Assembly: GCA_976226885.1 (NCBI GenBank) | Contig: OZ320313.1 | Coordinates: forward strand, 32,116,001-32,180,000 | Reading direction: 5' to 3' | DNA length: 64,000 nt | Origin: Iphione sp. A-MEVVRFRX5 | Lineage: Eukaryota | Part shown: positions 1 through 64,000 of the stretch, piece by piece | Numbering within the stretch: position 1 is the stretch's first letter | Layout of the letters: the number at the start of each line of letters is the position of its first letter | Position numbers and translations under genes: made by a program | The notes under the pieces: generated by a model | The model's input: only the letters and a program-made list of their open reading frames with translations | Told to the model about the DNA's origin: nothing | The model's database searches: none

Positions 1-234
1 CAATGAGTGTGTTTTAGGGTTAACTATGCTCGGTTGAGTGTTGAGGTGTTGAACAAGAACTACTTACTGTGTCACTGTGGTGTACAACACTTAGTTATCT
101 GTGGACTGCTAAGAGGTGATTTTGGTACTGTTTTACTAATGCTACATGAAGACTGTAACAGTCCAACCGTTTCTTCCATTTTTAATACAATGCATAGTTT
201 AAACAATTACTCTGGTGATTCCACCATTTCGAAT

Positions 235-1185
235 GTGTTGTAAAATATTGAATTACTCATTGGAAAATGTACGGAACATTTCGCATTGTGTCTTGTAAAA
301 AAAGACACTCATTTCGAACGATCTGTTGAGTTGGTACTGTAGTCTACAGTATATTAAAACAAAACAGTTCAACCTCTCTTATATATTGAATATGCTGTAG
401 GAGTTGAGTCGTGTAATCAAAGTATTCGTCCCTAATACTTGTTTCTTCAACATGTTTATACAAAGACCATATGTAGTGTCTCTTTGTTCATATAGATTGT
501 ATTGTACAGTCTATATTGTAATATTCTTTGAAAAATTCAAAGAACAGGTAGTTTTTAACTACAACAACTAGTACTGGAGTATGTACGTAATATCTCGCAA
601 TGCGTCTTGTAAGAAAGGACGCTTATTTCGAAGAATCTGTTGAGTTTGTACTGCATTCTACAGTATAGCAAAGCAAAAACAGTTGAACCTTTTTTGTATA
701 TTGCATACTCTGTAGAACTTAAATCGTATAATCAAAGTAATTGTGTCTAAAACCCATTTCTTGAACATGTTTATACAAAGACCACATTGTAGTGTTCCTT
801 TGTTTTTAAAATGTATTGTACATTCTACATTGTCATATTCTTTGAAAATTTAAAGAAAGGAGTAGTTTTAACTACGACAATTACTCACTAGAGCATGTAC
901 TAACATTTCGCAATGTGTCTTGTAAGAAAGGACGCTTATTTTGAAGGATCTGTTGAGTTTGTACTGCATCCTGCAGTATATCAAAACAAAAACAGTTCAA
1001 TCTTTCTTATATATAGGACACACTACAGAAGTTGAGTCGTATAATCGTCTCTTAGACGCGTTTCTTCAACCTGTTCATATGAAGAACAGGTTGAGTGTCT
1101 TTTCGTCTTATAGATTGTATTGTACATTCTATATTGTAATATTTTTGAAAATGCAAAGGAACAGGTAGTTCTCAACTACAACAAA
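235..1185. repeat. Degenerate tandem repeat, about 313-bp unit, about 3 copies
   Basis: Motif tcgca(a/t)tg(t/c)gtcttgtaa...atctgttgagt recurs near 281, 595 and 908. Confidence 0.8.
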
Positions 1186-1821
1186 GTTGCAAAGTAGAGA
1201 TTATAATGTCAGTGTGCTGCGGAATTGTCAGTTTTCGGCCTTTCTTTTGAAATTATACTATAAACTTCTTTCGTGTTCAAATGTTCTCTCTAATGCACAC
1301 ATATTTAAACCAAATTCAGTTGTTCCTTCACTAAACATGTTTAAACGGAAAATAGTCCGTTATACAGGTGTGCAGAATGTCACTTTCGGTCTTCCTTCGG
1401 AAAAATTGTGTATCTTTCATGCTTTAAGTGTTAGCGTAATTTCTACTACTCAGCCAAGTAAATTAAACAGCATTTCCCTTCCTAGAATACGCCAAAAACT
1501 TTATTCTATAGTGATTCCTTCATATTCGAAAAAAACAAAATTGGTTTGAGGTAGAATTTTGATTGCATAACCATATTGGCAGCAAACTTTGTTGTAAAAT
1601 ACAGGTTTATAGACTTGGATATTCCGAAAGTATTAACTAAAGCATTTGGTATTTTTGGGCTCAACTCGATATTGTTCTGGAAGCTTTATACGTACTGTAA
1701 TGAGTAGTAACGTGCTATATGTGTGTGTAATGTGCAATTGTTAGAAACATAAGTAAGACAAGTAAAGTTTTTGGATCTGCTGTTCCTGTTCTTGAAAAAG
1801 TCAAGATAGTTGATACAGTAG

Positions 1822-1980
1822 TGTATTGGTCCACAAGTCAGTCTCACCCTTTCGTATGCAAGACGCATAATTACTAGTTTTGTGAAGTATAGTTGAAACA
1901 GTAGTGTATTGGTCCACAAGTCAGTCTCACCCTTTCGTATACAAAACGTATAAATACTAGTTTTGTGAAGTTCAACTAGT
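1822..1980. repeat. Short tandem duplication, about 82 bp
   Basis: gtattggtccacaagtcagtctcaccctttcgtat occurs twice (about 1824 and 1906). Confidence 0.8.
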
Positions 1981-2119
1981 TTTTGCATTTTAAAAAAGGT
2001 TTTTTAAGAGTACGTACAGATCTTGTAGAACATAAACTTTCATTTTGGTGAGGAGAGGTCAGGTATGTTTGCCTAAGCTTGATTTGTTGTTAAATTTTTG
2101 TAACAGCACGAAGGAAGTC

Positions 2120-2362
2120 TTGCAACACATTTGAACTTTAAGTTAAGTGTATAGCTGGAGTTAAACACAAATGTGTGTATTTTATAACTGCAATGTTCAT
2201 GTGTTGCGGAAACAAAAATTCTGGAAGTAGAGTAACAGTCGTCAAAAACAGTAGAAGGGAGTCTTGGAAAACATTTGAACTTTAAGTTAAGTGTATAGCT
2301 GGAGTTAAACATAACATGTGCGTATTTTATAACTGCAATGTTCATGTGTTGCGGAAACAAAA
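2120..2362. repeat. Tandem duplication, about 147 bp
   Basis: aacatttgaactttaagttaagtgtatagctggagttaaaca...ttttataactgcaatgttcatgtgttgcggaaacaaaaa occurs twice. Confidence 0.8.
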
Positions 2363-2504
2363 AGAGGGTTGTGTGTTCAAAACGCTGACCGTTAAGTGTA
2401 GTGCAGCTTGTTTCCAAAAGTAATGTGTCAATTCAAGTAACTCGATGTCTGTAATCTTCAACAATTAGTAAGTGTTCATGTAATGCAATGTATGCCAATG
2501 TCAC

Positions 2505-3150
2505 AACAACTACTATGTTAGTTCATGTACCTTGACATGTACTGTGTTAGTTCATGTAATCGGACATGTACTATGTTTGTTCATGTAGCACTACGCGTAC
2601 TACAGTAGTTCACGTAAGCCGACGTGTACTATGTTCGTTCATGTAACTCGACATGTACTATGTTTGTTCATGTAAGCCGACATGTACTATGTTCGTTCAT
2701 GTAACCTGACGTTTATCAGTTCGTTCATGTAAGTCGACGTGTACTATGTTCGTTCATGTAACCCGACGCGTATTAGTTCGTTCATGTAAGCCGACGTGTA
2801 CTATGTTCGTTCATTTAACCCGACGTGTAATAGTTTGTTCATGTAAGCCGACGTGTACTATGTTCGTTCATGTAACCCGACGTGTATCAGTTCGTTCATG
2901 TAAGCCGACGTGTACTCTGTTTGTTCATGTAACCCGACGCGTATTAGTTCGTTCATGTACGCCGACGTGTACTATGTTCGTTCATGTAATCCGACGTGTA
3001 TTAGTTTGTTCATGTAACCCGACGTGTACCAGTTCGTTCATGTAACCTGACGCATACCAGTTCATGTAATTCGACGTGAACTATGTTGGTTCATATTTTT
3101 GATGTTTACTATGTTCGTAAACATACAACTTGACACGTACTATGTATGTC
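2505..3150. repeat. Minisatellite, 28/29-bp monomers forming a 57-bp dimer
   Basis: Units atgtaagccgacgtgtactatgttcgttc and atgtaacccgacgtgtattagttcgttc alternate. The 19-aa periodicity of ORF 2746-3045 reflects this. Confidence 0.9.
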
Positions 3151-3745
3151 TATGAAATCCAACGTTGATGTTTCCAATAACAACTTTGTGTCAAATGTAA
3201 CTTATTTAACATCTTTCTAGTTCGAACAAGTACTATATTAGTTAACTATACAACATCTTCTACAATAAAAAGAGTGTGTCCTTTTACACAACGCGACTAC
3301 AACTATGTCAGTGCACCCATATGTACGTCAAAGTTATATGACCCTATTGCAATGTATCTGATATGCCCCATGTTCATTTGTTGGAAAGGTATAAAATACT
3401 ATCATTTATTATGAACATAATTGAACTTTTAGTACAGTGCACGTATTGGACAACACATTTGTAGGATTGATTGAAGTACAACTGGTCTATATTCGTCACG
3501 TAACTTTTCATTTTTAAACTTGTACCTACTTTCGTCTGTTTTAGTAGTGTGACTGTATTTTGTTCGTTCATGAACAATGATGCGTAAGTTTGTCTGAATA
3601 GCTGAACATGTAATTGAGTTTTCGGGTTAGTCAACATGTAAATTATTGAAGCGTATAAGTACAAGCTAGTACTTGTCAGGCATTTTATATGAACGAAAAT
3701 GATTTATTGTAAAACAGTGAACAGTGTTGTAGTATTGTGCTTGAA

Positions 3746-5009
3746 ACGCTCAACCTACACTGGTCTTTCACTTGCACTTATCTCCGTGTAATCACTCTTT
3801 AGAAAGATAAATAGAAAAAGAAGGCCTCTTTTTCAACTGATACTTACCACGCACATTTTCAACAATTTTGTCTGATGCCTAACTTGCACTTTAAACCCTT
3901 TCATCACTCTTCATGTAGTCATAGTGGGCAACTCTGGTGCCAAGTAACGGTCGGTCTTACTGATGTTCAATGGAACCACAACATAGGTACATATACTATT
4001 TTCTATGTTTCCTGCGACGTGCAGGCTTTCCATACGGTCCAATACTAGTATAGTTGTTTTCTTGTGTAGCAGTGAACACTTTTACAATTTCTTGCCTCTG
4101 ATATTTCTTTTCCTTAATATAAAGGAACAGGCTTTTCTTAACTGATGCCCAACTTCCATACACTCTACAACACAATTGATATTTCACTTTTACTTCTTCA
4201 ACACTATGATCACTCTTCCTAAAGTCACAGTGTACAAGTTTGTGACAACTACCAACATATGTACATGTACTAGTATTTGTGGTTTCCGCCTCTTTCTGCA
4301 AACTTTAGATGTGGTCGCAAAGTAGTTTACGGTTTTCATTTCAGTCATCCAATAATGAGTTTTAGGTTAGTGTCCTTACGCTCAACCTACACTGGTCTTT
4401 CACTTGCACTTATCTCCGTGTAATCACTCTTTAGAAAGATAAATAGAAAAAGAAGGCCTCTTTTTCAACTGATATTTACCACGCACATTTTCAACAATTT
4501 TGTCTGATGCCTAACTTGCACTTTAAACCCTTTCATCACTCTTCATGTAGTCATAGTGGGCAACTCTGGTGCCAAGTAACGGTCGGTCTTACTGATGTTC
4601 AATGGAACCACAACATAGGTACATATACTATTTTCTATGTTTCCTGCGACGTGCAGGCTTTTGATACGGTCCAATACTAGTATAGTTGTTTTCTTGTGTA
4701 GCAGTGAACACTTTTACAATTTCTTGCCTCTGATATTTCTTTTCCTTAATATAAAGGAACAGGCTTTTCTTAACTGATGCCCAACTTCCATACACTCTAC
4801 AACACAATTGATATTTCACTTTTACTTCTTCAACACTATGATCACTCTTCCTAAAGTCACAGTGTACAAGTTTGTGACAACTACCAACATATGTACATGT
4901 ACTAGTATTTGTGGTTTCCGCCTCTTTCTGCAAACTTTAGATGTGGTCGCAAAGTAGTTTACGGTTTTCATTTCAGTCATCCAATAATGAGTTTTAGGTT
5001 AGTGTCCTT
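3746..5009. repeat. Near-perfect 632-bp tandem duplication (3746-4377 / 4378-5009)
   Basis: Copies are almost identical. ORFs 3996-4301 and 4628-4933 differ by one residue and are offset by exactly 632 bp. Confidence 0.95.
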
Positions 5010-5089
5010 GTAAAAGCAGTTATAATGTGTGCTTGCAGTGATCTGACTACATTCTAAAGCAAGTTGTGGATGTATTACAATTAGAAATG

Positions 5090-7930
5090 CGTGGAACTTC
5101 AGACATGAGTCCTACCAACATGTATACATGTACTAGTTTGTGGTTTCTGTTCCCGTCGGCAAACTTTAGATATGGTCCCACATATAACATTTAAAAACTA
5201 CTTGGTTTTTGATTTACACTTCTCGCTTTTTGTCATTTTCTTCCTGTATCGCACTAGTCACAGTGTACAGATTTTGGTTGCAAGCAACCTTCAGTTTTAG
5301 TGATGTTCATGAGACCTACCAACATGTGTACATGTTCTAGTGTGATTTCTGTTTCTGTTTGCAAACTTCACATATGATCTTCAAAAACTACACAGTTCTT
5401 TACTCACAATTCTTCTCTTTTGTCATGATTCTTCCTGTACTAAACTAGTCACAGTGTACAGGTTTTGTGTGCAAGCAAACTACAGTTTTAGTGATGTTCA
5501 TGAGACCTACCAACATGTGTACATGTACTAGTCTGTGGTTTCTCTTCCTGTCTGCAAACTTTAGATATGGCTCTACATATAACATTCAAAAACTACACGA
5601 TTGTTCACTCACACTTTTTACCTTTTGTCATATTTCTTCTCGTCTAAAAGGTCATGTACATGCATACTAATACCAGGTACTGGAAGCTTTGTGTTGTAAC
5701 AGTAGGGCAGAATAAGTGGGACAGAGACGTGGGAAACTGAAGAAGAGCTGAAGCATAAGATAGTGTATAGTTAACGGAGTAGAACACATTTGTATGAAAA
5801 TGAAGTGGTAAGCTCGTCTGTATTCTGATCTTTGTACAACATAATGCAGAAAAGGAATTGATGAAGAAAACATGCGCACTAGTGTTATGTTGGCCATGCT
5901 TTTACGGGTGGTGTCATAGAAATGTGCCAGCCATTTGCTGTTAGGGACAAAAGATGACATGGTTGAAGAGAGCAGAAAAATGGGAGACTACTTTAGGTAG
6001 GTACACAGAGAAATGGTAGGCTAAGGTAGATGGATATATAGAGTGAAATGGTGTGCTGAAGGAAACAGGTGCAGAGAGAGATGGTGGGCTTAGGTAGACA
6101 GGTGCAGAGAGAGATGGCAGGCTGAAGTAGATGGGTGCAGAGAGAGATGGCAGGGTGGGGTAGATGGGTGCAGAGAGGGATGGCAGGCTTGGGTAGATGG
6201 GTGTAGAAAAAGATGGTGGGCTTTGGTAGACAGGTGCAGAGAGAGATGGAAGGCTGAGGTAGACGGTTGTAGAGAAAAATGGCAGGATGGGGTAAAGGGG
6301 TGCAGAGAGAGATGGTAGGCTTAGGTAGAGGGATGCAGAGAGAGATGCCAGGGTGGGATAGACGGGTGTAGAGAGAGATGGCAGGCTGGGGTAGACAGGT
6401 GAAGAGAAAGATGGTAGGCTGAGGTAGACAGGTGCAGAGATAGATGGTAGGTTGGAGTAGATGGGTGCAGAGAAAGATGGTAGGCTGAGGTAGACAGGTG
6501 CAGAGAGAGATGGTAGGCTGAGGTAGACGTGTGCAGAGAGAGATGGCGGGCTGGGGTAGACGGGTGTAGAGATAGATGGTGGGCTGGAGTAGATGGGTGC
6601 AGAGAAAGTTGGCAGGCTGAAGTAGACGGGTGCAGAGATAGATGGTGGGCTGAGGTAGATGGGTGCAGAGATAAATGGTATGCTTGGGTAGGTAGATGCA
6701 GAGAAAGATGGTAGGCTGAAGTAGACGGATGCAGAGAGAGACATTAGGTTGAAATAGACGGGTGCAGGGAAAGATGGTAGGATGAGGTAGATGGGTGCAG
6801 CAAGAGATGGTGGGCTGAGGTAGACGGGTATGGAAATGTAAGTAGTGAAACCCTTGGGGATCAGTGAGCATGACCTTTGAACCCATTGCAGATATGAGTG
6901 TTAATATTCTCCCTGTTGTTTGAATGGCACCTGTCCGCATGAGTTCAGACTGAGTGGATTACCTGATCATGTGAGGGTCGTAAGACCGGTTCTTCACTCA
7001 CACTTCTTACTTTCTGTCATATTTCTTCTTGTACTGAACTAGTCACAACGTACAGGTTCTGCTTGCAAGCAACTTGGTTTTAGTGATGTCCATGAGACCT
7101 ATCAACATGTGTACATGTACTAGTTTGTGGTTTTTGTTCTTGTCCATAAACTTTAGATATGGTCCTATATATAACATTCAGAAACTACACAGTTTTTCAC
7201 TCACACTTATTCTTTTTTGTCATTTTTCTTCCTGTACTAAACTAGTCGCAGTGTGCAAGCAACCTGCAGCTTTAGTGATGTTCATGAGACCTACCAACAT
7301 GTGTACATGTACTAGTCTGTGGTTTCTGTTCCTGTGCGCAAACTTTAGATTTGGCTTACATATAACATTCAAAAACTATATGGGTCTTCACTCACACTTC
7401 TTACCTTTTGTCATATTTCTTCTTGTACTGAACTAGTCACAACATATAGGTTCTGCCTGCAAGCAACTTGGTTTTAGTGATGTTTATGAGACCTATCAAC
7501 ATGTGTACATGTACTAGTTTGTGGTTTTCGTTCCTGTCCGCAAACTTTAGATATGTTTCTATATATAACATTCGAAAACTACATAGTTCTTCACTTACAC
7601 TTCTTCATTTTTGTCATCTTTTCTGTTGTACTGAACTAGTCACAGTGTACAGGTTTTGTGTGCAGGCAACCTTCAGTTTTAGTAATGTTCTTGAGATCTA
7701 CCAACATGTGTACATGTACTAGTTTGTGGTTCTTGTTCTTGTGGCAAACTTTAGATATGGTACTACATATAACATTCAAAAACTACACAATTCTTCACTT
7801 ACATTCTCGTTTCTATTATATTTCTCTCTGTACTAAACTAGTCACAGCAACAGGTAGTAGTATTGTCTTAACGTTCAAAAACTACATCGGTTCTTCACTT
7901 ACACTTCTTACCTTTTGTCATTTCCTTTCT
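5090..7930. repeat. Degenerate satellite (about 180-210-bp unit) interrupted by an unrelated block at about 5640-6990
   Basis: Repeated gtgatgttcatgagacctaccaacatgtgtacatgtactagt(t/c)tgtggtt...gcaaactttagatatgg. Related copies lie inside the 632-bp unit and near 8090 and 8520. Confidence 0.9.
6040..6830. repeat. 33-bp purine-rich minisatellite
   Basis: Unit like gtagacgggtgcagagagagatggtaggctgag, about 24 copies. It produces 11-aa periodic antisense ORFs (SLSAPVYLSLP). Confidence 0.95.
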
Positions 7931-8924
7931 GTACCTAACGGGACTCTGGTTTTTAGGAACAGATGCTCACTTTCCATATTCACAATCACATAATGCTTCA
8001 CTTACTTTCTTCACCCACGTATTTATTCTTCATGTAGTAACAAGAAGCAAGTGTTGTTTGTAAACAACGCTCAATTTTACTGATGTCCATGAGAACCATT
8101 AATATGTGTACATGTACTTGTTTGTGCCTCTATTGCTTTCTGTAAACTGAGACTTGGTGAACATGAGTTGATGTATTTATGTATTTGAAAAGTTTATATC
8201 AATGTTCCTTGAAGATCATTAATAATATTTTAGCGCACCTATTAAAATACGACTCGTGGTAGTTGTTTTGTAAAAAAAAAAAAAAAAAAGAACAGTATGG
8301 TTCTTAAATGTTCAACAACCATATTTGTTCTCACTCGTTCACTTTTTTTGTCGTCACTCTTACTGAATCCAGAAAAGGAGGTTTACTCTATATGGTGCTC
8401 ACTTTGTACACTATTAACAATGACAGTATACGGTTGACTGACATTCCAGTAGTTGTATAATCACTCTTCATGTTGTCACAGTGTGCAAGTTTTTTTTGTA
8501 ACAAACCCTAGTGTACCGATGTCTACCAAGCCATCAATGCATGTATATGTACTAGGTTTTCTGCTTTCTGTCGCTTTTGGCAACAAGCTGCAGTAACACC
8601 CGACTACCCAGTGTATGGTCATAGTTTAACAAACATCATAATAAAGAATCTCAATGACCTATTCTAGTTGTGACTTATCTATTACAAATATACACTAGGA
8701 AATATTTGTAAAGTGTACACCACAAATAGTTTGAGTAAAAGTAAAACAATTTTATTTACAACTTTTTTGTACTTAATTCTTAATATTTGTAATAGTTTGA
8801 ATGAAATTCAATATATTATGGCATTATATAAAGCGGCTCTTTATATGAAGTAAAAGCGGCAGGCAATAATAGCTGATGAAGACCGGATGACTTGTGTTTA
8901 TGGAAAACCCTACAATTGAGACGT

Positions 8925-9150
8925 CAGGCGCTGGAGTTGTCGTTTGTGCCGCCACTGTGCCAGGCTTAGTTGGCTGCCAACTATTGCGGCTACAACACAT
9001 TTAAACAGTAAGTAAGTGGTTCACGGAACAAGAACTGTCAGACGCTGCAGTTGCCGTTTGTGCCGCCACTGTGCCAGGCTTAGTTGGCTGTCAACTATTG
9101 CGGCTACAACACATTTAAACAGTAAGTAAGTGGTTCACGGAACAAGAACT
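8925..9150. repeat. Tandem duplication, about 117 bp
   Basis: cgtttgtgccgccactgtgccaggcttagttggctg...acggaacaagaact occurs twice. Confidence 0.9.
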
Positions 9151-9569
9151 AAGGAAGACTGCAGCTAAGTTGAAGGAATAAGGGATATGACTGATTATAG
9201 TAACTTCAAAATTACTCACTAAAATTAATAATTAGCAAAATGCTTATAAACCATCAGGAATCACTTAACAACAAATAATGATGTGCTAATATCTCAGGAG
9301 ATGCTTTAGGATTTGGCGCTTTACTTTTTCCTGACCGCCAGGTTGCGTCTTGATACTGTACTGTTTTCAAGTAATTCTTTTAATGTGATTTGTATTGGAT
9401 TATGTTATGTAGGAGTGAGTTTATCTGTCTATCAAATTAAAAGTTAAAAATACTGAGAATACTGCTTATTGTTTACTATGATTGGCAGTCGAATGAACTA
9501 GAATGTACTTGACATACAGCGTCATTGACAAAGAAATGTAATTTACATAATGAAAGACTCACTTTCAAG

Positions 9570-10700
9570 CATTATTTTCATCCACAGATATATCTTGCGG
9601 TGGCTGGAAGAAAGACTGGCATGCTGTTCTGATGTGTTCCAGAAGAGGTCTTATTTTAGTTAACTTGTTTGTTTGATCCTCACTGCCAGGGGGAATTTGT
9701 TTAATGGCGATGCTCTTCCTGATATTCAAGTGCACTAGTTGTTGAATAAAAATTATATAAATGGACAATAGTACTGTCAGCTATAGCCACGCCCATCAGG
9801 CGACGGTAATTATGGATAGCGTAACGTACTAAGTATAATTCCAAGCGTGCACGATAGGTGGCGCCACTCTCAAGTGTTTATATTTTCAGCGCAACAGGCA
9901 CAGCTGTGCAGTGCTTGATTTTTTTTTTCTTTTTTTCTTCCCATTTTGCTAATAAAGGGACGTCTCTCGTCCACGTTACTGCCCTTCTGTGTTCTCGTGT
10001 CATATTTGCTAAAAAGACTTATTAGTTGCTAACACGCTCCTAGCTAGCTCTGTTAGCTACAGCCACGTTCATCAGGCGACGATAATTATAGTAAGTTTTT
10101 CATAGTTGTTCCTTGAAAGGAATCTTCTTGCCCAGCCACCCGAAAAAAGAGTACCCTGGGACCAATTACGTTCGAGGTCTTTGCGTTTAGCAAACCTCCA
10201 AAAAATTATTATGGCTATCATTTTTCGAATTTCCTGGGTACAGATTTCCTGACAAGATCCGTCTGATTTGTTCCCATAGCTAGGTTTGTCGAGAACATGT
10301 AGCCAACCGTATAAGTTGGTGTTAGTGACTATCATGTGGAAACATAAATTATCTAAATTATTTATCAGTCAAACAGTAACAATTTTACACAAATATCAAA
10401 TGTCAACATGGTCATAAAGGCAACAGTATATGATTTTTTATCTTTCATAACACTTTAACGTACTCATATAATTATATCACTGCAACATCGGACAAACCCA
10501 TCACAAAAGCATTATATAAATAAAAGCATTTTAATCCATGCTACACTAACCTCGAGAACTGATTCATCAAAGAAAAATTGAAAAAATAATTTGCTCTGGT
10601 GAACTTGGCCATCCCCAGTCTGGTGATACAATCCACCAGGTAGGGCCTTGGTAAGCGTGATGGCAGAAATTTGACATTAGATTGCAAATAGTCAATGTCG
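9570..10700 (-). pseudogene. Fragmented piggyBac-family transposase relic
   Basis: Colinear fragments IVTNTNLYG...QEIRKMIAIIIF...ERNWSQGTLFSGGWARRFLSRNNYEKL (10072-10335) and NKLTKIRPLLEHIRTACQSFFQPPQDISVDE (9570-9700) match the PGBD-type N-terminal half up to the first catalytic Asp. There is a weak SPEQIIF-like segment near 10590. The relic is interrupted and the rest is missing. Confidence 0.8.
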
Positions 10701-12049
10701 GAATTCGCTTGAAGCTATTAACAAAGGAGAACAATTTATGTTGATTTAAAATTGCCGGAAATTAGTGTAGAAATAGAGAAGTCCGGTAGTGATTGAACTA
10801 GCAAGAGATGACTGCGTAAGTGTTATCTGACAACTGGGTGGGACGCAGATGATGGCCATTGTCTGAACAAAGTAGTTAGAGACTTAGTAGCCGAAAGAAA
10901 AATTTGGTACAGTAGGTCTGGGTTTGAACAATTTGACGTTATACCGACTCGCCGTTGTAACGCCTAGTGTCGTCCGCAGTAATTACGTGTTAACATAACG
11001 TTTACGTTTTAGGAAATGTGTGCGTAATATATCGGCTGTAGAACGTACTCCGTGAAGGCTGCTGTGTTTTCGTTGAAGAAACATAGGCATACTGAGTTAG
11101 TAATTTTCACTTTCATTGAAATATATTGATAAATGTAGCACGACTGTCAAACTTTGACATTACGTATCAGTGGCTAGTGTTAAAGTTTGTTTGAGTGAAT
11201 AGGTATCGATTAGGCCGATACTAGGAGCCATGGGTTTGTATTTTTTGGGTTGCAAGCGTTGAGAACGTATTAGATAAAATACGAGTACACAGATTACTAG
11301 CTATAAAGCTTGAGTTTGAAGTTAGAGGGAAGCAGAGAAGTCTCGTAATCATGCAATACATGGCGGCAGCTTCCGACATTGTCGCCGCGAAGTGGAGAAC
11401 GCTCTACACTAAAATTAGAAACGATCAGATTGGTCCGCAACGCCATCTAATGAGAAGTGGGGGAGTTACGGCGAAACGTTCATTGAATAGATATAAGTTG
11501 AGGTAAAACATTTGCCAGAAATTCCTCCAGCTATGTCTGTAAAATTGGAATTTCATGCGTCTCCATTATTTATCATGCAATATGTAGTAAAAGCAATAAA
11601 ACACAGCACTGTAAAGGCCTTATGTATAGCAGAAGTTCACCAAACAGCTCAGGTGTGACTGTCCCAGAATGAAAGTATACACTTATTTTACTAGGGAACA
11701 GCACCGTCGATGTATACTACAGTTTGTAAGAGTTGACCCGTTTCATACTTTATTTTATTACACTGATAAGTTCTTGAATATTCAAAACAATTTCCTTTTA
11801 ATTCACTAGCATTACTACTATATGATTAAAGGATGACTGAGGAAACTCTCTAACAAAAAACTCAACGTCCGTTGCGTTAAGCGTGATAACACTAACGACT
11901 TGGACACATATTTGTATAACTACATATTTTGACACGTTAATATAGATGTAAATCGTATACAATGTGTGTTAAGTGTCGCATAGTGCAATTATTTATAGTT
12001 TATATACAAGACAATAATGAACTTCTAGTGGCTTTGTAAACACAAATTT

Positions 12050-13125
12050 TAATGTTCAAGTTATACAGTGTCCCTCATTACAGCGGCACACAGAACATCA
12101 AGGTATATGATGACTGGCAGCCTGTCATTTGCTGTCATACTGCTTCGCTCTTGGTAGATCCATCACTTGTACTTCTGTGGCAATGTCAACATTGCAAGTT
12201 CCTCAAGCTTGACATAGTACACCTGTCAAAGCAAATGAAATTAATCAAACTACATTCAATGTAAGGTGTATATACTGATCACTCGTATAAAGTACAATGT
12301 TCTAAATGTAACATGTTCTCATTCCTCAGGATGTAGGTGCAATTGAGCTTCCTTATAACAGCACAGGTAGCAAAAGGGCAATTTGTCATAAAAAGTGCAT
12401 TGCTTACGTCTGATCGCCCCTCATACTCCTCGTCATATGCACCTGGGGAATCATCTGGAAACCTTTCCCTAACAGCCTCACGCAATTCAATGGGGAAGAT
12501 AAATATTTTGGCTGTACCACCAAGACTAGCGCCGAACTGAAGCAGAAGTAGAAGGAAACAACTTAGAGCTTATTTACTGAAATGATCCCTATCCCTTGTA
12601 CATTGTTCACATTACAGTGCTTACATGTTTGCATTTTCTCAAAACTATTTATATTTCAGTTAGGATCCTGAGTTCCAGATCTATAGCATAATTCATAATC
12701 TCATTCAGATGCAATTGTCACTTATGCATTTACTGGTATGTTGATCTGCCCTCACCTTGGCTGCTGCCCATAAAGTGCGGTAGATTTTTCTTCGTGATGC
12801 TGACCATTGGATCAGGTTTATTAGACTGTGTGATACGTGCAAGCTGTTTGAAAAAATCATTACAGGGCTTCATCATGTGCATTTCAAAATATTTCTTATT
12901 ACAGATCAGCAACGGCTCAAGAAAACAAAATGCTGTACAAGCCACTCTATAGTGTATCAACAAGGTTGCGCAATTGGCTCGTGTCGTTATCAAGAATTTC
13001 TCATTCTCATTCAATGTACTTATCCTTGCATTTATGAAAGACAAATCAAAGTTAACATACCCTTTCTCCTCGAATGCTTGGATTAAAATGTCCATCGCTG
13101 AAATGGTCTTTTTAGGAGTTTTTCT
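12050..13125 (-). pseudogene. Degenerate multi-exon gene of unknown function
   Basis: Protein-like segments KTPKKTISAMDILIQAFEEKGYVNFDLSFINARIS... (12730-13125), FGASLGGTAKIFIFPIELREAVRERFPDD... (about 12400-12530) and ELAMLTLPQKYK*WIYQERSSMTANDRLPVIIYLDVLCAAVM (about 12070-12210), next to AG/GT sites. One in-frame stop is visible. Confidence 0.45.
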
Positions 13126-13789
13126 GTAACCATGTGTGTGCTCTGCCGTTACTGATGCACGTCAACGGTAAACAATGACGTATCACCACGGAATTATAAA
13201 AGTTAAAATTTGCTTTTTTTTCTCATTGATCAAGTTAAAGGAACACATCACAACATTAAATAGGTAATGCACTGTCAGCTGCACAATTTTCGTCAAGTAA
13301 AATATACGATTTCAAAAAAACATAACTATGAAAGAACACAATGCGCCACTAGTAAGCTCATCATCATTGAACAGCAAGGGCCATCTAGCGTAAAACAGGC
13401 GCACTTACCATTGATTTCAAATTGTTAATTATGATGATCGAAATGCAACAACAATGCTTATCTTCATATATATGGACAGTTGAGTATATTTCCTTCAATT
13501 CTTCCACAGGAACCACCCACTTAAATTCAATATTTCACACTAATTTCAATGGTTTTCGCTGGAAACAAGCAATTCCTGACACAATTCAGATGATTCCCTT
13601 CCACTTTGAAACACTATTTATTCTCCAATATTTTAGTCAGTGCATGTAGTTTCACATATGCATGTATAGCCCTATTCCTACTCTATCCATTGGTAACATT
13701 CCCTGCTACGTGCAGTTATTACTGCTTATACGATTTCAATACAAAGACATCCACCCCCCCCCCCCCCCGCTCACCATCGAGTACGCCAT

Positions 13790-13862
13790 ACGTGGCGGCC
13801 AGCATAGGGTTAATGTCTTTGTCGCAATTTTTTTGCGATATAGCGACAATTGCCCAGCTCTG
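13790..13862. mobile_element. Partial right end of the same MITE family as 20091 and 20891
   Basis: Ends in gcgacaattgcccagctctg, matching the terminus tgcccagctctg at 21043-21054. No left end was found. Confidence 0.5.
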
Positions 13863-13941
13863 CAACTAGAATAGAAAACGACTAATTCAAGATCACATTT
13901 ATGAAGGAAAGGACGGAGCTAGATTTCTGAAAAGTCACAAC

Positions 13942-14890
13942 TTTGTGAAAACTTTAATATGCGGTACCAGCACCTTAGAGATTGATGCTTCTGATACTAT
14001 TGAGGATGTGAAAATTAAGCTTCAGAACTATGAAGCCATTCTACACAAAGAGGGCCACAAGGTACTACTCATTGTATAATCAAAACTTAAATTCATCCAT
14101 AACGCTTAAAAAAAAGGATGTTTAAGTTTCACCATATTTATTAGCATATAATGTTTTACTATAAAACAATTATAACATTTAGCGTTGCATTCGAGAGGCA
14201 AATAACATTTTGCGCTGACTTAAAATACGCATTACACTTTAGCAAAATAGTTGATTCTTTCTATGCCCACCAGACCAGTAGCGTCTCATTTTTGTGTGTA
14301 AATAGGTCGGGGATAATGCACCCTGTCTGACTATAACATCCACAAGAAGGCAACCCTTTACCTGTACTGCGTTCGTGATAGAATGCAGATGTTTGTGGAA
14401 AAAATGATGGACAATACTACACTATGTAAGTTGAAACCCCTAACATTGTTTGAAATGTAAAAACCAAAATTAAAAACACAGAAGATATTCCACCAGACTA
14501 GCAGCGTCTCATCCCTACCAGTACACAATTAGACAATGTACACACCTTGTCTGACTATGACATCTATAAGGAGTTAACGCTTCACCTTGTGCTGGTGCTC
14601 GTAGAGGAATGCAAATATTTGTGATGACAATGATAGGCAAGACCATTATCCTTGAGGTGGAGGCTTAAACACCATTGAAGATGTGACAGCCAAGATTCAA
14701 AATAAATAGGGCATCTTATTAGACCAGCAGCGTTTCATCTGCGTTGGTACATAGATTGACGATGCGTACACACTGTCTGACTACAACATCTGGAAAGAGT
14801 CGACTTTTACCTGTATTGCAACTTCGTGAAAAACGCAGACATTCGAATACACTGACAGGAAAACTACTACCATGGAGGTAGTGAGTTCAC
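13942..14890 (+). pseudogene. Decayed polyubiquitin array (about 3 units plus the start of a 4th)
   Basis: Reads FVKTLICGTSTLEIDASDTIEDVKIKLQNYEAI, then a 220-bp interruption, then PPDQ*RLIF...TLSDYNIHK, MQMFV...NVKTKIKNTEDIPPD*QRLI...TLSDYDIYKELTLHLV, MQIFVMTMIGKTIILEVEA...TIEDVTAKIQNK*GILLDQQRFI...TLSDYNIWKEST. Unit starts at 14383, 14609 and about 14833 are spaced about 225 bp (ubiquitin = 228). Stops and frameshifts throughout. Confidence 0.93.
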
Positions 14891-16153
14891 ACGCAGTAGT
14901 GCACGATTTACTATTAACTAAAATAGTACTGTTTATATTTTCACGCAAGGAAAAAATTATATTACTATTTAGTAATGAAACACTGCTTTTGTCATACAGT
15001 AGCGGCATTTTTTGAACATTTTAATCAAGAGACTTCCGGGAACCACCACGCAGTAACACCCCTTCAACAGTCCAACTGTTTGACAGAATTACACTACACA
15101 TATAAAACGTCGTTTAAGGAAGTCCGGACGTGGACCCTGACTAAATAGCCCTTCTTACTACATACAGTGGAGTATCACTACCTTTGTCTATGCAACCAAG
15201 CAGAACCGAAGGTCATAAAAGGCCAGATGGTCAACATCATCCTTTACAGACGAATTGTAGGCGTGTTACATAAACCCGTGCTCACTTCTTGTTTTGTGAT
15301 TGGTCAGTTAAAGTCATGAATATTCAAGTAGTTGTAAGACTAACCACGCCTTTAATCTCCATCTAGTACGCGCGCCCTACAAGACAGAACACTTAACCAG
15401 TTTGTGGTCATTAAGTGTTGAACAGTTGTCCGTCTGTGTACACATATCTTCACTCGTTTGTGACTAGTAAGTAAGTATTTTACTATTTTGTTCAAATCTA
15501 TTATTTGAATGGTTTAGTTTAAGTTTTGAAATGTACGTATAGGTTACTAGAGATCTCAATTTGAAATGCATCTCAACACATATATTTAGTCTTTTTATTA
15601 TACAGTTGTGAAACAGTTGATGAAGATACGTGTCAATTAACAATATTCTTAACATTATTTCAAGCGGTTCAACCGCACGTCGAAATTGATGTATAACATG
15701 CACTATAGCTCATTTCTAGTAGCACTGGTATCGATGCTTAATCCACACCTGTGTTTAAATCAGGTGAAATTTGTGTTTTCTAGTGATTACATGCCGTTTA
15801 ACCTAGAAACGTCGTTCAGCAATAAAAGTAGTTTGTATTTGTGACTTAGTAAATCGAAAGTTGTTAATTTCGTAAATCACTACACTGTCCACTTTATACT
15901 ATAGAATACTAATATATGATACGGTTCCAGCGCAGCAGTAGTTCATGCATTCATACGGTTCTTAACAGTTTAACTTAGCGTGGGAATAACTTTAGGATAA
16001 AGACTGAGAAGCTAAATGAACGTTTACCTGTTTTGTAAAGAAAGGATTTATCTAACAGAATATACAGTTTGAACTAATGTGAACTCTGTTGTTATATATT
16101 ACAGTTCATATGTTTCTTAAATGGATATTTTATTTGATTTTTAGTACAACACC

Positions 16154-17913
16154 ATGCCAAAAAAGCATCCGGTAAAAACTAAAAAACCAGGAGCATTTGA
16201 ACGATACGAAGCATATAAACGCCACAACCGACTAATGGCTGCTGCCAGACGTGAAGAGAGAAGAGCAGGTACTGTGTCCAATAGTAAAGTTTTTCAAAGA
16301 TGAATTCTGGTTTTAAAATTCCAAATAGAAGTTGGCAGGTGTTTAACTTGATTGTATTTGAAAATAAATCATTGAATGAACTCTACATTACTGTGAAGTA
16401 GTCGAAACGTATTGTTTTAAAAATGTTTTCTTTCAGAAGTAGGACTACCGCCTACTTATCCGAGACGGTCGAAGTTTAAAACTGATGAACAAGTAGCACA
16501 AGAATGGCTGCAATGGAAAAAAGTTATGGATGCGGAAGGTGGGTACATATTGACGGTTCGCAAACTACAATATACATATGACACAAATCTATTTCACAGC
16601 AAAGTGATAAAAGACCAGATGGCAACATGCAATTGTATTACCAGATTGACACGTACATAAGATTCATCATCATTAATGCTCATACATACCATAGAATAAT
16701 TTATCATCTGTACGTATCATAGTGAACCAACAAAGTTAGAACAAACTGGATCACAATAAGCACATGACTGTAATCTTCCAGTGTAAATACTGTATTAAAA
16801 AAAAAGTATACAAGTTCATGTATAAAATATTAGTTTCTCAATAGGAATTGTTCTGACCGATTGTAAACTGTTGTGATATATCTACATGTATGTTGTACAT
16901 ACACCACATACTAAATACTACCGCAAACTTATTTTTCCATTGAACTAGGGTTCCCTATTTCGGATGAACTGCAGGCAAAGATGACTGAGCAGACTGCTAT
17001 TTTGTACGAACAAGATACAGAAGGAAGTAGTGGTCCAGAAACTACAGAAGTCGTACCAGTATCACGACAAGTGATTAGATCCGATAGTCCGGTTTGCATA
17101 CATTCACAGCAATCTTCTGAAACGCCTGAACCAGGCGCTAGTACTTCAGGAACTAGTCAACTATTTAGAAGTATAAGCAATGAAAAGCATTCGAGGACAC
17201 CAACAAGCACTGTTTCAGGTGAACAGCAAAAGTCAATGATAGCAGGTGAAGATGAAATAGTATACACTTTGATACCAATTAGTGAAAGTGTAGAAACTGT
17301 TAAGCTAGGTGATGACAATCAAAGTCCATCTACACATAGTAGTTCCAATGGTGGCAATGTACTGGAAAAAGTGGTAGAGGAACAGAACAAAAACTTAGTT
17401 TCTAGTTGGATTCCTAAACGACTATTTCAAAAGCCATGTCAACCACCAGCACAACTGGAAGAAGTTACATATCACAAGTCACCAAGACGTGATAAAAGTG
17501 ACAAATCTGCACATTCGCTTTATACAGCACAACAACATATAAAACAGCTCCAAGTATGTGTTTTACAGAATGCCAAACGAATTCTCGAACTAAAAGATAT
17601 GAAAAGTGAATCAATTGATAAAAGAATAACACTTTTACACCAAAGTCTAAACACACTGCAAGCTCAAATAGCGCAAACTCAGATCGACCATAGGGGTTGT
17701 ACAGACAAGCAAGCAGCGATACTGACCACTAGATTAACCGTTGTACACGCCGAAGTTAATGTTCTTCATAAAGAAGTTTCTGATGCACTAAAGAAAGTAA
17801 ATGGGTTTGAACAAGGACTGTTACAAGTGGCACACAAAACAGAAATGTTGCAACAGCAAATGACTGAAGTTCAGAAAGCAATTGACTTTGTTGTTGAACA
17901 AATCAAAAAGTAA
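16154..17913 (+). CDS. Spliced gene A, about 393 aa, basic N-terminus, Ser/Thr-rich middle, C-terminal coiled coil; function unknown
   Basis: Exons 16154-16268 (accATG, MPKKHPVK...RRA, GT), 16437-16538 (tttcAG...GT, 102 nt) and 16949-17913 splice in frame with no stops into ORF 16981-17913. Heptad-like LxxxLxxL pattern in the last 130 aa. Confidence 0.8.
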
Positions 17914-17919
17914 GTTGTT

Positions 17920-19060
17920 TGTTGAGTTTTTGACAGAAACATGCTCAGTTGTTTTGGTTGATGCAACAACATACTACAGAACATGTTTTACTATTCCGTG
18001 CTCTAAGATACCGCTAATTGAGTTGGTTACAAGAAACATACAAAGCGTAATAAATCTTATCAAAGATATATGAAACGGTGCATTTTTCCACAAAGGTTGA
18101 TAAAGTAGAAATAAGTTTTAGTATATGTGTTTATAGATCATTTGTTAGCGTAGTTGTTTGTTTCTAACATGTATAACCATAAGTTAGTTTCATTGGTAGT
18201 ACTGTTCTGTTGCCGTATAATAATTTTAATACCACAGAACATGTTTACTATGTCGTGTTTTACAATACCAATAAAAGATTTGGTTACAACAAACATTCAT
18301 GCGTGATAAACCTAACAATGGTATATGAAACGGTGCATTTTTTTCACAGAAGTAGAAAAAATAGAAAATATGATTTAGTCATTTATGTTTAGAAATAAGT
18401 TGTTAGCGTAGTTGTTTGTATTCAACATAAATAACCGTAATCTACTTTCACTAGTAGTAGTGTTCTGCTGTCGTACAGTCCCGACATAAACTGTACATTG
18501 TACCAAGAACTGGTTTGTCATCAACCTCTATGAAGGAGTTTACTTTGAATATAAATTTGTTACGTCAAGCTTTGTTATAGTATTTAGGTGAACCATAAGC
18601 ACAAGACTTTTCAATTGTAACCAGGAGTTTGTCAGCCAAACAATTAGATCTTTGTTAATATAATGTTTTTGACAGTTCTCAATAATAATACCTACTACCA
18701 AACATCATTTTTAATAAGTTTGCGTACACGTAGCAAATGCTTTTCACTATAATTTAAAGTTTAATTTAAAGGTTTCATTGTTATCGTGTATAAATTCAGA
18801 AGTCGAGTGTTTTGCATCTCAGGCTCTGTAAACTACATATTTTACTATGATGTCTTACGAGTGTACTTTAGTTAAACTTCATGTGGTCGCTGTAAAGCTA
18901 CAATACTTCAAAACGTCCATTTAGGTCTATTTGTACACAACGTTCTACAAACCACATGTTTTACTTTGATGTCTCGCGACTATACTTTAGTTAAACTTCA
19001 TGTGGTTGTATAAAGCTACAGTACTTGACAATTTTGATTTGAGGCGTATTTGTACACTTG
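17920..19060. repeat. Degenerate tandem duplications (about 260 bp at 17920-18470; about 120 bp at 18830-19050)
   Basis: cagaacatgttt(t)actat...ttggttacaa...tatatgaaacggtgcatttttt occurs twice. tactttagttaaacttcatgtggt occurs twice. Confidence 0.7.
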
Positions 19061-20090
19061 TAAACAAAGAACAATGTATTACAAAATGTTCATGTGAATG
19101 TAGCTGTTATGTGCTAGTTAAGTTTGTTTAAGTTCAACTTACATAAAATACGTTCAATAATTATCATTGTTTGATAGTTTAGTAAATAAATAGTATGAAC
19201 GTACCTAATGAGTTTGTCGTTTTTTAAAACTATTTTGTCTAAGACCAATGATAACAATACCAATATTTTTGAAAGTTGCAGTAATAAGCGTTTTGTCATT
19301 TTTATACCACCTTTTACATCAGTACCTAACAATATACAATATACTGCAGGTCAAACTGCCGTAGATTACATGCACAAAGGCAATTCTGAAAACTATTTAA
19401 GACAATTATCTGTTATAGCTCGAAACTGTTCAGTATAATGGGAGACTACAAATTTATTCCTACATACTCAACAACTATTGTAACTATATTTGTAAAACTC
19501 ACATTTTACATAAACAGAAGCATTTCTAAATCACGCTTGCACTGAAACGACACTCTCATTGATCCTATTCCTTAAAACATATTTTTGTGTGGCTTTAGAT
19601 ATTTATACCGTGCTTAAAAGTACAATATTGCACATTAGTTAAACGTGGTTGTAGTTGTAATTCTTTAGTCAATAATTGCGACATTTGTCGTCCATTTCAG
19701 TTCTTATCGCGCTCTTGCTCCACGTTAATACCCGTCATTGCTATAAAACCAGTTGTATGTTAAATGACAATTTTGTCGACACAAACTTCCATAGCACTTG
19801 AAACACAACGAGTATATCAAGTACGAACATCCATATAACTCACACGTTTTAACGTTTGGACTGGTTGTTTAGTAAAAGTGTATTGTAGAGAAAGTAGAAG
19901 CAGTAAAAATTACAATCTACCAGGACAGATACGTTCAAGTACTAGCCCATCTATATAAGTTTCACTTCTACGTACCAATACGAAGAAGCGTAAGAATACT
20001 ACACTTTCTTGAGAACAAGAGCGATATATGTCATCCGTGACTGTCAGGCTACCTCCGGCTTAGACCGAGTATATATTTGGTAAAGTAATA

Positions 20091-20250
20091 TAGAGGTGGG
20101 CAACCTGTCGCATTTCGTAAAAAACATGACACAGAGATGCTAAGAAATGCGACAACTTTCTTTTTCTCTTCACTAGTTGGTGAATTTGCGACAGAGACCT
20201 TAAGAAATACGCCATAATTGAAACAACTTTGTTTTAGATGCCCAGTTCTG
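20091..20250. mobile_element. 160-bp MITE with 5-bp TSD (hAT5-like)
   Basis: Imperfect TIR tagaggtgggca...tgcccagttctg, flanked by TAATA on both sides (20086-20090, 20251-20255). Confidence 0.75.
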
Positions 20251-20890
20251 TAATAGAGAATCTTGTTCGCCTATGACTGCAAAAGTAGTATCATACTTGT
20301 TTTGAACATACAAATCTAAAACTTTGCACAGTCAAGTTAAAGAAACATTGTAAACTCGTTCATTTACAGAATTAACTAATACAAAACTATGGTCAACAGT
20401 CGACTCAAAACTTATATTGATACATTGATTAACATATTGTAAAATGAACATCGATACAAGACTCAATTTAGCTGCCAATACTTTTCTTAAATTCTCTAAC
20501 AAGTTTCAAGCGCATGCGCACAACGTGCGTGTAAGATTCAACGAATCAGCACAGCATACTGTATCAGTAGGACACACGCAAAGCCCAGTAGATGTATCAA
20601 CGTCGTGCTGCTACAAACACTACTTCAGTTGGACCAAACGAAATTCCTACCAGGAAGACGTTAAGCGAGCATATTGTCATTACAAGGTAAATACTATTTG
20701 CATTTAATTGAATTAAAGTAAGTTTAATCACTCCTGGAAACTTACAACAGAAGATTAATTTTCCAATGAACAAAATTAGTTAGAAAACAACAATTCGTAT
20801 TACCACTAAATACCAATGAACACTTTTATCCAAACAGTAGTTCGGTGAAACGCATTGGTTTTCACCAACACTACAATGTCAAAGAATTTG

Positions 20891-21054
20891 CAGGACTGGG
20901 CACCCTGTCGCATTTCGCTAAAAACATGCGTCAAAGACTGAAAAGAATGCGACAACCCTCTTTTGTTTTCCACTGGTTCAGTACCGAACTAACTGTATTT
21001 TTACGACAAGGAGGTTAAAAAACGCGACAACTTTTTGTTGGGTGCCCAGCTCTG
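20891..21054. mobile_element. 164-bp MITE, second copy of the same family
   Basis: TIR caggactgggca...tgcccagctctg, flanked by ATTTG on both sides (20886-20890, 21055-21059). Internal sequence is homologous to the 20091 copy. Confidence 0.8.
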
Positions 21055-21312
21055 ATTTGGATACATGTTCTCTACCAGCTGTCCTTAAGCAAACTTTTTG
21101 TAAACGTATATGATAAATTTCGATCCAGAGATAGTTAATTACTACTCGACAACATATGTACCTACGATTACTAACGACTTGTTTCAGTTTTTGTTTTTAC
21201 CATTGAACATACATGTCGCACCGACCACAAAGTGTATAACAAACATTACCTGTATTCAATGAGAAACCACTACTCGCCACGTTCACACTCAGTTATGCTA
21301 TTCGATAATGGC

Positions 21313-21320
21313 TATATAAA
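21313..21320 (+). promoter_or_regulatory. TATA box upstream of the SGNH-fold ORF
   Basis: gcTATATAAAaccacgccgcc about 470 bp before a ttctgcAG|ATG acceptor/start, which suggests a non-coding first exon. Confidence 0.4.
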
Positions 21321-21785
21321 ACCACGCCGCCACCTTGACAGCCACGACAGTGTGATAAGTTACAAGAATCTTTATAGAACTGCTATAATAACGAAATGGT
21401 TGTAATAAATAAGTACAAGTTGTAATTCAACTGACGCTGTTTTTGTAGAACTATATACGGCCGAATCATACATTTAGTGTTCTTAATGAAAAAAATATAT
21501 ACTTCATATCTTTTTAGTGATAGTGATGGGAGGAATTTCAGAAATATTTGCTTCTATCTAACAAATATCACATTATTTGAAATTCACTCAGAACGTACAG
21601 TCTTGTTGTATTATATAATGGCGTTGTTTAGCTGCATTCCATGGATTGTGTAGAAGTAACCTATATGTCGGTAGAGATATAACTATTGCTTGTTTCAATT
21701 CTTCCCGTTTGTTACAAATTGAACAAACTGTTGATTTCATTAACAAAATATTATGTACTATACAAAAAAAATTCGCTTTCTGCAG

Positions 21786-22409
21786 ATGGACACAAAACCG
21801 AAAGTAACAATGGTGACAGACACGCGAGGCCAAGACTTCAGCCGAATTGTGGAGAACACTCTTGGGCACTTGTATGACTGGACCACTATAATCTTTCCTA
21901 GTGGACGCATTGAAGATGTCATTAAACAAATTCACCGGCTACAAATGATTGACACCAATATTACATTAGTATACTTGGGCCTTGATGATCTAGTATCGAT
22001 ATTTCAAGACAAATACAAACTTACGTATTCGTCAGCTACAGCCTTGAAGCATGATGCCTGGATCAACATGACCACTATTGTCAATACACTTGTAACCTCA
22101 AAAATGCAGCATGTAATTTTCCTTCCTATCCATGGTATGCAAATTGGACACCCGAAGTCACGAGAACAGATCAAACTCAACCACCACATTGTAACCAAAA
22201 ATAGTTTAGCAATAACTATGAACTATAAAAATGGCTACACCACCCCGGACACTTGTTTACCATTAAATGGTGTAGAAGAAAACAACATCATATTTAGACA
22301 TGAACTACTTAAGCGTGATGATGAAATTCCTCGTTATATCATACATCACTGGCTACATGAATTACAACTCTTTATTGACAGTGTTTGTTGCCGCCGGGAA
22401 AAGAAATGA
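21786..22409 (+). CDS. SGNH/GDSL-fold protein, about 207 aa, probably catalytically inactive
   Basis: Open frame from cag|ATG (MDTKPKVTMVTDTRGQDF). Block-like motifs VTDTRG (I), IFPSGRIED (II), LVYLGLDDL (III) and VIFLPIHG. No DxxH block V is visible. Confidence 0.6.
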   Translation: MDTKPKVTMVTDTRGQDFSRIVENTLGHLYDWTTIIFPSGRIEDVIKQIHRLQMIDTNITLVYLGLDDLVSIFQDKYKLTYSSATALKHDAWINMTTIVNTLVTSKMQHVIFLPIHGMQIGHPKSREQIKLNHHIVTKNSLAITMNYKNGYTTPDTCLPLNGVEENNIIFRHELLKRDDEIPRYIIHHWLHELQLFIDSVCCRREKK

Positions 22410-22771
22410 CAAATAAACATTCCAGACTTAACACTGAACAGTCTTTTTGTGTTATGAATTGTTTCTTCTAAGTACTTCTATAACATACACATAAACAAAA
22501 TACCTATTCCAATATTTATGCAGAAAATGTTAACAACAAAGCTTTTTAACCATTCGTCTTATACTTAAAATTTTCTTTATGCTTTGTAGCTATTTGTAGT
22601 ACTGACAGTGCATTCTCAATATTCTAGTTCTGCAACGAAAGTTTCATAATTTATAATATGTATATGAAGTCTGTCAACTTATCACACACTAATTGTCAGT
22701 TTAAAATACTCCAAGTTCCTACTGGGAAATATTAAGTATAACGCGTAATTGATGTACAGGAGAAACTCACT

Positions 22772-22809
22772 TTCCGACCATCACTTGGGTCGGCCCAAAA
22801 TGGTCGGAA
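22772..22809. other. Perfect 10-bp inverted repeat (hairpin)
   Basis: ttccgaccat (22772-22781) and atggtcggaa (22800-22809), with an additional gggtcggccc inside the loop. Confidence 0.7.
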
Positions 22810-22944
22810 TTCTGAATACGGTCGCAAAGTAATTTAGGAGGAATCTGGGCTTGAAATCATATCCCTTTCTCTCTCTCTCTACAAATCAATAATAATAGGT
22901 AGGGATAGGTAATAGGTAGTAATTGCCATTTATTCAAGTAAATG

Positions 22945-23210
22945 TATCAAAGACGTCACCGTTGACGACCCGACCACTGCCGGCCGACCCTCTCCAAGGT
23001 GCGAGGAAAATCAGAGATGTCCTCGTTGACGCCCGCGACCACCCCGGCCAACCCCTCCACGGTGTGAGGAACATCAAAGTCGCCGAAGTTGACGCCCGCG
23101 ACCACTCTCAGCCTCACCCCTCCAGGGTGAGAAACCATCAAAGACGTCCCCATTGACGCTCCTGATACCCTGCGACCACTCTTGGCCTCACCCCTGTATA
23201 TTGAGAACAC
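22945..23210. repeat. GC-rich about 63-bp minisatellite, 4 degenerate copies
   Basis: Unit atcaaagacgtc...gttgacgcccgcgaccac...cccctcca.ggtg.ga(g)aa. Confidence 0.8.
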
Positions 23211-23836
23211 CAACTAAGTTTTGTGTGAAAATCTAACGCTACGGCCTGCATGTTGAAAATTAAAAGTATAAACTCATAAAGTTTATGTATTTAACATTTC
23301 TCTATATATATGCACAAAAGCAGCAAACGTACATGCCCGCTGTCAAATGGAACAAATTTTTCCTTACCAAATTCCTCAATTGTTATTTCACCTTTTTCTT
23401 CAGAATAAGAATAAACTAATTTAACAAAACATGTATTTGTCTTTTGAATCCAATGTACAATATTTGAAATAAAGATTTTAAAGGAAACACGCATATAAAC
23501 ATTTTATATATAATGACAAATGTTCTCTTGCTAATGGTATGACGTCATAGGGCAAGTGTTTAGCACGTATCACCATGAATACTGTCCACACTACCGGCTT
23601 CGACACTACCTGTAAAACCGGCTTATGAGTGGTCCATCTTTATCCAATAGGATTCGAGGACTCTTCAGCTACCCTATGTGAAAGTTGGACTTCGAGTACC
23701 ACCTCAGTTGCGTAGCTAGTGTTTGACTCCACGCGTCAATTGACACATATTCTTAACTGTGATACGTTAGACAATTGTACATTAGCGGATTAATTAAATT
23801 CACTAATCGGTCTTCTTAAAAGAACACCTCAACGAC

Positions 23837-25262
23837 ATGGATGACAGAAGCACTATAGTACATCCTACTCCAGTTTATGTCAGCCCACCAGTTAACGCAA
23901 CAACCCACGCAGATTCTACACGTAAGTATGTGATGAATACTAGACGCAATACAACATCATAGTTTCTTTAGAACCATAAAGAATTCTTCCGTTTCGATTG
24001 CTCTCGAAATAATCCACAGTAGCCAACGACACCAGTTGTTATTTAATGTAGTAGTGTTTTATGATGAAGACTTCCTGTCATGTCGACTACGACAACAACA
24101 TCATTTACTATTTGCCTGAGACGAATTGTACACTCGAAATAGATTGTCTAACTCATACATTCATAATTCCAAAATTATTGAAATACTTGTTTATTGTTTT
24201 TGTTAGTCTGTTCCGTAAACTAAGATCAATAGACTTGTTCAAGCACTCAGAATTGATCAAACTAAGACAGAGTACATACGACTAAGACATGTTATCTTGA
24301 GATTTACCCTTTAGAACTTATCATGTCAATTTGTTGCCGAATATCTAATTATAAACTGAAAAAAAACGTACTATTTTTCTGCAGAAGTTTAAAGTTAGTG
24401 AAACTAACACTTATTATTATCTATTAGGTGTTTAAGTAAATACTATGATTCACACATAAATACTTGACTATTATGCACATTGGTATTCATCTTTTCAGGT
24501 GGTGCATCAAGCGACCAAATGCAAATCACAGTGACAACGTCCATAGCGAGAAATTGCACAAACTGTAAGTTATATTTCAATGTGAACATGATTTTGTAAT
24601 ACTTCTTCGACCATAGCCAACATACAGTTATTCATGTAGGAGTTGTCTAGTTCTAATTTTCTTTAAGTAAATAAGATGGACCTGAAAATAACTTGCACAA
24701 ATATTAAACGTCTTAAATAAGGCAATCTCTAACAACTAAAGTAAAAGTTTTATCACATTCAAACGCCAAGAACTAAAACATTGAAGCCAAGTTTCTTGTA
24801 ACCTGCGATTGATCCTTACCAGTTAACTACACCTAACAGTTGTCACAGTTGTTAGTGCAGCAAAATTGTTATACATTGTTAATTTTTTTCCTAATTTTGA
24901 AATACAGCAAACAATTTACAGGTTTATTGTATGTATTTGCAGATGACAACGTTCGTTTACTTAACGAACTTGTACAAACCTTATCAACGGACGTTCTTCA
25001 CTTGCGGATGACGGTATTGAATCTTCAGAAAAAAAACAGCTACTTAGAAAGCCAAATACAACAGATGAACCAAGAGGCGATCGAACACCATAACGCTATT
25101 AATTATTTACTAAATGGCCACGACAAAACAAAGCAGTCGCTCTCTAATGTTGAAACAGACATCACGGCTATAAAAGATGCACAAAAGTCGTTCGAAACCC
25201 GGCTTTCGGCTTCATGTTCTCGAAATCCTCCTATCGATTTAGCTTGGGAAGATGAATGCTGA
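23837..25262 (+). CDS. Spliced gene B, about 156 aa, C-terminal coiled coil; paralog of gene D
   Basis: Exons 23837-23921 (MDDRSTIV..., GTAAGT), 24499-24564 (ttttcAG, GTAAGT, 66 nt) and 24943-25262 (tttgcAG) join in frame into ORF 24840-25262. Confidence 0.8.
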
Positions 25263-27189
25263 ACTGTATAAACCAGTTATGTGTCAAATGCTTGTACTAG
25301 TCATATAATTGACTCTATTACATTCATTTTGTCCGTTAAAATCAGTGTTATATTTGTGTGTTGTATTATTGTCTTTGTTCTTATACATATCCAAGTATAT
25401 GAATACAGGAAGACAATCGGCACAGTTAGAACCGTTTGATTATAGTAGAACAGTAGTTTATTTGTAGTCGTGTATACTTTATGTAGACATGATAGTACAA
25501 CTCACTTGTAATGGTACTGCGTTTATGTTTTATTAACTAAATCATCTTTAAACTTTTGAAGCTGTATTACATGACATGAGTTGCTCATGTATTTTTATAA
25601 GCACAAAAAGTGTGTAACACTAGGTTCAAATGAACAACTATTTACAATACAAAAAATATTAGTTTCTTACTGATATATTCTAGTCGAGCGATATTTTGCA
25701 AGAACTGAACTGTCCTTACATAGTATTTGACTGTCATTGACATAATCGGAAATAATATAAATGTACATGAACATACGATTTTGCATAAACATTAAATACT
25801 GAATATATATTCAGAGATCATCTAATTCCCAATCGGCTGTGTTGTGTTGGTAGGCACTGTTAATGTCGCAATTGACAATATCACTTGTTTGGCCTATAGC
25901 GATAGTGTCTTAAAAATGATACAACAAACTGATTTACTTGACTCATTATTTGAATAAAATTAGATTCCTCATAAGACCGTTATTATAGTTATTTTATTCT
26001 CTGAATGGTTTAGAGTAGACTAGCAGTCGTAATACAAAATCCAAACAACATATTAGATTAGTTTCTTTCAGTAGAAAATTGGTACGCTTCTCACAATAAG
26101 TTTGTATTTTAACACATGTTTTAAGATGTCTGATATAATCAGTTTATAAAATTGACGGATACATAACTATAGTATATAAAGTTTTTAGACATTCACTACA
26201 ACTTGCCTTTTAAAACATTAAGATAAATTCGATGGTCGTTAGGTTGTAACCATTTATAGATACGTACTAAATTATTTGAATTTGTACAACTACAACTTTC
26301 GAACAAAGTACAAACATTCACCCTACATATGTTGTATAAAACTGTCTGACTTGTACGGATGTAACTATTAAATAAAGAGAAAACTTCAACCTATTGTGTT
26401 CTGTCTACCTAAGTTGTATTTACTATAACAAAAATTAAAGCAATTCCTATGGATTAAATAATCTGAATTTAACTAACATATTTACTGTGTTTTGTAATCA
26501 ATAACACATTCGGATATTGAATTATCACAACTTATTTTTAATGATTGATTTTAATCAGTTTTTACTATTTCCTACACAATTCCAAAAGTTTTTCCAAGTT
26601 AAGTTATATGCCATTGTCTTGCCACATTTCAGAACAACTAGTACTACTGCCAGGTTCCATACTTATTGCTGATTAACCGTTATTCAATATAATTTCATGG
26701 GCACCAATTCATTAGACTTTTCTACAAATAAACCGTATCAAGCTAGTATTTCTGTTTGAAAAATACGTTGAAAACATACCAACTTATAAGAACTCAAAAT
26801 GTTTAGTATTTTCAACTTCACCGCCTAATACGTACTACTTTTATCCGTGTTCATTATTAGCTAAGCATGTAAAGCTATTTCACAAATTAGTGAAACACGT
26901 GGCCAACACAGTTCACTTGCAATCTTATCTCCTCACTTGTGCGCAACACATCCGTTTAAACTTAACGTAACTGCATACACCATCATACCATCGGTCTGTT
27001 CCGTATGGTCAGTCTGAAACTTCTTCTACAAACACATATTAACGCCTTCTGCACACAATAAAACCGAACACCATTCTCTGGTCACCCAACCTCCTGTTCT
27101 TATCAGTTCAGTTGTAAACTTAGCGTCTCAGTATACACCAGCGTAGGGATGTACCATTTCTTTGTTTCTTGTATGAATATTCTATAAAC

Positions 27190-27730
27190 ACAGCGACATC
27201 TCTTATCTTGTCAATGAACTACACTCGGCCGGTCAGTCACCACACCGCCTACGTCCCGGCAGGCACACCATGTCCTGTCACACTGTCGTTTGGGCGTATT
27301 CTGCAAACACGACGCGTCACTTATCTTCTGAGCGAACTACACTCGGTCAGCCAATCACAACTCCGTCTGCGTCCCAGCAGACGTGCCACGTTCTATCACA
27401 TTGCCACTTGTGCATATTTATTACACTACCCATAAAAAACGGTGGCCGAAAGTAGTCCGGTCATGGTGGCTGACATATGTGGCCCTGCGGTTTTACGAGA
27501 ATTAGTATCAATACGCCTGTGTCCACTCAGGCAGAACGGAAGGCTGTAAAATACTATCCCTCCGCCTGATAAGGCAGGCGCCGTAGGCGCTTGTCTACAA
27601 ACACAACGACATCACTTATCTTCTCGACGAACTACTCTCGGTCGGCCAATCACCACTGCGCTCGCATCCCGGCAGGCATACAACGTTCTGTCAGACTGTC
27701 GCTAGTGATGGCTCTACCTATATAAACTCT
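27190..27730 (+). promoter_or_regulatory. CpG-rich promoter island for gene C with a triplicated about 95-bp module
   Basis: Three degenerate copies of cttatctt...gaactac(a/t)ctcggtc(a/g)gccaatcac...cgtccc(g/a)gcag (about 27195, 27315, 27610). CCAAT at 27351 and 27646, TATATAAA at 27719, ATG at 27843. Confidence 0.55.
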
Positions 27731-27842
27731 TTCGGCTGGAAACACACTTCTTTCATCCACCGTTCGCCATCGCAGTTCACTTGAATTAACTGAAATATTG
27801 GACCCACAGTTTTTCACCGGAGGTTCCTCAAAAACTGGGAAA

Positions 27843-30080
27843 ATGAACCAACATTTCCTCAAACTAGAATCTCTACAAACTCACTCCAAAGGTAAGATTA
27901 TAAATGCTGAGGCAACAAGATTTTTATTAATTTAGCGTACTTAAATATTATAACAAATTGTACAGTGTACTTTTACGAAACCCCAGCTCATAACTGAACT
28001 AGCTACATATTTCACAATATTTAACGTGTACATCCACACAAATTGTACACTACTTCTCGTGAACAAACCTAATCAGCAAGCACCTAGGAACTGCTCCACC
28101 GACATTTACCTTTGATGTGAACCTTACATAACTAGACACTATTAATACATCAATTAGTGACAAATTCAGTTCATGACAATATGAAGTTAACCACACTTTC
28201 ACTCTCTACTATGACCGCGACATTCATTCACTTGTTCCTGGAAAAACATCAATTTTTCCTAAGAAGTTTACGTCGTTTTTCTCAACTAAAACGGAACCAT
28301 TACTTGAACATCGAATACGTATTAACGCATACTGATTACATCTACTATATAAAACTATAAACTTAAAATAATCCGGTAGTTAGCAAATCTCACCCAGATG
28401 TAAAAATTTACGAAATTTTCTATTACTATACTTTTGTATGTGCAGTCATTCATAACCGAGAGCGGGCGTTCTGTATTCGAGCTTAGAACCACCAGTCCCG
28501 GCCGTGCGACTTCTCACATGCCTACATATGTCTGTTCTTCACATTTACTGACGAAATCTTACAAACCTCGGTACCAAAGCCAAAAACCGAACGGTTTCTT
28601 GAAATGCAGGCAAATAAGTCTACGTTAATATGTACAGGAACAAACATTTGAACTTCTTTTTAACACCATTCTTCATTTTCCATTGTAGAACCAGATAGTT
28701 TCTCTGACACCGACCACGAAGCCACCGACCACGGTTTCTTGACGCACCAAACTTTCCAACACCAAAGCGACAGTCAGCGTATCTATCGCCAGAGCAACAA
28801 CAACGACAACGTCCGCAACCAAAGCATACACCCCAGTTCATCTGACATGGACAAGGACACCGACTACCGCGTTGTGAGACGCGAAACTTTCCGGCACCAA
28901 AACGACCGCGAACGCATTCATCGCCATAGCAACAACAACGACGAAATTCAACACCGAAACATCCGACATCAAAACCACCATAACAACAACAGTAAGTTTC
29001 AACAAACTAAGTAACAAAAGTTTCATTCAGAACCTATAGGCACACGTTGTTTTCGCGAAAAACCTATTACAAACATCAAAAAATGTTTCTTAATTCTACT
29101 GTTGTAAAAGTCTAACAACTTCTCAGAATACAAGTTATCTACTACAAAAACTAAATATTTTAAAGAATTTAATATGATTAGTTTGCCACAACTTTTAGAA
29201 CAAAAACGCCTATGGATATTGTTAATATGCAGTTCAAAATTCTACTTCTGTCAACCTTTACATTATCCACAGTACTTCATAATTTATAATACCTAATGTC
29301 TACTTGCTCTACTGCAGATGATTACGAGCTAGACGGAAACAACTCGCGTCAAAACCAACATGTTCATGCTGTCGACAACAACATACAGAACCAACCCAAA
29401 AACAAACATAGTAAGTATAAACAATCCTGCAACACAGTTCCAACACTTGCACAATGATATAGCTTCACTTTCGTTATACGTTGCTGAAACCTAATCTTGC
29501 TCTATTATTTTGTAACGTGGTTTTCTACATAAATGAAACCTCATGTATTTTTACACAACACATTTTTTTACAGAAACAAAGTGAACAAGAACTAGTTAGT
29601 ATAAACTCACAAAAGTTGTTATATTTTACAGATTGTTGCGGCCGACAAGACAACCAACTCTACAAGCACATTAGTGAACACATACATATGATGAACACGC
29701 GTGTCAATGAACAAGATAAAACTCTGGATAAAATACATCGCAAACTAGAACAGCAACAGGAACGAAACCGTGGCTTAGCCTTCAAACTACAAACAACGGA
29801 ACAATCTGCGCGCGTACTGGCACGAGAGAACAAGCGGCTTCAAGTACGACTCGACCTGTGGACTCGACACTTGCAGTCAGAACAACGGTTCAGACGGCAG
29901 TGGAGACAAAAAACGATAAGGACTGTGCAGAATGTTTTCGCAGAGAAAGAACAACATATTAACCATCTTCAACTCAAAACTGATGCGTTACGGCAGAGAG
30001 AACATGCTCGAAACAAACAGATTTTGCGTATGCAACTACAAATTATGGATCTTGTTCATCGTACAGAACAAAATGTTTAG
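27843..30080 (+). CDS. Spliced gene C, about 297 aa, His/Gln/Asn-rich N-half and long C-terminal coiled coil
   Basis: Exons 27843-27891 (GTAAG), 28689-28991 (303 nt, GTAAGT), 29318-29410 (93 nt, GTAAGT) and 29632-30080 (ttttacAG) join in frame with no stops, uniting ORFs 28739-29014 and 29481-30080. Confidence 0.8.
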
Positions 30081-33000
30081 ACCCAAAGAAATTTCGAGAC
30101 GGTAAGAACATCAAACATTCGACCTTTCCCTCAAGACTAATTACCTTTCATTGTATACATTATACATACAGTATCATATAACGTGAAGTAACCTATTACT
30201 TTTGTACACTTCCACCAGTAGTACAATTCCACCCAAAGTACCTTTTAGACGGCTATTGGAACATAATCCGTCAACAATATTGAAACGTTTGAGTTCATGT
30301 GCAATGAAGCTTTCGTGAAATATTCTGCCTACATTTCAGTCGGAATAAGTAAACAATGTTTCACTTTCACATATACTTAATTGATCAAACAAAATAATCA
30401 CATGTTACATCTTATTTTGGTAACACAGGTAATTGTTACAGCCTTATTTGACTGAACTGTGCTTGATTGTACAACAAGTAGTTCATGTGAAACAACTCAA
30501 TTAGTAACATATCACAACATTGTGACACTTTTTAAGATTAAATGCAACGATTTTTTTTTGTATTTCTTGAACCAATTTTTATAGTTGTAGCACAATTGGT
30601 TTTGTTTTAGCATCCACAACTTAAAATGTTACGTATCAACATTATACGGCTACGGCTATTAGTTTAATTACAACTCTTTGCGCACAAGTAGTAACTACGC
30701 AATATAGTTGCAGTTCATCTCGTTTATTAGTTTTACATTAACTACTTTTGCAATATACTCAACGAATTCATATGTAACTATAATACTACTTGGTAGATGG
30801 ATCCGAAAAAACCACGGAGTATGAAACTATCTGCTATGTAGTTAAACCTATTCACACAGTATCATCGAATGGTTTTATATATCTTTTGTATCAAAACACT
30901 AATTAGTAACTCATAATATAGTCATATGATATACCTTGTACGTTATCCATCGCTTAGTCTTTTAGTGATTGCTTTTCTTTTTTAGAACGTATAGACAACT
31001 TGAACTTGTCCTGTTGCACTTCATATTCTTTACATATAACGAGCGTTTACTAGTTTGAAGTAGAAAATAGTGCATATTAGAACACTTCCTTGTATTGCTG
31101 AAGTTGTTTTGTATCAATAAACAAATAAAAACAATTTGTAGTTGGACCTCTTGTATTTATTACCAAACAATTTGGTTGAAATGTCTTCAGACTACGATTT
31201 AGAAACTCCAAAACATTATCTCCTTTGTGAAATACAATAATATGTAATGAATACGGTTCAGACTTAACTACTACTTGATCCATTCTATATGTAATCTATT
31301 GTGCATTTAGAAATTTACAAATCTCATAATGCTAAACTCGACACTTTAATTCAGCAATGATTATGACATTCACCTTTTTGGTAAGACTGTACATGCTTCT
31401 ACACCGGTATGACTTGGGTAGCTAACTATTATTGAATGTAAGGATTTATTTTCCTAAAAAACTACATTTTCATATCTTTGGCAATTCTATCACCTACAAC
31501 GGCTTTCAGTATACTCTTTTTATCGAAATCGCTTACCATTTGCTATATTGCTGTATTTTTTAAAAAATTACTTTACTACTTTCATACTAAGATTTCTTGC
31601 ACTGAGTACCTATGTCCACAAACGACATACAATCTAAAACTGTCGAATATTTCTTTAATTCCGATTTAATCGAAAATGAAAGACTGTTGTATATATCAAA
31701 GTTCCCTATTACTCCCACTTTAACGCTGTCACTATGTCGCAAAAAACGTGTAACCGGGACACTAAAATATGCGAACACAGAATTTTGTGCTTGGAAATAA
31801 ATAATATGAATAGAATGTTGCCGAAGCAAGCATCATGAGCACGGGGTGTCACGAGGTCTTTACGCTCAATCACTGCATATGTGTGTATATGTAGACCGAC
31901 CGAACAGTAAATAGTAACTTCACCCAACTACTTGTTCGCCCGGCCCGACATACGCACGGTAGCAGCGGCAGCGCCACCGAAAAAAATGCAAAACTAGGTG
32001 AGTGTTAAAACGAAATATAAGAGAAGTAAGACAATGACAAATAACTATTATGCGGCAAAAGTAGTAAAGGGAGCAGCGGCAGTAACCTACTGGTAAACTA
32101 CATCGCTGCGACTTCTCAATGTCCCTGGAGAAAGACAACCCCTCCTCTTCAGCCAGTACTAGACCACATCACCGCTACGTGGATATCAACTAACACCTAG
32201 CCTGCACAACATAGAGTGCGTATGGCATAGCCATCCGCACAAAAGTATACGACTTGTGCCACTTAGAACCAAGCTTGTCAATTTTGACAGCTTACAAAAC
32301 ACCAGAGGAAGTTTACCAAACAAATACAGGTGAAATTATTCAAACTACGAGCACAATACGGCAGCAAAGAAATCACAACTGAACATCTCTTCTGAGCAAA
32401 CATTCGTTTGACAAAAACGGGACCGGCATTAGGTTTTTCTGTTGTTTCCAAATTTTCCTAATTAAATTACCTCTGCCACCGGATGCATAGACGGCCGGCG
32501 ACCAAGCCGCCGCCGCAGCTTACCCATACGCCTACTGCGAAAGCACCTGCCGCCGGCGCTGCCGGACAAACAGGCAACTCGGCTGCCCCGTATACCTACC
32601 GCGACAGCACCTTTCGCCGCCGCCGACATCGTCACCGTGCTAACAAGCGGCCAACGAATCCACCTATATTCACTAACACTCTTCGTCCGGCTCTTGCCAC
32701 CGTCAGCGGCTGTCAATCATACTACTACCAAAGAAGGAAGGTGAAGGGAAGAGACCAAGGTGCCTGAATACCGATTCACCCAAAATTAAAAATCACCCAT
32801 AACGCTTCACCCACATAGCTGTCAAGCTGTTGCTACTGTTGTGTATAATCACGGTTGTTGGGTCGCCTATTTTTACGCTAGTATCACTGATCTTTGCACC
32901 AACAATGCTTAAGTCAAGTTAACAGAAGACGACCGCTGGTAAAACAATATACTCTTTATAATACTTTTTCAAAGTCTTACAGTATATGTTCAAATGACAA

Positions 33001-34583
33001 AACCTTCTGAGAAGAGCACAGAGCACACATATCTTATTTTGTAAACCCAAGAAAACACTGCTTAATAGAACTACTTTCAGCCTACTTCCGGCAGCCGTTT
33101 TAAAAGAGATAGGGTAACTGAACTTTAGTTCTTGTAATTTATATTAAGGCTCTTTATTTGTAATAACACTACCTTATCACTCGGTTCACTCAAATCTCGT
33201 AAACAAAAGCATTAAGAACTACATGCTTGTTTTAAAACTCCTAATACAATACTTGTATAAGTATTTACTATTTTGTGCAATTACAGTAACATTAAGTTTC
33301 ATCTTTCGCTTAACTATTAAATCTGCGAAATATATACTTAATTTCGTACAACACTAAACTGCTAATTATTGACTGTTTACATTCATACTATCTATTAATA
33401 ATTCAGCACTTTAACAGTTGTCACTTAAACAGTAACAAATTCGCCAAAATGTATATCTTAAAATATTGTTTTCGCTTTTTTTGATATATATTTTTTACAT
33501 TATCCTTAACAAAAGTAAACTACTATATAGTAAACATCAATACTTCAAGTAACACAAAAGTTGATTGAAAACTTTTATTCATAAACTTTCAAAAGTAGTC
33601 TACTTGAACTTATAAACTAAAAACTTAAACACTAAACCATGATACAACCGGCGATACATACGTAATCGAATGTTAAACAGACTGATATACCAACTCAAAC
33701 ACCACTGATTGCTTTCATATCAAGTTTTACATAATTCTAAATGAAGTAAACTCCAGCTGAACACTTCATTATACTACACATCCTTTTCAGTACCACAATA
33801 TTTCCATTACCACTGTCCATATAACTAGTACATGTTCTTGCATAAACACTCGTACCAATTTTGTATCTATGTAATACAATGTATCACACACAGCCACACT
33901 TGTGCACAATCCTTGGTGGATATTAGTATGTTACTTAGATGCACACTTGTTTCAGCAGTTATACTACTGTTCGTTGAGCCTCTATGTTGTAAAACACCTT
34001 ACAACTCCTACTAAAATACACAACTCTAAACACTCACTACTAAACACTCACTCTAAATAACCATAATACAAAACTGTTACATAGTACATAACTTTACCTA
34101 AAACGCTATTATGTCAACAACATTATATATAGTTTCTTAACATATTACCACTTGTTCTCATTAATTTTTGTTTAATTGTGTTCTATTTATTTTCGACCTA
34201 CGCTACACACCCAAATTAGGTGGATGTTCTTTATTCTCCAAAAATTATACAAAGATAAACTTTAAAACAAATTGACTTATGCCACACTCATATCACTTGT
34301 CGCTAAAAAGTCTAATACACTTACAGGCTAAACATATGTAATCTAACTAAACTTTGTTACTTCTAATTGTAATCATAAACTCCCACCTTAAAGCTGCTAT
34401 AACCTTTTTGGTTAACTGTTCGTCTAAACCTTATACTTTCCACTAATACAAACACATTTTCATATGAACTGGTATACACAACAACCTGCTTTGCATCCCC
34501 ACTTCGACGTCCTGACATCGGTGTAAACTGCGTTACAAACAAATACAAACCAAACTGTATTATCAACACTTTACACAGTTATC

Positions 34584-36751
34584 TTACTTCTTTTTACTTT
34601 TCTTGCCTGGTGTCGCAATTTGTTGCTCTGAAGTTTTTTCACATGCCTGCCGTTTTGAAGTAGTTCCACGCACGTTGCTTTCCGAACAGCTACTACTTCC
34701 ATCAACTGAAGACAACATCTGTGAGCTATCACTCGCACCCGCAGTAACCACTTCGGCACTCTTTACATGAACATCACTAGGAACCTTAAGCGATATATTT
34801 CTAAGCTGTTCTCCCTCGATTTGCCCATCCAGATAGAACGGAAGATACGGAATAATGTCGTTGTCTGTTGTCAATGGCGCTTGAAGAGCATCCCGCAATT
34901 CGCTTTTCAACACCCATAAGTATTTGCGAATATTTACGACATCACACGACAACCTCCAACTGTCTTCTGTTTCTTTCCCAATTCCATCAATTTTAATCGC
35001 AGCCGATGCTCCACATTCTCCGCCTGTCATCAACTGTACAAATAAAGAAACACAATATGATTACACTACCTATATAAAATGTTCCCTAAAAGTAGTCCAG
35101 TCATGGAGGCTGACATATATGGCCCTACTTTCTACAATCATAGTCAATATTCCTACACCCCTCTGTTCAGTCAAGAAAAACCGAGGGTTGTAGACTTGCA
35201 TGAGGGGTCACAAAACAACGCACTATCTTACAATTCTCTCTCTCTCTCTTTCTCTTTCACTCCTCTCTATCTCTCTCTTGTTGTGTATAAAATACAATTC
35301 TCCATTTCTACGACTTCGCACAACCACTTAGTTAACTTTTATCACATCAAAACTAAAACAAAAACACAAATGCAACCAAATACATCTACTCACATATCTG
35401 AAACCTATGTATTTTGTAGATCTTGTCTAAACTATTTACCTTATATCTTTAAACTAACCAATTCAATACATTGTTTTTACTCGAACAACACCTCATCTGA
35501 ACACTAACAATGTGTTTCTAAAAAACCTTACCTGTATTTCATCTGGATGGTTCACTGTAGCTTCGAAACTTTCTGAGTAACTGTTGTACTTGTAGACAAC
35601 ATTCCGAAAACGGTACATCCTACCAACTTCAAACGTCATAGTCGCAGCTGCTCCCCACACACTGACACCAATGGTCTCTTTGCCATCAGTTATTGTCAAC
35701 TCCCGGATATATTTTTGGCCTCTTGTTGTTGAAACAGTCCTTAACTGCGCAACCTTTTGAATAAACAACAACAGAACATTAACATTGATATTACTAAGTT
35801 TTCTCTCACTTGTAGTTAAATCCACATATAATACAGCAACAGATCGCACAACTTATTTTGATACTAAAAAGTTCTTTACACATCGCTTAAACTGTCTTTA
35901 CGCTGATAGTAATTGAAACTTCTTCAACTAAAAAATAGTGCCAGCAGATTAATACAAAAAACATCTTCCATGTACAAACTTACATTCAATAAGTTTCCCG
36001 AAAAGGATACGGTTTCAGTATCCGATAACTTCATCACCTCCGATACAGTCTTCATAGGCACACCAGTAGTGTTGTCACTCTTGAACAAATCAATAGCATT
36101 GACTTCTTGTTCATTCGATATTTCCAATGGAGTAGCTCTGAAACATAATATCAACACCATGAAACTTATTACTTTTAACATAGCACTTTATACAATTCAG
36201 GAAGGAATTTGTAACCAATGCGACAATATCAAAACCCAACTACAAAACCACTGAAACTTTTACTATTCCGATTAATAAATGCGTCACTTCACAAACATGT
36301 CCACTAGTTTACAACCAAAACATTCCTATCAAATTACTATGAGTTATATTGCATCCACGTTATTCAATTAACGATACCAAAGTTTTCCGACAAAAACGAA
36401 ACAGACAAAACCTATTGCAACTTACTTTGAAATTGTAGTGCCTTTGAGGATTTTCACTTCACCACATTTTACGGCAAAGTCTTTCAGAATAACGGTTTGT
36501 CCTTCTTCGAAGTCCACCTTCACGTAGGCATGTCCGCACACGACACCGCTACCATCAGCCAAGACAAACTTTCGTCGAAGAATAGAAACCGAGTTCTTGT
36601 CTGGCCCAAAGGCCAGCTCGCCTCTGTCTTCTTCCAATTTCACAACAACGCACGTCAATTCTTGTGGAACGTTCCAAACATCGTTCAAATCCGCAATTGC
36701 AATTGTTCTTTGCATTGCTTTAACTGGTGAACGTGCAGCCGCAAAAGCCAT
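34584..36751 (-). CDS. 4-exon OB-fold ssDNA-binding protein (RPA70-like), about 383 aa
   Basis: Exons 36751-36426 (GTAAGT, phase 2), 36137-35984 (GTAAGT, phase 0), 35753-35532 (GTAAGG, phase 0) and 35033-34584 join in frame (1152 nt). OB signatures: RRKFVLADGSGVVCGHAY...FEEGQTVILKDFAVK and VSFSGNLLN|VAQLRTVSTTRGQKYIRELTITDGKETIGVSVWG...FEVGRMYRFRNVVYK. Basic C-terminal tail PGKKSKKK (NLS-like). Confidence 0.85.
35061..35126 (+). repeat. About 66-bp dispersed homolog of 27421-27486, inside intron 3 of the OB-fold gene
   Basis: ttacactacc...aaagtagtcc(a/g)gtcatgg(a/t)ggctgacatat(a/g)tggccct occurs at both sites. Confidence 0.8.
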
Positions 36752-36843
36752 CTTCCAAACTGTCAACGTACTGACTAGAATTACCCGCCAGTAGCAGATT
36801 TTGAGCACGTTAACACTGAACTAATCCATTCGGAAAGATCTAC

Positions 36844-37090
36844 TTATATAAGGCCACACTTGATAAGCTAATAGCAGCTTACTGACCAATAGAAGCACTC
36901 TGTTTTTCGAACATCTGCCTCGCTCGTGATTGGTTGACCTGGGAATGATGTCATTTACTTAATATATGCAAGCAACATTGCGACGGCACCAGGTTGTTCA
37001 ACTCGGTACTCCCCATTAGTATTCAAACCACACCTCCTAAACCAATAGCAGTACTGCCCAACTAACAGCTGATTCTGATTGGTTGATGTA
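36844..37090 (-). promoter_or_regulatory. Promoter of the OB-fold gene
   Basis: TTATATAA at 36844-36851, about 95 bp upstream of ATG 36751. CCAAT/ATTGG boxes at about 36886, 36929, 37042 and 37078. Confidence 0.55.
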
Positions 37091-37420
37091 CTAAATAACC
37101 TTATTCAATGAGGTAACTTCAATCCTACATTAACACATGCACTTGTATTTTATTCATGTATATACGTTTCTAACTGCTACTATTGAACCATTCTTCCGCC
37201 ATACAACTCATTGTTCATGATGACAACCAAACAACACACTGTATACAATATGGTTTTTACAAACGCACACTGTAGCGAACTCCTAATTTGATGTTGTTCA
37301 ACCAAATTCATTGAAAAACAGAATGTACCACAACTACATCAAACACAAATGCCATTTGTTTACTACGACCACTACAATGTTTCTCATCACATGAACACCA
37401 AAATATACTGTTTATGTTTA

Positions 37421-40400
37421 CTAACACAATTCTTGTAAAACTCCAGTAATTGCATTATGGTATGAAAAGGGACAATAACTAATGGACATTTGTACACTCA
37501 TTTGAGTTAAAAACCAGTCTAAACATGTGTTTCCATCCGTAGTAGCTTCTGTAACCTTTTGTTGAACTCCGTATGTCGTTTCCAACCAATTTAAAAAAAC
37601 TAAATTCCGTTCTTCAAACAAACACATATTTACGTCCCCTACTATAACTAACGAATTATTCTTTGGTAGATAAGGAACAGCTGTAAGAAGTAAAGTTTTG
37701 AATGACTCGATTGATGCACGTGGTGCCTTGTATACAATAAAGATTGTTAGCTCAAACTCACTACTACATCTTAAATCCACCAGCAAATATTCACAATTAT
37801 TATACCGGTAACCGTAAGTATTTACAATGGTCAAATCTGTTCTTACATATACAGCTAAACCATGAGACGGCCGAAAAGATGTATTGAACTGTGGTTCTGA
37901 TGCAAACACATTCTTAAAACCAATAATAGGAAACTTTGCAGGACTTTCATCCCTCTTAAAACGTGTTTCAGCGAAACATAACACAGTACTACTCAAAAGA
38001 TACTTATCACAACAAACGCTGCGAAAATGACCAAATAACGATTGAGCGTTTAAAAAAGTGACAGCAAAAGCATTTCGAATTATTGGGATATCTACAAAAT
38101 TCAACGCGACCTGACGGTCTTTTCTTAAACGTTCCATTTCTTTAACAACTCGATCATCCACTGTCACTTTAGTTCTATCAAATGATAGTAAATACAATCC
38201 ACTCAAACTGCGCAGTCTACTAAAACAAACATAATACGTATGAGCGTTAATTGGTCGCGACAACTGAACCGCAACTGAAGACATGGTAGTACCTTGCGCT
38301 CGGTGTACAGTACGTCCACTGCACTGACGCAGCGGAAACTGAGTGCGGTACACTTCCCCCTTCAGTACAAACTTTCTACTAACAACAAACAAAGGAGTCC
38401 AACTAGGGTCGTGGTTCACAGCAAACCTTTTGTGGTACTTCAACCTCTGATTCTTCCCAACATTGGGATCATCGAACTTCAACCACAGAATACTTGGTTG
38501 AGAAATTCCATCAAAATATTGAATTTTTGTCAAAGTACCAGTAGTTCCGTTTGTCAAACCATCCTCCGTATCCATATTATAAGTTATGTCGTACCGTAGA
38601 CCAACACCTACTTTTAAAACTTTCATTAGATCGCCAGTGTCTTTCAAACTTAAACTAGTCGAGGCGATACACTTTGCAATAGATTCTTTCAAGTTATGAT
38701 TCAAAATAACATCTTTTGCATAAATACAAGTTTTTTCAGAAATGCAATTTTCAAAAGCTAAATCATTATGTCTATTTACGCTTTCGTTTGTTGAAAATAA
38801 ATAGTCAGTACCACTTGGTATCTCTTGTACATTGCCAATGATTCTACTTTCAAGCATCTTGTAGTCTTGCTCCGTTTGCAAACCTTCTCTTAACCGATTC
38901 AAAAGCTGTGCAAAGTTTTTGTCGTTGGCTTGACGAACAATAGTCTGTAATTCAAATATTTGGAAATGTTCTCTCCATAAATTTGGAGCCAATCTTGATA
39001 AACCACTTGTATCTAAAAATATCCAACTATCTTTGACAGGCTGCAGTTGATACAAGTCACCAAAACAAATAATATGTATACCTCCAAACAATTGTTTATT
39101 GCCTTTGAGTCTTTGTAGTTGTATATGTATTCGTTCAAGCATGTTTGCTCCAACCATCGAAACTTCATCGACCAATAAGACTTTCAGATCGTTAAATTTC
39201 AACAACTGCGTATTAAGGGTACTGTCTGACATATCTACTATTTGCTTATAATTCCATACCTGCAAGGCACTGTGGATAGTTTTCCCACCTATCAAGAACG
39301 CAGCTTTAGCAGTTGGTGCTACACACAAAACTGAGAGAGCCGAAACTGACATATTACTCGCCAAGTTAAAATGACGTTGTAAGCTATGGTATATTGTTTT
39401 CAATAACAATGATTTCCCAACCCCAGCACCACCTGTTATGAACAAATGCAATTTATTCGCATCGTACAGCACCTCTTTCATGATGTGTTTATAAATTATT
39501 TGTTGCTCACAGGTGAGCAAAGCAACATTATCCAACATTTCACCACGGCTCCAAATGCTATCAATAACTGATGGACGCACACACACATGACCATCTTTTT
39601 CAAAATTTACATCAGTCTGCGGATCATCTCTTACCATGAAAAACAAACAATCATCTTGAATGTCCATTTCCTCTTTGTCACGACTATTTTCATAACCTGT
39701 ATTTGGTGCAACTGTACTTGTGTCAACATTTTTACTTTCTAAATCATTTATTTGTTTTAACAAATTATGAATTGGCTGTTGCACAAACACACAAAACTTT
39801 TCTACTATTTGTTGTTGAACAATACTTTCTAAGTTATGAAACAATTGCGTAAACTTGCTATCTGGTGGTAGTTCTGTCCTCCAAGGTAAACATAACAATA
39901 GCATAATACGAATATATTGTTCTTCGTTATTTTCAAGTGACGGACAATTGAATTTCAACACAGCCCGCTTTACACGTCGTTTATATACTTTAGAATTTGA
40001 ACGATAAAGAATAAAACTGCCTCCTTGCGCATCATCCAACCCAGAAACATTCTTACTTGTACTTTTACTTAAGGTAATGAGAGAACAATAGTCTCCTAAA
40101 CACCATGCTTCGAAAAATGCAGGTCGTGCTTGGTATAGTACCATTTTATCATCAACAAAAATATCTGTAGAATTATCTTCTAACTGTTCTAGTTGACTGT
40201 CGGTTTTCAAGATACGCTGTCTTTCGGAAGCAATTTTCGTATCTAAATATATCACACTAACACTTGTTTTGGTCATTGACATACCTAAAAGCATGTAAAT
40301 ACACTCCTGCGCACTTATTTCAGTACTATTCATAAAACACTTACCTACTTCTTTTAATTGTTCTTGCAAACTACACCGTTTGGATTTCGATTCTTTTAAT

Positions 40401-43400
40401 ATTTGCGACAGCAAAACACTTAAACCACGATGTTGTTTGTTTATATAACTTACAATATAAACTGCACAAGCATACGGATCAATAACATAAGATATATCAT
40501 GATTTGCTTTCCAAACCCCTAACAAATTTTTCATATAAGGATTTACGCGTATGTCTTTCGGTTCTCTTTTCAAAAACACTTTCCATGATGTTAATGAAGT
40601 CCGAACTGCACTAATATACCTCTCTTCGGTTAATTCCAAGTATTTTAAAAAATCGTCAAATGAAAAAGAACTTAATTTATCTTCATCATTCATAAGTTCA
40701 CAAACACGTCGAAAATCACGAATTGCTACCAAATCATCCTTCAAAGGCTCTAACACTTCAGTTTTTCGCATAGGAAAAACAGGAAAGTGAAACCGACAAA
40801 TAGCCTGGCCACGTTTTCTACATGTTCGAGAATGTTTATGCGTCTGTAGATCGATAAATTTCTTGTTGCTGTCCTCCACAGAACTTGAACAACTCACAAA
40901 CTTATCAATATATTCAGCAACTTCAACACTATTCTGCTTATCTGTGCTATACCGAGGATTATTCTTGCACCAAACTAACATGTGAACATGAGGACTTCCA
41001 CGATGTTGAAACTCCACTCGGTAGAAATAATCTTCCACTTCACCTATGGGATTTGCCTTACTCTCTAAAACTCCTCTCAAAAACTTATCAAAGCGAAAAT
41101 CAAAATATCTGGCACAAGTTACCGGATCACTACTAACTAACTGAGCCCTCTTAGTCCATGAAAATTCTTCTATTTCCTCATCTGTATACAAAACATTATC
41201 TATCAAAAGACCAAGTGTTCGCAGCAATGGTATCCAGTACAGATCAGCAGCAGACAAAGACATAAACCACGTAGGAAACCCAAGTTGTCTAATCATAGCC
41301 ATAACATTACTTTGTGCTCGCTCAAAATATTGTGGAGTATTCCTCAACCTATTATACATATAAAACCCTTCATCAGATGTTCGAAGCCTCTCTCTGCTTT
41401 CGCGTGTTGCCACGTCAATCTTGGAATAATGACCTACATTTCTACTACGACGAAGTGCAAAACGCGATACTGCCTTAATCAAAAGACTCTGATATTTTTT
41501 ATATTTGAAGAAAATATTTTCCAAATTTGTTGCGATACGTCTATCAACATTTCGCAATTCAAATTTACACACATCAGAATAACGCATCGAACAATTCACA
41601 TACGGATTAATTCCACCATACAAATGAGGATAAGCCATATACTCTCCATTTGCGTCATAAATTAAACTCAATGGCATATTGTATTCACCCGGAGCAATAT
41701 CGAAAAACAAATCCCCAGTATGAGCATCTAGAAGACTTTGCATTTGCAAATCCTTCTCAGTGACATCAACTTCAGAGAAGTTATCTTCATCACTATCGCT
41801 ATCATCATTGTCAAGTTCCTTAGTATTACAACTTTCGCTGTAACAACGCTCATTGGCTGCTTCATCTACAGATTCAGCTGTCAAACTTGGTCCATCGTTC
41901 ATCAATGCATTAACTGTTTGCGTTAACCAATCGTAATCAATGATAACATTATCTTCTTTATACAAAGGACTATTCTTCACTAACCACTCTAGAGCCTTCA
42001 ACACATTAACAGGGCGCACATTGAATTGCCTGTATGCATGCTTGTTTGAAAGTTTTCTCTTCAACCGAACACATGTAGTACCTGCCGTATTTATGTACCT
42101 CGGCAACTGAACAACAGTATCCTCTACACGTGCCAAAACATTTACAACAGGTCCCTTCAAACTGTATTGAAAACCACGGGGTAAATAACGTATTTGCATA
42201 AATGCGAGACGCCGAGCTACAAGACGTGCCTCATCGACAGTAATTTGTAACTCATGGGGAACAGTCGGCAATATAAATCCGTTCATGTAACAGATACGAG
42301 GTAAACGACGGTCACTAATCGCTTTGGAACATGTTTGACAAATATATTTGCATTCATTTTGAGACTTACCACCTACTACATGTTGAATATGATAGTAAAT
42401 TTCTGAAGTGACTTCCCGAACACTATGAATAAACCACACCTGGCTACACATGCAACAACAATAATGTGGCCCTTCTTCAATGTTAAGAAAAAAACTCTTG
42501 ATACACTTGTCTAACTCATTTGCGGTTGAATCTGTATCAGAAGAAACAACATTACCATTTGTTTTCTTGCGAACTTTTGCATTCTGTGAATTAACTACCC
42601 TGATAGACCGCTTCTGCTTCCTACTCTTTTCACTACTACAGTTTCCAATTATTTGATTTAAAATGTCGGCTTTATCATTGACCACTTTAGTTTTACCACA
42701 AACAGCCTTTTTTCTACCTTTGGTATGTTGTAACGCTACTAAGTTAGGTACAAGCATACCATCACTGTTTATCAACACACTTCTGCAGTTCGGTTCTTTC
42801 AGAGACTTACTTTTCTTGACACTTCTAGTTGTACTACACATGTTCTTCCTTTCAGATTGTAGCCCCGTTTTTTCTTGACTGTTACTACTCTTTTGGACAA
42901 ATTCTTTTACACGAGCACTTCCATTTCTGCTTTTCTTCTGATCGGATTTAGTCTTACTAAACGTCTGAGAAATGCCAGTTGTTTTGATAAAGCCAGAAAT
43001 ATTACCGTTCCGATCCGTTAACCTGTTTCCTTGTACCGATTCACTTACATTAGATCTACATGACTTTTCTGTTGTATGAAACATATCCTTACCTACCCAA
43101 CACCTCAAATTCTCTATCACTTCCATAGCAATGAACCGGTTGGGATAAATAGAATTTATATCTACAAATATTTCACAGAACGTATCAGACAATCCATTTT
43201 GGACCATATGCACCACAGAAATTTCATACTGGAATTGTTGTGAACTATAATATAACTTTTCTATATGACCAATAAGTTCATAAAAATCTTCAAAACATAT
43301 GTGAACAGCTGTACCTTCTGCCGACGGGAAACCTTTTTTAGAACGCGCATGAGAATCAAACATATAGTAAACACCAGTTCTGCAATATACTGCAATAGAC

Positions 43401-43780
43401 AAATGCTGTGCAACAAATATACAGAACGGACTAATCGAGAATGCTTTCACAAACGCAAAATATATGGAATCGCCTTTTGGTATGTGTACACCAACAAAAC
43501 ATTTCACCACATCAAAAAAAATCTTTCTACTATTTACAATCAATAATTGTGGCAACTCACAAGGAGTCAATTGCAAAGCAGTTACTCTCCGGCGAATTTG
43601 TGTATACAGAAAGTCGCCAAAGTCGAGGACATCATCTACATGTCTACTATTTACAATGCCATTACAAAAAACGAACACATACAACAAACAGCCGGCAGCA
43701 ATAGCGGTACATTGATTGCCACGACCACTGTGATTATATACACTACTATTTTGACTCCGAGAACCTTGTAAAACTTTCAT
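37421..43780 (-). CDS. Helentron (Helitron2/HLE2-type) Rep-helicase-endonuclease polyprotein with N-terminal herpes-tegument-type (peptidase C76-like) cysteine protease
   Basis: Uninterrupted 2,129-codon frame, first ATG at 43780. Protease: GSRSQ...GNQC and YYMFDSH. Cys-rich CCMC...CQTC. Rep: LGFPTWFMSLSAAD, YRVEFQHRGSPHVHMLVW (HUH at about 40982), YACAVYIVSYINK. PIF1: ITGGAGVGKS, APTAKAA, DEVSMV, FGDLYQLQPV, QFPLR...TVHRAQG, YVCFSR. APE: FLNAQSL, FAETRF, VYKAP, GDVN, LDWF, SYH. Confidence 0.96.
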   Translation of the reverse strand: MKVLQGSRSQNSSVYNHSGRGNQCTAIAAGCLLYVFVFCNGIVNSRHVDDVLDFGDFLYTQIRRRVTALQLTPCELPQLLIVNSRKIFFDVVKCFVGVHIPKGDSIYFAFVKAFSISPFCIFVAQHLSIAVYCRTGVYYMFDSHARSKKGFPSAEGTAVHICFEDFYELIGHIEKLYYSSQQFQYEISVVHMVQNGLSDTFCEIFVDINSIYPNRFIAMEVIENLRCWVGKDMFHTTEKSCRSNVSESVQGNRLTDRNGNISGFIKTTGISQTFSKTKSDQKKSRNGSARVKEFVQKSSNSQEKTGLQSERKNMCSTTRSVKKSKSLKEPNCRSVLINSDGMLVPNLVALQHTKGRKKAVCGKTKVVNDKADILNQIIGNCSSEKSRKQKRSIRVVNSQNAKVRKKTNGNVVSSDTDSTANELDKCIKSFFLNIEEGPHYCCCMCSQVWFIHSVREVTSEIYYHIQHVVGGKSQNECKYICQTCSKAISDRRLPRICYMNGFILPTVPHELQITVDEARLVARRLAFMQIRYLPRGFQYSLKGPVVNVLARVEDTVVQLPRYINTAGTTCVRLKRKLSNKHAYRQFNVRPVNVLKALEWLVKNSPLYKEDNVIIDYDWLTQTVNALMNDGPSLTAESVDEAANERCYSESCNTKELDNDDSDSDEDNFSEVDVTEKDLQMQSLLDAHTGDLFFDIAPGEYNMPLSLIYDANGEYMAYPHLYGGINPYVNCSMRYSDVCKFELRNVDRRIATNLENIFFKYKKYQSLLIKAVSRFALRRSRNVGHYSKIDVATRESRERLRTSDEGFYMYNRLRNTPQYFERAQSNVMAMIRQLGFPTWFMSLSAADLYWIPLLRTLGLLIDNVLYTDEEIEEFSWTKRAQLVSSDPVTCARYFDFRFDKFLRGVLESKANPIGEVEDYFYRVEFQHRGSPHVHMLVWCKNNPRYSTDKQNSVEVAEYIDKFVSCSSSVEDSNKKFIDLQTHKHSRTCRKRGQAICRFHFPVFPMRKTEVLEPLKDDLVAIRDFRRVCELMNDEDKLSSFSFDDFLKYLELTEERYISAVRTSLTSWKVFLKREPKDIRVNPYMKNLLGVWKANHDISYVIDPYACAVYIVSYINKQHRGLSVLLSQILKESKSKRCSLQEQLKEVGKCFMNSTEISAQECIYMLLGMSMTKTSVSVIYLDTKIASERQRILKTDSQLEQLEDNSTDIFVDDKMVLYQARPAFFEAWCLGDYCSLITLSKSTSKNVSGLDDAQGGSFILYRSNSKVYKRRVKRAVLKFNCPSLENNEEQYIRIMLLLCLPWRTELPPDSKFTQLFHNLESIVQQQIVEKFCVFVQQPIHNLLKQINDLESKNVDTSTVAPNTGYENSRDKEEMDIQDDCLFFMVRDDPQTDVNFEKDGHVCVRPSVIDSIWSRGEMLDNVALLTCEQQIIYKHIMKEVLYDANKLHLFITGGAGVGKSLLLKTIYHSLQRHFNLASNMSVSALSVLCVAPTAKAAFLIGGKTIHSALQVWNYKQIVDMSDSTLNTQLLKFNDLKVLLVDEVSMVGANMLERIHIQLQRLKGNKQLFGGIHIICFGDLYQLQPVKDSWIFLDTSGLSRLAPNLWREHFQIFELQTIVRQANDKNFAQLLNRLREGLQTEQDYKMLESRIIGNVQEIPSGTDYLFSTNESVNRHNDLAFENCISEKTCIYAKDVILNHNLKESIAKCIASTSLSLKDTGDLMKVLKVGVGLRYDITYNMDTEDGLTNGTTGTLTKIQYFDGISQPSILWLKFDDPNVGKNQRLKYHKRFAVNHDPSWTPLFVVSRKFVLKGEVYRTQFPLRQCSGRTVHRAQGTTMSSVAVQLSRPINAHTYYVCFSRLRSLSGLYLLSFDRTKVTVDDRVVKEMERLRKDRQVALNFVDIPIIRNAFAVTFLNAQSLFGHFRSVCCDKYLLSSTVLCFAETRFKRDESPAKFPIIGFKNVFASEPQFNTSFRPSHGLAVYVRTDLTIVNTYGYRYNNCEYLLVDLRCSSEFELTIFIVYKAPRASIESFKTLLLTAVPYLPKNNSLVIVGDVNMCLFEERNLVFLNWLETTYGVQQKVTEATTDGNTCLDWFLTQMSVQMSISYCPFSYHNAITGVLQELC

Positions 43781-45062
43781 TGTAAAGTACAGCTGTTCTT
43801 TTTTCAACACTTTATATTCAATGTCAAAAACTTAATACTTTCCCATTATACCACATAAAAGAACAATAACTTTTCTCTATATTTTTATCCGTCCTATTAT
43901 TTGGTTATCGTCTCACTGATAGCACACCAACACAGTCTTTGATTGAAAAAAGCCTACATTTACAAATCAACAATAAACTAATAAACTTGCGAACAACCAA
44001 CCTTTTCACATAAAATTGTTTCACAACATGTGGTTTTACTCTGTCATAACCCCAAACTATACTTATTTAAATACAACGCGTACACAACAACATCAACTTT
44101 TGACGTCGCAGTAATATTAACCTCCTTCACATTACACACCTATCCTCTTCTTTCTGAATTGCTCTCCACAAACCCAACCAACTATAACACGAACACTACC
44201 GACCTCGGCTGCCACCATGAACAATGCGGACTCTGTGCTAACACCCACCCTTTTTATATAAAACCTACTTGTCTAATCTTCAGTTGCCGACACAAAAAAT
44301 GTTCATCAATACAAACTCTCTTGTTGTTGTAGAAACATCCCCCTATGTGTCATACCGACCACAACGCCATAAAGTAAAAAGACCAGAACATCAAAGTACT
44401 CTACTATCTGTCACGGAAATCTTACACTATAAAAACCGACACAGCGTACAACGCACAAATAAACACATAAACTTAAAAGCGGCTAAGAATCCACAAACCC
44501 AAACCGACCGGAACCAATCCCTACCATCTTTTGAAAAACATTTAAAAACTATTTTTCTTATTCCAATACCCACATACTTCGTTAAAAATGATACAAACTA
44601 ATACCATATTAACAAACAAGTCTACAAAATCTTCTATAACAGTTTATTGACTAAATTCGTATACGCTTCCACCAATGCTTAATTTGCTTTTTACTTCTTC
44701 TAATTGCTTTATTAGCGTTCAGGTTTTCCTCATTCAAACTATTAGCATTCCTTTTAAGAATAGTGCACAGTAACACTAAACATTAAACACGAAAATAATA
44801 AACTATTTCTATTAAAACAGTTACGTTTGACAGCGAAACCCTAAAATTTTGCAATTAAACTTATACTTTAACCATACTTATAAATAGTTGATAAATTCAC
44901 ACCGATTCACTCTAAAAAATATTCAACTACACACACACTCTTTCCATTCTTATACATAATGTTTGAATTATTAAAACACAAAACTTATATAGTTAAAAAC
45001 AGATATATTCCCACCCTCTTTCAAGTTTTCAGTCATCACACTACGCTCTTACATATCGTTTA

Positions 45063-45090
45063 TGTGATTGGTCAGTTTTGAACCAATCAC
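45063..45090. promoter_or_regulatory. Inverted CCAAT pair in the divergent interval between the transposase and gene D
   Basis: gTGATTGGtcagttttgaaCCAATCAc lies 200 bp upstream of ATG 45290 and about 1.3 kb upstream of the transposase ATG on the other strand. Confidence 0.45.
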
Positions 45091-45289
45091 AGTTCACGAA
45101 CATCTTTGCACACGGTACTGTTCCGCTCTGGTCGTTTGGACCACGCCTACCACTCTCTACTTACTTGTTCGCAGCATTTCTCGCCGAGTACCGCTACCAC
45201 ATACTAATTGTACTATTTACTACCACAGTCGTATACAAGAATCTTACAATAAGCCATTAACGGTTTATCACCTTGGCTTCTATACTAAT

Positions 45290-46912
45290 ATGGACATCCG
45301 ACGAGTTGTATGGAAACCTAAACAGATACTTACCAAAGACACAGGTATGTACTAATTACCCGCAAACTACACACTATACAATGTTCCAAGTACTATTTCT
45401 GCGAACTTCCAAACTACACTCATATAAACACATCGTCCAATATTTTCAATGCGGTTCGCATCAGCCGCTACAACGCCGTAGTCTTCACACATATCGCCTT
45501 ACACACTTAGACAGAACACAACGAACACACGTACAACCAGTGAAGATATTCTTACCAGCAAACAATACTCACTTTATATAAACCATACATTCAACTCGTA
45601 TGTGATTACTTCTTCCATATTTCCAATGTATTCCACTTATACGTAATGTTTCATCTCGGACTATATCTTTGTTGATTTAATTCTCTTTCAGCCACTTGGA
45701 CTACAAACGATGTGCCTCTACTGCCCACCAGTCAGGACCCACAAACTATTACTACTTGTAAGTATGGACACTATAGCAATCTTTAAAGGAAACTTCTTTA
45801 GATTTCTAAACATATATCAGTCTTAGTCTTTATTATTACAACTGTGTCCTCATAGCACTCCACTAAACTCTATCCACCTATTAACTTTTGTTGGTTCAGA
45901 AGACCCTATGCTACAGTATTACCTTAGAATATACAACACCTCCAACCAAAACAATTTGCGCCCAATTATTTCCGTCCTTCACATGTTTCCCGGCCTCACC
46001 TCCTTCCTATCCCTAAGAATGCCTGCTGCTACTATCCCCTAAACCTAAAGCACTATACCCGCGTGTGAGAACCATCTACACCCGCACCGCTAAAAGTAAG
46101 ATACAGCATATCCCGCCGAAGCAGTTGCCTAAGTTATACCCATGTATCTACCCAAATGTACGGACCTTCTACACCTACCACGTTGTCAGTAAACTACGAC
46201 ATGTCCCACCGGAGTAGTTACCAAATTATATTCATATATTTCTGTTTTGATACTAAGTCAGCCTATAGATAACACAATTGGCGCATCATCAACAGAGGAC
46301 CCCAAAACAAGCAACCTTAACCACAATACCACTCTGATGACTCCCTTAGTCTCTCTCTCTACCTACCATGACTCATACCAAACCACAGTTGTTTAATTTT
46401 AATATTAACTAAAAAAAAATGTTCAATAAGTCATCCTCTTCCTCAGGTACTTGGACGCAACCTGATGCGAACACAGTCGACCTGACATGCTACCATGTCT
46501 TCACAAACACTTCATAACTATACAAATAACCAATAATACTCCTCATATTGTTCTAGTGCCTACCGCAATAAATGAACGCCATTCTACAACCTCAAACTAA
46601 TTTTGCACTTTACTTCCAGTTCAACCAGTTCCGATCCCGGCTGACGCAATCCAGAATGTACTAGCAGAACTCAGCTATCTTCGAACGATCACATTGAATC
46701 TACAGAGTGAAAACAAGTTACTCCAACAACAACTACACCAGGCAAATGATGAAATCGTACACTGTCGTCACGCAATAAGAAGCTTGCAACATGACCAAAG
46801 CATGACAAAACAGTCTTTCGGAAACTTCCACTTGCAAGTTGAGGCTCTAGTTCGCCATCAAAGCGTTGTCGATACCCACATTAATACGCTCATTTGTTCG
46901 CAAACTGAATAA
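45290..46912 (+). CDS. Spliced gene D, C-terminal coiled coil; paralog of gene B; middle exons uncertain
   Basis: Exons 45290-45344 (MDIRRVVWK..., GTATGT), 45692-45757 (tttcAG, 66 nt, GTAAGT) and 46620-46912 (cttccAG) are frame-compatible. A further exon may start at 46448. Last exon LSYLRTITLNLQSENKLLQQQLHQANDEI...AIRSL...TKQSFGN aligns to gene B. Confidence 0.65.
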
Positions 46913-48649
46913 AAATGTTGGAAAGACAATAATCTACTTTAACAATATGTTCTTCAACGACAATAAACTTTTAAATACTGTTGTTTTTAACGTCGCATGA
47001 ACAAAACTAATTAACGCAACCAGTTAAACCTAAACTTACGTCATGCCACCTTCAGTTCAATAAAATGTTTCCAGAAATCACTTGTCATGTTGTTCTTACT
47101 GCCACTAGTATTGATGTTAAACTATATAAACTATCTAGTTCTGCTACTAGTTGCGGAACGTACAATAGACTATTGATTTTTGTTATAACCTGGCATTAGA
47201 CATTAAAGATGTCCTAATTTTCCGCCACTACGAATCAGAGATATGAGTAACTCCTCTACTGCTAAATGCTACAAAACAAAATAACAGAAAAAAAAAGAAC
47301 ATAAAGCCCACCCACTATCCTGGTTCTCCAACGCAAACGAATAAGAGTATCAAAAAAACTCCTCTACTGCTTCTTGTTCAGAAAACAACAAATAGATAAA
47401 TAATATAGTGAACCCGACACACTAAACAAACAAACAGATGGTGAAAACTGATTTTTCACTTATGTGATACTACAATGCTCATTATCTTTTTATATGTATC
47501 ACTTTGTATATTAATGTTTAAAGTTAAAGTCAATTTAACCATTCTACTTATAGTGAACTTAAATACGAAAACTACAAATAACAATATATGTGCAAACATT
47601 TCTTCTGTCACCCAATGTACCCCACCATAATTATGCACATCTCATTCACGACTCATATAGATCTACTTTTAAATATCCCCATGTTAATTACTATTAATTG
47701 CTTTACGCATTTGCACTTAAGTCCTGTTTTCGACAATACCTAAGAAGCACACAAAGATGTTGTGTTCACTTTTTTTCCAAAACTGCTCCATTTTTATCTA
47801 CACTTACACACAACCACACTAACCAGCGCACTTTAACGAGAACGTTATTCTTCCTATCACACTTTTTCTTGCAATTATTTCACTTAAACCGAACTTTTGC
47901 TGACCCTATATGTCACTCAACTTCAAACAATACTAAATCAATACCAGGAAATAAGTTTAACGACGCATTTACCCGTATCCACCATTTGCATAAACTTAAA
48001 TCTTTGCAACAACCAACTAGTAACTTGCACTTAATCTACAACCGCGTGATTAATCAAGTACCTCGGCGCCATGGACTAGACACACCACCGTCTTTCACTG
48101 ATAGTCACTTTTCAATACCAATATCGCCACCTATTAATTACACAACGCTTTTGATTATCTAACGCCAGAACCCTTCCGAAACAACATCACAAAACCACAC
48201 ATCCTTCTAATCAGCAACCTATGTCGCTCACTTCAACGTCAACCACCACTATCCCATTTGAATTACACTTACAACGCCTATTCCTAACACATTGTAGTTC
48301 TTACCAGCGACGCGACGTCACTGCCTTCTATCAACAAAACATGTTCTTCCTAACACTTCGACAAGCTACTGCTATCACTGACCTAAACCCAACTGCACGC
48401 CATATTATGCAACTTTTTGCGACAGACTCGATTTTATATCCAACAAACGTCTTAAGCATAGCTTTAGAAATAAAGATAGCATTTTACAACACTAGATCAT
48501 GCTTCAATGATCATGAACAGTAGAGATACACCACACTGTGTAGAGGAAGTGCCACATATATCAGCTCCCATAGCGGAACTACTTTTGGGCAACGTTTTAT
48601 ATAGGTAGTGTAATAAAACTTCAGTCAACGCTTTAAACAACGACTGCTA

Positions 48650-49100
48650 TCACTGACAGTTTAACGACCGCCGGCTTTATCAATTCGCCCGCCTTATCGC
48701 TAGGGACCTGTTGCGCAATGTTTCTGACGGTACCGTGATGTCCCCAGGCCGCGCCCTACCTGCCGCCTACTCTTCCATCAACACGGTATAGCTACAACCG
48801 CTACCTCAAATAACAAAGGCAACCGCTCGATACCACCGTGCAGATACACCAATCACGACCTATGCCCGCACGTGACAAACCAGTCCACTCATTTGCATAT
48901 CCGCAAGACCTGCCTACATCCGCATATCTTTTACTATAAATACCTAGCGCATCCATACCACCCACAACACTTCGTTTCCGACAGCCACCATCGCTTCATT
49001 TGCTACAAGCCTACACTCGAACGTTAACTTCAGACCGCTGTGAGAAGAAGTCACCGCCTCACTCACTATCACGCTGTCGCAACAAATTAACAAGTAAGTA
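48650..49100 (+). promoter_or_regulatory. CpG-rich promoter-like island with an apparent non-coding first exon
   Basis: CCAAT 48849, CACGTG 48869, octamer ATTTGCAT 48891, TATAAATA 48935, splice donor GTAAGT 49094. Confidence 0.55.
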
Positions 49101-49225
49101 ATTCGTGTACGTACAACAACTCGACACACTATACGACCACCATCATAAGATTGACGGAAACTTCATTTTAATACACCAACTTGAATACTAGTCAGTTACG
49201 CTCACATTATACAATAAGAACACAC

Positions 49226-49447
49226 ACAGGAGGTGTCAACTATTTTGGTGAAACGTTATTGATGATTTTAGTTCAGCGCTAAACGTTATTTGCCCTTCTC
49301 AATTGTGGTGAAACGTGATTGAGCAAATACTAGTGAAGCATTATCAGGGAATTATTTCATGGTGAAGCATTATCTGACCTTTCTTTAAGCACTCGGCTCA
49401 TCTGAATTCTTGGTGAAACGTTATTGAGCCCCCCTGACCCCCCCTGT
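49226..49447. mobile_element. 222-bp MITE with 13-bp TIR and 7-bp TSD
   Basis: acaggaggtgtca...tgacccccccctgt-like ends (2 mismatches over 13 bp). AACACAC on both flanks (49219-49225, 49448-49454). Six internal ggtgaa(a/g)c(g/a)ttat-like motifs. Confidence 0.65.
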
Positions 49448-50485
49448 AACACACTTGTCGCACAATTCAAACTCTACAAACCATGACTACATTCCGAACA
49501 TATGCAAAAACAATAACAACGTACATGTTGTTCCGATAGAACCTTTAAACTACCTATATAACACGTTACCTAACTGTAAAGCATGGAAAAAACATCATAT
49601 GTGTATGACAATCTTCCTGGTCCTCATAATTAAGTAATGTAAATCTTTTGGAATATCACTGCTCTATGTTTCAAGGTAAAACCGCAATGTAAATAACAAC
49701 ATAAATTTCTACACTACTTTTCAGTAACATGTTATCCCTTACCGATTTGTACATATAGAGCCTATACTTTAACCATATAAACAACTAGACATCATAAGTG
49801 TAATTTGTCCATGAACCGAACACACTTATAATTACACAATTGACCACTTTCTTTCCCGGAATTACAACCACTCACCTGACACGTAGCACTGACCTGTAGA
49901 TACTCAGTCAACTTAAACCTCAACTGAATTGGTTCTACAATACTCATCACTTCACTAACGCTACGCTTTGTAAGTTTCTTCCACACATATACTACCCTGT
50001 TAAGAAACTTGGCCAAACAATCCGCCCGATGGACACTTTCACTGCCACTTAAACTTCCGTACACCATTTGTTATAGAACATTTTATCAACTTTTCAACTT
50101 CCTGTTCCAACAAATTTACATATCTGTGCACTTTGTTTAAACCCTACAGCTGTCAACTCAGCGGTTGACCATACATACCTAATAGACAACTATAAGGACA
50201 TCGGCTATCTCAACATCCACCATAAAAACGCCTTAACTCCGGTAAGTGCCAAACATGTACACTTGACATTCACTATTAACACTTGCAAAATACAACCTAA
50301 CCTACGCTACTTACATACAACTTCCGCCTTCAGAAATTTCACCATGGTCTACTTTTTCCAACCCAGTTTTTCAACTTCTAAATTACAACTACAATTTTTA
50401 CGTTGACCTATACAAACTACAAATACGCATATATATATGATTAAACCCTGTCAATTGAGTCCTCTTTTGTACACACACTACTTAC

Positions 50486-50951
50486 GGTAACCGGTCAACT
50501 GGGCCCGTAAGTCAATTGAACCCGTCAACTAAGCCCCTAGTCGGCGGTGGTGGTGGCGGCGGCGGCGAGAGTGTCGCACTGCCGGCCCGTAATGGGCGGT
50601 GGTAACGGCCGCGGCAACGACCACTGTGTTATCGCACTACCGGCCCGTAGTCGGCGGCGGCGGCCACAATGTTCAAACTCCATCTAGTGCATTCTGTTGG
50701 TAATATATGTCTATATGTGAGACCCCCCACACCCCCCTTATTTCTGTAAAGGATCTTGACTGAAAAGGGTGGACGGAGACCCCCCGCACCCCCCCCCCCT
50801 TTTTTGTAAAGAATCGTGACTGCAAAAAATGTCAACTGACATGAGAAGGAATTGAACCTGTATATCTGGCACAAGTCCCCTGGTGGACCGAATCACTTAC
50901 GGGCCCAATTGACGGGCCCAATTGACTTACGGGCCCAGTTGACCAGGAATC
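50486..50951. mobile_element. 466-bp GC-rich MITE with long TIRs and 8-bp TSD
   Basis: ggtcaactgggcccgtaagtcaattg near the left end is perfectly inverted near the right end. CTACTTAC on both flanks (50478-50485, 50952-50959). Confidence 0.85.
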
Positions 50952-53049
50952 CTACTTACTAGTGTCCCGTTACATACCACATCTTCCCTAACAATGTTGT
51001 CATAGATTCTTGAAATCGGCAATCCAACCACTTCTATCTAACACTATATGAACAATCAGCTGTAAGCTAATTTTTTCCAATGTTACTATCATCATGAAAC
51101 CTATTGTTGAACTATATAGTTATATCCTCAATCTACATCATTAGTTCAGTAACTTATGCAAGATGTAACATACCATATTAATCTAGTTTAAATGTTGCAC
51201 ATATGAACACTAGCACCGATATTCTGCATTTGCCACTGTAACTATCCATGCCTGATGAACGAAACAAATTGAATTAATAATTAATGCTACATCCCAAACC
51301 CCGCCGGGACTCACTACCACCACCAAACACCTTAAATGTAAAAACCAACTACACACTTGTCCTTTGCTTGCCTCCCTAATCTACGTACACTTCCACTTAT
51401 CCATCATAAATTACGCAGAAATGGAACCATCGTTAACAACAACTTTTCTCCTACAGACATTCACGGACAAGTATTCGCCCCGGACACCATCACAAGATTA
51501 CATGTAGTAACCTTTTTCCAACTCAACAACGACTTCAGGTAAGTTATAGGCACACTCTCTTGTTTTCCACATTGGTAAAGTTGTCACAGAACATTGTGTT
51601 TACCGACTATTTTACTGATACACTTTTCACTTACCAACTTTTGTATACACTATACCGACTACAATAACTCATTGACCATTCATGAAATTTTAACACTACT
51701 CTACTGAAAGCGCCAACAACCTAAAACACACATTTTTCTTTACAGAACACCGAGACAACGAAACACCTCATAATAACTTCAACACTCTACACCGGTTTCG
51801 TCATTAACTTCTGGCCTTCTGTACCAAGTATGGTTAATACCAATCTCAGGCACCTGACACTCTGAGATGCACTTCGGCCATACTTACCTACGCGCCACAT
51901 GTCCGGACGATTCTACTGACTAAAACATCTGCTCCGCGCCCGACAAGACATCAACCCCAAGACTACAACCATCTTTCCGCCGTAACTCCTTAAGAAACCC
52001 AAAACGTCTTTGGTAAATTACTTCACGTAGCACTGTATATTCTGTGGACCTCCATGTGTAAGATCATGTCAGAGCCATGACTACTTTACGGACACTGAAA
52101 TGAACACACACTTTTCATCCCAACTAAGTGAATTGATTTAAACCTGACTCCTTTCCAGATTAGTATTATTTCACAACACACATTATTGTCACATTAGGTA
52201 TAGTTTTAGTAAATACTCTGTACCTCTTGTCTTGTTATCACACTCTCACGTCTCGAACATTATGTATTACCGAGTTCGACTTTATACTCTTAACTAACAC
52301 GTATTTCATTTCAGAAGTGTTCTCCCTGCACCAGAACACTCAATCCATTTACTTCGATTCTTCCATTGAGAACGTGTGAAAAGTACTTATCGTAAACTTA
52401 TACTGCTACCTTCCTTCAGCCACTTCAGACTACACTCGACACAGACTCTATAACCTTGTCAACTGTTTTGTGCAGCATATTTTTTCACCAGTTCTTCTTT
52501 GCAAAGAATCTAGCACCTAAACTATTCCTCTTTCCGTCTACTTCTTCAAGAACCAACCTCATCCATACATTCTTCTCTGCGTACAAAAACATTGACTTTT
52601 CTTCCTTATTACTTACCAAACTTACCTATTGTATCCACCTGTACTTCTACCAAGGTCATCAGAAATCGACACCAAACATTGTGTATTTATCGCATTAACT
52701 ACAAACCATTAACCTACCCACCTAAGTTACAAACCTTGCCTCTAAATTAAACTTTAAAAACTTCTTTGAATTCAAATCCATAATGTTTTCCGCAATCATT
52801 CGGTCAAATACCAACACATGTGCCTCTATTTCTTTCACCAATTATGTAAATAACTATCTAATGTTTCCGCCAATAACATAAGTCACCGCCACACTTATTG
52901 CAACTCAAGGTTAGTCTTGTTGACCATTGAATGAATTCCTTTGTATTGTTCAGATTCCTCACTGCTCAGTACCAATGCTTCTTTGATTAGTACCTTCTTC
53001 TCCCAAAAATACACTAATCCAATACCGCTTCCTTGTCTTGCTTCCACAG

Positions 53050-54650
53050 CTCTTCGTACTCATTTTCATTTACTGAAGTCCTTATCCCTTGTTTCACTTT
53101 TAAAAGCAACTAAAACTACACATAGTAAAAACCAACTTACACTTAACAAGTGTAATTCCGTCTCACCAACCTTCATTAGACAATTGGCCAAATTTTACAT
53201 GACACTTTCCAGTTGAACTTAATGGAATTCTGTCAATTTCTTCATCTCCATTACAACCTTCTTCTAGTCCAGTTCTTGATTCATTCCTGCATGGATTTTC
53301 CCTTATATTGTTCAAGTTCCTAAGTATAAATGCCAATGCTTCCTTGATCAATGCCTTCTTCAGACTATCTCCTAAATTCCCTACCTCTACCGAATGTTAT
53401 GCTCCTGCATAAATTTTTCCCTCACATTGTTCAAGTTCCTAAGTATCAATGCCAATGCTTCTTTGATCAATGCCTTCTTCAGACTATCTCCTAAATTCCC
53501 TACCTCTACAGAATGCTATAATAATCCAACTCACATTCTTGGGCTACCTTCACAGCTATTTTTTCTCTCATGAATACACTCAATCCTTATCCCTTAGTTC
53601 ACTTTTAGGAAAAAACTAAAACTATACCATATACTTCATATTACACTAGTCAGGAAAATACAATCCCAATTTCCTTCATACGCTGAAGCCTAGATTTTAC
53701 CTGACACATTCCAGTGCACGTTACTAGTATTATGCGAGTTGAACAATATTCATTGCAACCTTCTTCTCGACCGGTTCTTAATCTCTAATTCTTTCACTAA
53801 AATCCTTGTCCCCTTGGTTCACTTTCAAATCGGAACTAAACTACATCGTGTACTCAACTTAACCTTGTCAGATATAATACCGTCCCACTTACCTTCGTTA
53901 CACTATGCCTCAGTTATCACTACAGTCTCTACATTAACTCGTAGATAACACAACTAAAACTATATGGTATACTCCAGCTTACACGTGCCAAACGAAACCA
54001 CTCACTTCCCTTCATTACGCATCTAGACTCCATTTTGCATTTTGGTCTCTTCTTTCACTTTTACAATAACTAAAACTATATCGTGTACTCAAAGTTACAC
54101 TTATCCAATGTACCACCGTCCCACCTCCCTTAATTACACTAAAACTTCCATCTCCGTGGTATCCGAATTACACTTATCAAACGAACACCATCCCACCTCC
54201 CTTCATTACACTAAAACTTACATCTTGCTGTCGCTTTCTAGTACCAGTTACTAGAAAGCGACAATTCATTCATGCCCATTGCAACTTTCTTCTGATCCTG
54301 TTCTTGTCATACTCCTAAGCATTTATGCACTATGTCTTTCGCCTCGTACTACCACATTCCTTTTATACTACTACGCTTATTGCACTCTATTACGCTGTAG
54401 ACTTGGTTATACAATTTCATCCTTTGGTTCACGTTTCCATAAAAAACTCATTACCATATACCCCGTCCTACACTTGTCAAATTAAATATCATCCCACTTT
54501 CTTTCATTAAGCCTTTACACTCCATTTTACGTTTTCATCCCTTGGTTCACTTTTAGCAAAGATGTACTATATTATGAACTCCAGCTTACACTTATCAGGT
54601 GTACTACTGTCCCACCTACCTTTATTACACAAATGGTCATATTTTGCTTA
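53050..54650. repeat. Degenerate repeat cluster including an about 120-bp tandem duplication (53307-53510)
   Basis: ttgttcaagttcctaagtat.aatgccaatgctt...ccctacctctac occurs twice. cccttg/agttcacttt...aactaaaacta recurs at about 53085, 53590, 53850 and 54540. Confidence 0.7.
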
Positions 54651-55019
54651 ATACTTTTACTAATATAAATGGTGTTCTGCCAGTTCATTCATATCCATTA
54701 CAGCCTTCTTCTCGTCCTGAACAACTTCGTGCCTACACTTCGTTCGAAATTCCACAAATTATATAAAATATCATTGTCTTCATTTGAATTGCATTTAACT
54801 TGCCCTCCTCACCTCATTTCCATACTACACTAGAAACACCAGCAAACACCTTAAAACCCATAAAGTATAATAATACAGAAACCTTTTGTCCTCACAACAC
54901 AACTACTTAACATACAATATCCTTGCATAACCTCTATTTCCTACCTATCAACTGCTGTATTCAGTATACATACCATGAAACATACTTTTTACTACATGAA
55001 ACATACAGCACACGACCTA

Positions 55020-55262
55020 TTCCACAATTATATCTACTACTTACACATCCTCGCACACTCCCTCGATTCGAACAAAAATATGTGCGATGAGTTCGACAAA
55101 AACTCGAACATGTGACACAGTAACTATTCTACAACACTAAACATCCATACACACAACATGTCCCTCAATTATATCTGCTGCTTACACATCCTCGCACACT
55201 CCCTACATTGGAACAAGAATGTGTGCGATGAGTTTGACAAAACTCAAACATGTGACACAGTG
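55020..55262. repeat. Tandem duplication, about 143 bp
   Basis: caattatatct.ct.cttacacatcctcgcacactccc...gtgcgatgagtt.gacaaaa...catgtgacacagt occurs twice. Confidence 0.85.
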
Positions 55263-55939
55263 AAGCGTAACTATTTTATCACGACCGACTGCCTTAGTAG
55301 TATATATTACCAGGTGACTTTGTGTACATACCTTGTTTTAAAAGTTGTTTTCCAATGTAGTACACCATAAATACACAAATACACTTAACAAAGGTACCCA
55401 TAACCATTCTCCTACTAAACTTTGTAACATACAAGTTCTTCTTGAACAATAATTACCACTGTTTTTCGTGGTTTCTCCTGGTAAATCTTCAGATATGTAT
55501 CGTATGTTTTACATGAATCTTTTAGACGATAGTAAAATCTTTCTTTGACAACAAATCCTTAACCCACCGCACTCCCTAGATAAAAACAAAAAAGTATCCA
55601 ATGAGTTAAACACAACTACAACATGTAACAAAAACAAACCGATACTGGTTAATTAAGCAAACTGCCAGTTATTGGTGTACATACCATCTCTTATACTATT
55701 TGTTCGCCAACAGTAACACCCCAAAAACTTACACACATATACTTAAACAGGTCTACCAATAACCATCTTCCTACTAAACTTTCTAACGAACAAATTCTTC
55801 TTCACCACATATATTTCCGCTGTTTTTCATGGTTTCTCTTGGTAGATTTTCACATATATGTCATGTGTACTACACCAGACTGTTGAACAAATGGTAAATC
55901 TTTCATTGACAAAAACCCGGAACCCACAAACACAAACAC

Positions 55940-56260
55940 TTAACACATAAGTACCCATAAAATAAACACAATCCGCCCTCCACAAGTTGATTCTTCCACA
56001 TGAGAGTATTCTTCTTCTTTATACCAACAACTACTCCTAATCAAAGTCTGCTGCCCCCTCTTTCTGAGCAAGTCACTCCTCCACATGAATGTCTGCAGCT
56101 CCTTTTTCAGCCGACTCTTCCACATTATGGTCTACGTCCATATGTTCTACCTCTTTGTCACCAACTGACTCCTCCACATCGATGTCTGCTCCTTCTATTT
56201 TAGCCGACTCTTCCACAACGTGGTCCTTCTTTGACTTCAGTAATAATTCTTCGTCCCTGA
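55940..56260 (-). pseudogene. Decayed exon encoding acidic repeats (DH(N/V)VEESAEK-like)
   Basis: tatcAG acceptor, then DEELLLKSKKDHVVEESAKIEGADIDVEESVGDKEVEHMDVDHNVEESAEKGAADIHVEE* with further stops. Confidence 0.4.
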
Positions 56261-56639
56261 TATAATACAGCAAGTCAAAAAGACGCCATGTATGCAAATT
56301 GTCCGACTCACATAGTTAAGAAACAATTACCTAAAAATTGAAACTTTCAAAGTTAGACGTCCCATTGTATATACAGTACAGTGCAAACTCACTTAATGCT
56401 TACAATCTTTCTGTCAACGTACTATGAATTGTTGGCATCCTGTACTCCTTTTTCAAAAACTCTTCCACTCTGTCACATTGTGGTCTTCTTCTTGTGAAAC
56501 TCTACAAAACAAAAGTTGTCAAGGTTCAAAATCCCATTGTATTACATGGAAAATGTTAGCATACTGCTCCTGGTATGGTCTTCTACTTGTAAAAGCTCTC
56601 GAAAGTAAAATTGTCAAAGTTGAAAGTCCCATTGGATGT

Positions 56640-57490
56640 AAAGTACAGTGCAATTAACGAATTGCATGCAGTCGTCCAATGTTGGGACCTTTCCTTCTAT
56701 TTCAGTCCGTCCAACTGACTTCCACTTGACTTCCTGTCCACTGCTCCTTTTCAGCAAACTGGTCCACTCCTCCACATTGTGGTCTTCTTCTTGTAAAAAC
56801 TCTACAATGAGCGTACTTGTCAACAAGTCTCATTGTATGTGCAATAGAGTGCAGCAGACTAAATGCATGCAGTCTTCCAATGTTGGGACCTCTCCTTCTA
56901 CTTCTTAATACTCCCTATATATTTACTATATCTTCATGTACAACGTTAGAAACACTGTACAATACAAAAACTTCATTGACTTCCTGTCCACTGCTCCTTT
57001 TCAGCAAACTGGTCCACTCCTCCACATTGTGGTCTTCTTCTTGTAAAAACTCTACAATGAGCATAGTTGTCAACATTAGAAGTCCCATTGTATGTGCAAT
57101 AGAGTGCAGCAAACTAAATGCATGCAGTCTTCCAATGTTGGGACCTCTCCTTCTACTTCTTAAAACTCTCTATATATTTACTATATCTTCATGTACAACG
57201 TTAGAAACACTGTACAATACAAAAACTTCATTGACTTCCTGTCCACTGCTCCTTTTCAGCAAACTGGTCCACTCCTCCACATTGTGGTCTTATTCTTGTA
57301 AAAACTCTACAATGAGCGTAGTTCTTAACATTAGGGGTCCCATTGTGTGTGCAATAGAGTCCAGCAAACTAAATGCATGCAGTCTTCCAATATTGGGACC
57401 TCTCCTTCTACTTCTTAATACTCTCTATATATTTACTATATCTTCATGTACAACTTAGAAACACTGTACAATACAAAAACTTCATTCAAC
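56640..57490. repeat. About 250-bp tandem repeat, 3-4 copies
   Basis: ttgacttcctgtccactgctccttttcagcaaactggtccactcctccacattgtggtc starts at 56726, 56976 and 57231. Confidence 0.92.
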
Positions 57491-57559
57491 TTTGAACAAA
57501 ACTAAACCCACTTAAAATTACTTCAAGTCAATGACCAACGCTTACACACCCGCACGGAC

Positions 57560-58700
57560 AACAAGGTATATCTATCATTTTTTATTGATTCGACTTGAGC
57601 ACCAACTGTTGCTACACTTCCACCTACCATCCCATTTCCAAACTGGAACCCAATTCCTCTCTATATATCTGTCAACTTTTATTGGTTCAGCACATGCAGT
57701 CTTCCAATGTTGGAGCCTCTCATTCTACTTCTTAATACTCTCTGTATATTTACTAACTCTTCTTGACAACTTTGAAAACAGTGTACAACACAAAGAAATT
57801 CATTCAATGGTGAACAAAACTAAGTTTACAGTCATCCAGTGTTGGGGCCTCTCCTTCTACTGTTGCTGGCTTCAACCTATCATCCCATTTCCAAACTGGA
57901 ACCGTATTCCTGTCTATATATCTATCAACTTTTATTGATTAGACAGGTCAGTCATCCAATGTTGGGGCCACTCCTTCTACCTCTTAATACTCTCTATGTA
58001 TCTACTATCTCTTCTTGACAACTTTGAAAGCAATGTACAACACAAAGAAATTCATTCAATGGTGAACAAAACTGAGTTCACAGTCATCCAATGTTGGGGC
58101 CTCTCCTACTACTGTTCCTGGCTTCAACCTATCATCCCATTTCCAAACTGGAACCGTATTCCTGTCTATATATCTATTAACTCTTATTGATTCGACAGGT
58201 CAGTCATCCAATGTTGGAGCCTCTCCTTCTACTTCTTAATACTCCCTGTATATTTACTATCTCTTCTGGACAACTTTGAAAACAGTGTACAACACAAAGA
58301 AATTCATTCAATGGTGAACAAAACTAAGTTCACTTAAGACTTTGTTCAACTACAATAACCAACAAACACACCCACCATGACAAAAGACTATATCTGTCAA
58401 CATTTGTTAATTCAACACAATACAAAAACAACTGTTGTTGCCCTTACACGTATCATCACCTTTCCAAACTGGAACCCGGTTCCTATCTATATGTCTCAAC
58501 TCTTATTGATTCGACCAAAACAACAACAACTGTTGTTCCGCTTCCACCTATCATCCCGTTTCCAAACAAGACCCAATTCCTGCCTATATATCGATCAACT
58601 TTTATTGATTCGACCAAAACAAAGGGAACTGTTGTTGCGCCTCCACCTATCATCCCGAATCCAAACTGGAACCCTATTCCTGTCTTACACACTATTGCAC
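57560..58700. repeat. Degenerate about 240-300-bp tandem repeats related to the 250-bp family
   Basis: Recurrent gtcatccaatgttggggcctctccttctac, atcatcccatttccaaactggaacc and aaattcattcaatggtgaacaaaact. Confidence 0.85.
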
Positions 58701-60234
58701 TAAGCTGCTACATTGCTTCCTATAAAATTTCCCTCTGAATTTATATATAGATATATACAAAGACTACTATTCCAACTCATTACTAGCGACGCGACTACCC
58801 ACAATTTGAGTTTGGCCTTTGCTCCACCAAATTCATACAAACCTATTTCAAGTGAGAGTAGCTTCAGGTTACCGTTAACCTAACTCCACAAACTACTCCT
58901 TTACTTTTTGTTTCTAGTGAAACCCCTCAAACACAATACATACACAACATTGAAAACCACACCAAATAACCTTAACTGTAACATCACTTAGGTACTCTAT
59001 GCCTAACACACACGAACACCTCACGCCTTTCTTATCACCTTCTAAAAATGTTCGCCAGACTCCTTTACTCCCTCTCCTTACACTTTATCTTATATACTAA
59101 CCTATGCAACGCTGTAATTTTTTACACTTTGATTCATGCAAAACAACACTACCCTTCACCGACCGACCTATTGAACATCACCCAACCCACTAATAACACT
59201 CTCCACTTGTATCAGCTTCTAGTATTTAATCACTTTACTACAACTTCCTGTGTATTTACTCTATTCTGAAAAACGTTTTGCAAAGACTGTACAATACAAA
59301 AACATTCCTTCAACGTGAAAACAGTAACCTCACTTGTTATTACTAACTAAATGCGCCCCACCTTATAAAACTACTCTAGACTTCAAGAAGCTTCTAAAAC
59401 TGTTCAATATACTTAATACTCCCTGAATATTTAGTATATCGTCATATACATCTTTGAATGCACTGTACAATTCAAAAATTCATTCAATGGTGAACAAAAC
59501 TAAGCTCACTTAAAACTTAGTTGAACTACGATGACCAACGATTACACAATGTAGTATCCAAATTTAGTACGACTTCCTAGCAAGTATCTAGTACACCAAG
59601 AACTACCAAATACTGTTTTCAGTTTCTGCGAAGTTAAAAAACACATAGAAACACTGCATAGGTGGTGTCATGTAAAATATCACACACAACACCTTGCCAA
59701 CAAACTTTTCTACCGATTGTAAATATAAACTATATGTTAGCGGTACTCTATGCTCCGTTTACTGAGTCTCTTATATTGTTATTTCATAAGGACGATATGT
59801 ACATACGATTCATTCAATGAGTTACAACACTATCCTTCCTTAACAATGGTTTGGTGCAATACGCCTGACCCTGACACCACTTTCCTGTTTCAGCACCATC
59901 TATTACCTATTCACAACCTCGCGTACTCCCACTAGACAAGCTCTATTTTATACTATTACATTACTATCAAGTTATCCCCCAAACCCACACCTCGGTTAAT
60001 ACACATAAAACTAAATTGACGCCTGGCGCTACCGCCAACCAATCACGTACACTGAACCGCACCTACTGGTACTTTATCACGTATTGAACATAACCAACCC
60101 TGTTTCAATGTTGGACTGAATACCTACTGAAGTTTCTATTCCCGGTGTTGTCAAATGTGGTGTTTCGCTTGACGCGTTGCATATATGTGCTTTACTACTT
60201 ATTGCCAAACAATTGTATTACATCTTGATTTGTT

Positions 60235-60965
60235 CTTTGTACTACGTCTTACTTTAAGTTCTGTATCAACTGTACACAACTATGTCACCAACATCTATTA
60301 CTGTATACGGTTTTTGGTATGTAAGAGCATTCTAATTACCTCAATAATTCGTTTTTCTGAATAAAAACCACATATCTTCCACTTCATCTTTACTCAGTTT
60401 TATGTAAACCTTAGAAATACGCCATAGTACTTTGTACTACGCCTTAGGCCTACAAAAAAAAGTTCTGTGTTTCCGGTAACAGGCTAAAAAAATACAGGGT
60501 CGGTCGGTACATCACATATTTTTTTTTTCTTTATTTTTCACTGTAAAAGAACGCTGAAAGCAACAGATGTGTATGGCAATATTACTTATACTGGTTAGAT
60601 TTTTAAGAAAACATATGTCAAATGGAAGCCAGAAAACTAAAGAACAATTTGGAGTATAGAACATGTCTCTATCATTATTCATGCCAAAGTTATTCAAAAA
60701 ACAAGAAAAAAAAAAATATAACAATAGAGTCTAATGAAGGATAGGTCAAGTTACCGGAAACACAGATATTTTTTGTTTAGGCCTTACTTTAAATTCTATA
60801 TCGACTATACACAACTGTGTCACCAACATCTACTACTGTGTACGTTTTTTTGTATGTAAAACCATTCTAATAACCTCAATAATTCGTTTCTCTGAATAAA
60901 AACCACATATCTTCCACTTCATCGTTGCTCAGTTTTATGTAAACCTTAGAAATACGCCGTAGTAC
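60235..60965. repeat. 195-bp tandem duplication whose second copy carries a MITE
   Basis: Copy 1 begins ctttgtactacgtcTTActttaagttctg (60235). Copy 2 begins ctttgtactacgccTTA[MITE]TTActttaaattcta (60430). Confidence 0.85.
60447..60783. mobile_element. 337-bp PIF/Harbinger-type MITE
   Basis: TIR ggcct(ac/aa)a.aaaaa..tctgtgtttccggtaac (about 34 bp) at both ends. TTA TSD, confirmed by the empty paralogous site. Confidence 0.88.
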
Positions 60966-63611
60966 CATATGTCATTCCGATCTAAAACTAATACGACTTG
61001 TAGCTCTTACTTTGCCTACTACAGCTACTTCTATCTATTACCATTCCTGCGCCTACGCGAATTTAGAAGGAACTTTACCACTACGTTTTCCAGAACAAAC
61101 AGGCGCACTATCTGCAATTTTCAAAACATCTATTTGAATATTACCATTAGTAGTAAAACCAAACCAAATCACTTGAAAAAAACTAAAACACAAATCGTAT
61201 ATAACTTATTGCATTATGCAACTAGCTGAGAAAGAATAGAATTTCCAAAATTCCGTTACGAATTCCTTCTATAACTTAAAGATAAACTAAACACTATTTC
61301 TTCCAAAACAAACTTTATTGCTGTGAAACCTGAATCCGCACCATACCTCCGACGAACGCATGACTGAAGCTGCTACTGATGACTACATTTCCTGCCGTCT
61401 CGATTAGATGTCCTCACACCATCATCTTCCACGTGCTATAATCCTTCTTGTATACACTGGTTGCAACTCTAAACATATTGTTGACTTCTCACCGATAAAC
61501 CAATCCCTTCAATGTTAATACACTACACATTTACACTTACTCCCAACCTAACGCTTACTTGACTTTTATATTAATCTCATAATCTAGTTATCTGCAATGA
61601 AAACCCATACTGACTTCATTGTAGTAAACTTCCAATTATTGATATCTGCCACATAACCTATATATTTACATAATACCAATTTTACAAAACACCAAAACAA
61701 AACGTATATGTAACCACCAAACCATTAGTCTCGAACCTAATTTACATTCTTGTTCCTTAACACCATGATCCCTTATCGATAACGCCTTGAGTGATTGACA
61801 ACTTCTACCCACCAAACCCCAAAACTCACACAAAATTGACGCCGACTTATGCATTATTCCGATAATACTAGACTCGAACAATCTTCAATTACATTAAGTA
61901 ATGTTCCATACTAAACTCGAACAATGTTCAAATATGTTAAGTGATGTTCCATACATTCCATTTACAGACTAATACGTACCGCTTACAACTACACTAAACA
62001 AACAACAAATACAACAATTTCATGAAAAACGTTTATTGCATTCTTGTACTTTATACATTCATCCATCATATCACCTCACACTTGTAATAGATAGCCGCAG
62101 CTACACACTTATGGCTTGCACTATTCTACCACAATATCAATTCACAAATTCACTCTTGACATTTATAATATGGTCTAAAACAATATTCAAATTTCAGAAC
62201 ACGTACAACTTCATCGAACTTGCTTTACTCGTTTACGTCCATTGTTAATCACCTCTGCATATATATTTTGCCCTTTGTAATACAACACAAGGGCCTTGCT
62301 ATACACAAACAGAATTACTTTATAATTCTTCAATGACAATCTCCATTATGCGCCTGTAATTCACGACGCAGGTACACAATATTACAACTTCATACGTGTA
62401 ACACTGCAGTTAAGAAGTTTATCTTTAATTCATTGTCAGGCCGCTAATCACAGCGACCCTATACAAAAATTGCCGGCAACACCACGCAGAGTACTACCGG
62501 ACCTGGCCGATCCAAGTGGAATCCGTCCTTAAACACTAAGTGTCCGGGCAGCCCTCCAACGAACCAAGGGAGAAGCCATCCCGGAAAACATGTCAAACCG
62601 AACCATACAAAGCAGTATATACAACTTAACCGAACATGCAAGTGGTGTCTTTAGAACTCATTTGCAGAGATCTATATACTTTCCAGTTAATACTTATATT
62701 TTCCATTTTATGAGTTATCTTACTCATTATTTACATACACTACAGAACTTACACTACTGAATATTCTCACAAATACACATAAAGCCATTTTATTAAATCT
62801 CTCCGCCAAACCTCCACCTCATGAACGTAAACACCACGATCGAGTCTGGTGGAGAATAAACGAACTAATGATAGCTTAACTCAATCAACTCTGGTGGAAA
62901 ATGGACGAACTAACACCAGTTTAACTGATACAACCTAGCATAACTGCAACAACCTACCAGTAAACACGGGAAAACCAAAACTTCAATTATCTAGAGTAAT
63001 TTGATTTTTAGCTTTACCATTCAACTATACCTTGTACAAACTACTCCTCGATTATACTTCCATGTTTCAGAAACAACGTATACCGGCGCCAACCACGTTG
63101 ACTCATAACATACACACTTGTACCAGCGATCGAAAAGTATCTCGATGTCACCGACACCTACTCTGTTCCTATCATCCCCTAAGTGCTGCACTTATTCAAA
63201 TAAAAACTAGTACACAATATCTCCTGCTGCTTTTAATATATCTCAAGGCACTTACAATATCACAAAAAACACTCCCTCAAACTGACACTCGTACGACACT
63301 CATCTTGAAACTAATACACACTATACTGTGTCCTTAACCTATATAAACACCTTAACATCCTATTAGAACACAACATAACAGAAACACAATTACCACTTAA
63401 CATCTACTTCAATTACCAACTCGAGCATCTTATTACTAACGTTTTCACATACAAACCGAGGTACCTCTTTAGCAAACCCTGCAACACCAAATATAAGACA
63501 TTAACGATTACATACATCACATTCAAACACACACGAATGGAACCATAAAGTTAAAACCTATCTTAAACTTTGCAAAGTTCACTTCAAACAAACATTGGCA
63601 AAAGTCAAACA

Positions 63612-63740
63612 GTTTGACATTTCCCAATAGTTCGCCACTTCAACACTAGATGGCAGCACTGACCAATCGAAGTGAACACTTTGACATTTCACCATAGTTA
63701 GCCACTTTGACACCAGATGGCAGCGCTAACGAATCGAAAT
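63612..63740. repeat. About 66-bp tandem pair, each with a CTCF-like motif
   Basis: tttgacatttc.c.atagtt.gccactt..acac(t/c)agatggcagc(a/g)ct occurs twice. Confidence 0.7.
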
Positions 63741-64000
63741 GCTTCAATAGATGTCATTTGTGTTTCATACCCGCTAATGCATTGCAAAACTACATACACC
63801 AACAGTCTTCCCGAAACATTCACAAACTCCTACTTCTCCCTTTTTACTGTAACAAGCACCAAATGGCAATAAAATACCTTGAGGATTTTTCGTCCCCAAG
63901 GCAAGTAATCATTCGCGTTACCGGATGGAACAACAACCTGCCGACGGATCCACCTCGGCTCGCACCCCAAGGTTACGTGCATACCCGGCAGCCCTCCTAC

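What the first reader, a model, noticed from the sequence alone, without database searches (positions are those of the whole stretch)
15300..49100. Candidate giant multi-gene Helentron: transposase plus dedicated SSB plus a family of spliced coiled-coil cargo genes
Seen: an intact Helentron ORF, a co-oriented 4-exon OB-fold gene, four compact plus-strand coiled-coil genes (two are paralogs on opposite sides of the transposase), an SGNH-fold ORF and repeated TATA/CCAAT islands. I recognise no ordinary housekeeping gene anywhere in the window. Established: Helitrons and Helentrons capture genes; APE, cysteine protease and RPA cargo have been reported. Inferred: these genes travel as one virus-like rolling-circle unit of more than 30 kb with its own promoters. 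A stable cassette of that kind is not something I recognise as described.
Basis: partly seen in the sequence, partly recalled or inferred. Interest (0 to 1): 0.9.

Follow-up and report, generated by a model that had tools for sequence, protein, structure and literature searches.

The report
Helentron inside an orphan gene array
The window holds an intact rolling-circle transposon gene (a Helentron) with a probable DNA-binding helper gene, lying backwards inside a row of small unknown genes; nothing shows that those genes move with it, though the DNA around it has an odd, unexplained strand bias.

Summary
The sequence features are mostly real. There is an uninterrupted 2129-aa Helentron protein (protease, DUF6570, Rep, PIF1 helicase, AP endonuclease) on the minus strand. 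A clean 4-exon, 383-aa gene lies 670 bp downstream of it on the same strand. Four plus-strand spliced genes have C-terminal coiled coils, and two of them (B, D) are true paralogs on either side of the transposase. CCAAT boxes are statistically enriched at the promoters. The 'SGNH' label for the 218-aa ORF found no support, and the OB fold of the downstream gene is plausible but unproven.

The interpretation, one mobile unit of more than 30 kb, could not be tested directly. I found no close relative of any gene, so no second copy was available. Indirect evidence leans against the proposed boundaries:
- The plus-strand gene array continues past 49.1 kb to the window end.
- No terminal structures beat chance.
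- Four related Helentron loci carry none of these genes.

The simplest reading is an ordinary two-gene Helentron sitting in reverse inside a co-oriented array of lineage-specific genes.

One feature stays unexplained. A mitochondrial-strength GC skew runs from about 26.4 kb to the window end, and it includes the Helentron's own untranslated flanks. This leaves a small chance of a larger strand-asymmetric unit with different borders.

The parts
37421..43810 (-). Helentron polyprotein ORF, 2129 aa (first ATG at 43780): OTU/Herpes_teg_N-like protease, DUF6570, HUH Rep, PIF1-type helicase, C-terminal AP endonuclease
   Evidence: The sequence shows the HUH motif (PHVHML), the paired tyrosines (VYIVSYINK), Walker A (GGAGVGKS) and Walker B (LLVDEVSM). 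The endonuclease alignment keeps N, E, GDxN, D and H, but the SDH motif, identical in all six homologs aligned, reads SYH.
44251..44260 (-). TATA box about 470 nt upstream of the Helentron ATG; candidate promoter of the transposase gene
   Evidence: No RCCAATCAS box lies in 43.8-45.0 kb.
34584..36751 (-). 4-exon gene, 383 aa (exons 36751-36426, 36137-35984, 35753-35532, 35033-34584): two OB-like beta-rich halves plus an acidic/basic tail; candidate ssDNA-binding partner of the Helentron
   Evidence: Gene model. Weak OB_MEIOB_N hit, internal collinear repeat, five-strand low-confidence model. No homolog found.
36843..37083 (-). Promoter of the OB-like gene: two ACCAATCA(C/G) boxes (37083-37075, 36934-36926) and a TATA box (36850-36843)
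16154..17913 (+). Gene A, 393 aa, 3 coding exons (16154-16268, 16437-16538, 16949-17913); upstream CCAAT box at 15296-15304 and a probable non-coding exon at about 15.38-15.47 kb; coiled coil at residues 257-393. Neighbour gene, not shown to be cargo
   Evidence: No homolog. Lies outside the skewed domain.
21753..22409 (+).
23837..25262 (+). Gene B, 156 aa, 3 exons (23837-23921, 24499-24564, 24943-25262); coiled coil at residues 48-145; paralog of D
27843..30080 (+). Gene C, 297 aa, 4 exons (27843-27891, 28689-28991, 29318-29410, 29632-30080); promoter built of 118-bp repeat units with CCAAT boxes (27350, 27645) and a TATA box at 27719; coiled coil at residues 153-271
45290..46912 (+). Gene D, 137 aa, 3 exons (45290-45344, 45692-45757, 46620-46912); divergent from the Helentron gene; paired CCAAT boxes at 45064-45090; paralog of B
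48848..49092 (+). Promoter (CCAAT box at 48848, TATA box at 48935) and first exon with a GTAAGT donor of a further plus-strand gene (E), which straddles the finding's right end
26400..64000 (.). Strand-asymmetric domain: the plus strand is C-rich and G-poor, with GC skew of -0.25 to -0.6 in non-coding DNA. It contains C, OB, the Helentron, D and E, and runs off the window
15088..15225 (+). One of four copies of a roughly 140-nt dispersed repeat. The others are at 27417-27555 (+), 35060-35196 (+, inside OB intron 3) and 48617-48480 (-). Three copies lie about 70-320 bp upstream of the CCAAT or TATA boxes of A, C and E

Best explanation
The window holds an apparently autonomous Helentron (HLE2-type rolling-circle transposon). 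It has one long gene for the protease-Rep-helicase-endonuclease polyprotein. Directly downstream on the same strand is a separately promoted, intron-containing gene for a probable tandem-OB single-strand-binding protein. This two-gene unit, roughly 8-13 kb, lies in reverse orientation inside a co-oriented array of small, spliced, lineage-specific genes (A, S, B, C | D, E ... up to a gene starting at 63.86 kb). Most of those genes end in a coiled coil and use CCAAT (NF-Y-type) and/or TATA promoters.

On this reading the coiled-coil genes are neighbours, not cargo. B and D are members of a tandemly duplicated local family that the Helentron happens to separate.

Shown: the ORF and its domains, the gene models, the B/D paralogy, the promoter motif enrichment, and the continuation of the array.

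Inferred: that the OB-like protein binds the displaced strand during rolling-circle transposition, as proposed for the RPA-like genes of other Helentrons. Also inferred: that the element's ends lie between C and D.
For: - Helentron domain set and motifs.
- Published Helentrons carry OTU/Herpes_teg_N, DUF6570 and EN in or next to RepHel, plus RPA or Ssb-like OB genes. Autonomous elements average about 9.7 kb (PMC4067079, PMC11417382).
- The OB-like gene starts 670 bp after the Helentron stop codon, on the same strand.
- Every other gene model in 15-64 kb is on the plus strand. Promoters or gene starts also exist at 48.85 kb, 60.04 kb and 63.86 kb. Removing about 10-11 kb between C and D would therefore leave an unbroken co-oriented array with spacing like the other intergenic gaps.
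- Four related Helentron loci show no relative of any of these genes within 10 kb on either side. In three of them an annotated host gene (Rad50-like, LRRK2-like, or an unnamed gene with no Pfam hit) spans the locus.
- No terminal structure encloses the larger interval.
Against: - No ends of a compact element were found either. The best candidate pairs between 43.8-45.06 kb and 33.0-34.58 kb are two AT-rich 11-mers, at chance level (35% of shuffles), and one of them would exclude the TATA box at 44260.
- The Helentron's own flanks right next to the ORF (43.8-44.3 kb and 37.0-37.4 kb) and the OB gene's introns carry the same extreme GC skew as the surrounding 38 kb. A recent insertion into unrelated host DNA would not be expected to show this.
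- All the neighbouring genes that were searched are orphans, which is unusual for ordinary host genes.
- The OB gene shares the RCCAATCAS promoter box with A, C, D and E.
Confidence: 0.55

Rival explanations
1. One reading: one giant Helentron of more than 30 kb (about 15.3-49.1 kb), in which A, S, B, C, D and the OB gene are stable cargo moving with the transposase.
For: - The genes are compact and intact, have their own promoters and are orphans.
- B and D flank the transposase.
- The OB gene and A, C, D and E share an extended CCAAT box.
- A diverged repeat of about 165 bp in inverted orientation brackets the interval at 14.10-14.27 and 49.22-49.39 kb.
- Repbase already holds Helitron-like elements of up to 39.9 kb (PMC11417382).
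Against: - The bracketing repeats are only 65% identical, and the right copy is an unskewed island that lies just downstream of gene E's first-exon splice donor.
- The plus-strand array and its promoters continue beyond 49.1 kb.
- The compositional domain splits the proposed unit at 26.4 kb.
- The SGNH assignment failed.
- No related Helentron locus carries these genes.
- Capture of whole genes by Helitrons is described as exceptionally rare (PMC6431247).
Confidence: 0.05
2. A larger strand-asymmetric unit with other borders. The skewed domain (about 26.4 kb to beyond 64 kb, at least 38 kb) would be one rolling-circle or otherwise single-strand-replicating element. It would contain C, OB, RepHel, D, E and the tandem-repeat-rich DNA. 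Its minus strand, the RepHel sense strand that Rep would nick and displace, would have accumulated transitions typical of single-stranded DNA.
For: - The non-coding minus strand is G+T-rich at mitochondrial magnitude across unique DNA, introns, several unrelated tandem-repeat families and the Helentron's own flanks.
- The left 26 kb is unskewed (introns of A and B: -0.02 and -0.08).
- Younger transposon insertions inside the domain are unskewed islands.
- In three-copy arrays inside the domain, derived G>A per G site is 2.8 times C>T per C site (p 0.04), and G>C outnumbers C>G 7 to 0 (p 0.0005).
- Only the sense strand of a Helitron is transposed (PMC6431247).
Against: - Four related Helentron loci have no such skew.
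- The domain's right end is off the window and its left edge is gradual and patchy.
- No terminal motif lies at 26.4 kb.
- An inverted-repeat-plus-palindrome structure at 52.9-59.5 kb, possibly HINE-like, reads in plus orientation, which would put its transposed strand on the C-rich side.
- Transcription-linked or replication-linked bias gives the same direction of asymmetry.
- Four-fold codon sites are uninformative, because A and B outside the domain also have G3>C3.
Confidence: 0.12
3. The OB-like gene is not part of the Helentron at all. A single-ORF Helentron, or a long-resident and possibly domesticated RepHel gene, sits within an old, rapidly evolving, repeat-rich region such as heterochromatin, a germline-transcribed cluster or a remnant of some other large element. 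All the small genes, OB included, are local residents there.
For: - The OB fold is unproven and the gene has no homolog.
- It shares promoter boxes with the plus-strand genes, whereas the RepHel gene has none.
- In HLE2 elements, RPA domains are reported mostly upstream of RepHel, not downstream (PMC11417382).
- The region is rich in tandem repeats and transposon debris.
- The endonuclease SDH motif reads SYH.
Against: - The tight tandem, same-strand arrangement of RepHel and an OB-like gene fits Helentron descriptions (PMC4067079).
- These are the only two minus-strand genes in a 49-kb plus-strand array.
- A 6.4-kb ORF without a single stop argues for recent activity or selection.
Confidence: 0.15

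Closest known systems
Autonomous Helentrons (HLE2 group of Helitron-like elements) of marine invertebrates and fish
   Same: Same polyprotein architecture: Herpes_teg_N/OTU-like protease, DUF6570, Helitron_like_N Rep, PIF1 helicase and C-terminal Exo_endo_phos endonuclease. Full-length hits at 33-39% identity to bivalve, hemichordate and echinoderm proteins. An accessory single-strand-binding gene is a described Helentron feature (PMC4067079, PMC11417382).
   Different: No close relative was found (36% identity for the top hits, 39% at most). The accessory gene is spliced, unrecognised by Pfam, and lies downstream rather than upstream. Termini (subterminal inverted repeats, 3' palindrome, T|T target) could not be identified. 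The endonuclease SDH motif reads SYH. The element's non-coding DNA is extremely GC-skewed, unlike four related loci.
Large gene-carrying Helitrons (maize elements of up to about 39 kb; the 39.9-kb maximum in Repbase)
   Different: Those elements carry mostly gene fragments picked up by read-through. A set of intact, separately promoted, antisense genes has not been described, and it has not been shown here either.
HINEs / DINE-1-like non-autonomous Helentrons with central tandem repeats (for example Cg_HINE of the Pacific oyster)
   Same: The 49-64 kb stretch holds several short satellite-like arrays (119, 93, 255, 252, 99 and 67 bp). It also has an inverted repeat followed by a palindrome at 59.46-59.52 kb, reminiscent of a HINE right flank (PMC7492417).
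   Different: The inverted arms are about 45 bp rather than 11-15 bp. The right arm is itself part of the tandem unit. No link to the ends of the resident Helentron could be made.
Terminons (giant retroelements of bdelloid rotifers)
   Same: A precedent for a giant eukaryotic element that combines coiled-coil ORFs, GDSL esterases and even Rep proteins (PMC6431247).
   Different: Terminons are reverse-transcriptase-based and telomeric. Nothing here points to reverse transcriptase or telomeres. This is a resemblance of theme only.

Membership tests
Helentron (HLE2) autonomous element | RepHel protein with an HUH Rep domain and a PIF1-like helicase | tested here: met
   Helitron_like_N at E 1e-28 and PIF1 at E 4.9e-23. 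HVH, YxxxY, Walker A and Walker B motifs are visible.
Helentron (HLE2) autonomous element | [quoted passage not shown] | tested here: met
   The Exo_endo_phos hit is below the Pfam cut-off (18.6 against 24.5 bits). The full domain nevertheless aligns with six homologs and keeps N, E, GDxN, D and H. The SDH motif, identical in all six, reads SYH, so activity is uncertain.
Helentron (HLE2) autonomous element | OTU/Herpes_teg_N-type cysteine protease and DUF6570 in the same ORF | tested here: met
   Herpes_teg_N at E 4.8e-6 and DUF6570 at E 2.6e-18.
Helentron (HLE2) autonomous element | Subterminal inverted repeats of 11-15 bp, a 3' palindrome, and insertion between T and T | tested here: inconclusive
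   Searches of the window gave only chance-level candidates. A second copy would be needed.
Helentron (HLE2) autonomous element | Multiple copies or polymorphic insertion (evidence of mobility) | not testable with these tools
   The source genome is not in the collections.
RPA/SSB-type OB-fold protein (Helentron accessory gene) | Significant match to an OB-fold or RPA family, or an OB-fold structure | tested here: inconclusive
   OB_MEIOB_N at E 0.04, below the cut-off. No PDB, PHROG or database homolog. The AF2 model has five strands but pLDDT 45. The two halves align at E 0.036.
SGNH/GDSL hydrolase (ORF 21753-22409) | Match to an SGNH/GDSL profile or to the SGNH domains of Helentron proteins | tested here: not met
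   No Pfam hit at E<=1. No hits among 1.84 billion representatives. BLASTP E>0.1 against P0010, P0013 and P0086. hhalign probability 0.1%. The model is unusable.
Giant multi-gene Helentron (cargo cassette) | One pair of element termini enclosing all the genes | tested here: inconclusive
   No pair of inverted repeats with a palindrome encloses the interval above chance level. The only repeats that bracket it are 65% identical copies of a short repeat. A second copy would be needed to define the ends.
Giant multi-gene Helentron (cargo cassette) | The same neighbours in the same order at other RepHel copies | not testable with these tools
   No copies from the same genome are accessible. In four loci of distantly related Helentrons there is no tblastn match at E<=1.
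Coiled-coil proteins (A, B, C, D) | Heptad periodicity of hydrophobic residues in proline-free stretches | tested here: met
   Home-made heptad score against 200 shuffles: 1, 8, 1 and 2 of 200 shuffles reach the observed score for A, B, C and D. S and OB are not significant. This is a crude test, not COILS or MARCOIL.

The most novel reading that the evidence does not exclude
The skewed domain of at least 38 kb (26.4 kb to beyond the window end) is a single giant Helentron-driven replicon. It carries the transposase, an SSB-like gene and several antisense spliced genes. Its transposed strand bears a mitochondrial-style single-strand deamination signature, which would mean the element spends unusually long or frequent periods as single-stranded DNA, a virus-like lifestyle.
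Probability: 0.1. Interest if true: 0.85.

Novelty: new member of a known kind. Interest (0 to 1): 0.42.

Why it matters
As it stands, this is a well-preserved Helentron from a lineage with no close relative in the collections searched. It comes with a spliced OB-like partner gene, which makes it useful for transposon annotation but not surprising.

It would matter more if the neighbouring intact genes, or the whole skewed domain, proved to move with the transposase. Helitron-like elements are known for carrying gene fragments, not stable sets of working genes. A strand-specific mutation footprint that marks the extent of a rolling-circle element would also be a new way to delimit such elements.

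Even without any link to the Helentron, the skew itself (G about 0.11 against C about 0.26 over at least 38 kb of nuclear-looking DNA) deserves a genome-wide look.

Tried and rejected
- **Second copies.** I looked for them by exact look-ups, a full-length homology search, and viral and metagenome scans by protein and by a 20-nt repeat core. Nothing usable came back. The seven metagenome hits were chance 20-mers.
- **Homolog searches.** Searches for gene A, ORF S and OB exon 1 were all empty. The length window of the word-indexed search may hide fragments.
- **Cargo near relatives.** Four related Helentron loci were fetched and searched with tblastn. No hits.
- **SGNH hypothesis.** Rejected for lack of any signal. 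Real GDSL_2 domains do exist at the N-terminus of some Helentron polyproteins.
- **Structure prediction.** Single-sequence models of OB exon 1 and ORF S were too poor, so no fold search was run.
- **The roughly 140-nt repeat as element termini.** Rejected, because there are four copies, two of them internal to the interval and one inside an OB intron.
- **The 14.1/49.3 kb inverted repeat as termini.** Judged unlikely.
- **Bisulfite-like artefact as the cause of the skew.** Rejected, because CpG observed/expected is about 1.
- **Third-codon-position skew of the Helentron as proof of a lineage-specific bias.** Withdrawn, because genes A and B outside the domain show the same G3>C3.
- **APOBEC-type context for the G losses.** No context preference in 18 events.
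- **Rfam and tRNA scans.** Empty.
- **Two Pfam calls** failed on frame errors and were re-sent.

Full report
**What is there**

The window looks like AT-rich (about 36% GC) animal nuclear DNA. It contains no tRNA gene and no Rfam family.

The largest ORF is 37421-43810 on the minus strand, 2129 codons without a stop. Pfam assigns these domains:

| Domain | Residues | E-value |
|---|---|---|
| Herpes_teg_N (OTU-like protease) | 17-159 | 4.8e-6 |
| DUF6570 | 501-629 | 2.6e-18 |
| Helitron_like_N | 793-946 | 1e-28 |
| PIF1 | 1432-1648 | 4.9e-23 |
| Exo_endo_phos (sub-threshold) | 1942-2077 | 0.0016 |

This is the Helentron (HLE2) architecture described in PMC4067079 and PMC11417382. The HUH motif, the paired tyrosines and the Walker A and B motifs can be read directly. 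An alignment of the C-terminal 240 residues with six homologs shows a complete endonuclease domain. The one exception is the SDH motif, identical in all six homologs, which reads SYH here.

A full-length search returned 99 proteins, mostly from bivalves, a hemichordate and echinoderms. None exceeds 39% identity. No other fragment of a Helentron protein exists in the window.

**The co-oriented downstream gene**

Reading the minus strand gives a promoter with two ACCAATCA boxes and a TATA box. Four exons with canonical GT-AG borders follow: 36751-36426, 36137-35984, 35753-35532 and 35033-34584. Together they encode 383 aa.

Both halves show the beta-rich pattern typical of RPA-type domains. Exon 3 gives a weak OB_MEIOB_N hit (E 0.04). 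The two halves align collinearly (24% identity, E 0.036). A single-sequence AlphaFold model of exon 1 has five strands.

None of this is significant, however. The model has pLDDT 45. PDB, PHROG and database searches are empty. Helentrons are known to carry RPA or Ssb-like OB genes (PMC4067079, PMC11417382), so this part, if right, is a known feature.

**The plus-strand genes**

Clean models with canonical splice sites exist for four genes:
- A: 393 aa, 16154-17913
- B: 156 aa, 23837-25262
- C: 297 aa, 27843-30080
- D: 137 aa, 45290-46912

A crude heptad test supports a C-terminal coiled coil in each.

B and D are real paralogs. Their last exons share 31% identity over 78 ungapped residues (E 8e-11). 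Both have a 66-nt second exon and phase-1 introns. A and C are not detectably related to them or to each other.

The extended CCAAT box RCCAATCAS occurs nine times against 1.9 expected. Eight of those hits lie in the promoters of A, C, OB, D and a further gene E. TATA boxes sit at 21313, 27719, 36850 (minus strand), 44260 (minus strand) and 48935.

A dispersed repeat of about 140 nt lies upstream of the promoters of A, C and E, with a fourth copy inside OB intron 3. The copy at 27417 interrupts a 118-bp promoter repeat, so it looks like an insertion.

**The 'SGNH' ORF**

ORF 21753-22409 (218 aa) is probably a real gene. It has an upstream TATA box and an acceptor site at 21786. Nothing supports an SGNH fold:
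- no Pfam hit
- no hit among 1.84 billion representative proteins
- no similarity to the genuine GDSL_2 domains at the N-terminus of some Helentron polyproteins (P0010, P0013, P0086)
- an unusable structure model (pLDDT 37)

**Do the genes travel together?**

The direct test needs other copies of the element, and none could be reached. The window's ORFs are not in the exact-match collections. No close relative of the transposase exists among full-length proteins. A, S and OB exon 1 have no homologs. Viral and metagenome scans were empty.

The indirect evidence is as follows.
- **The proposed ends are arbitrary.** A plus-strand promoter and first exon straddle 49.1 kb. Another CCAAT box lies at 60038. 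An ORF behind a CCAAT-bearing tandem repeat starts at 63863 and runs off the window. The only two minus-strand genes in 15-64 kb are RepHel and OB. Deleting roughly 10-11 kb between C and D would leave an unbroken co-oriented array with normal spacing.
- **No terminal structure stands out.** Window-wide and targeted searches for inverted repeats with a nearby palindrome gave only chance-level candidates. The 65%-identical repeats at 14.1 and 49.3 kb are old copies of a short repeat, and the right one is an unskewed island just downstream of gene E's first-exon donor.
- **Related loci lack the genes.** Four related Helentron loci (L001, L002, L010, L011) have no relative of any of these genes within 10 kb. 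In three of them an annotated host gene spans the locus. These families are distant, so this is weak evidence.
- **Size alone is not new.** Helitron-like elements of up to 39.9 kb are in Repbase (PMC11417382). What would be new is a stable set of intact genes, since whole-gene capture is called exceptionally rare (PMC6431247).

**An unexpected feature**

From about 26.4 kb to the end of the window the plus strand is strongly C-rich and G-poor. GC skew is -0.25 to -0.6 in non-coding DNA, with G about 0.11 and C about 0.26. The first 26 kb are unskewed.

| Introns of gene | GC skew |
|---|---|
| A | -0.02 |
| B | -0.08 |
| C | -0.25 |
| OB | -0.42 |
| D | -0.41 |

The skew reaches the Helentron's start codon and resumes right after its stop. 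The element's own untranslated DNA therefore shares it.

Unskewed islands inside the domain coincide with apparent younger insertions.

Relative to the unskewed DNA, the minus strand has gained G and T. This is the pattern of deamination on single-stranded DNA, or of non-template-strand bias, but at mitochondrial magnitude. The minus strand is the RepHel sense strand, the one a Helitron transposes (PMC6431247).

In three-copy tandem arrays inside the domain, the per-site rate of G>A exceeds that of C>T (p 0.04), and G>C outnumbers C>G 7 to 0 (p 0.0005). The asymmetry therefore seems to have continued after those duplications.

Related Helentron loci show no skew. Codon third positions are not informative, and no sequence context stands out. 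I could not explain this domain.

**Verdict**

The best-supported reading (about 0.55) is an ordinary two-gene Helentron lying in reverse within an array of lineage-specific coiled-coil genes. A larger strand-asymmetric unit with different borders remains possible (about 0.1), and the skew is the reason to follow this locus up in the source genome.

Noticed in passing
window 26400-64000: Mitochondrial-strength strand asymmetry: the plus strand has G about 0.11 and C about 0.26, with GC skew down to -0.6. It covers unique DNA, introns, several tandem-repeat families and the Helentron's flanks. It is absent from the first 26 kb and from four related Helentron loci.
   Followed up: partly
window 15088-15225, 27417-27555, 35060-35196 (+); 48617-48480 (-): A dispersed repeat of about 140 nt with a conserved core (ATTACACTACC...TATAAAACG...GTAGTCCGGTCATGG...). 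Copies lie about 70-320 bp upstream of the CCAAT or TATA boxes of A, C and E, and one lies inside OB intron 3. The 27417 copy interrupts a 118-bp promoter repeat, so it looks like an insertion.
   Followed up: partly
window 48848-49092, 60038-60046, 63608-64000: Further plus-strand promoters and gene starts beyond the finding's end: gene E's first exon; a lone ACCAATCAC box at 60038; and an ORF starting at 63863 (MAIKYLEDFSS...) behind a 67-bp CCAAT-bearing tandem repeat, which runs off the window.
   Followed up: partly
window 37421-38143 (minus strand; C-terminal endonuclease domain): The SDH motif of the AP endonuclease, identical in all six homologs aligned, reads SYH in this copy. All the other conserved residues are kept.
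   Followed up: partly
proteins P0010 (21-160), P0013 (51-170), P0086 (108-221): Some Helentron polyproteins of other animals, including a medaka protein, carry an N-terminal GDSL_2/SGNH domain ahead of the protease. The words GDSL and SGNH do not occur in the main text of the HELIANO paper that surveyed accessory domains.
   Followed up: partly
window 10072-10332 (-): Short ORF with a sub-threshold piggyBac-type DDE_Tnp_1_7 match (E 7.6e-4). Probably debris of a decayed piggyBac-like transposon.
   Followed up: no
window 52908-52953 vs 57782-57823, 58034-58073, 58286-58327, 59463-59506: Inverted repeat of about 45 bp. Its right arms are part of a 252-bp tandem unit, and the last one is followed by a short palindrome. 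This is a HINE-like or foldback-like structure amid 255-, 252-, 99-, 119- and 93-bp arrays.
   Followed up: partly
window 50493-50944 and 60430-60780: Two small elements with terminal inverted repeats (26-bp arms at 50493/50919; a second one between 188-bp direct repeats at 60243/60778). Both are unskewed islands in the skewed domain, so they are presumably younger insertions.
   Followed up: no
It has internal GGTGAAACGTTATTGA-like sub-repeats.
   Followed up: yes
window 6000-6829: A G-rich 33-bp tandem repeat (25 copies, GC skew +0.62) that creates two overlapping minus-strand ORFs of 267 and 315 aa. These are likely repeat artefacts rather than genes.
   Followed up: no
window 54229-54263: A perfect hairpin with a 14-bp stem and 7-nt loop, the longest in the window, inside degenerate repeats of about 470 bp.
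   Followed up: no

What the first reader, a model, noticed from the sequence alone, without database searches (positions are those of the whole stretch)
24943..46912. Paralogous coiled-coil exons 22 kb apart bracket the transposase (genes B and D)
Seen: VLHLRMTVLNLQKKNSYLESQIQQMNQEAIEHHNAINYLLNGHDKTKQSLSNVETDITAI aligns without gaps to LSYLRTITLNLQSENKLLQQQLHQANDEIVHCRHAIRSLQHDQSMTKQSFGNFHLQVEAL, sharing LR..LNLQ..N..L..Q..Q.N.E.....AI..L.....TKQS..N. Both genes also have a short first coding exon and a 66-nt second exon. Divergence with open frames suggests selection on the protein. This ties the two flanks of the transposase together.
Basis: seen in the sequence. Interest (0 to 1): 0.7.

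Follow-up and report, generated by a model that had tools for sequence, protein, structure and literature searches.

The report
Old duplicated coiled-coil gene pair
Two small three-exon genes 21 kb apart are real, anciently duplicated copies of a rod-forming (coiled-coil) protein with no known relatives, and a much younger rolling-circle transposon (Helentron) lies between them, so the arrangement is an ordinary one.

Summary
Both peptides are on the + strand (24993-25172 and 46670-46849). They align without gaps, 24/78 identical, BLASTP E 8e-11. The Smith-Waterman score is 116 against 40 +/- 7.5 (max 78-84) for heptad-preserving shuffles, and against 31-47 for the two other coiled-coil ORFs in the window.

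The two genes have the same structure:
- a short ATG exon (85 or 55 nt)
- a 66-nt exon 2
- a terminal exon whose acceptor sits at the homologous codon
- all introns in phase 1

DNA similarity is limited to the core of exon 3. Codon-position identity is 0.46/0.58/0.34, and only the shared frame is open. That indicates past protein-level constraint. dS is saturated, so dN/dS (at most 0.4-0.5) is only an upper bound.

The product is a disordered N-terminus followed by one roughly 90-residue heptad helix, probably a dimeric coiled coil. No relatives turned up in Pfam, PDB, 1.84 billion protein representatives, or metagenome and viral contigs. The source genome also seems to be absent from those libraries.

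The "transposase" is an intact 2129-aa Helentron RepHel, far younger than the duplication. Most likely it inserted into an existing cluster, so the bracketing is positional. Helentron cargo status for gene D is not excluded, because the element's ends could not be fixed.

The parts
23837..23921 (+). Gene B, first coding exon (ATG, 28 codons + 1 nt, phase-1 donor GTAAGT)
   Evidence: Read from the sequence. Residues 2-10 resemble gene D's exon 1 at offset 0 (M-D-x-R-x-x-[IV]-x-x-P; shuffle p 0.006). No transcript evidence.
24499..24564 (+). Gene B, exon 2, 66 nt, phase-1 introns on both sides
   Evidence: Acceptor ttcatcttttcag and donor gtaagt. This is the only GTRAGT donor between exons 1 and 3.
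24943..25262 (+). Gene B, terminal exon: 105 codons plus stop TGA, heptad-repeat helix
   Evidence: AlphaFold2 predicts a single helix over residues 2-92, mean pLDDT 91. There are 0 stops in this frame and 7 in each of the other two.
45290..45344 (+). Gene D, first coding exon (ATG, 18 codons + 1 nt, phase-1 donor GTATGT)
   Evidence: Read from the sequence. The N-terminal motif is shared with gene B.
45692..45757 (+). Gene D, exon 2, 66 nt, phase-1 introns on both sides
   Evidence: Acceptor ttaattctctttcag and donor gtaagt. This is the only GTRAGT donor in the span. Its peptide similarity to B exon 2 is not significant (p 0.06).
46620..46912 (+). Gene D, terminal exon: 96 codons plus stop TAA, heptad-repeat helix; AATAAA overlaps the stop
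   Evidence: There are 0 stops in this frame and 5 and 8 in the other two.
37421..43810 (-).
   Evidence: Pfam. 42-47% identity to OTU/Rep/PIF1/endonuclease proteins of bivalves, a hemichordate and holothurians. The FYR...VEFQHRGSPHVH motif visible matches the Helentron signature described in PMC4067079.
28689..30080 (+). Context: an unrelated gene between B and the Helentron, with His/Asn/Asp-rich exons and a coiled-coil terminal exon ending at 30080
   Evidence: Not related to B or D (SW 39 and 47, shuffle p 0.28 and 0.04).

Best explanation
Genes B (23837-25262, 156 codons by my model) and D (45290-46912, 137 codons) are old duplicates of one host gene, lying in the same orientation.

Each encodes about 40-50 Ser/Thr/Pro-rich, probably disordered, residues from exons 1-2. 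The last exon then encodes a single uninterrupted amphipathic helix of about 85-90 residues with a regular 3-4 hydrophobic spacing. A conserved Asn sits at a core 'a' position in the shared LNLQxxN motif, and a conserved TKQS patch lies further along.

The most likely mode of action is a two-stranded, parallel, in-register coiled coil. This could be a homodimer or a B/D heterodimer. Its conserved surface positions (e/g and b/c/f) would bind a partner, and the variable N-terminal tail would carry regulation or targeting.

The Helentron between the genes most likely inserted long after the duplication, into a + strand cluster of small coiled-coil genes. The bracketing then has no functional meaning.

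Shown here: homology, parallel exon structure, past coding constraint, helix and heptad pattern, Helentron identity. Inferred: expression, oligomer state, partner binding, order of events.
For: Homology:
- SW 116 against 40 +/- 7.5 for heptad-register shuffles, and 31-47 for the other two coiled-coil ORFs of the same window.

Same gene architecture:
- phase-1 introns throughout
- a 66-nt exon 2 defined by the only GTRAGT donor in each span
- the exon-3 acceptor at the homologous codon.

Constraint:
- identity at codon positions 1/2/3 is 0.46/0.58/0.34, against 0.26 expected
- sensitive blastn finds similarity only at 25016-25138 vs 46693-46815 and none in introns or flanks
- the shared frame has 0 stops, the other frames 5-8
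- G is higher in D's exons (0.14-0.20) than in its introns (0.116), despite the strong local G depletion.

Structure:
- 77% hydrophobic residues at a/d against 20-25% elsewhere, in one register over 90 residues in both proteins
- 16 of the 25 identities lie outside the a/d core
- AlphaFold2 predicts one helix over residues 2-92, pLDDT 91.

Order of events:
- the RepHel ORF runs 2129 codons without a stop, so it has decayed very little since insertion
- B and D are saturated at synonymous sites, pS 0.70
- no RepHel remnant lies near B.
Against: - There is no transcript or protein evidence, and the splice models were made by eye.
- No homologue was found anywhere, so constraint rests on a single pair.
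- dN/dS cannot be estimated reliably because dS is saturated.
- Exon 2 similarity is not significant at the peptide level.
- The oligomer state is untested; only a single chain could be folded.
- The Helentron's ends are not determined. A 76-bp inverted repeat pair (35053-35128 and 48546-48621) encloses both RepHel and gene D.
Confidence: 0.7

Rival explanations
1. Gene D is carried inside the Helentron, as captured or long-term cargo, and is not a resident host gene. B and D are then related through transposon-mediated duplication.
For: - Helentrons are reported to carry extra ORFs and captured gene fragments (PMC4067079).
- D lies 1.5 kb from the RepHel start, in divergent orientation.
- A 76-bp repeat occurs in inverted orientation at 35053-35128 and 48546-48621, enclosing RepHel and D (13.4 kb). 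A T-run abuts the outer edge of the 48.6-kb copy.
Against: - The 76-bp repeat has at least four copies in the window, also at 27413 and 15088, so it behaves as a dispersed short repeat. It is also far longer than the roughly 13-bp subterminal repeats described for Helentrons.
- Two collinear short inverted matches (37209-37298 and 44086-44226) would give a 7-kb element that leaves D outside.
- B and D share no intron or flank similarity, so there was no recent capture from B.
- No RepHel remnant lies near B.
Confidence: 0.08
2. One or both copies are no longer functional: unexpressed or decaying duplicates whose frames are still open by luck.
For: - There is no expression evidence.
- There are no homologues in any library.
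- D sits in a strongly G-depleted, repeat-rich region.
- The dN/dS upper bound is only 0.4-0.5.
Against: - All three exons of both genes keep an ATG, consensus splice sites, matching phases and open frames.
- The other two frames of each terminal exon hold 5-8 stops.
- Similarity survives only in the coding part.
Confidence: 0.12
3. The similarity is convergent or chance resemblance between unrelated heptad-repeat sequences.
For: - Coiled coils share composition and periodicity.
- Pfam gives only sub-threshold generic coiled-coil matches.
- The five hits of the exhaustive search were spurious matches of this kind.
Against: - 0 of 5000 heptad-register shuffles reach the score (maximum 78 against 116).
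- Real coiled-coil ORFs of the same window score 31-47.
- 16 of 25 identities lie off the hydrophobic core.
- The alignment offset is exactly 0 from the acceptor sites, with identical intron phase and an identical 66-nt upstream exon.
- There is 64% nucleotide identity over 123 nt.
Confidence: 0.01
4. Both exons belong to copies of a repeated element, for example a coiled-coil ORF1/Gag-like gene of a retroelement, and not to host genes.
For: - Coiled-coil domains are common in retroelement ORF1 proteins (general knowledge).
- The window is rich in repeats.
Against: - There are only two copies.
- No reverse transcriptase, integrase or other element protein lies beside either copy.
- Similarity stops at the exon borders.
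- Consensus introns are present.
Confidence: 0.03

Closest known systems
Lineage-specific ('orphan') tandem gene duplicates separated by a later transposon insertion
   Same: Same orientation, same exon-intron plan, similarity kept only in coding sequence, and a young mobile element in the intergenic space.
   Different: No third member or orthologue is available to date the duplication or show ongoing constraint. An unrelated gene also lies between the two copies.
Leucine-zipper type two-stranded parallel coiled coils (GCN4-like, with a polar Asn at a core 'a' position)
   Same: Regular heptads over about 12 repeats and a conserved Asn at an 'a' position (residue 31 of exon 3) in both copies.
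   Different: No basic DNA-binding region precedes the helix. The helix is three times longer than a bZIP zipper. Pfam bZIP_2 scores only E 0.27. The oligomer state is untested.
Pfam RasGAP_C (PF03836, C-terminal helical region of IQGAP proteins)
   Same: It is the best Pfam match of D's exon 3 (E 6.4e-5, 23.5 bits). B's exon 3 matches the same profile in the same register (14.4 bits).
   Different: Both scores are below the 26-bit gathering score. IQGAPs are proteins of about 1600 residues with other domains, none of which is present here. No IQGAP chain appears in the PDB profile search. This is most likely a compositional match.
Helentron (endonuclease-encoding Helitron-like rolling-circle transposon), for the element between the genes
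   Same: Rep motif with the GSPHxH signature, PIF1 helicase, OTU-like protease region, weak C-terminal AP-endonuclease match. The relatives are Helentron-type proteins of marine invertebrates.
   Different: At most 47% identity to any protein in the library. The termini (subterminal inverted repeats, T-runs, 3' stem-loop) were not identified.
Helitron/Helentron gene capture
   Same: A host-like gene (D) lies next to a RepHel gene, and a paralogue (B) lies elsewhere.
   Different: Captured fragments normally keep DNA-level similarity to the parent, introns included, and are usually partial. Here D is a complete three-exon gene with no non-coding similarity to B.

Membership tests
Two-stranded coiled coil (structural class) | Heptad periodicity with hydrophobic residues at a/d over several repeats | tested here: met
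   77% hydrophobic at a/d against 20-25% elsewhere, in one register across residues 1-90 in both proteins.
Two-stranded coiled coil (structural class) | Continuous alpha-helix | tested here: met
   AlphaFold2 on B exon 3 with D as alignment gives one helix over residues 2-92, mean pLDDT 91. This is a single-chain prediction only.
Two-stranded coiled coil (structural class) | Dimeric, parallel assembly | not testable with these tools
   No multimer prediction is offered. The conserved Asn at an 'a' position is suggestive only.
bZIP transcription factors | Basic DNA-binding region immediately N-terminal to the zipper; Pfam bZIP match | tested here: not met
   bZIP_2 scores E 0.27, 11.8 bits against a 22.3 cutoff. 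No basic cluster is seen in exon 2 or at the start of exon 3.
RasGAP_C / IQGAP C-terminal region (PF03836) | Score at or above the Pfam gathering threshold of 26 bits | tested here: not met
   D scores 23.5 bits and B 14.4 bits.
DMPK_coil (PF08826) | Score at or above the gathering threshold of 22 bits | tested here: not met
   B scores 19.8 bits over 34 residues only. D has no match.
Helentron (the intervening element) | Rep domain with the Helentron-type signature (F/Y-x-R ... ExQxRGSPHxH) | tested here: met
   Helitron_like_N E 1e-28. The motif is read in the ORF translation and matches the criterion quoted from PMC4067079.
Helentron (the intervening element) | PIF1-type helicase fused to Rep | tested here: met
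   PF05970 E 4.9e-23.
Helentron (the intervening element) | C-terminal AP endonuclease domain | tested here: inconclusive
   PF03372 scores E 0.0016, 18.6 bits against a 24.5 cutoff, at residues 1942-2077. Many of its closest relatives carry PF03372.
Helentron (the intervening element) | Subterminal inverted repeats of about 13 bp, T-runs / TT target, 3' stem-loop | tested here: inconclusive
   Two candidate sets were found: 37209-37298 / 44086-44226, and the 76-bp pair 35053-35128 / 48546-48621. No second copy of the element was available to decide between them.
Helitron/Helentron-captured gene (for gene D) | Lies inside the element's termini | tested here: inconclusive
   The termini are not fixed.
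Helitron/Helentron-captured gene (for gene D) | DNA-level similarity to the parental gene, including non-coding parts | tested here: not met
   Only the exon-3 core matches B, at 64% over 123 nt. Introns and flanks do not match.

The most novel reading that the evidence does not exclude
The coiled-coil gene is a long-term passenger of this Helentron lineage. Gene D would lie inside a 13.4-kb element bounded by the inverted 76-bp repeats at 35053-35128 and 48546-48621. Gene B would be either the host lineage it was taken from long ago or a domesticated relic. That would be a Helentron accessory protein of a kind not described before.
Probability: 0.07. Interest if true: 0.55.

Novelty: new member of a known kind. 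Interest (0 to 1): 0.27.

Why it matters
The finding gives a well-supported annotation for two otherwise unannotatable genes in what appears to be a poorly sampled marine-invertebrate genome. It defines a small undescribed coiled-coil family with a clear conserved motif set (LR-x3-LNLQ-x2-N, TKQS).

It also shows that the intact Helentron most likely sits inside an older gene cluster, which is useful for dating and delimiting the element.

It does not open a new mechanism. Tandem paralogues split by a transposon are common, and the protein's function remains a structural inference. It would matter more only if gene D proved to travel with the Helentron.

Tried and rejected
**Searches on the exon-3 peptides**
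- Pfam gave only sub-threshold generic coiled-coil matches.
- The word search with B exon 3, which sees only proteins of 58-184 aa, found nothing.
- The PDB profile search found nothing below E 0.07.
- The exhaustive HMMER search with the two-sequence profile gave five hits. All are long repeat, TPR, PAS or bacterial coiled-coil proteins matched in 3-7 stretches, and I judged them spurious.
- Metagenome and viral contig scans found no relatives.

**More family members inside the window**
- An HMM of the pair against all stop-to-stop fragments found no third copy.
- Gene A's C-terminus and the 29-kb gene's terminal exon are not related to B or D.

**Selection**
- dN/dS could be computed, but dS is saturated. 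The YN00 method failed.

**Transposon**
- tblastn found no RepHel remnants elsewhere in the window.
- A bacterial promoter/terminator scan, Rfam and a tRNA scan were uninformative.
- A TGATTGGT (CCAAT) motif count was not enriched, 7 against 3.4 +/- 1.9.

**Source genome**
- The word search and PDB search on ORF 21753-22409, meant to calibrate how well the source genome is represented, found nothing.

**Steps not run**
I reran it by reference.
Exons 1 and 2 are too short for the search tools.
- I did not run a fold search on the single-helix model, because matches to a lone helix are meaningless.


Full report
**Material**

The window has no N runs and 37% G+C. I do not take it for human. CpG is little depleted, with observed/expected 0.75-0.90. 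Its one recognisable protein is a Helentron Rep/helicase whose nearest relatives, at 42-47% identity, come from bivalves, a hemichordate, holothurians and a nemertean. The window's own protein does not appear in that library. An apparently globular 218-aa ORF from the window also finds nothing. The source genome therefore seems to be unrepresented, which weakens every "no relatives" statement below.

**Observation**

Both quoted peptides are present on the + strand, at 24993-25172 and 46670-46849. Each lies in a terminal exon:
- Gene B: acceptor ...tttgcag at 24943, stop TGA ending at 25262.
- Gene D: acceptor ...cttccag at 46620, stop TAA ending at 46912.

**Is the similarity more than chance?**

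- BLASTP of the two exon translations gives 24/78 identities without gaps, E 8e-11 with composition adjustment.
- The Smith-Waterman score is 116. Five thousand full shuffles give 31.8 +/- 6.0. Shuffles that permute residues only within each heptad register give 40.2 +/- 7.5, with a maximum of 78. None reaches 116, and the Gumbel p is about 3e-6.
- As a natural control, the two other heptad-repeat ORFs of the same window (the C-terminus of the 310-aa ORF at 16981-17913, and the terminal exon ending at 30080) score only 31-47 against B, D and each other.
- Sixteen of the 25 identities in the first 89 positions lie outside the a/d core. The match is therefore not a hydrophobic-periodicity artefact.

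**Gene structure**

The best ungapped alignment is at offset 0 counted from the first full codon after each acceptor (115 against 38 for the next offset). The last intron therefore sits at the homologous position, in the same phase.

Between exon 1 and exon 3 of each gene there is exactly one GTRAGT donor. Paired with the nearest strong acceptor, it gives a 66-nt open exon in both genes, at 24499-24564 and 45692-45757.

The first coding exons are 23837-23921 and 45290-45344. Both begin M-D-x-R-x-x-[IV]-x-x-P (shuffle p 0.006) and end in phase 1. The exon-2 peptides are Ser/Thr-rich but not significantly alike (p 0.06).

My models give 156 and 137 codons. They were made by eye and have no transcript support. 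The joined proteins were not built or searched, and exons 1 and 2 are too short for the search tools.

**Constraint**

- Sensitive blastn between the two loci, with flanks, finds only 25016-25138 vs 46693-46815 (64% identity). Nothing in the introns or flanks matches. Neutral sequence has been randomised since the duplication, while the coding core has been kept.
- Identity at codon positions 1/2/3 is 0.46/0.58/0.34, against 0.26 expected from composition.
- The shared frame has no stop in 105 and 96 codons. The other two frames have 5-8 stops each.
- The Nei-Gojobori method gives dN 0.70-0.77 and dS 1.7-1.9, a ratio of about 0.41. The Li-Wu-Luo (LWL85) method gives about 0.52. But pS is 0.70, close to saturation, so the ratio is only an upper bound and weak evidence on its own.
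- D lies in a region where the + strand is strongly depleted in G. Its exons keep more G (0.14-0.20) than its introns (0.116).

**The protein**

Both terminal exons show one heptad register over about 90 residues, with 77% hydrophobic residues at a/d against 20-25% elsewhere. The invariant Asn31 falls at an 'a' position inside LNLQxxN. The invariant TKQS occupies positions d-e-f-g.

AlphaFold2, run on B exon 3 with D as the only other aligned row, predicts one helix over residues 2-92 with mean pLDDT 91 and a disordered tail. Neither first-exon peptide shows a long hydrophobic stretch of the kind a signal peptide needs.

I infer a parallel dimeric coiled coil with a conserved partner-binding surface and a disordered N-terminal tail. 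The oligomer state could not be tested.

**Relatives**

None were found:
- Pfam gives only sub-threshold coiled-coil matches. The best are RasGAP_C for D (23.5 bits against a cutoff of 26) and DMPK_coil for B (19.8 against 22).
- The word search found nothing among proteins of 58-184 aa.
- The PDB profile search found nothing.
- The exhaustive profile search of 1.84 billion representatives returned five proteins. They are a TPR/NB-ARC protein, a PAS sensor and repetitive bacterial coiled-coil proteins, each matched in several stretches, and I treat them as spurious.
- Metagenome and viral contigs gave no hits.
- There is no third copy in the window.

**The element between the genes**

The 2129-codon ORF at 37421-43810 on the minus strand carries an OTU-like region, DUF6570, Helitron_like_N, PIF1 helicase and a weak AP-endonuclease match. 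It shows the FYR ... VEFQHRGSPHVH motif that PMC4067079 gives as the signature separating Helentrons from Helitrons.

An ORF of that length without a stop has decayed very little since insertion. B and D have lost all non-coding similarity. I therefore infer that the duplication is far older than the insertion. No RepHel remnant lies elsewhere in the window.

The element's ends are unresolved. Two collinear short inverted matches (37209-37298 and 44086-44226) would give a 7-kb element that leaves D outside.

**Verdict**

The pair is a real, old, constrained duplication of an undescribed small coiled-coil gene. Its position on either side of the Helentron is best explained by a late insertion into a + strand cluster of coiled-coil genes, and not by any functional tie. 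This is an ordinary genomic situation, with a modest residual chance (about 7%) that gene D is Helentron cargo.

Noticed in passing
window 26000-64000 (strongest 44000-64000): The + strand is strongly G-poor and C-rich over about 38 kb: GC skew -0.2 to -0.45, G about 0.10-0.12 against C about 0.25-0.28. Total G+C stays near 37%. The skew is weaker in exons and in the RepHel ORF than in non-coding DNA, and it builds up gradually from about 20 kb. I have no explanation.
   Followed up: partly
window 27413-27488 (+), 35053-35128 (+), 48546-48621 (-), 15088-15153 (+, weaker); partial copies at 28335-28355 and 49545-49578: A dispersed repeat of about 76 bp with sharp edges, starting ATTACACTACCTATATAAAAC, with T-runs outside two of the copies. 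One inverted pair encloses the Helentron ORF and gene D. It may be the end of a non-autonomous Helentron derivative, or an unrelated short repeat.
   Followed up: partly
window 37209-37298 and 44086-44226: Two collinear short inverted matches (20 nt at 85% and 24 nt at 79%) lie just outside the two ends of the RepHel ORF. They are candidate subterminal inverted repeats of a 7-kb Helentron. By my rough estimate they are only modestly above chance.
   Followed up: partly
window 16981-17913 (+): A 310-aa ATG ORF with a Ser/Thr/Pro-rich first half and a heptad-repeat C-terminal third. The layout resembles B and D, but there is no detectable sequence relation and no Pfam family.
   Followed up: partly
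window 28689-30080 (+): An apparent multi-exon gene with His/Asn/Asp-rich exons (28689-28993 and 29319-29411 by eye) and a coiled-coil terminal exon ending at 30080. It lies between gene B and the Helentron and is not related to B or D.
   Followed up: partly
window 21753-22409 (+): A 218-aa ATG ORF of globular-looking composition, 1.4 kb upstream of gene B. It has no Pfam, PDB or word-search relatives.
   Followed up: yes
window 45063-45091: A perfect 10-bp palindrome, TGTGATTGGT-(9)-ACCAATCACA, carrying CCAAT boxes in both orientations about 200 bp upstream of gene D's ATG. It is a possible promoter element. The motif is not enriched in the window as a whole.
   Followed up: partly
window 267-1184, 2511-3094, 6000-6829, 6989-7855, 56726-57486, 57605-58333 and others: There are many tandem arrays with periods of 29-313 bp. 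The 33-bp array at 6000-6829 creates the long minus-strand ORFs at 5941-6940, which are therefore repeat artefacts.
   Followed up: no
window about 3745-4366 and 4371-4998: A direct duplication of about 630 bp, with translated fragments 96-100% identical.
   Followed up: no

What the first reader, a model, noticed from the sequence alone, without database searches (positions are those of the whole stretch)
34584..36751. Hidden 4-exon RPA70-like ssDNA-binding gene directly downstream of the transposase
Seen: four ORF-track fragments splice at canonical GTAAG/AG sites into one 383-aa frame with two clear OB folds, a probable third and a KKSKKK tail. It has its own TATA/CCAAT promoter about 670 bp from the transposase stop. 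It is too divergent and compact to look like host RPA1. Inferred: a dedicated SSB protecting the displaced strand in rolling-circle transposition, analogous to RPA cargo of plant Helitrons.
Basis: partly seen in the sequence, partly recalled or inferred. Interest (0 to 1): 0.75.

Follow-up and report, generated by a model that had tools for sequence, protein, structure and literature searches.

The report
RPA-like three-OB gene carried by Helentron
A real four-exon gene just downstream of a rolling-circle transposase encodes a compact protein of three OB folds of the kind that bind single-stranded DNA. It travels and evolves with that transposon, which is a known kind of cargo in an unusually diverged form.

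Summary
The four minus-strand exons (36751-36426, 36137-35984, 35753-35532, 35033-34584) join in frame through GTAAG donors and AG acceptors to give 383 codons.

All four exons, their splice sites, their phases and a Lys codon split across intron 1 recur in five to six diverged paralog families of this genome. dN/dS is 0.14-0.22.

Every copy lies 0.3-1.4 kb downstream of a Helentron Rep/helicase/endonuclease ORF, on the same strand. The same arrangement occurs in a second organism.

- **Exon 1:** folds as an OB barrel whose best matches are archaeal RPA and RPA70 DBD-A (Z 11-12).
- **Exon 3:** looks like RPA70 DBD-B by language-model features. It has the 'WG' strand motif of SSB/RPA folds.
- **Exon 4:** folds as a small third OB with no zinc ribbon.

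No Pfam RPA model reaches significance, so this is RPA-like in fold and context but not a sequence-level RPA70 member.

Helentrons are already known to carry RPA-like genes, so this is a diverged member of a known kind. ssDNA binding and splicing remain untested; no RNA run was listed.

The whole window lies inside an 80.5-kb Helentron with canonical ends. The scan had noted this element before, on other DNA of this genome, with a smaller size estimate.

The parts
36843..36850 (-). TATA box (TATATAAG), 92-99 nt upstream of the ATG
   Evidence: Sequence. A TATA motif lies at -54 to -99 in all five families checked. This is motif-level evidence only.
36426..36751 (-). Exon 1: ATG with A at -3, a short basic N-terminus, and OB fold 1 (aa ~16-108). 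It ends in phase 2 before GTAAG.
   Evidence: AF2 pLDDT 74, all-beta barrel. Foldseek and VIA best matches are archaeal RPA OB, RPA70 DBD-A, Teb1-A, SsoSSB and HIN.
35984..36137 (-). Exon 2: linker plus the first strand of OB fold 2. Its first base completes a Lys codon split by intron 1.
   Evidence: The split codon is AAA or AAG (Lys) in 6 of 6 families.
35532..35753 (-). Exon 3: the bulk of OB fold 2 (RPA70 DBD-B-like), with an invariant Trp in a 'VWG' strand
   Evidence: Alignment A2. Atlas features give 0.96 with 194 shared features to a REPA_OB_2 cluster. The profile aligns weakly to 2kbn (E 0.021) and to SsoSSB, with Trp on Trp56. tRNA_anti-codon is sub-threshold.
34782..35006 (-). OB fold 3 (first ~85 aa of exon 4), a minimal barrel without a zinc ribbon
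   Evidence: AF2 pLDDT 80, topology b1-b2-b3-helix-b4-b5. All structural matches are OB folds, among them RPA70 DBD-C, Teb1-C, TPP1 and Stn1, but only at Z 6-6.8.
34584..35033 (-). Exon 4: OB3, a Ser-rich low-complexity stretch, the KKSKKK tail (34587-34604) and the TAA stop
   Evidence: The KK[SNG]KKK tail is conserved in four families. It is a putative nuclear localisation signal (inference).
37421..43810 (-). Helentron transposase ORF (2129 aa): OTU/Herpes_teg_N-like protease, DUF6570, Rep, PIF1 helicase and AP endonuclease
   Evidence: Pfam. Four copies at 99-100% identity plus diverged families at 49-65%.
1..64000 (-). The whole window is interior to an ~80.5-kb Helentron (window -15626 to 64892). 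The OB gene lies 28.1-30.3 kb from its 5' end.
   Evidence: Three copies on C1, C13 and C15 are 99.4-99.8% identical, with sharp ends and unrelated flanks. The 13-nt subterminal repeats occur only at the ends, and there is a 3' stem-loop.

Best explanation
This is an accessory gene of a Helentron (an endonuclease-bearing rolling-circle transposon). It is transcribed from its own promoter just downstream of the Rep/helicase/endonuclease ORF and spliced from four exons into a 383-aa nuclear protein. That protein has three tandem OB folds in an order like RPA70 DBD-A, DBD-B and a stripped-down DBD-C, followed by a basic tail. It most likely coats the single-stranded DNA made when the Rep/helicase peels off the transposing strand, protecting it and keeping it unfolded until it is copied or integrated. 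Shown here: the gene structure, its conservation, its linkage to the transposase, and the OB folds. Inferred: ssDNA binding, nuclear import, and a role in transposition.
For: The exon model is conserved, with splice sites, phases and a split Lys codon, in 5-6 families. dN/dS is 0.14-0.22. All 17 genomic exon-1 matches lie 0.3-1.4 kb downstream of a RepHel C-terminus on the same strand, and identity to the window falls in step for both genes: RepHel 65/58/49% against exon 1 58/51/43%. The same order, RepHel then OB1 then OB2 then OB3 exon, is found on two 1.8-Mb contigs of another assembly at about 30-35% identity. The gene lies inside an element with Helentron termini. OB1 matches archaeal RPA OB at Z 12.3, U. 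maydis RPA70 DBD-A at Z 11.3 and human RPA70 residues 181-287 at Z 10.9. Exon 3 resembles a REPA_OB_2 cluster at 0.96. OB3 has the OB topology. Aromatic residues are invariant in each OB. Helentron RPA genes have been proposed to bind ssDNA during transposition (PMC4067079).
Against: No DNA-binding or expression data exist, and no RNA run was listed. No Pfam RPA or SSB model reaches significance on any exon of any family. OB1 matches dsDNA-binding HIN domains about as well (Z 11.1) as it matches RPA70. OB3 matches are only Z 6-6.8. The middle OB could not be folded, because it spans an exon junction and the joined protein was not built. Profiles of the four exons found nothing within 10 kb of RepHel in an oyster, a hemichordate, a sea cucumber and a coral, so the gene is not universal among related Helentrons.
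Confidence: 0.7

Rival explanations
1. It is a tandem-OB protein that binds double-stranded or hairpin DNA, like HIN-200 domains. For example, it could recognise the subterminal repeats or stem-loops of the element rather than coat ssDNA.
For: HIN-200 domains (tandem OB folds that bind dsDNA) are among the best structural matches of OB1. HELIANO reports HIN and Ssb-like_OB Pfam hits almost only in Helentron-type elements. The element ends carry hairpins.
Against: No exon hit the Pfam HIN model in the scans run at E up to 1-10. Exon 3 features point to REPA_OB_2, and its Trp aligns with a strand motif of an ssDNA-binding SSB. The top OB1 matches are RPA/SSB domains.
Confidence: 0.12
2. It is an OB-fold adaptor that works through protein contacts rather than by binding DNA itself. 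For example, it could recruit or sequester host RPA32/14 or other replication and repair factors, or tether RepHel.
For: OB3 resembles DBD-C/Stn1/TPP1-type OBs, which are protein-interaction modules. The gene is strictly linked to RepHel.
Against: No C-terminal trimerisation helix follows OB3 in the model: a low-complexity tail follows instead. OB1 and OB2 look like DNA-binding OBs.
Confidence: 0.08
3. It is a passenger: a captured host gene that rides in the element and does nothing for transposition.
For: Helitron-like elements often capture host genes. The gene was not detected next to related RepHel genes in four other invertebrates. A solo relative without a neighbouring RepHel exists on C17.
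Against: It keeps its position, intron structure and low dN/dS through element lineages that have diverged to ~45-50% aa identity, and in a second organism. A passenger would decay at that depth.
Confidence: 0.06
4. It is not a gene: the open frames and splice-like motifs are chance.
For: There is no transcript evidence, no Pfam hit, and almost no database relatives (3 hits in 1.84 billion).
Against: Four exons are conserved with splice sites in many families under purifying selection. Two exons give confident OB-fold models.
Confidence: 0.02

Closest known systems
RPA-like genes of Helentrons (for example the 358-aa RPA ORF of mite Helentron-Mo with DBD-A and DBD-B; Thomas et al. 2014, PMC4067079)
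   Same: It is a separate small gene beside a Rep/helicase/endonuclease ORF inside a Helentron. It is of similar size (383 against 358 aa), has tandem RPA-type OB folds, and has the same proposed role of ssDNA binding during rolling-circle transposition.
   Different: The mite protein is recognised by CDD RPA1_DBD_A/B at E 1e-12 to 1e-15 and has no introns. This one matches no Pfam RPA model, has three conserved introns and carries a third minimal OB. HELIANO (PMC11417382) finds Pfam-detectable RPA in Helentron-type elements only in its subgroup a and mostly upstream of RepHel. This element has the subgroup-b marks (Exo_endo_phos, Herpes_teg_N), and its gene is downstream.
RPA70-like genes of plant Helitrons
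   Same: An OB-fold ssDNA-binding-type cargo gene lies downstream of RepHel in a rolling-circle transposon, and it has introns.
   Different: The element group is different (Helitron/HLE1 rather than Helentron/HLE2). The plant proteins are clear RPA70 homologues by sequence. The literature considers these independent captures.
Cellular RPA70 (RPA1)
   Same: OB1 superposes on DBD-A (Z about 11), exon 3 resembles DBD-B, and OB3 gives weak matches to DBD-C. The domain order is the same.
   Different: It is less than two thirds the length. It has no N-terminal DBD-F, no zinc ribbon in the third OB and no trimerisation helix. It is multi-copy and transposon-linked. The host locus that matches the DBD-B model lies elsewhere (C13:83.5 Mb).
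Archaeal single-OB RPA/SSB proteins (MM0293 OB domain 2ken/2kbn; Sulfolobus SSB 1o7i)
   Same: These are the best structural match of OB1 (Z 12.3) and the best sequence-profile matches of exon 3. They share the 'D-x-(T/S)-G ... W-G' strand pattern.
   Different: They come from another domain of life and have one OB per chain. Identity is only 16-20%, so this is a fold-level likeness only.

Membership tests
RPA70 / Replication factor A large subunit | Significant sequence match to the RPA70 OB models (REPA_OB_2, tRNA_anti-codon, Rep_fac-A_C, Rep-A_N) | tested here: not met
   No family reaches its cut-off on any exon of any paralog. The best are tRNA_anti-codon at E about 0.1 and OB_MEIOB_N at E 0.04 on exon 3. 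A genome-wide REPA_OB_2 search hits only C13:83.5 Mb and C88.
RPA70 / Replication factor A large subunit | DBD-A-type OB fold | tested here: met
   The exon 1 model (pLDDT 74) matches U. maydis RPA70 residues 182-285 at Z 11.3, human RPA70 residues 181-287 at Z 10.9, and yeast DBD-A at Z 9.5.
RPA70 / Replication factor A large subunit | DBD-B-type OB fold | tested here: inconclusive
   Atlas features give 0.96 with 194 shared features to a REPA_OB_2 cluster, and there are weak profile hits to SSB/RPA OBs. It was not folded, because the domain spans the exon 2/3 junction and the joined protein was not built.
RPA70 / Replication factor A large subunit | DBD-C with a four-Cys zinc ribbon and a C-terminal trimerisation helix | tested here: not met
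   Alignments A3 and A6 show no conserved Cys quartet. The model is a bare five-strand barrel followed by low complexity. DBD-C matches are only Z 6-6.6.
RPA70 / Replication factor A large subunit | N-terminal protein-interaction OB (DBD-F) | tested here: not met
   Only about 15 residues precede OB1.
RPA70 / Replication factor A large subunit | Binds single-stranded DNA | not testable with these tools
   Needs an EMSA or similar assay with the expressed protein.
Helentron accessory (cargo) gene | Lies inside an element bounded by Helentron termini | tested here: met
   The 80.5-kb unit has sharp ends in three copies. The 13-nt subterminal inverted repeats occur only at the ends, a 3' stem-loop is present, and the ends are T-rich. 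These match the hallmarks in PMC4067079.
Helentron accessory (cargo) gene | Constant linkage to, and co-divergence with, the RepHel-endonuclease gene across families | tested here: met
   All 17 exon-1 matches lie 0.3-1.4 kb downstream on the same strand, and identities fall in step. The arrangement also occurs in a second organism. A formal co-phylogeny was not possible.
Helentron accessory (cargo) gene | Kept by selection rather than decaying | tested here: met
   dN/dS is 0.14-0.22 over 237-324 codons in five pairs.
Helentron (HLE2) element | Rep + PIF1 helicase with a C-terminal AP endonuclease | tested here: met
   Helitron_like_N at 1e-28, PIF1 at 5e-23, DUF6570 at 3e-18. Exo_endo_phos is sub-threshold at residues 1942-2077 (18.6 bits against a 24.5-bit cut-off, E 0.0016).
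HIN-200 (PYHIN) DNA-binding domain | Sequence match to the HIN model; tandem OB pair that binds dsDNA | tested here: not met
   No HIN hit appeared in any Pfam scan. There is only fold-level likeness of OB1 (Z 11.1).

The most novel reading that the evidence does not exclude
This is a separate, so far unrecognised family of three-OB ssDNA-binding proteins specific to a lineage of endonuclease/OTU-type Helentrons that domain-based surveys miss. A self-encoded SSB of this kind may be what lets these elements move very long cargo (here 80.5 kb) as single-stranded DNA.
Probability: 0.15. Interest if true: 0.65.

Novelty: new member of a known kind. Interest (0 to 1): 0.38.

Why it matters
RPA-like cargo is a recurring but functionally untested feature of rolling-circle transposons. 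This case shows that such genes can be too diverged for Pfam or CDD to see. Surveys that report RPA as confined to some Helentron subgroups may therefore undercount it. It also supplies a clean set of intact, recently active copies (four at over 99% identity) with conserved introns, which could be used to test whether a transposon-encoded SSB is needed for transposition. The more unusual object is its carrier. That is an 80.5-kb Helentron with canonical ends and four copies, about twice the largest Helitron size (39 kb) quoted in the review read here (PMC6431247).

Tried and rejected
- **RNA evidence:** no RNA run was listed, so read laying was not used and the junctions remain untested by reads.
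- **Pfam:** scans of every exon and paralog found nothing significant.
- **Exon 1 relatives:** an exhaustive HMMER search with the exon-1 profile found only 3 hits in 1.84 billion proteins. Two are real, and one is a repetitive 7135-aa protein that I set aside.
- **Exon 4 relatives:** word-based searches for relatives of exon 4 and of the C17 paralog found none.
- **Internal duplication:** profile-profile comparison of the three OB regions with each other showed no detectable similarity, so there is no sign of recent internal duplication.
- **DNA self-search:** searches of the genome with 19-kb pieces were swamped by high-copy repeats and did not give element boundaries. The boundaries came from fetching and aligning the copies instead.
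- **Fetch allowance:** A RepHel against OB co-phylogeny was therefore not done, and the host RPA1 locus, the C4 copy and more of the C17 locus were not fetched.
- **Other invertebrates:** the exon profiles found nothing within 10 kb of related RepHel genes in Crassostrea virginica, Ptychodera flava, Apostichopus japonicus and Oculina patagonica.
- **Other ORFs:** Pfam on six other long ORFs of the window gave nothing.
- **Joined protein:** the joined (spliced) protein was never assembled or sent to any tool. All searches and folds were exon by exon, so the middle OB, which spans a junction, was not folded.

Full report
**1. The observation**

On the minus strand an ATG at 36751 opens exon 1 (36751-36426), which ends before GTAAG. 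Exon 2 is 36137-35984 (CAG before it, GTAAG after). Exon 3 is 35753-35532 (AAG before it, GTAAG after). Exon 4 is 35033-34584 (CAG before it, ending KKSKKK then TAA). The lengths are 326+154, 222 and 450 nt, which keep one frame of 383 codons. [quoted passage not shown] It also has a C-terminal Exo_endo_phos match that is sub-threshold (18.6 bits against a 24.5-bit cut-off, E 0.0016). Together these make a Helentron-type transposase.

**2. Is it a real gene?**

Searching the window's own genome exon by exon gave 16-18 matches for each of exons 1, 3 and 4. Four copies are near-identical, and several families are at about 43-66% aa identity.

In representatives of five further families, all four exons recur in the same order. 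AG and GT sit at the homologous edges, exons 2 and 3 have the same lengths (51 and 74 codons), and the phases are the same. The codon split by intron 1 is AA|A or AA|G, which is Lys, in all six families. The residue at -3 of the ATG is A in all five families that keep exon 1, and in one of them a stop sits two codons upstream of that ATG. Nei-Gojobori dN/dS, counted exon by exon and summed, is 0.14-0.22. A TATA motif lies 54-99 nt upstream of the ATG in all five families.

The gene is therefore real and under selection. Splicing itself could not be checked, because no RNA run was listed.

**3. Linkage to the transposon**

Every exon-1 match lies 0.3-1.4 kb downstream of the C-terminus of a RepHel-endonuclease ORF on the same strand. 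Identity to the window falls in step for both genes: RepHel C-terminus 65, 58 and 49% against exon 1 at 58, 51 and 43%.

An exhaustive profile search with exon 1 over 1.84 billion proteins found only three hits. The two real ones sit on two 1.8-Mb contigs of one ENA assembly. Each is directly downstream of a Herpes_teg_N-DUF6570-Rep-PIF1-endonuclease gene, and each is followed by exon-3-like and exon-4-like ORFs.

The gene is not universal, however. The exon profiles find nothing within 10 kb of RepHel genes of about 38-40% identity in an oyster, a hemichordate, a sea cucumber and a coral.

**4. What the protein is**

No Pfam family is significant on any exon of any family.

- **Exon 1**, folded with a 7-row alignment, gives an all-beta barrel (pLDDT 74). 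Foldseek's best matches are the OB domain of MM0293 (E 1.4e-4), Sulfolobus SSB, HIN-200 domains, human SSB1, POT1 and Teb1. The exhaustive aligner gives Z 12.3 to MM0293, 11.5 to Pyrococcus Rpa1, 11.3 to Ustilago RPA70 residues 182-285, 11.2 to Teb1 OB-A, 11.1 to a HIN domain and 10.9 to human RPA70 residues 181-287.
- **Exon 3** has language-model features nearest a eukaryotic REPA_OB_2 cluster (0.96, 194 shared features). Its profile aligns weakly to the same MM0293 domain (E 0.021) and to Sulfolobus SSB. The invariant Trp of 'VWG' falls on the Trp at residue 56 of that SSB's 'LWG'. That this Trp stacks on ssDNA is my recollection, not something tested here.
- **The first 90 residues of exon 4** fold (pLDDT 80) as b1-b2-b3-helix-b4-b5. 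All structural matches are OB folds, including RPA70 DBD-C, Teb1-C, TPP1, CTC1 and Stn1, but only at Z 6-6.8. There is no conserved Cys quartet for a zinc ribbon.
- **The tail** is Ser-rich and ends in KK[SNG]KKK in four families.

The three OB regions show no detectable similarity to one another. The host's own REPA_OB_2 locus is elsewhere.

The middle OB spans the exon 2/3 junction.

**5. Mechanism**

The best reading is a transposon-encoded, nuclear, RPA-like ssDNA-binding protein that serves rolling-circle transposition. This role has been proposed for Helentron and Helitron RPA genes (PMC4067079, PMC11417382). The rivals are a HIN-like dsDNA or hairpin binder, a protein adaptor, and a mere passenger. 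None of these is excluded by direct evidence, but conservation through deep element lineages argues against a passenger.

**6. Comparison and novelty**

Helentrons are already described as carrying RPA and OTU genes. One example is a 358-aa, intron-less RPA with DBD-A and DBD-B in a mite. HELIANO reports Pfam-detectable RPA in Helentron-type elements only in one subgroup and mostly upstream of RepHel. It also reports Ssb-like_OB and HIN hits almost only in that group.

The present gene lies downstream of RepHel in an element with the endonuclease and Herpes_teg_N marks, and it is invisible to Pfam. It is a diverged member of a known kind, not a new kind.

**7. Surroundings**

The whole window is interior to a repeat unit of 80,5xx bp (window -15626 to 64892; C1:32100374-32180892). 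The copies on C13 and C15 are 99.4-99.8% identical, with sharp ends and unrelated flanks. A fourth copy on C4 is inferred from protein matches.

Read in RepHel orientation, the unit starts with T-rich bases followed by a 13-nt subterminal repeat, whose inverted partner lies 30 nt further in. It ends with the inverted 13-mer, a 6-bp stem-loop and ...CTTGTT. The 13-mer occurs nowhere else in the window. These are the published Helentron hallmarks.

RepHel lies 21.1-27.5 kb from the 5' end, and the OB gene lies at 28.1-30.3 kb. Strong strand skew (C-poor on the RepHel-sense strand) covers the 5' 43 kb and stops at the 5' boundary. The last 10 kb at the 3' end are skewed the other way.

Earlier notes of this scan on other DNA of this genome had estimated 32-39 kb and had not found the right end.

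Noticed in passing
window 1-64000 (element = window -15626 to 64892; C1:32100374-32180892): The window is interior to an ~80.5-kb Helentron. It has canonical ends: 13-nt subterminal inverted repeats found only at the ends, a 5' hairpin, a 3' stem-loop and T-rich termini. Copies on C1, C13 and C15 are 99.4-99.8% identical, with unrelated flanks. That is about twice the 39 kb quoted as the largest Helitron in PMC6431247.
   Followed up: partly
window 21900-64000 and L026-L027 (window -15600 to -5600): A strong GC skew (C-poor on the RepHel-sense strand, -0.2 to -0.45 on the + strand) covers the 5' 43 kb of the element and stops sharply at its 5' boundary. The middle ~27 kb is unskewed. The 3'-terminal 10 kb is skewed the opposite way (+0.15 to +0.29). 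The cause is unknown. It could be deamination of the transposed single strand, or a composite origin.
   Followed up: partly
L006:6560-8441 (G000:C17:5539559-5541440, + strand): This is a solo relative of the gene. Exon 2-, 3- and 4-like pieces (43% and 26-35% identity) have canonical splice sites and an AAKRIRP tail. No OB1 exon was detected, and there is no RepHel within 7 kb upstream. It could be a relic of an old family or a domesticated copy. No database relatives were found.
   Followed up: partly
G000:C4:48819864-48851152 (not fetched): In the fourth near-identical copy, exon 4 lies 29.6 kb from exon 3 instead of 0.5 kb. This suggests a large insertion or rearrangement in intron 3 of that copy.
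   Followed up: no
window 16151-17926 (ORF 16981-17913, + strand): This stretch, antisense to RepHel and 16.7 kb downstream of the OB gene, matches at 70-83% nt a stretch only ~3 kb downstream of the OB gene in a diverged Helentron family (C10:78338162-78340317). It is therefore another module shared between families. It has no Pfam hit.
   Followed up: partly
window 267-1184, 2511-3094, 6000-6829, 6989-7855, 56726-58685: Several tandem arrays lie inside the element, with periods of 29/57, 33, 203, 252-255 and 313 bp. This fits the 'central repeats' described for Helentrons and their non-autonomous derivatives.
   Followed up: no
L033:8632-11450 and L034:9155-12199 (ENA ERZ25767047 contigs): In a second organism the homologous gene sits downstream of RepHel in the same way. 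There, however, exon 1 carries a long Pro/Ser/Thr-rich N-terminal extension (up to ~280 aa) before OB1.
   Followed up: partly
window 43330-43760 (RepHel residues 17-159): The N-terminus of the transposase matches Herpes_teg_N (E 4.8e-6), the herpesvirus tegument cysteine-protease/deubiquitinase domain. HELIANO lists this domain as typical of endonuclease-bearing Helentrons.
   Followed up: partly

Follow-up and report, generated by a model that had tools for sequence, protein, structure and literature searches.

A VTD-family cysteine protease domain in the transposase of a four-copy, 80.5-kb Helentron from Iphione sp.

Introduction

Viral tegument-like deubiquitinases (VTDs) were described in Helentron transposases, from molluscs to fish, by Erven et al. 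in 2022, and according to the literature herpesviruses probably acquired this domain from a Helitron (PMC9741609). Zebrafish Helentron VTDs cleave K48, K63 and K11 ubiquitin chains and are inactivated by mutation of the catalytic triad; two of the three are efficient deneddylases, and one has negligible activity toward NEDD8 (PMC9741609). In DrT1-VTD2, Asp376 and Glu377 bind the ubiquitin tail, and activity was lowered by the D376A substitution and abolished by deletion of the ubiquitin-binding loop (PMC9741609). Thomas et al. (2014, PMC4067079) define Helentron ends by subterminal inverted repeats, a 5' inverted repeat and a 3' stem-loop.

Here we analyze a 64,000-nucleotide stretch of contig OZ320313.1 from Iphione sp. 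(the window), which lies inside a Helentron of 80,511 bp. The result is a known enzyme on a new, giant form of its carrier, and the size of the Helentron is what was unexpected.

The transposase and its N-terminal domain

The transposase comprises the VTD, a linker, a Cys-rich/DUF6570 region (residues 491-619), a Rep domain (783 to ~1115, with the HUH motif at 926-933 and two Tyr at 1108 and 1112), a PIF1 helicase (1422-1638) and a putative AP-type endonuclease (1932-2067), in this order. The endonuclease is a weak match: Exo_endo_phos scores 18.7 bits (E 0.0016), below its cut-off of 24.5. The candidate catalytic motifs of the endonuclease are conserved in six of six copies. Pfam places the VTD in frame with DUF6570, Helitron_like_N, PIF1 and the weak endonuclease match. 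Judged by its domain content (Rep with HUH and two Tyr, PIF1 and DUF6570 in one ORF), the transposase is of the Helentron (HLE2) type. The VTD is tethered to it in every intact copy of the genome, and genome-wide a VTD match lies ~2.6-2.9 kb upstream of 11 of the 13 Rep matches. Residues are numbered from the ATG at position 43780, which is kept in all five loci compared; the DNA upstream of this ATG differs between subfamilies. A 5' extension of the ORF was rejected because conservation begins at the ATG, and a spliced 5' exon could still precede it.

Table 1. Coordinates of the main features in the window.
Feature	Position	Strand	Remarks
Helentron interior	1..64000	minus	whole window; one 80,511-bp element, window coordinates 64888 to -15622
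Conserved cargo gene, no known family	16145..17913	plus	three open segments; common to subfamily B
RPA/SSB-like OB-fold gene (likely)	34587..36820	minus	four open segments, likely exons; downstream of transposase; conserved in all three subfamilies
Helentron transposase ORF	37421..43780	minus	2,119 aa; one uninterrupted frame
Lys/Arg/Ser-rich linker	42491..43195	minus	fast evolving, without di-glycine
VTD domain (Pfam Herpes_teg_N)	43196..43780	minus	residues 1-195 of transposase; profile, PDB sequence match, fold
Asp142-Ser-His144 (D-x-H motif)	43349..43357	minus	Asp142 codon 43357-43355, His144 codon 43351-43349
Cys74-Glu75	43556..43561	minus	positions of DrT1-VTD2 Asp376/Glu377; Glu kept, Asp replaced
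Cys24, predicted nucleophile	43709..43711	minus	aligns with Cys322 of zebrafish DrT1-VTD2

The Pfam profile Herpes_teg_N (PF04843) matches the N-terminal domain with 31.2 bits (E 2.2e-7) when a 200-aa piece is the query and with 26.8 bits when the full protein is used, both above the curated cut-off of 25. No OTU match was found by Pfam at E ≤ 0.1 anywhere in the 2,119-aa protein, and no OTU fold was seen among the 50 fold matches listed for the VTD model; one relative, P0111, does give a Pfam OTU match (67.8 bits). In a PDB sequence search, the zebrafish structure 8ADD (E 1.2e-4) was the sole match under E 0.9, and a profile built from 47 relatives recovered 8ADD (E 2e-38), herpesviral tegument deneddylases (E 1e-16 to 8e-7) and M48 (E 1e-12). 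The AlphaFold model of the domain (pLDDT 95.4) matches the alpha-beta-alpha fold of M48 and 8ADD, with Foldseek TM values of 0.90 against 8ADD and 0.82 against 2J7Q (M48); VIA gave Z 28.1 (rmsd 1.9, 193 aligned) and Z 23.3 (rmsd 2.1, 185 aligned), respectively. Sequence identity to 8ADD is 23%.

Cys24 is present in 37 of 39 database relatives and in all eight copies from the same genome, Asp142 in 38/39 and His144 in 39/39 relatives. The alignment of relatives also shows invariant Gln10 and Gln23 and conservation of the triad and Glu75. Between subfamilies, dN/dS of the VTD is 0.11-0.16 in five of five pairs, that of the adjacent linker 0.34-0.83, and that of Rep/helicase 0.05-0.09 where unsaturated; these Nei-Gojobori values are rough, with dS of 0.6-2.5. 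The VTD is under purifying selection. By alignment and model, residues 1-195 are a cysteine protease domain of the VTD family in which the Cys24-Asp142-His144 triad is intact.

The original prediction had assigned the domain to peptidase C76, the MEROPS label for the herpesvirus large tegument deubiquitinases. This type, distinct from OTU, is borne out by profile, fold and alignment, including the comparisons with Herpes_teg_N, OTU and the M48USP fold that had been proposed as checks. The motifs it cited (QGSRSQ, GRGNQC and YYMFDSH) are all present in the ORF, and the catalytic residues are retained as it had supposed. Its numbering of them (34/152/154) was 10 too high, so that the suggested C34A control would have changed a Tyr, and the domain spans about residues 1-195 rather than its 11-200. 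The fusion, whose novelty it implied, had already been published (PMC9741609; PMC11417382). As an enzyme the domain is nothing new, one more member of the family described in 2022, and the carrier matters more.

Predicted ubiquitin binding and activity

Position 75 is acidic in 38 of 39 relatives, and position 74, Cys in the Iphione VTD, varies across the family, with Asp in 11/39. At 14 residues, the ubiquitin-binding loop is shorter than the median of 19, and 7/39 relatives have one equally short. A predicted complex of the VTD with the host's own ubiquitin scored 0.64 (best of three controls, 0.27), with runs agreeing in at least 84% of contacts and partner pLDDT of at least 85. Among microbial pairs, the mark for this score was reached by 51 of 78 solved and 2 of 108 mismatched complexes, and among eukaryotic pairs by 39/65 and 2/126, respectively; as the like complex 2J7Q is solved, the model may simply reproduce it. 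Ubiquitin Gly75 and Gly76 contact Cys24 in this model, and the ubiquitin tail is predicted to dock at the nucleophile. Removal of ubiquitin chains, and perhaps of NEDD8, was shown in relatives and is the likely activity of the Iphione VTD. Cys74, the short loop and the low identity to 8ADD count against this activity.

The short-loop VTD of this lineage might instead have shifted to another ubiquitin-like substrate, or be weak or binding-only. All eight own-genome copies have Cys74 and the 14-residue loop, and in a quick tree the branch leading to the lineage is long (1.07 changes per column) and has a support of 100. However, the retention of the triad, Gln10/Gln23 and Glu75, the strong purifying selection, the docking of the ubiquitin tail in the model and the variability of position 74 make such a shift unlikely.

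An 80.5-kb element and its cargo

The element (G000:C1:32180888-32100378) has both termini outside the window. Its 5' end carries the 12-bp subterminal repeat ATGGAGGTCACA inside a 5' hairpin, and its 3' end an inverted copy of this repeat followed by a short GC hairpin, so that the Helentron (HLE2) end features (subterminal inverted repeats, 5' inverted repeat and 3' stem-loop) are present. The distance from helicase to 3' end is about 54 kb. Four full-length copies, 0.5-1.7% apart, lie on four contigs; their junctions are T-rich, with T or TT on both sides and no target duplication in the four occupied sites. Two copies of a sister family are larger still, at about 229 and 236 kb.

Each of the four full-length copies probably reached its site by transposition of the element as a whole. 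An alternative origin of the 80-kb repeats, by segmental duplication or assembly duplication of DNA that has small Helentron ends at its borders, is very unlikely. Such an origin would fit the abundance of the 5' end sequence (1,025 candidates, 40 scored), the lack of reports of very large elements, the subfamily C copy C2, which matches over 85.6 kb only and lacks termini where it breaks off, and the subfamily B 5' ends, which were not found in the stretches examined. Against it, both ends of all four copies coincide with the same terminal structures while the flanking DNA is unrelated, and two subfamily C copies show the same; the 3' end has seven matches only, four of them these copies, private substitutions number 271, 53, 53 and 953 per copy, and a skew gradient runs the whole length of the element.

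This GC skew falls linearly from +0.35 to -0.25, end to end, and C-to-T changes between copies are strand-biased in step with it. Around two subfamily B copies, in stretches that extend beyond the matched part, the trend is weak or absent (rho 0.04 and -0.56). Ten of 11 control stretches stay within a skew of 0.21, and one is strong (up to 0.52). That high-skew control adjoins the broken 5' side of C2 and may itself be element DNA. No Helitron skew was described in the titles and abstract beginnings searched.

The cargo consists of tandem repeats, orphan genes and nested transposons. In subfamily A, 92 ORFs of at least 85 aa gave three Pfam matches at E ≤ 0.001, one of them above its cut-off (a piggyBac-type DDE fragment), and no herpesviral or viral core genes by Pfam. 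The gene downstream of the transposase, with 41-60% identity across subfamilies, is likely RPA/SSB-like, a lead with no curated match: it hits OB-fold clusters with a score of 0.95 and a recognition of 2280, slightly below the tool's mark, and an archaeal SSB at E about 1. The plus-strand cargo gene (50-85% identity with its subfamily B version) has no Pfam match at E ≤ 0.001, and its best Atlas match is 0.81.

Proposed role of the domain

We propose, with a probability of about 0.8, that the VTD fused to the transposase of this Helentron removes ubiquitin, perhaps also NEDD8, and thereby spares the transposase from destruction during element copying. HUH enzymes of the Rep type become joined covalently to the 5' end of the DNA during rolling-circle transposition. 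Host ubiquitin-dependent proteolysis would target this adduct, and a tethered deubiquitinase, acting on the transposase itself or its partners, would counter the ubiquitin-driven loss of the DNA-bound enzyme. We found no paper testing a role of VTDs in transposition; the function is not essential in general, because many Helitrons are without any deubiquitinase.

A possible, less favored reading is that the active enzyme acts mainly on proteins of the host, in cullin ligases or in the signalling of DNA damage or germline defence, as the efficient deneddylation by two of three zebrafish VTDs, the action of BPLF1 on cullins and the testis-specific domesticated VTDs would suggest (PMC9741609). 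However, the tether in every intact copy favors local action, and the third zebrafish VTD has negligible NEDD8 activity. Host and transposase targets are inseparable by sequence.

The original prediction had also raised cleavage of the VTD's own polyprotein to release the transposase. The N-terminal position ahead of a long basic linker would suit this, and such processing is frequent among viral DUBs (PMC9741609). However, these cleavages typically follow di-glycine, and self-cleavage is unmentioned in the zebrafish study (PMC9741609); the linker (195-430) has no Gly-Gly in six of six copies, and the Gly-Gly sites checked outside the helicase motifs (470, 722 and 1253) are not kept across subfamilies. 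Self-cutting is therefore highly improbable.

In a broader picture, on which we are evenly divided, animal Helentrons would move 80 to ~236 kb in one piece by the rolling-circle route and take along nested transposons and accessory genes of their own; this is two to six times the size of the largest Helitron-like element catalogued. The GC-skew gradient and strand-flipping C-to-T bias would record the single-stranded time of each strand in copying, and the tethered deubiquitinase would keep the transposase alive through long runs. Should such elements transpose intact, rolling-circle transposition would be able to shuffle much larger stretches of animal genomes than has been supposed, and tools that seek ends within 10 kb of the transposase, as HELIANO does by default, would miss them. 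Titles and abstract beginnings searched in the open literature described no Helitrons of this size, although HELIANO's supplementary tables could hold long predictions. The young, intact and near-identical copies make both the deubiquitinase role in transposition and strand exposure during copying (skew, mutation gradient) testable.

Comparison with known systems

The Iphione domain resembles zebrafish DrT1-VTD1/2 and DrT2-VTD (PMC9741609; PDB 8ADD) in fold, Cys + D-x-H triad, the Glu at the ubiquitin-tail position and its N-terminal place in a RepHel-endonuclease ORF, but this ORF has a single VTD, no OTU and low identity. Relative to DrT1-VTD2, it has Cys for Asp376 and a shorter loop, and activity is predicted here, whereas it was measured there. 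The herpesvirus tegument DUBs M48/UL36/BPLF1 (PF04843; 2J7Q) share the profile, fold and triad order; in contrast, the Iphione domain sits in a transposase and not in a virion protein.

According to Thomas et al. (PMC4067079) and Li et al. (2024, PMC11417382), Helentron/HLE2 subgroup b likewise combines DUF6570, Rep, PIF1, a C-terminal endonuclease (a weak match in Iphione) and Herpes_teg_N in one ORF, with 12-bp subterminal inverted repeats, a 5' inverted repeat, a 3' stem-loop and T-rich junctions. In the same papers, the Repbase maximum is 39,893 nt and the helicase-to-3'-end maximum 16.8 kb, both well below the values found here, and the OB-fold gene lies upstream of the transposase rather than downstream. 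The end-to-end GC-skew gradient is a feature of the Iphione element. By description, this element also resembles other giant mobile DNA with cargo, such as the fungal Starships and Teratorn, reportedly a 180-kb piggyBac-herpesvirus fusion (PMC10175614). However, these use other classes of transposase, and the Iphione cargo, free of detected viral core genes in subfamily A, is made of repeats, orphan genes and nested transposons.

Viral tegument-like deubiquitinase domain of the Helentron transposase

The single long ORF in the window encodes the Helentron transposase. The original prediction placed a herpesvirus tegument-type peptidase domain, distinct from OTU, at the N-terminus of this protein, and Pfam agrees: Herpes_teg_N is matched above its cut-off, and OTU has no Pfam match across the 2,119-aa transposase. 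The predicted motifs are also present in the ORF, but their residue numbers were 10 too high, and the catalytic residues of this viral tegument-like deubiquitinase (VTD) are Cys24, Asp142 and His144.

Features of the 80-kb Helentron (subfamily A) and of its sister families
Feature	Location	Strand	Remarks
Transposase ORF	window 37421-43780	-	2,119 aa
Herpes_teg_N	residues 7-149		Pfam, 26.8 bits (whole protein), 31.2 bits (first 200 aa), cut-off 25
DUF6570	residues 491-619		Pfam
Helitron_like_N	residues 783-936		Pfam
PIF1	residues 1422-1638		Pfam
Exo_endo_phos	residues 1932-2067		Pfam, sub-threshold
Probable RPA/SSB-like OB-fold gene	window 34587-36820	-	downstream of transposase in all three subfamilies, among the matches listed
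Orphan multi-segment gene	window 16145-17913	+	50-85% identity to subfamily B copies, among the matches listed
Four short ORFs	window 46601-46909, 29463-30077, 24837-25259, 21744-22406	+	subfamily B counterparts, among the matches listed, in rearranged positions
Tandem arrays (many)	window 267-9150 and 53285-58685		periods 29-313 bp
Insertion in C4 copy	G000:C4:48820367-48849485		at window position ~35087
Subfamily C, copy 1	G000:C22:47947193-48183549	+	236 kb
Subfamily C, copy 2	G000:C22:32821640-33050549	-	229 kb

A search of 1.84 billion representatives returned 338 proteins matching the VTD at E ≤ 0.001, with 23-46% identity among the 150 matches listed. Twenty relatives picked from these 150, long ones favoured, were scanned with Pfam; all contain Herpes_teg_N, 11 also Helitron_like_N, three more DUF6570, and one OTU. 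The top database matches (P0002-P0008, P0010 and others) show three to seven matched stretches apiece, consistent with tandem multi-VTD proteins, of which inactive examples from insects have been described (PMC9741609). When eight copies from the same genome were aligned with 39 short single-domain matches from the 150, the catalytic Cys, Asp and His were found in 37, 38 and 39 of these 39 database relatives, respectively. The sole PDB sequence match with E < 0.9 was 8ADD, the zebrafish Helentron VTD structure solved by Erven et al. in 2022 (PMC9741609). The VTD profile matches 8ADD (E 2e-38), herpesviral tegument deneddylases, M48 and the Waddlia VTD. In the fold comparison proposed with the original prediction, the AlphaFold model (pLDDT 95.4) matched 8ADD and the herpesviral M48 structure 2J7Q much better than any other fold.

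Of 18 candidates in the genome, 15 proved to be VTD matches, including 12 full-length copies, which fall into identity groups of 99-100%, 65-69% and 56%; 11 copies are stop-free. Between subfamilies, dN/dS is 0.11-0.16 for the VTD, 0.34-0.83 for the linker, and 0.05-0.09 for Rep and helicase where dS is unsaturated. Glu75 is the counterpart of Glu377, the more important ubiquitin-tail residue. Cys74 stands at the Asp376 position and the ubiquitin-binding loop has 14 residues (median 19), so activity could be lowered or shifted. When the complex with host ubiquitin was modelled, the score was 0.64 (best control 0.27; 51 of the 78 solved pairs and 2 of the 108 mismatched ones reach the score mark), with contacts agreeing to at least 84%, partner pLDDT of at least 85 and Gly75/76 at Cys24. 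Since a comparable complex has already been solved, this prediction shows likeness rather than binding. Processing of its own polyprotein, suggested earlier, is unsupported because the linker that follows the VTD contains no di-glycine in any of six copies.

Giant carrier elements

Comparison of the DNA surrounding the four closest copies revealed that identity extends far past the transposase ORF. The shared unit spans 80,511 bp on C1 (the contig of the window), 79,899 on C13, 80,019 on C15 and 106,129 on C4 (including a 29,119-bp insertion), and substitutions relative to C1 amount to 0.54%, 0.54% and 1.65% in the other three copies. All four have a 12-bp subterminal repeat within a 5' hairpin, an inverted copy of this repeat followed by a short GC hairpin at the 3' end, T-rich junctions and unrelated flanks, the same end layout as described for Helentrons (PMC4067079). 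The 5' end (L031:700-890) has 1,025 candidate matches genome-wide (40 scored), which suggests a large non-autonomous family with common ends; the 3' end has seven matches.

The transposases of two older copies may be non-functional, to judge from single helicase-motif changes: Walker B Asp to Asn on C4 and Walker A Ala to Asp on C11. The C4 insertion shows a TAA-type duplication and terminal inverted repeats that are imperfect, and it contains an ORF of 479 residues, which we take to resemble a Harbinger-type transposase; the insertion looks like another large transposon nested within the Helentron copy.

The two subfamily C copies on contig C22 are ~99.6% alike in a comparison that excludes the middle 60 kb of copy 2, and have canonical ends and differing flanks (loci L146-L152, L131-L134, L115-L116, L089-L091, L069-L077). 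The third, on C2, matches over only 85.6 kb and breaks without termini. Two subfamily B copies have 46.5 kb in common, and this stretch extends as far as a similar 3' end; neither 5' end turned up in the DNA searched around them. The Repbase maximum for Helitron-like elements is given as 39,893 nt (PMC11417382) and a maize Helitron size as 39 kb (PMC6431247). A search by title and abstract start, with most subscription journals and Repbase outside its coverage, found no published Helitron-like element larger than 39,893 nt.

Among 92 ORFs of subfamily A, one has a Pfam match above cut-off, a piggyBac-type fragment. The orphan gene runs antisense to the transposase, and no family, Pfam included, was found for it. 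Some of the four short ORFs are coiled-coil-like, and those at 46601 and 24837 are likely paralogues, as both match one subfamily B locus. The arrays near 53-57 kb are related to arrays in a subfamily B copy, among the matches listed. The matches obtained with 126 ORFs of subfamily C (5 just beyond its ends) were mainly to reverse transcriptase, integrase and gag, together with DDE fragments and a piece of a type-B polymerase. Part of its size is thus explained by nested transposons, among them retrotransposon, DDE and apparently Polinton-like pieces. C2H2, ankyrin and NADAR ORFs are also present in the 236- and 229-kb elements.

Strand asymmetry

Along the 80-kb element (the window with loci L043, L044 and L031), GC skew of the transposase-sense strand falls linearly from ~+0.35 to -0.25, and the flanks are near zero. 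The Spearman coefficient is -0.96 (-0.97 with tandem repeats masked). Subfamily C (-0.81) and one B copy (-0.90) show the trend as well, and it is weak in two others. Skew does not exceed 0.21 in ten of the 11 control stretches; the remaining one, reaching 0.52, adjoins the C2 copy. In the private changes of three young copies (C4 changes are not polarisable), the C-to-T over G-to-A rate ratio is 4.5 in the 5' third (34 and 15; p 4e-7), 3.0 in the middle third (34 and 15; p 2e-4) and 0.56 in the 3' third (20 and 27; p 0.055); the bias switches strand from 5' to 3'. Both patterns would be explained by cytosine deamination on the strand left single during copying, with the sense strand single longest at its 5' end, although host replication or transcription may play a part too. 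Our search found no Helitron literature on strand asymmetry.

Proposed role and comparison with known VTDs

By analogy with relatives of demonstrated enzyme class, the VTD most likely acts as a deubiquitinase that is physically joined to the transposase, where it would protect the DNA-bound transposase or its partners, the presumed substrates, from ubiquitin-dependent destruction. A tie between VTD and giant element size is speculative because VTDs are widespread in Helentrons.

Erven et al. (2022) named the VTD family, reporting 1,221 homologues outside viruses, most of them located in ORFs of Helentrons from vertebrates, insects, cnidarians and molluscs; three zebrafish VTDs cut K48/K63 chains, two of them also NEDD8, and shielding of transposition proteins from the proteasome was proposed (PMC9741609). 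A search of the literature since 2022 on VTD, deubiquitinase and Helitron found nothing besides this paper. According to HELIANO (PMC11417382), HLE2 subgroup b carries Herpes_teg_N in its transposase ORF, and RPA lies upstream in HLE2, whereas here the OB-fold-like gene lies downstream. The domain noticed in the original prediction is therefore a further member of a known family, and the new part is its giant, recently mobile carrier.
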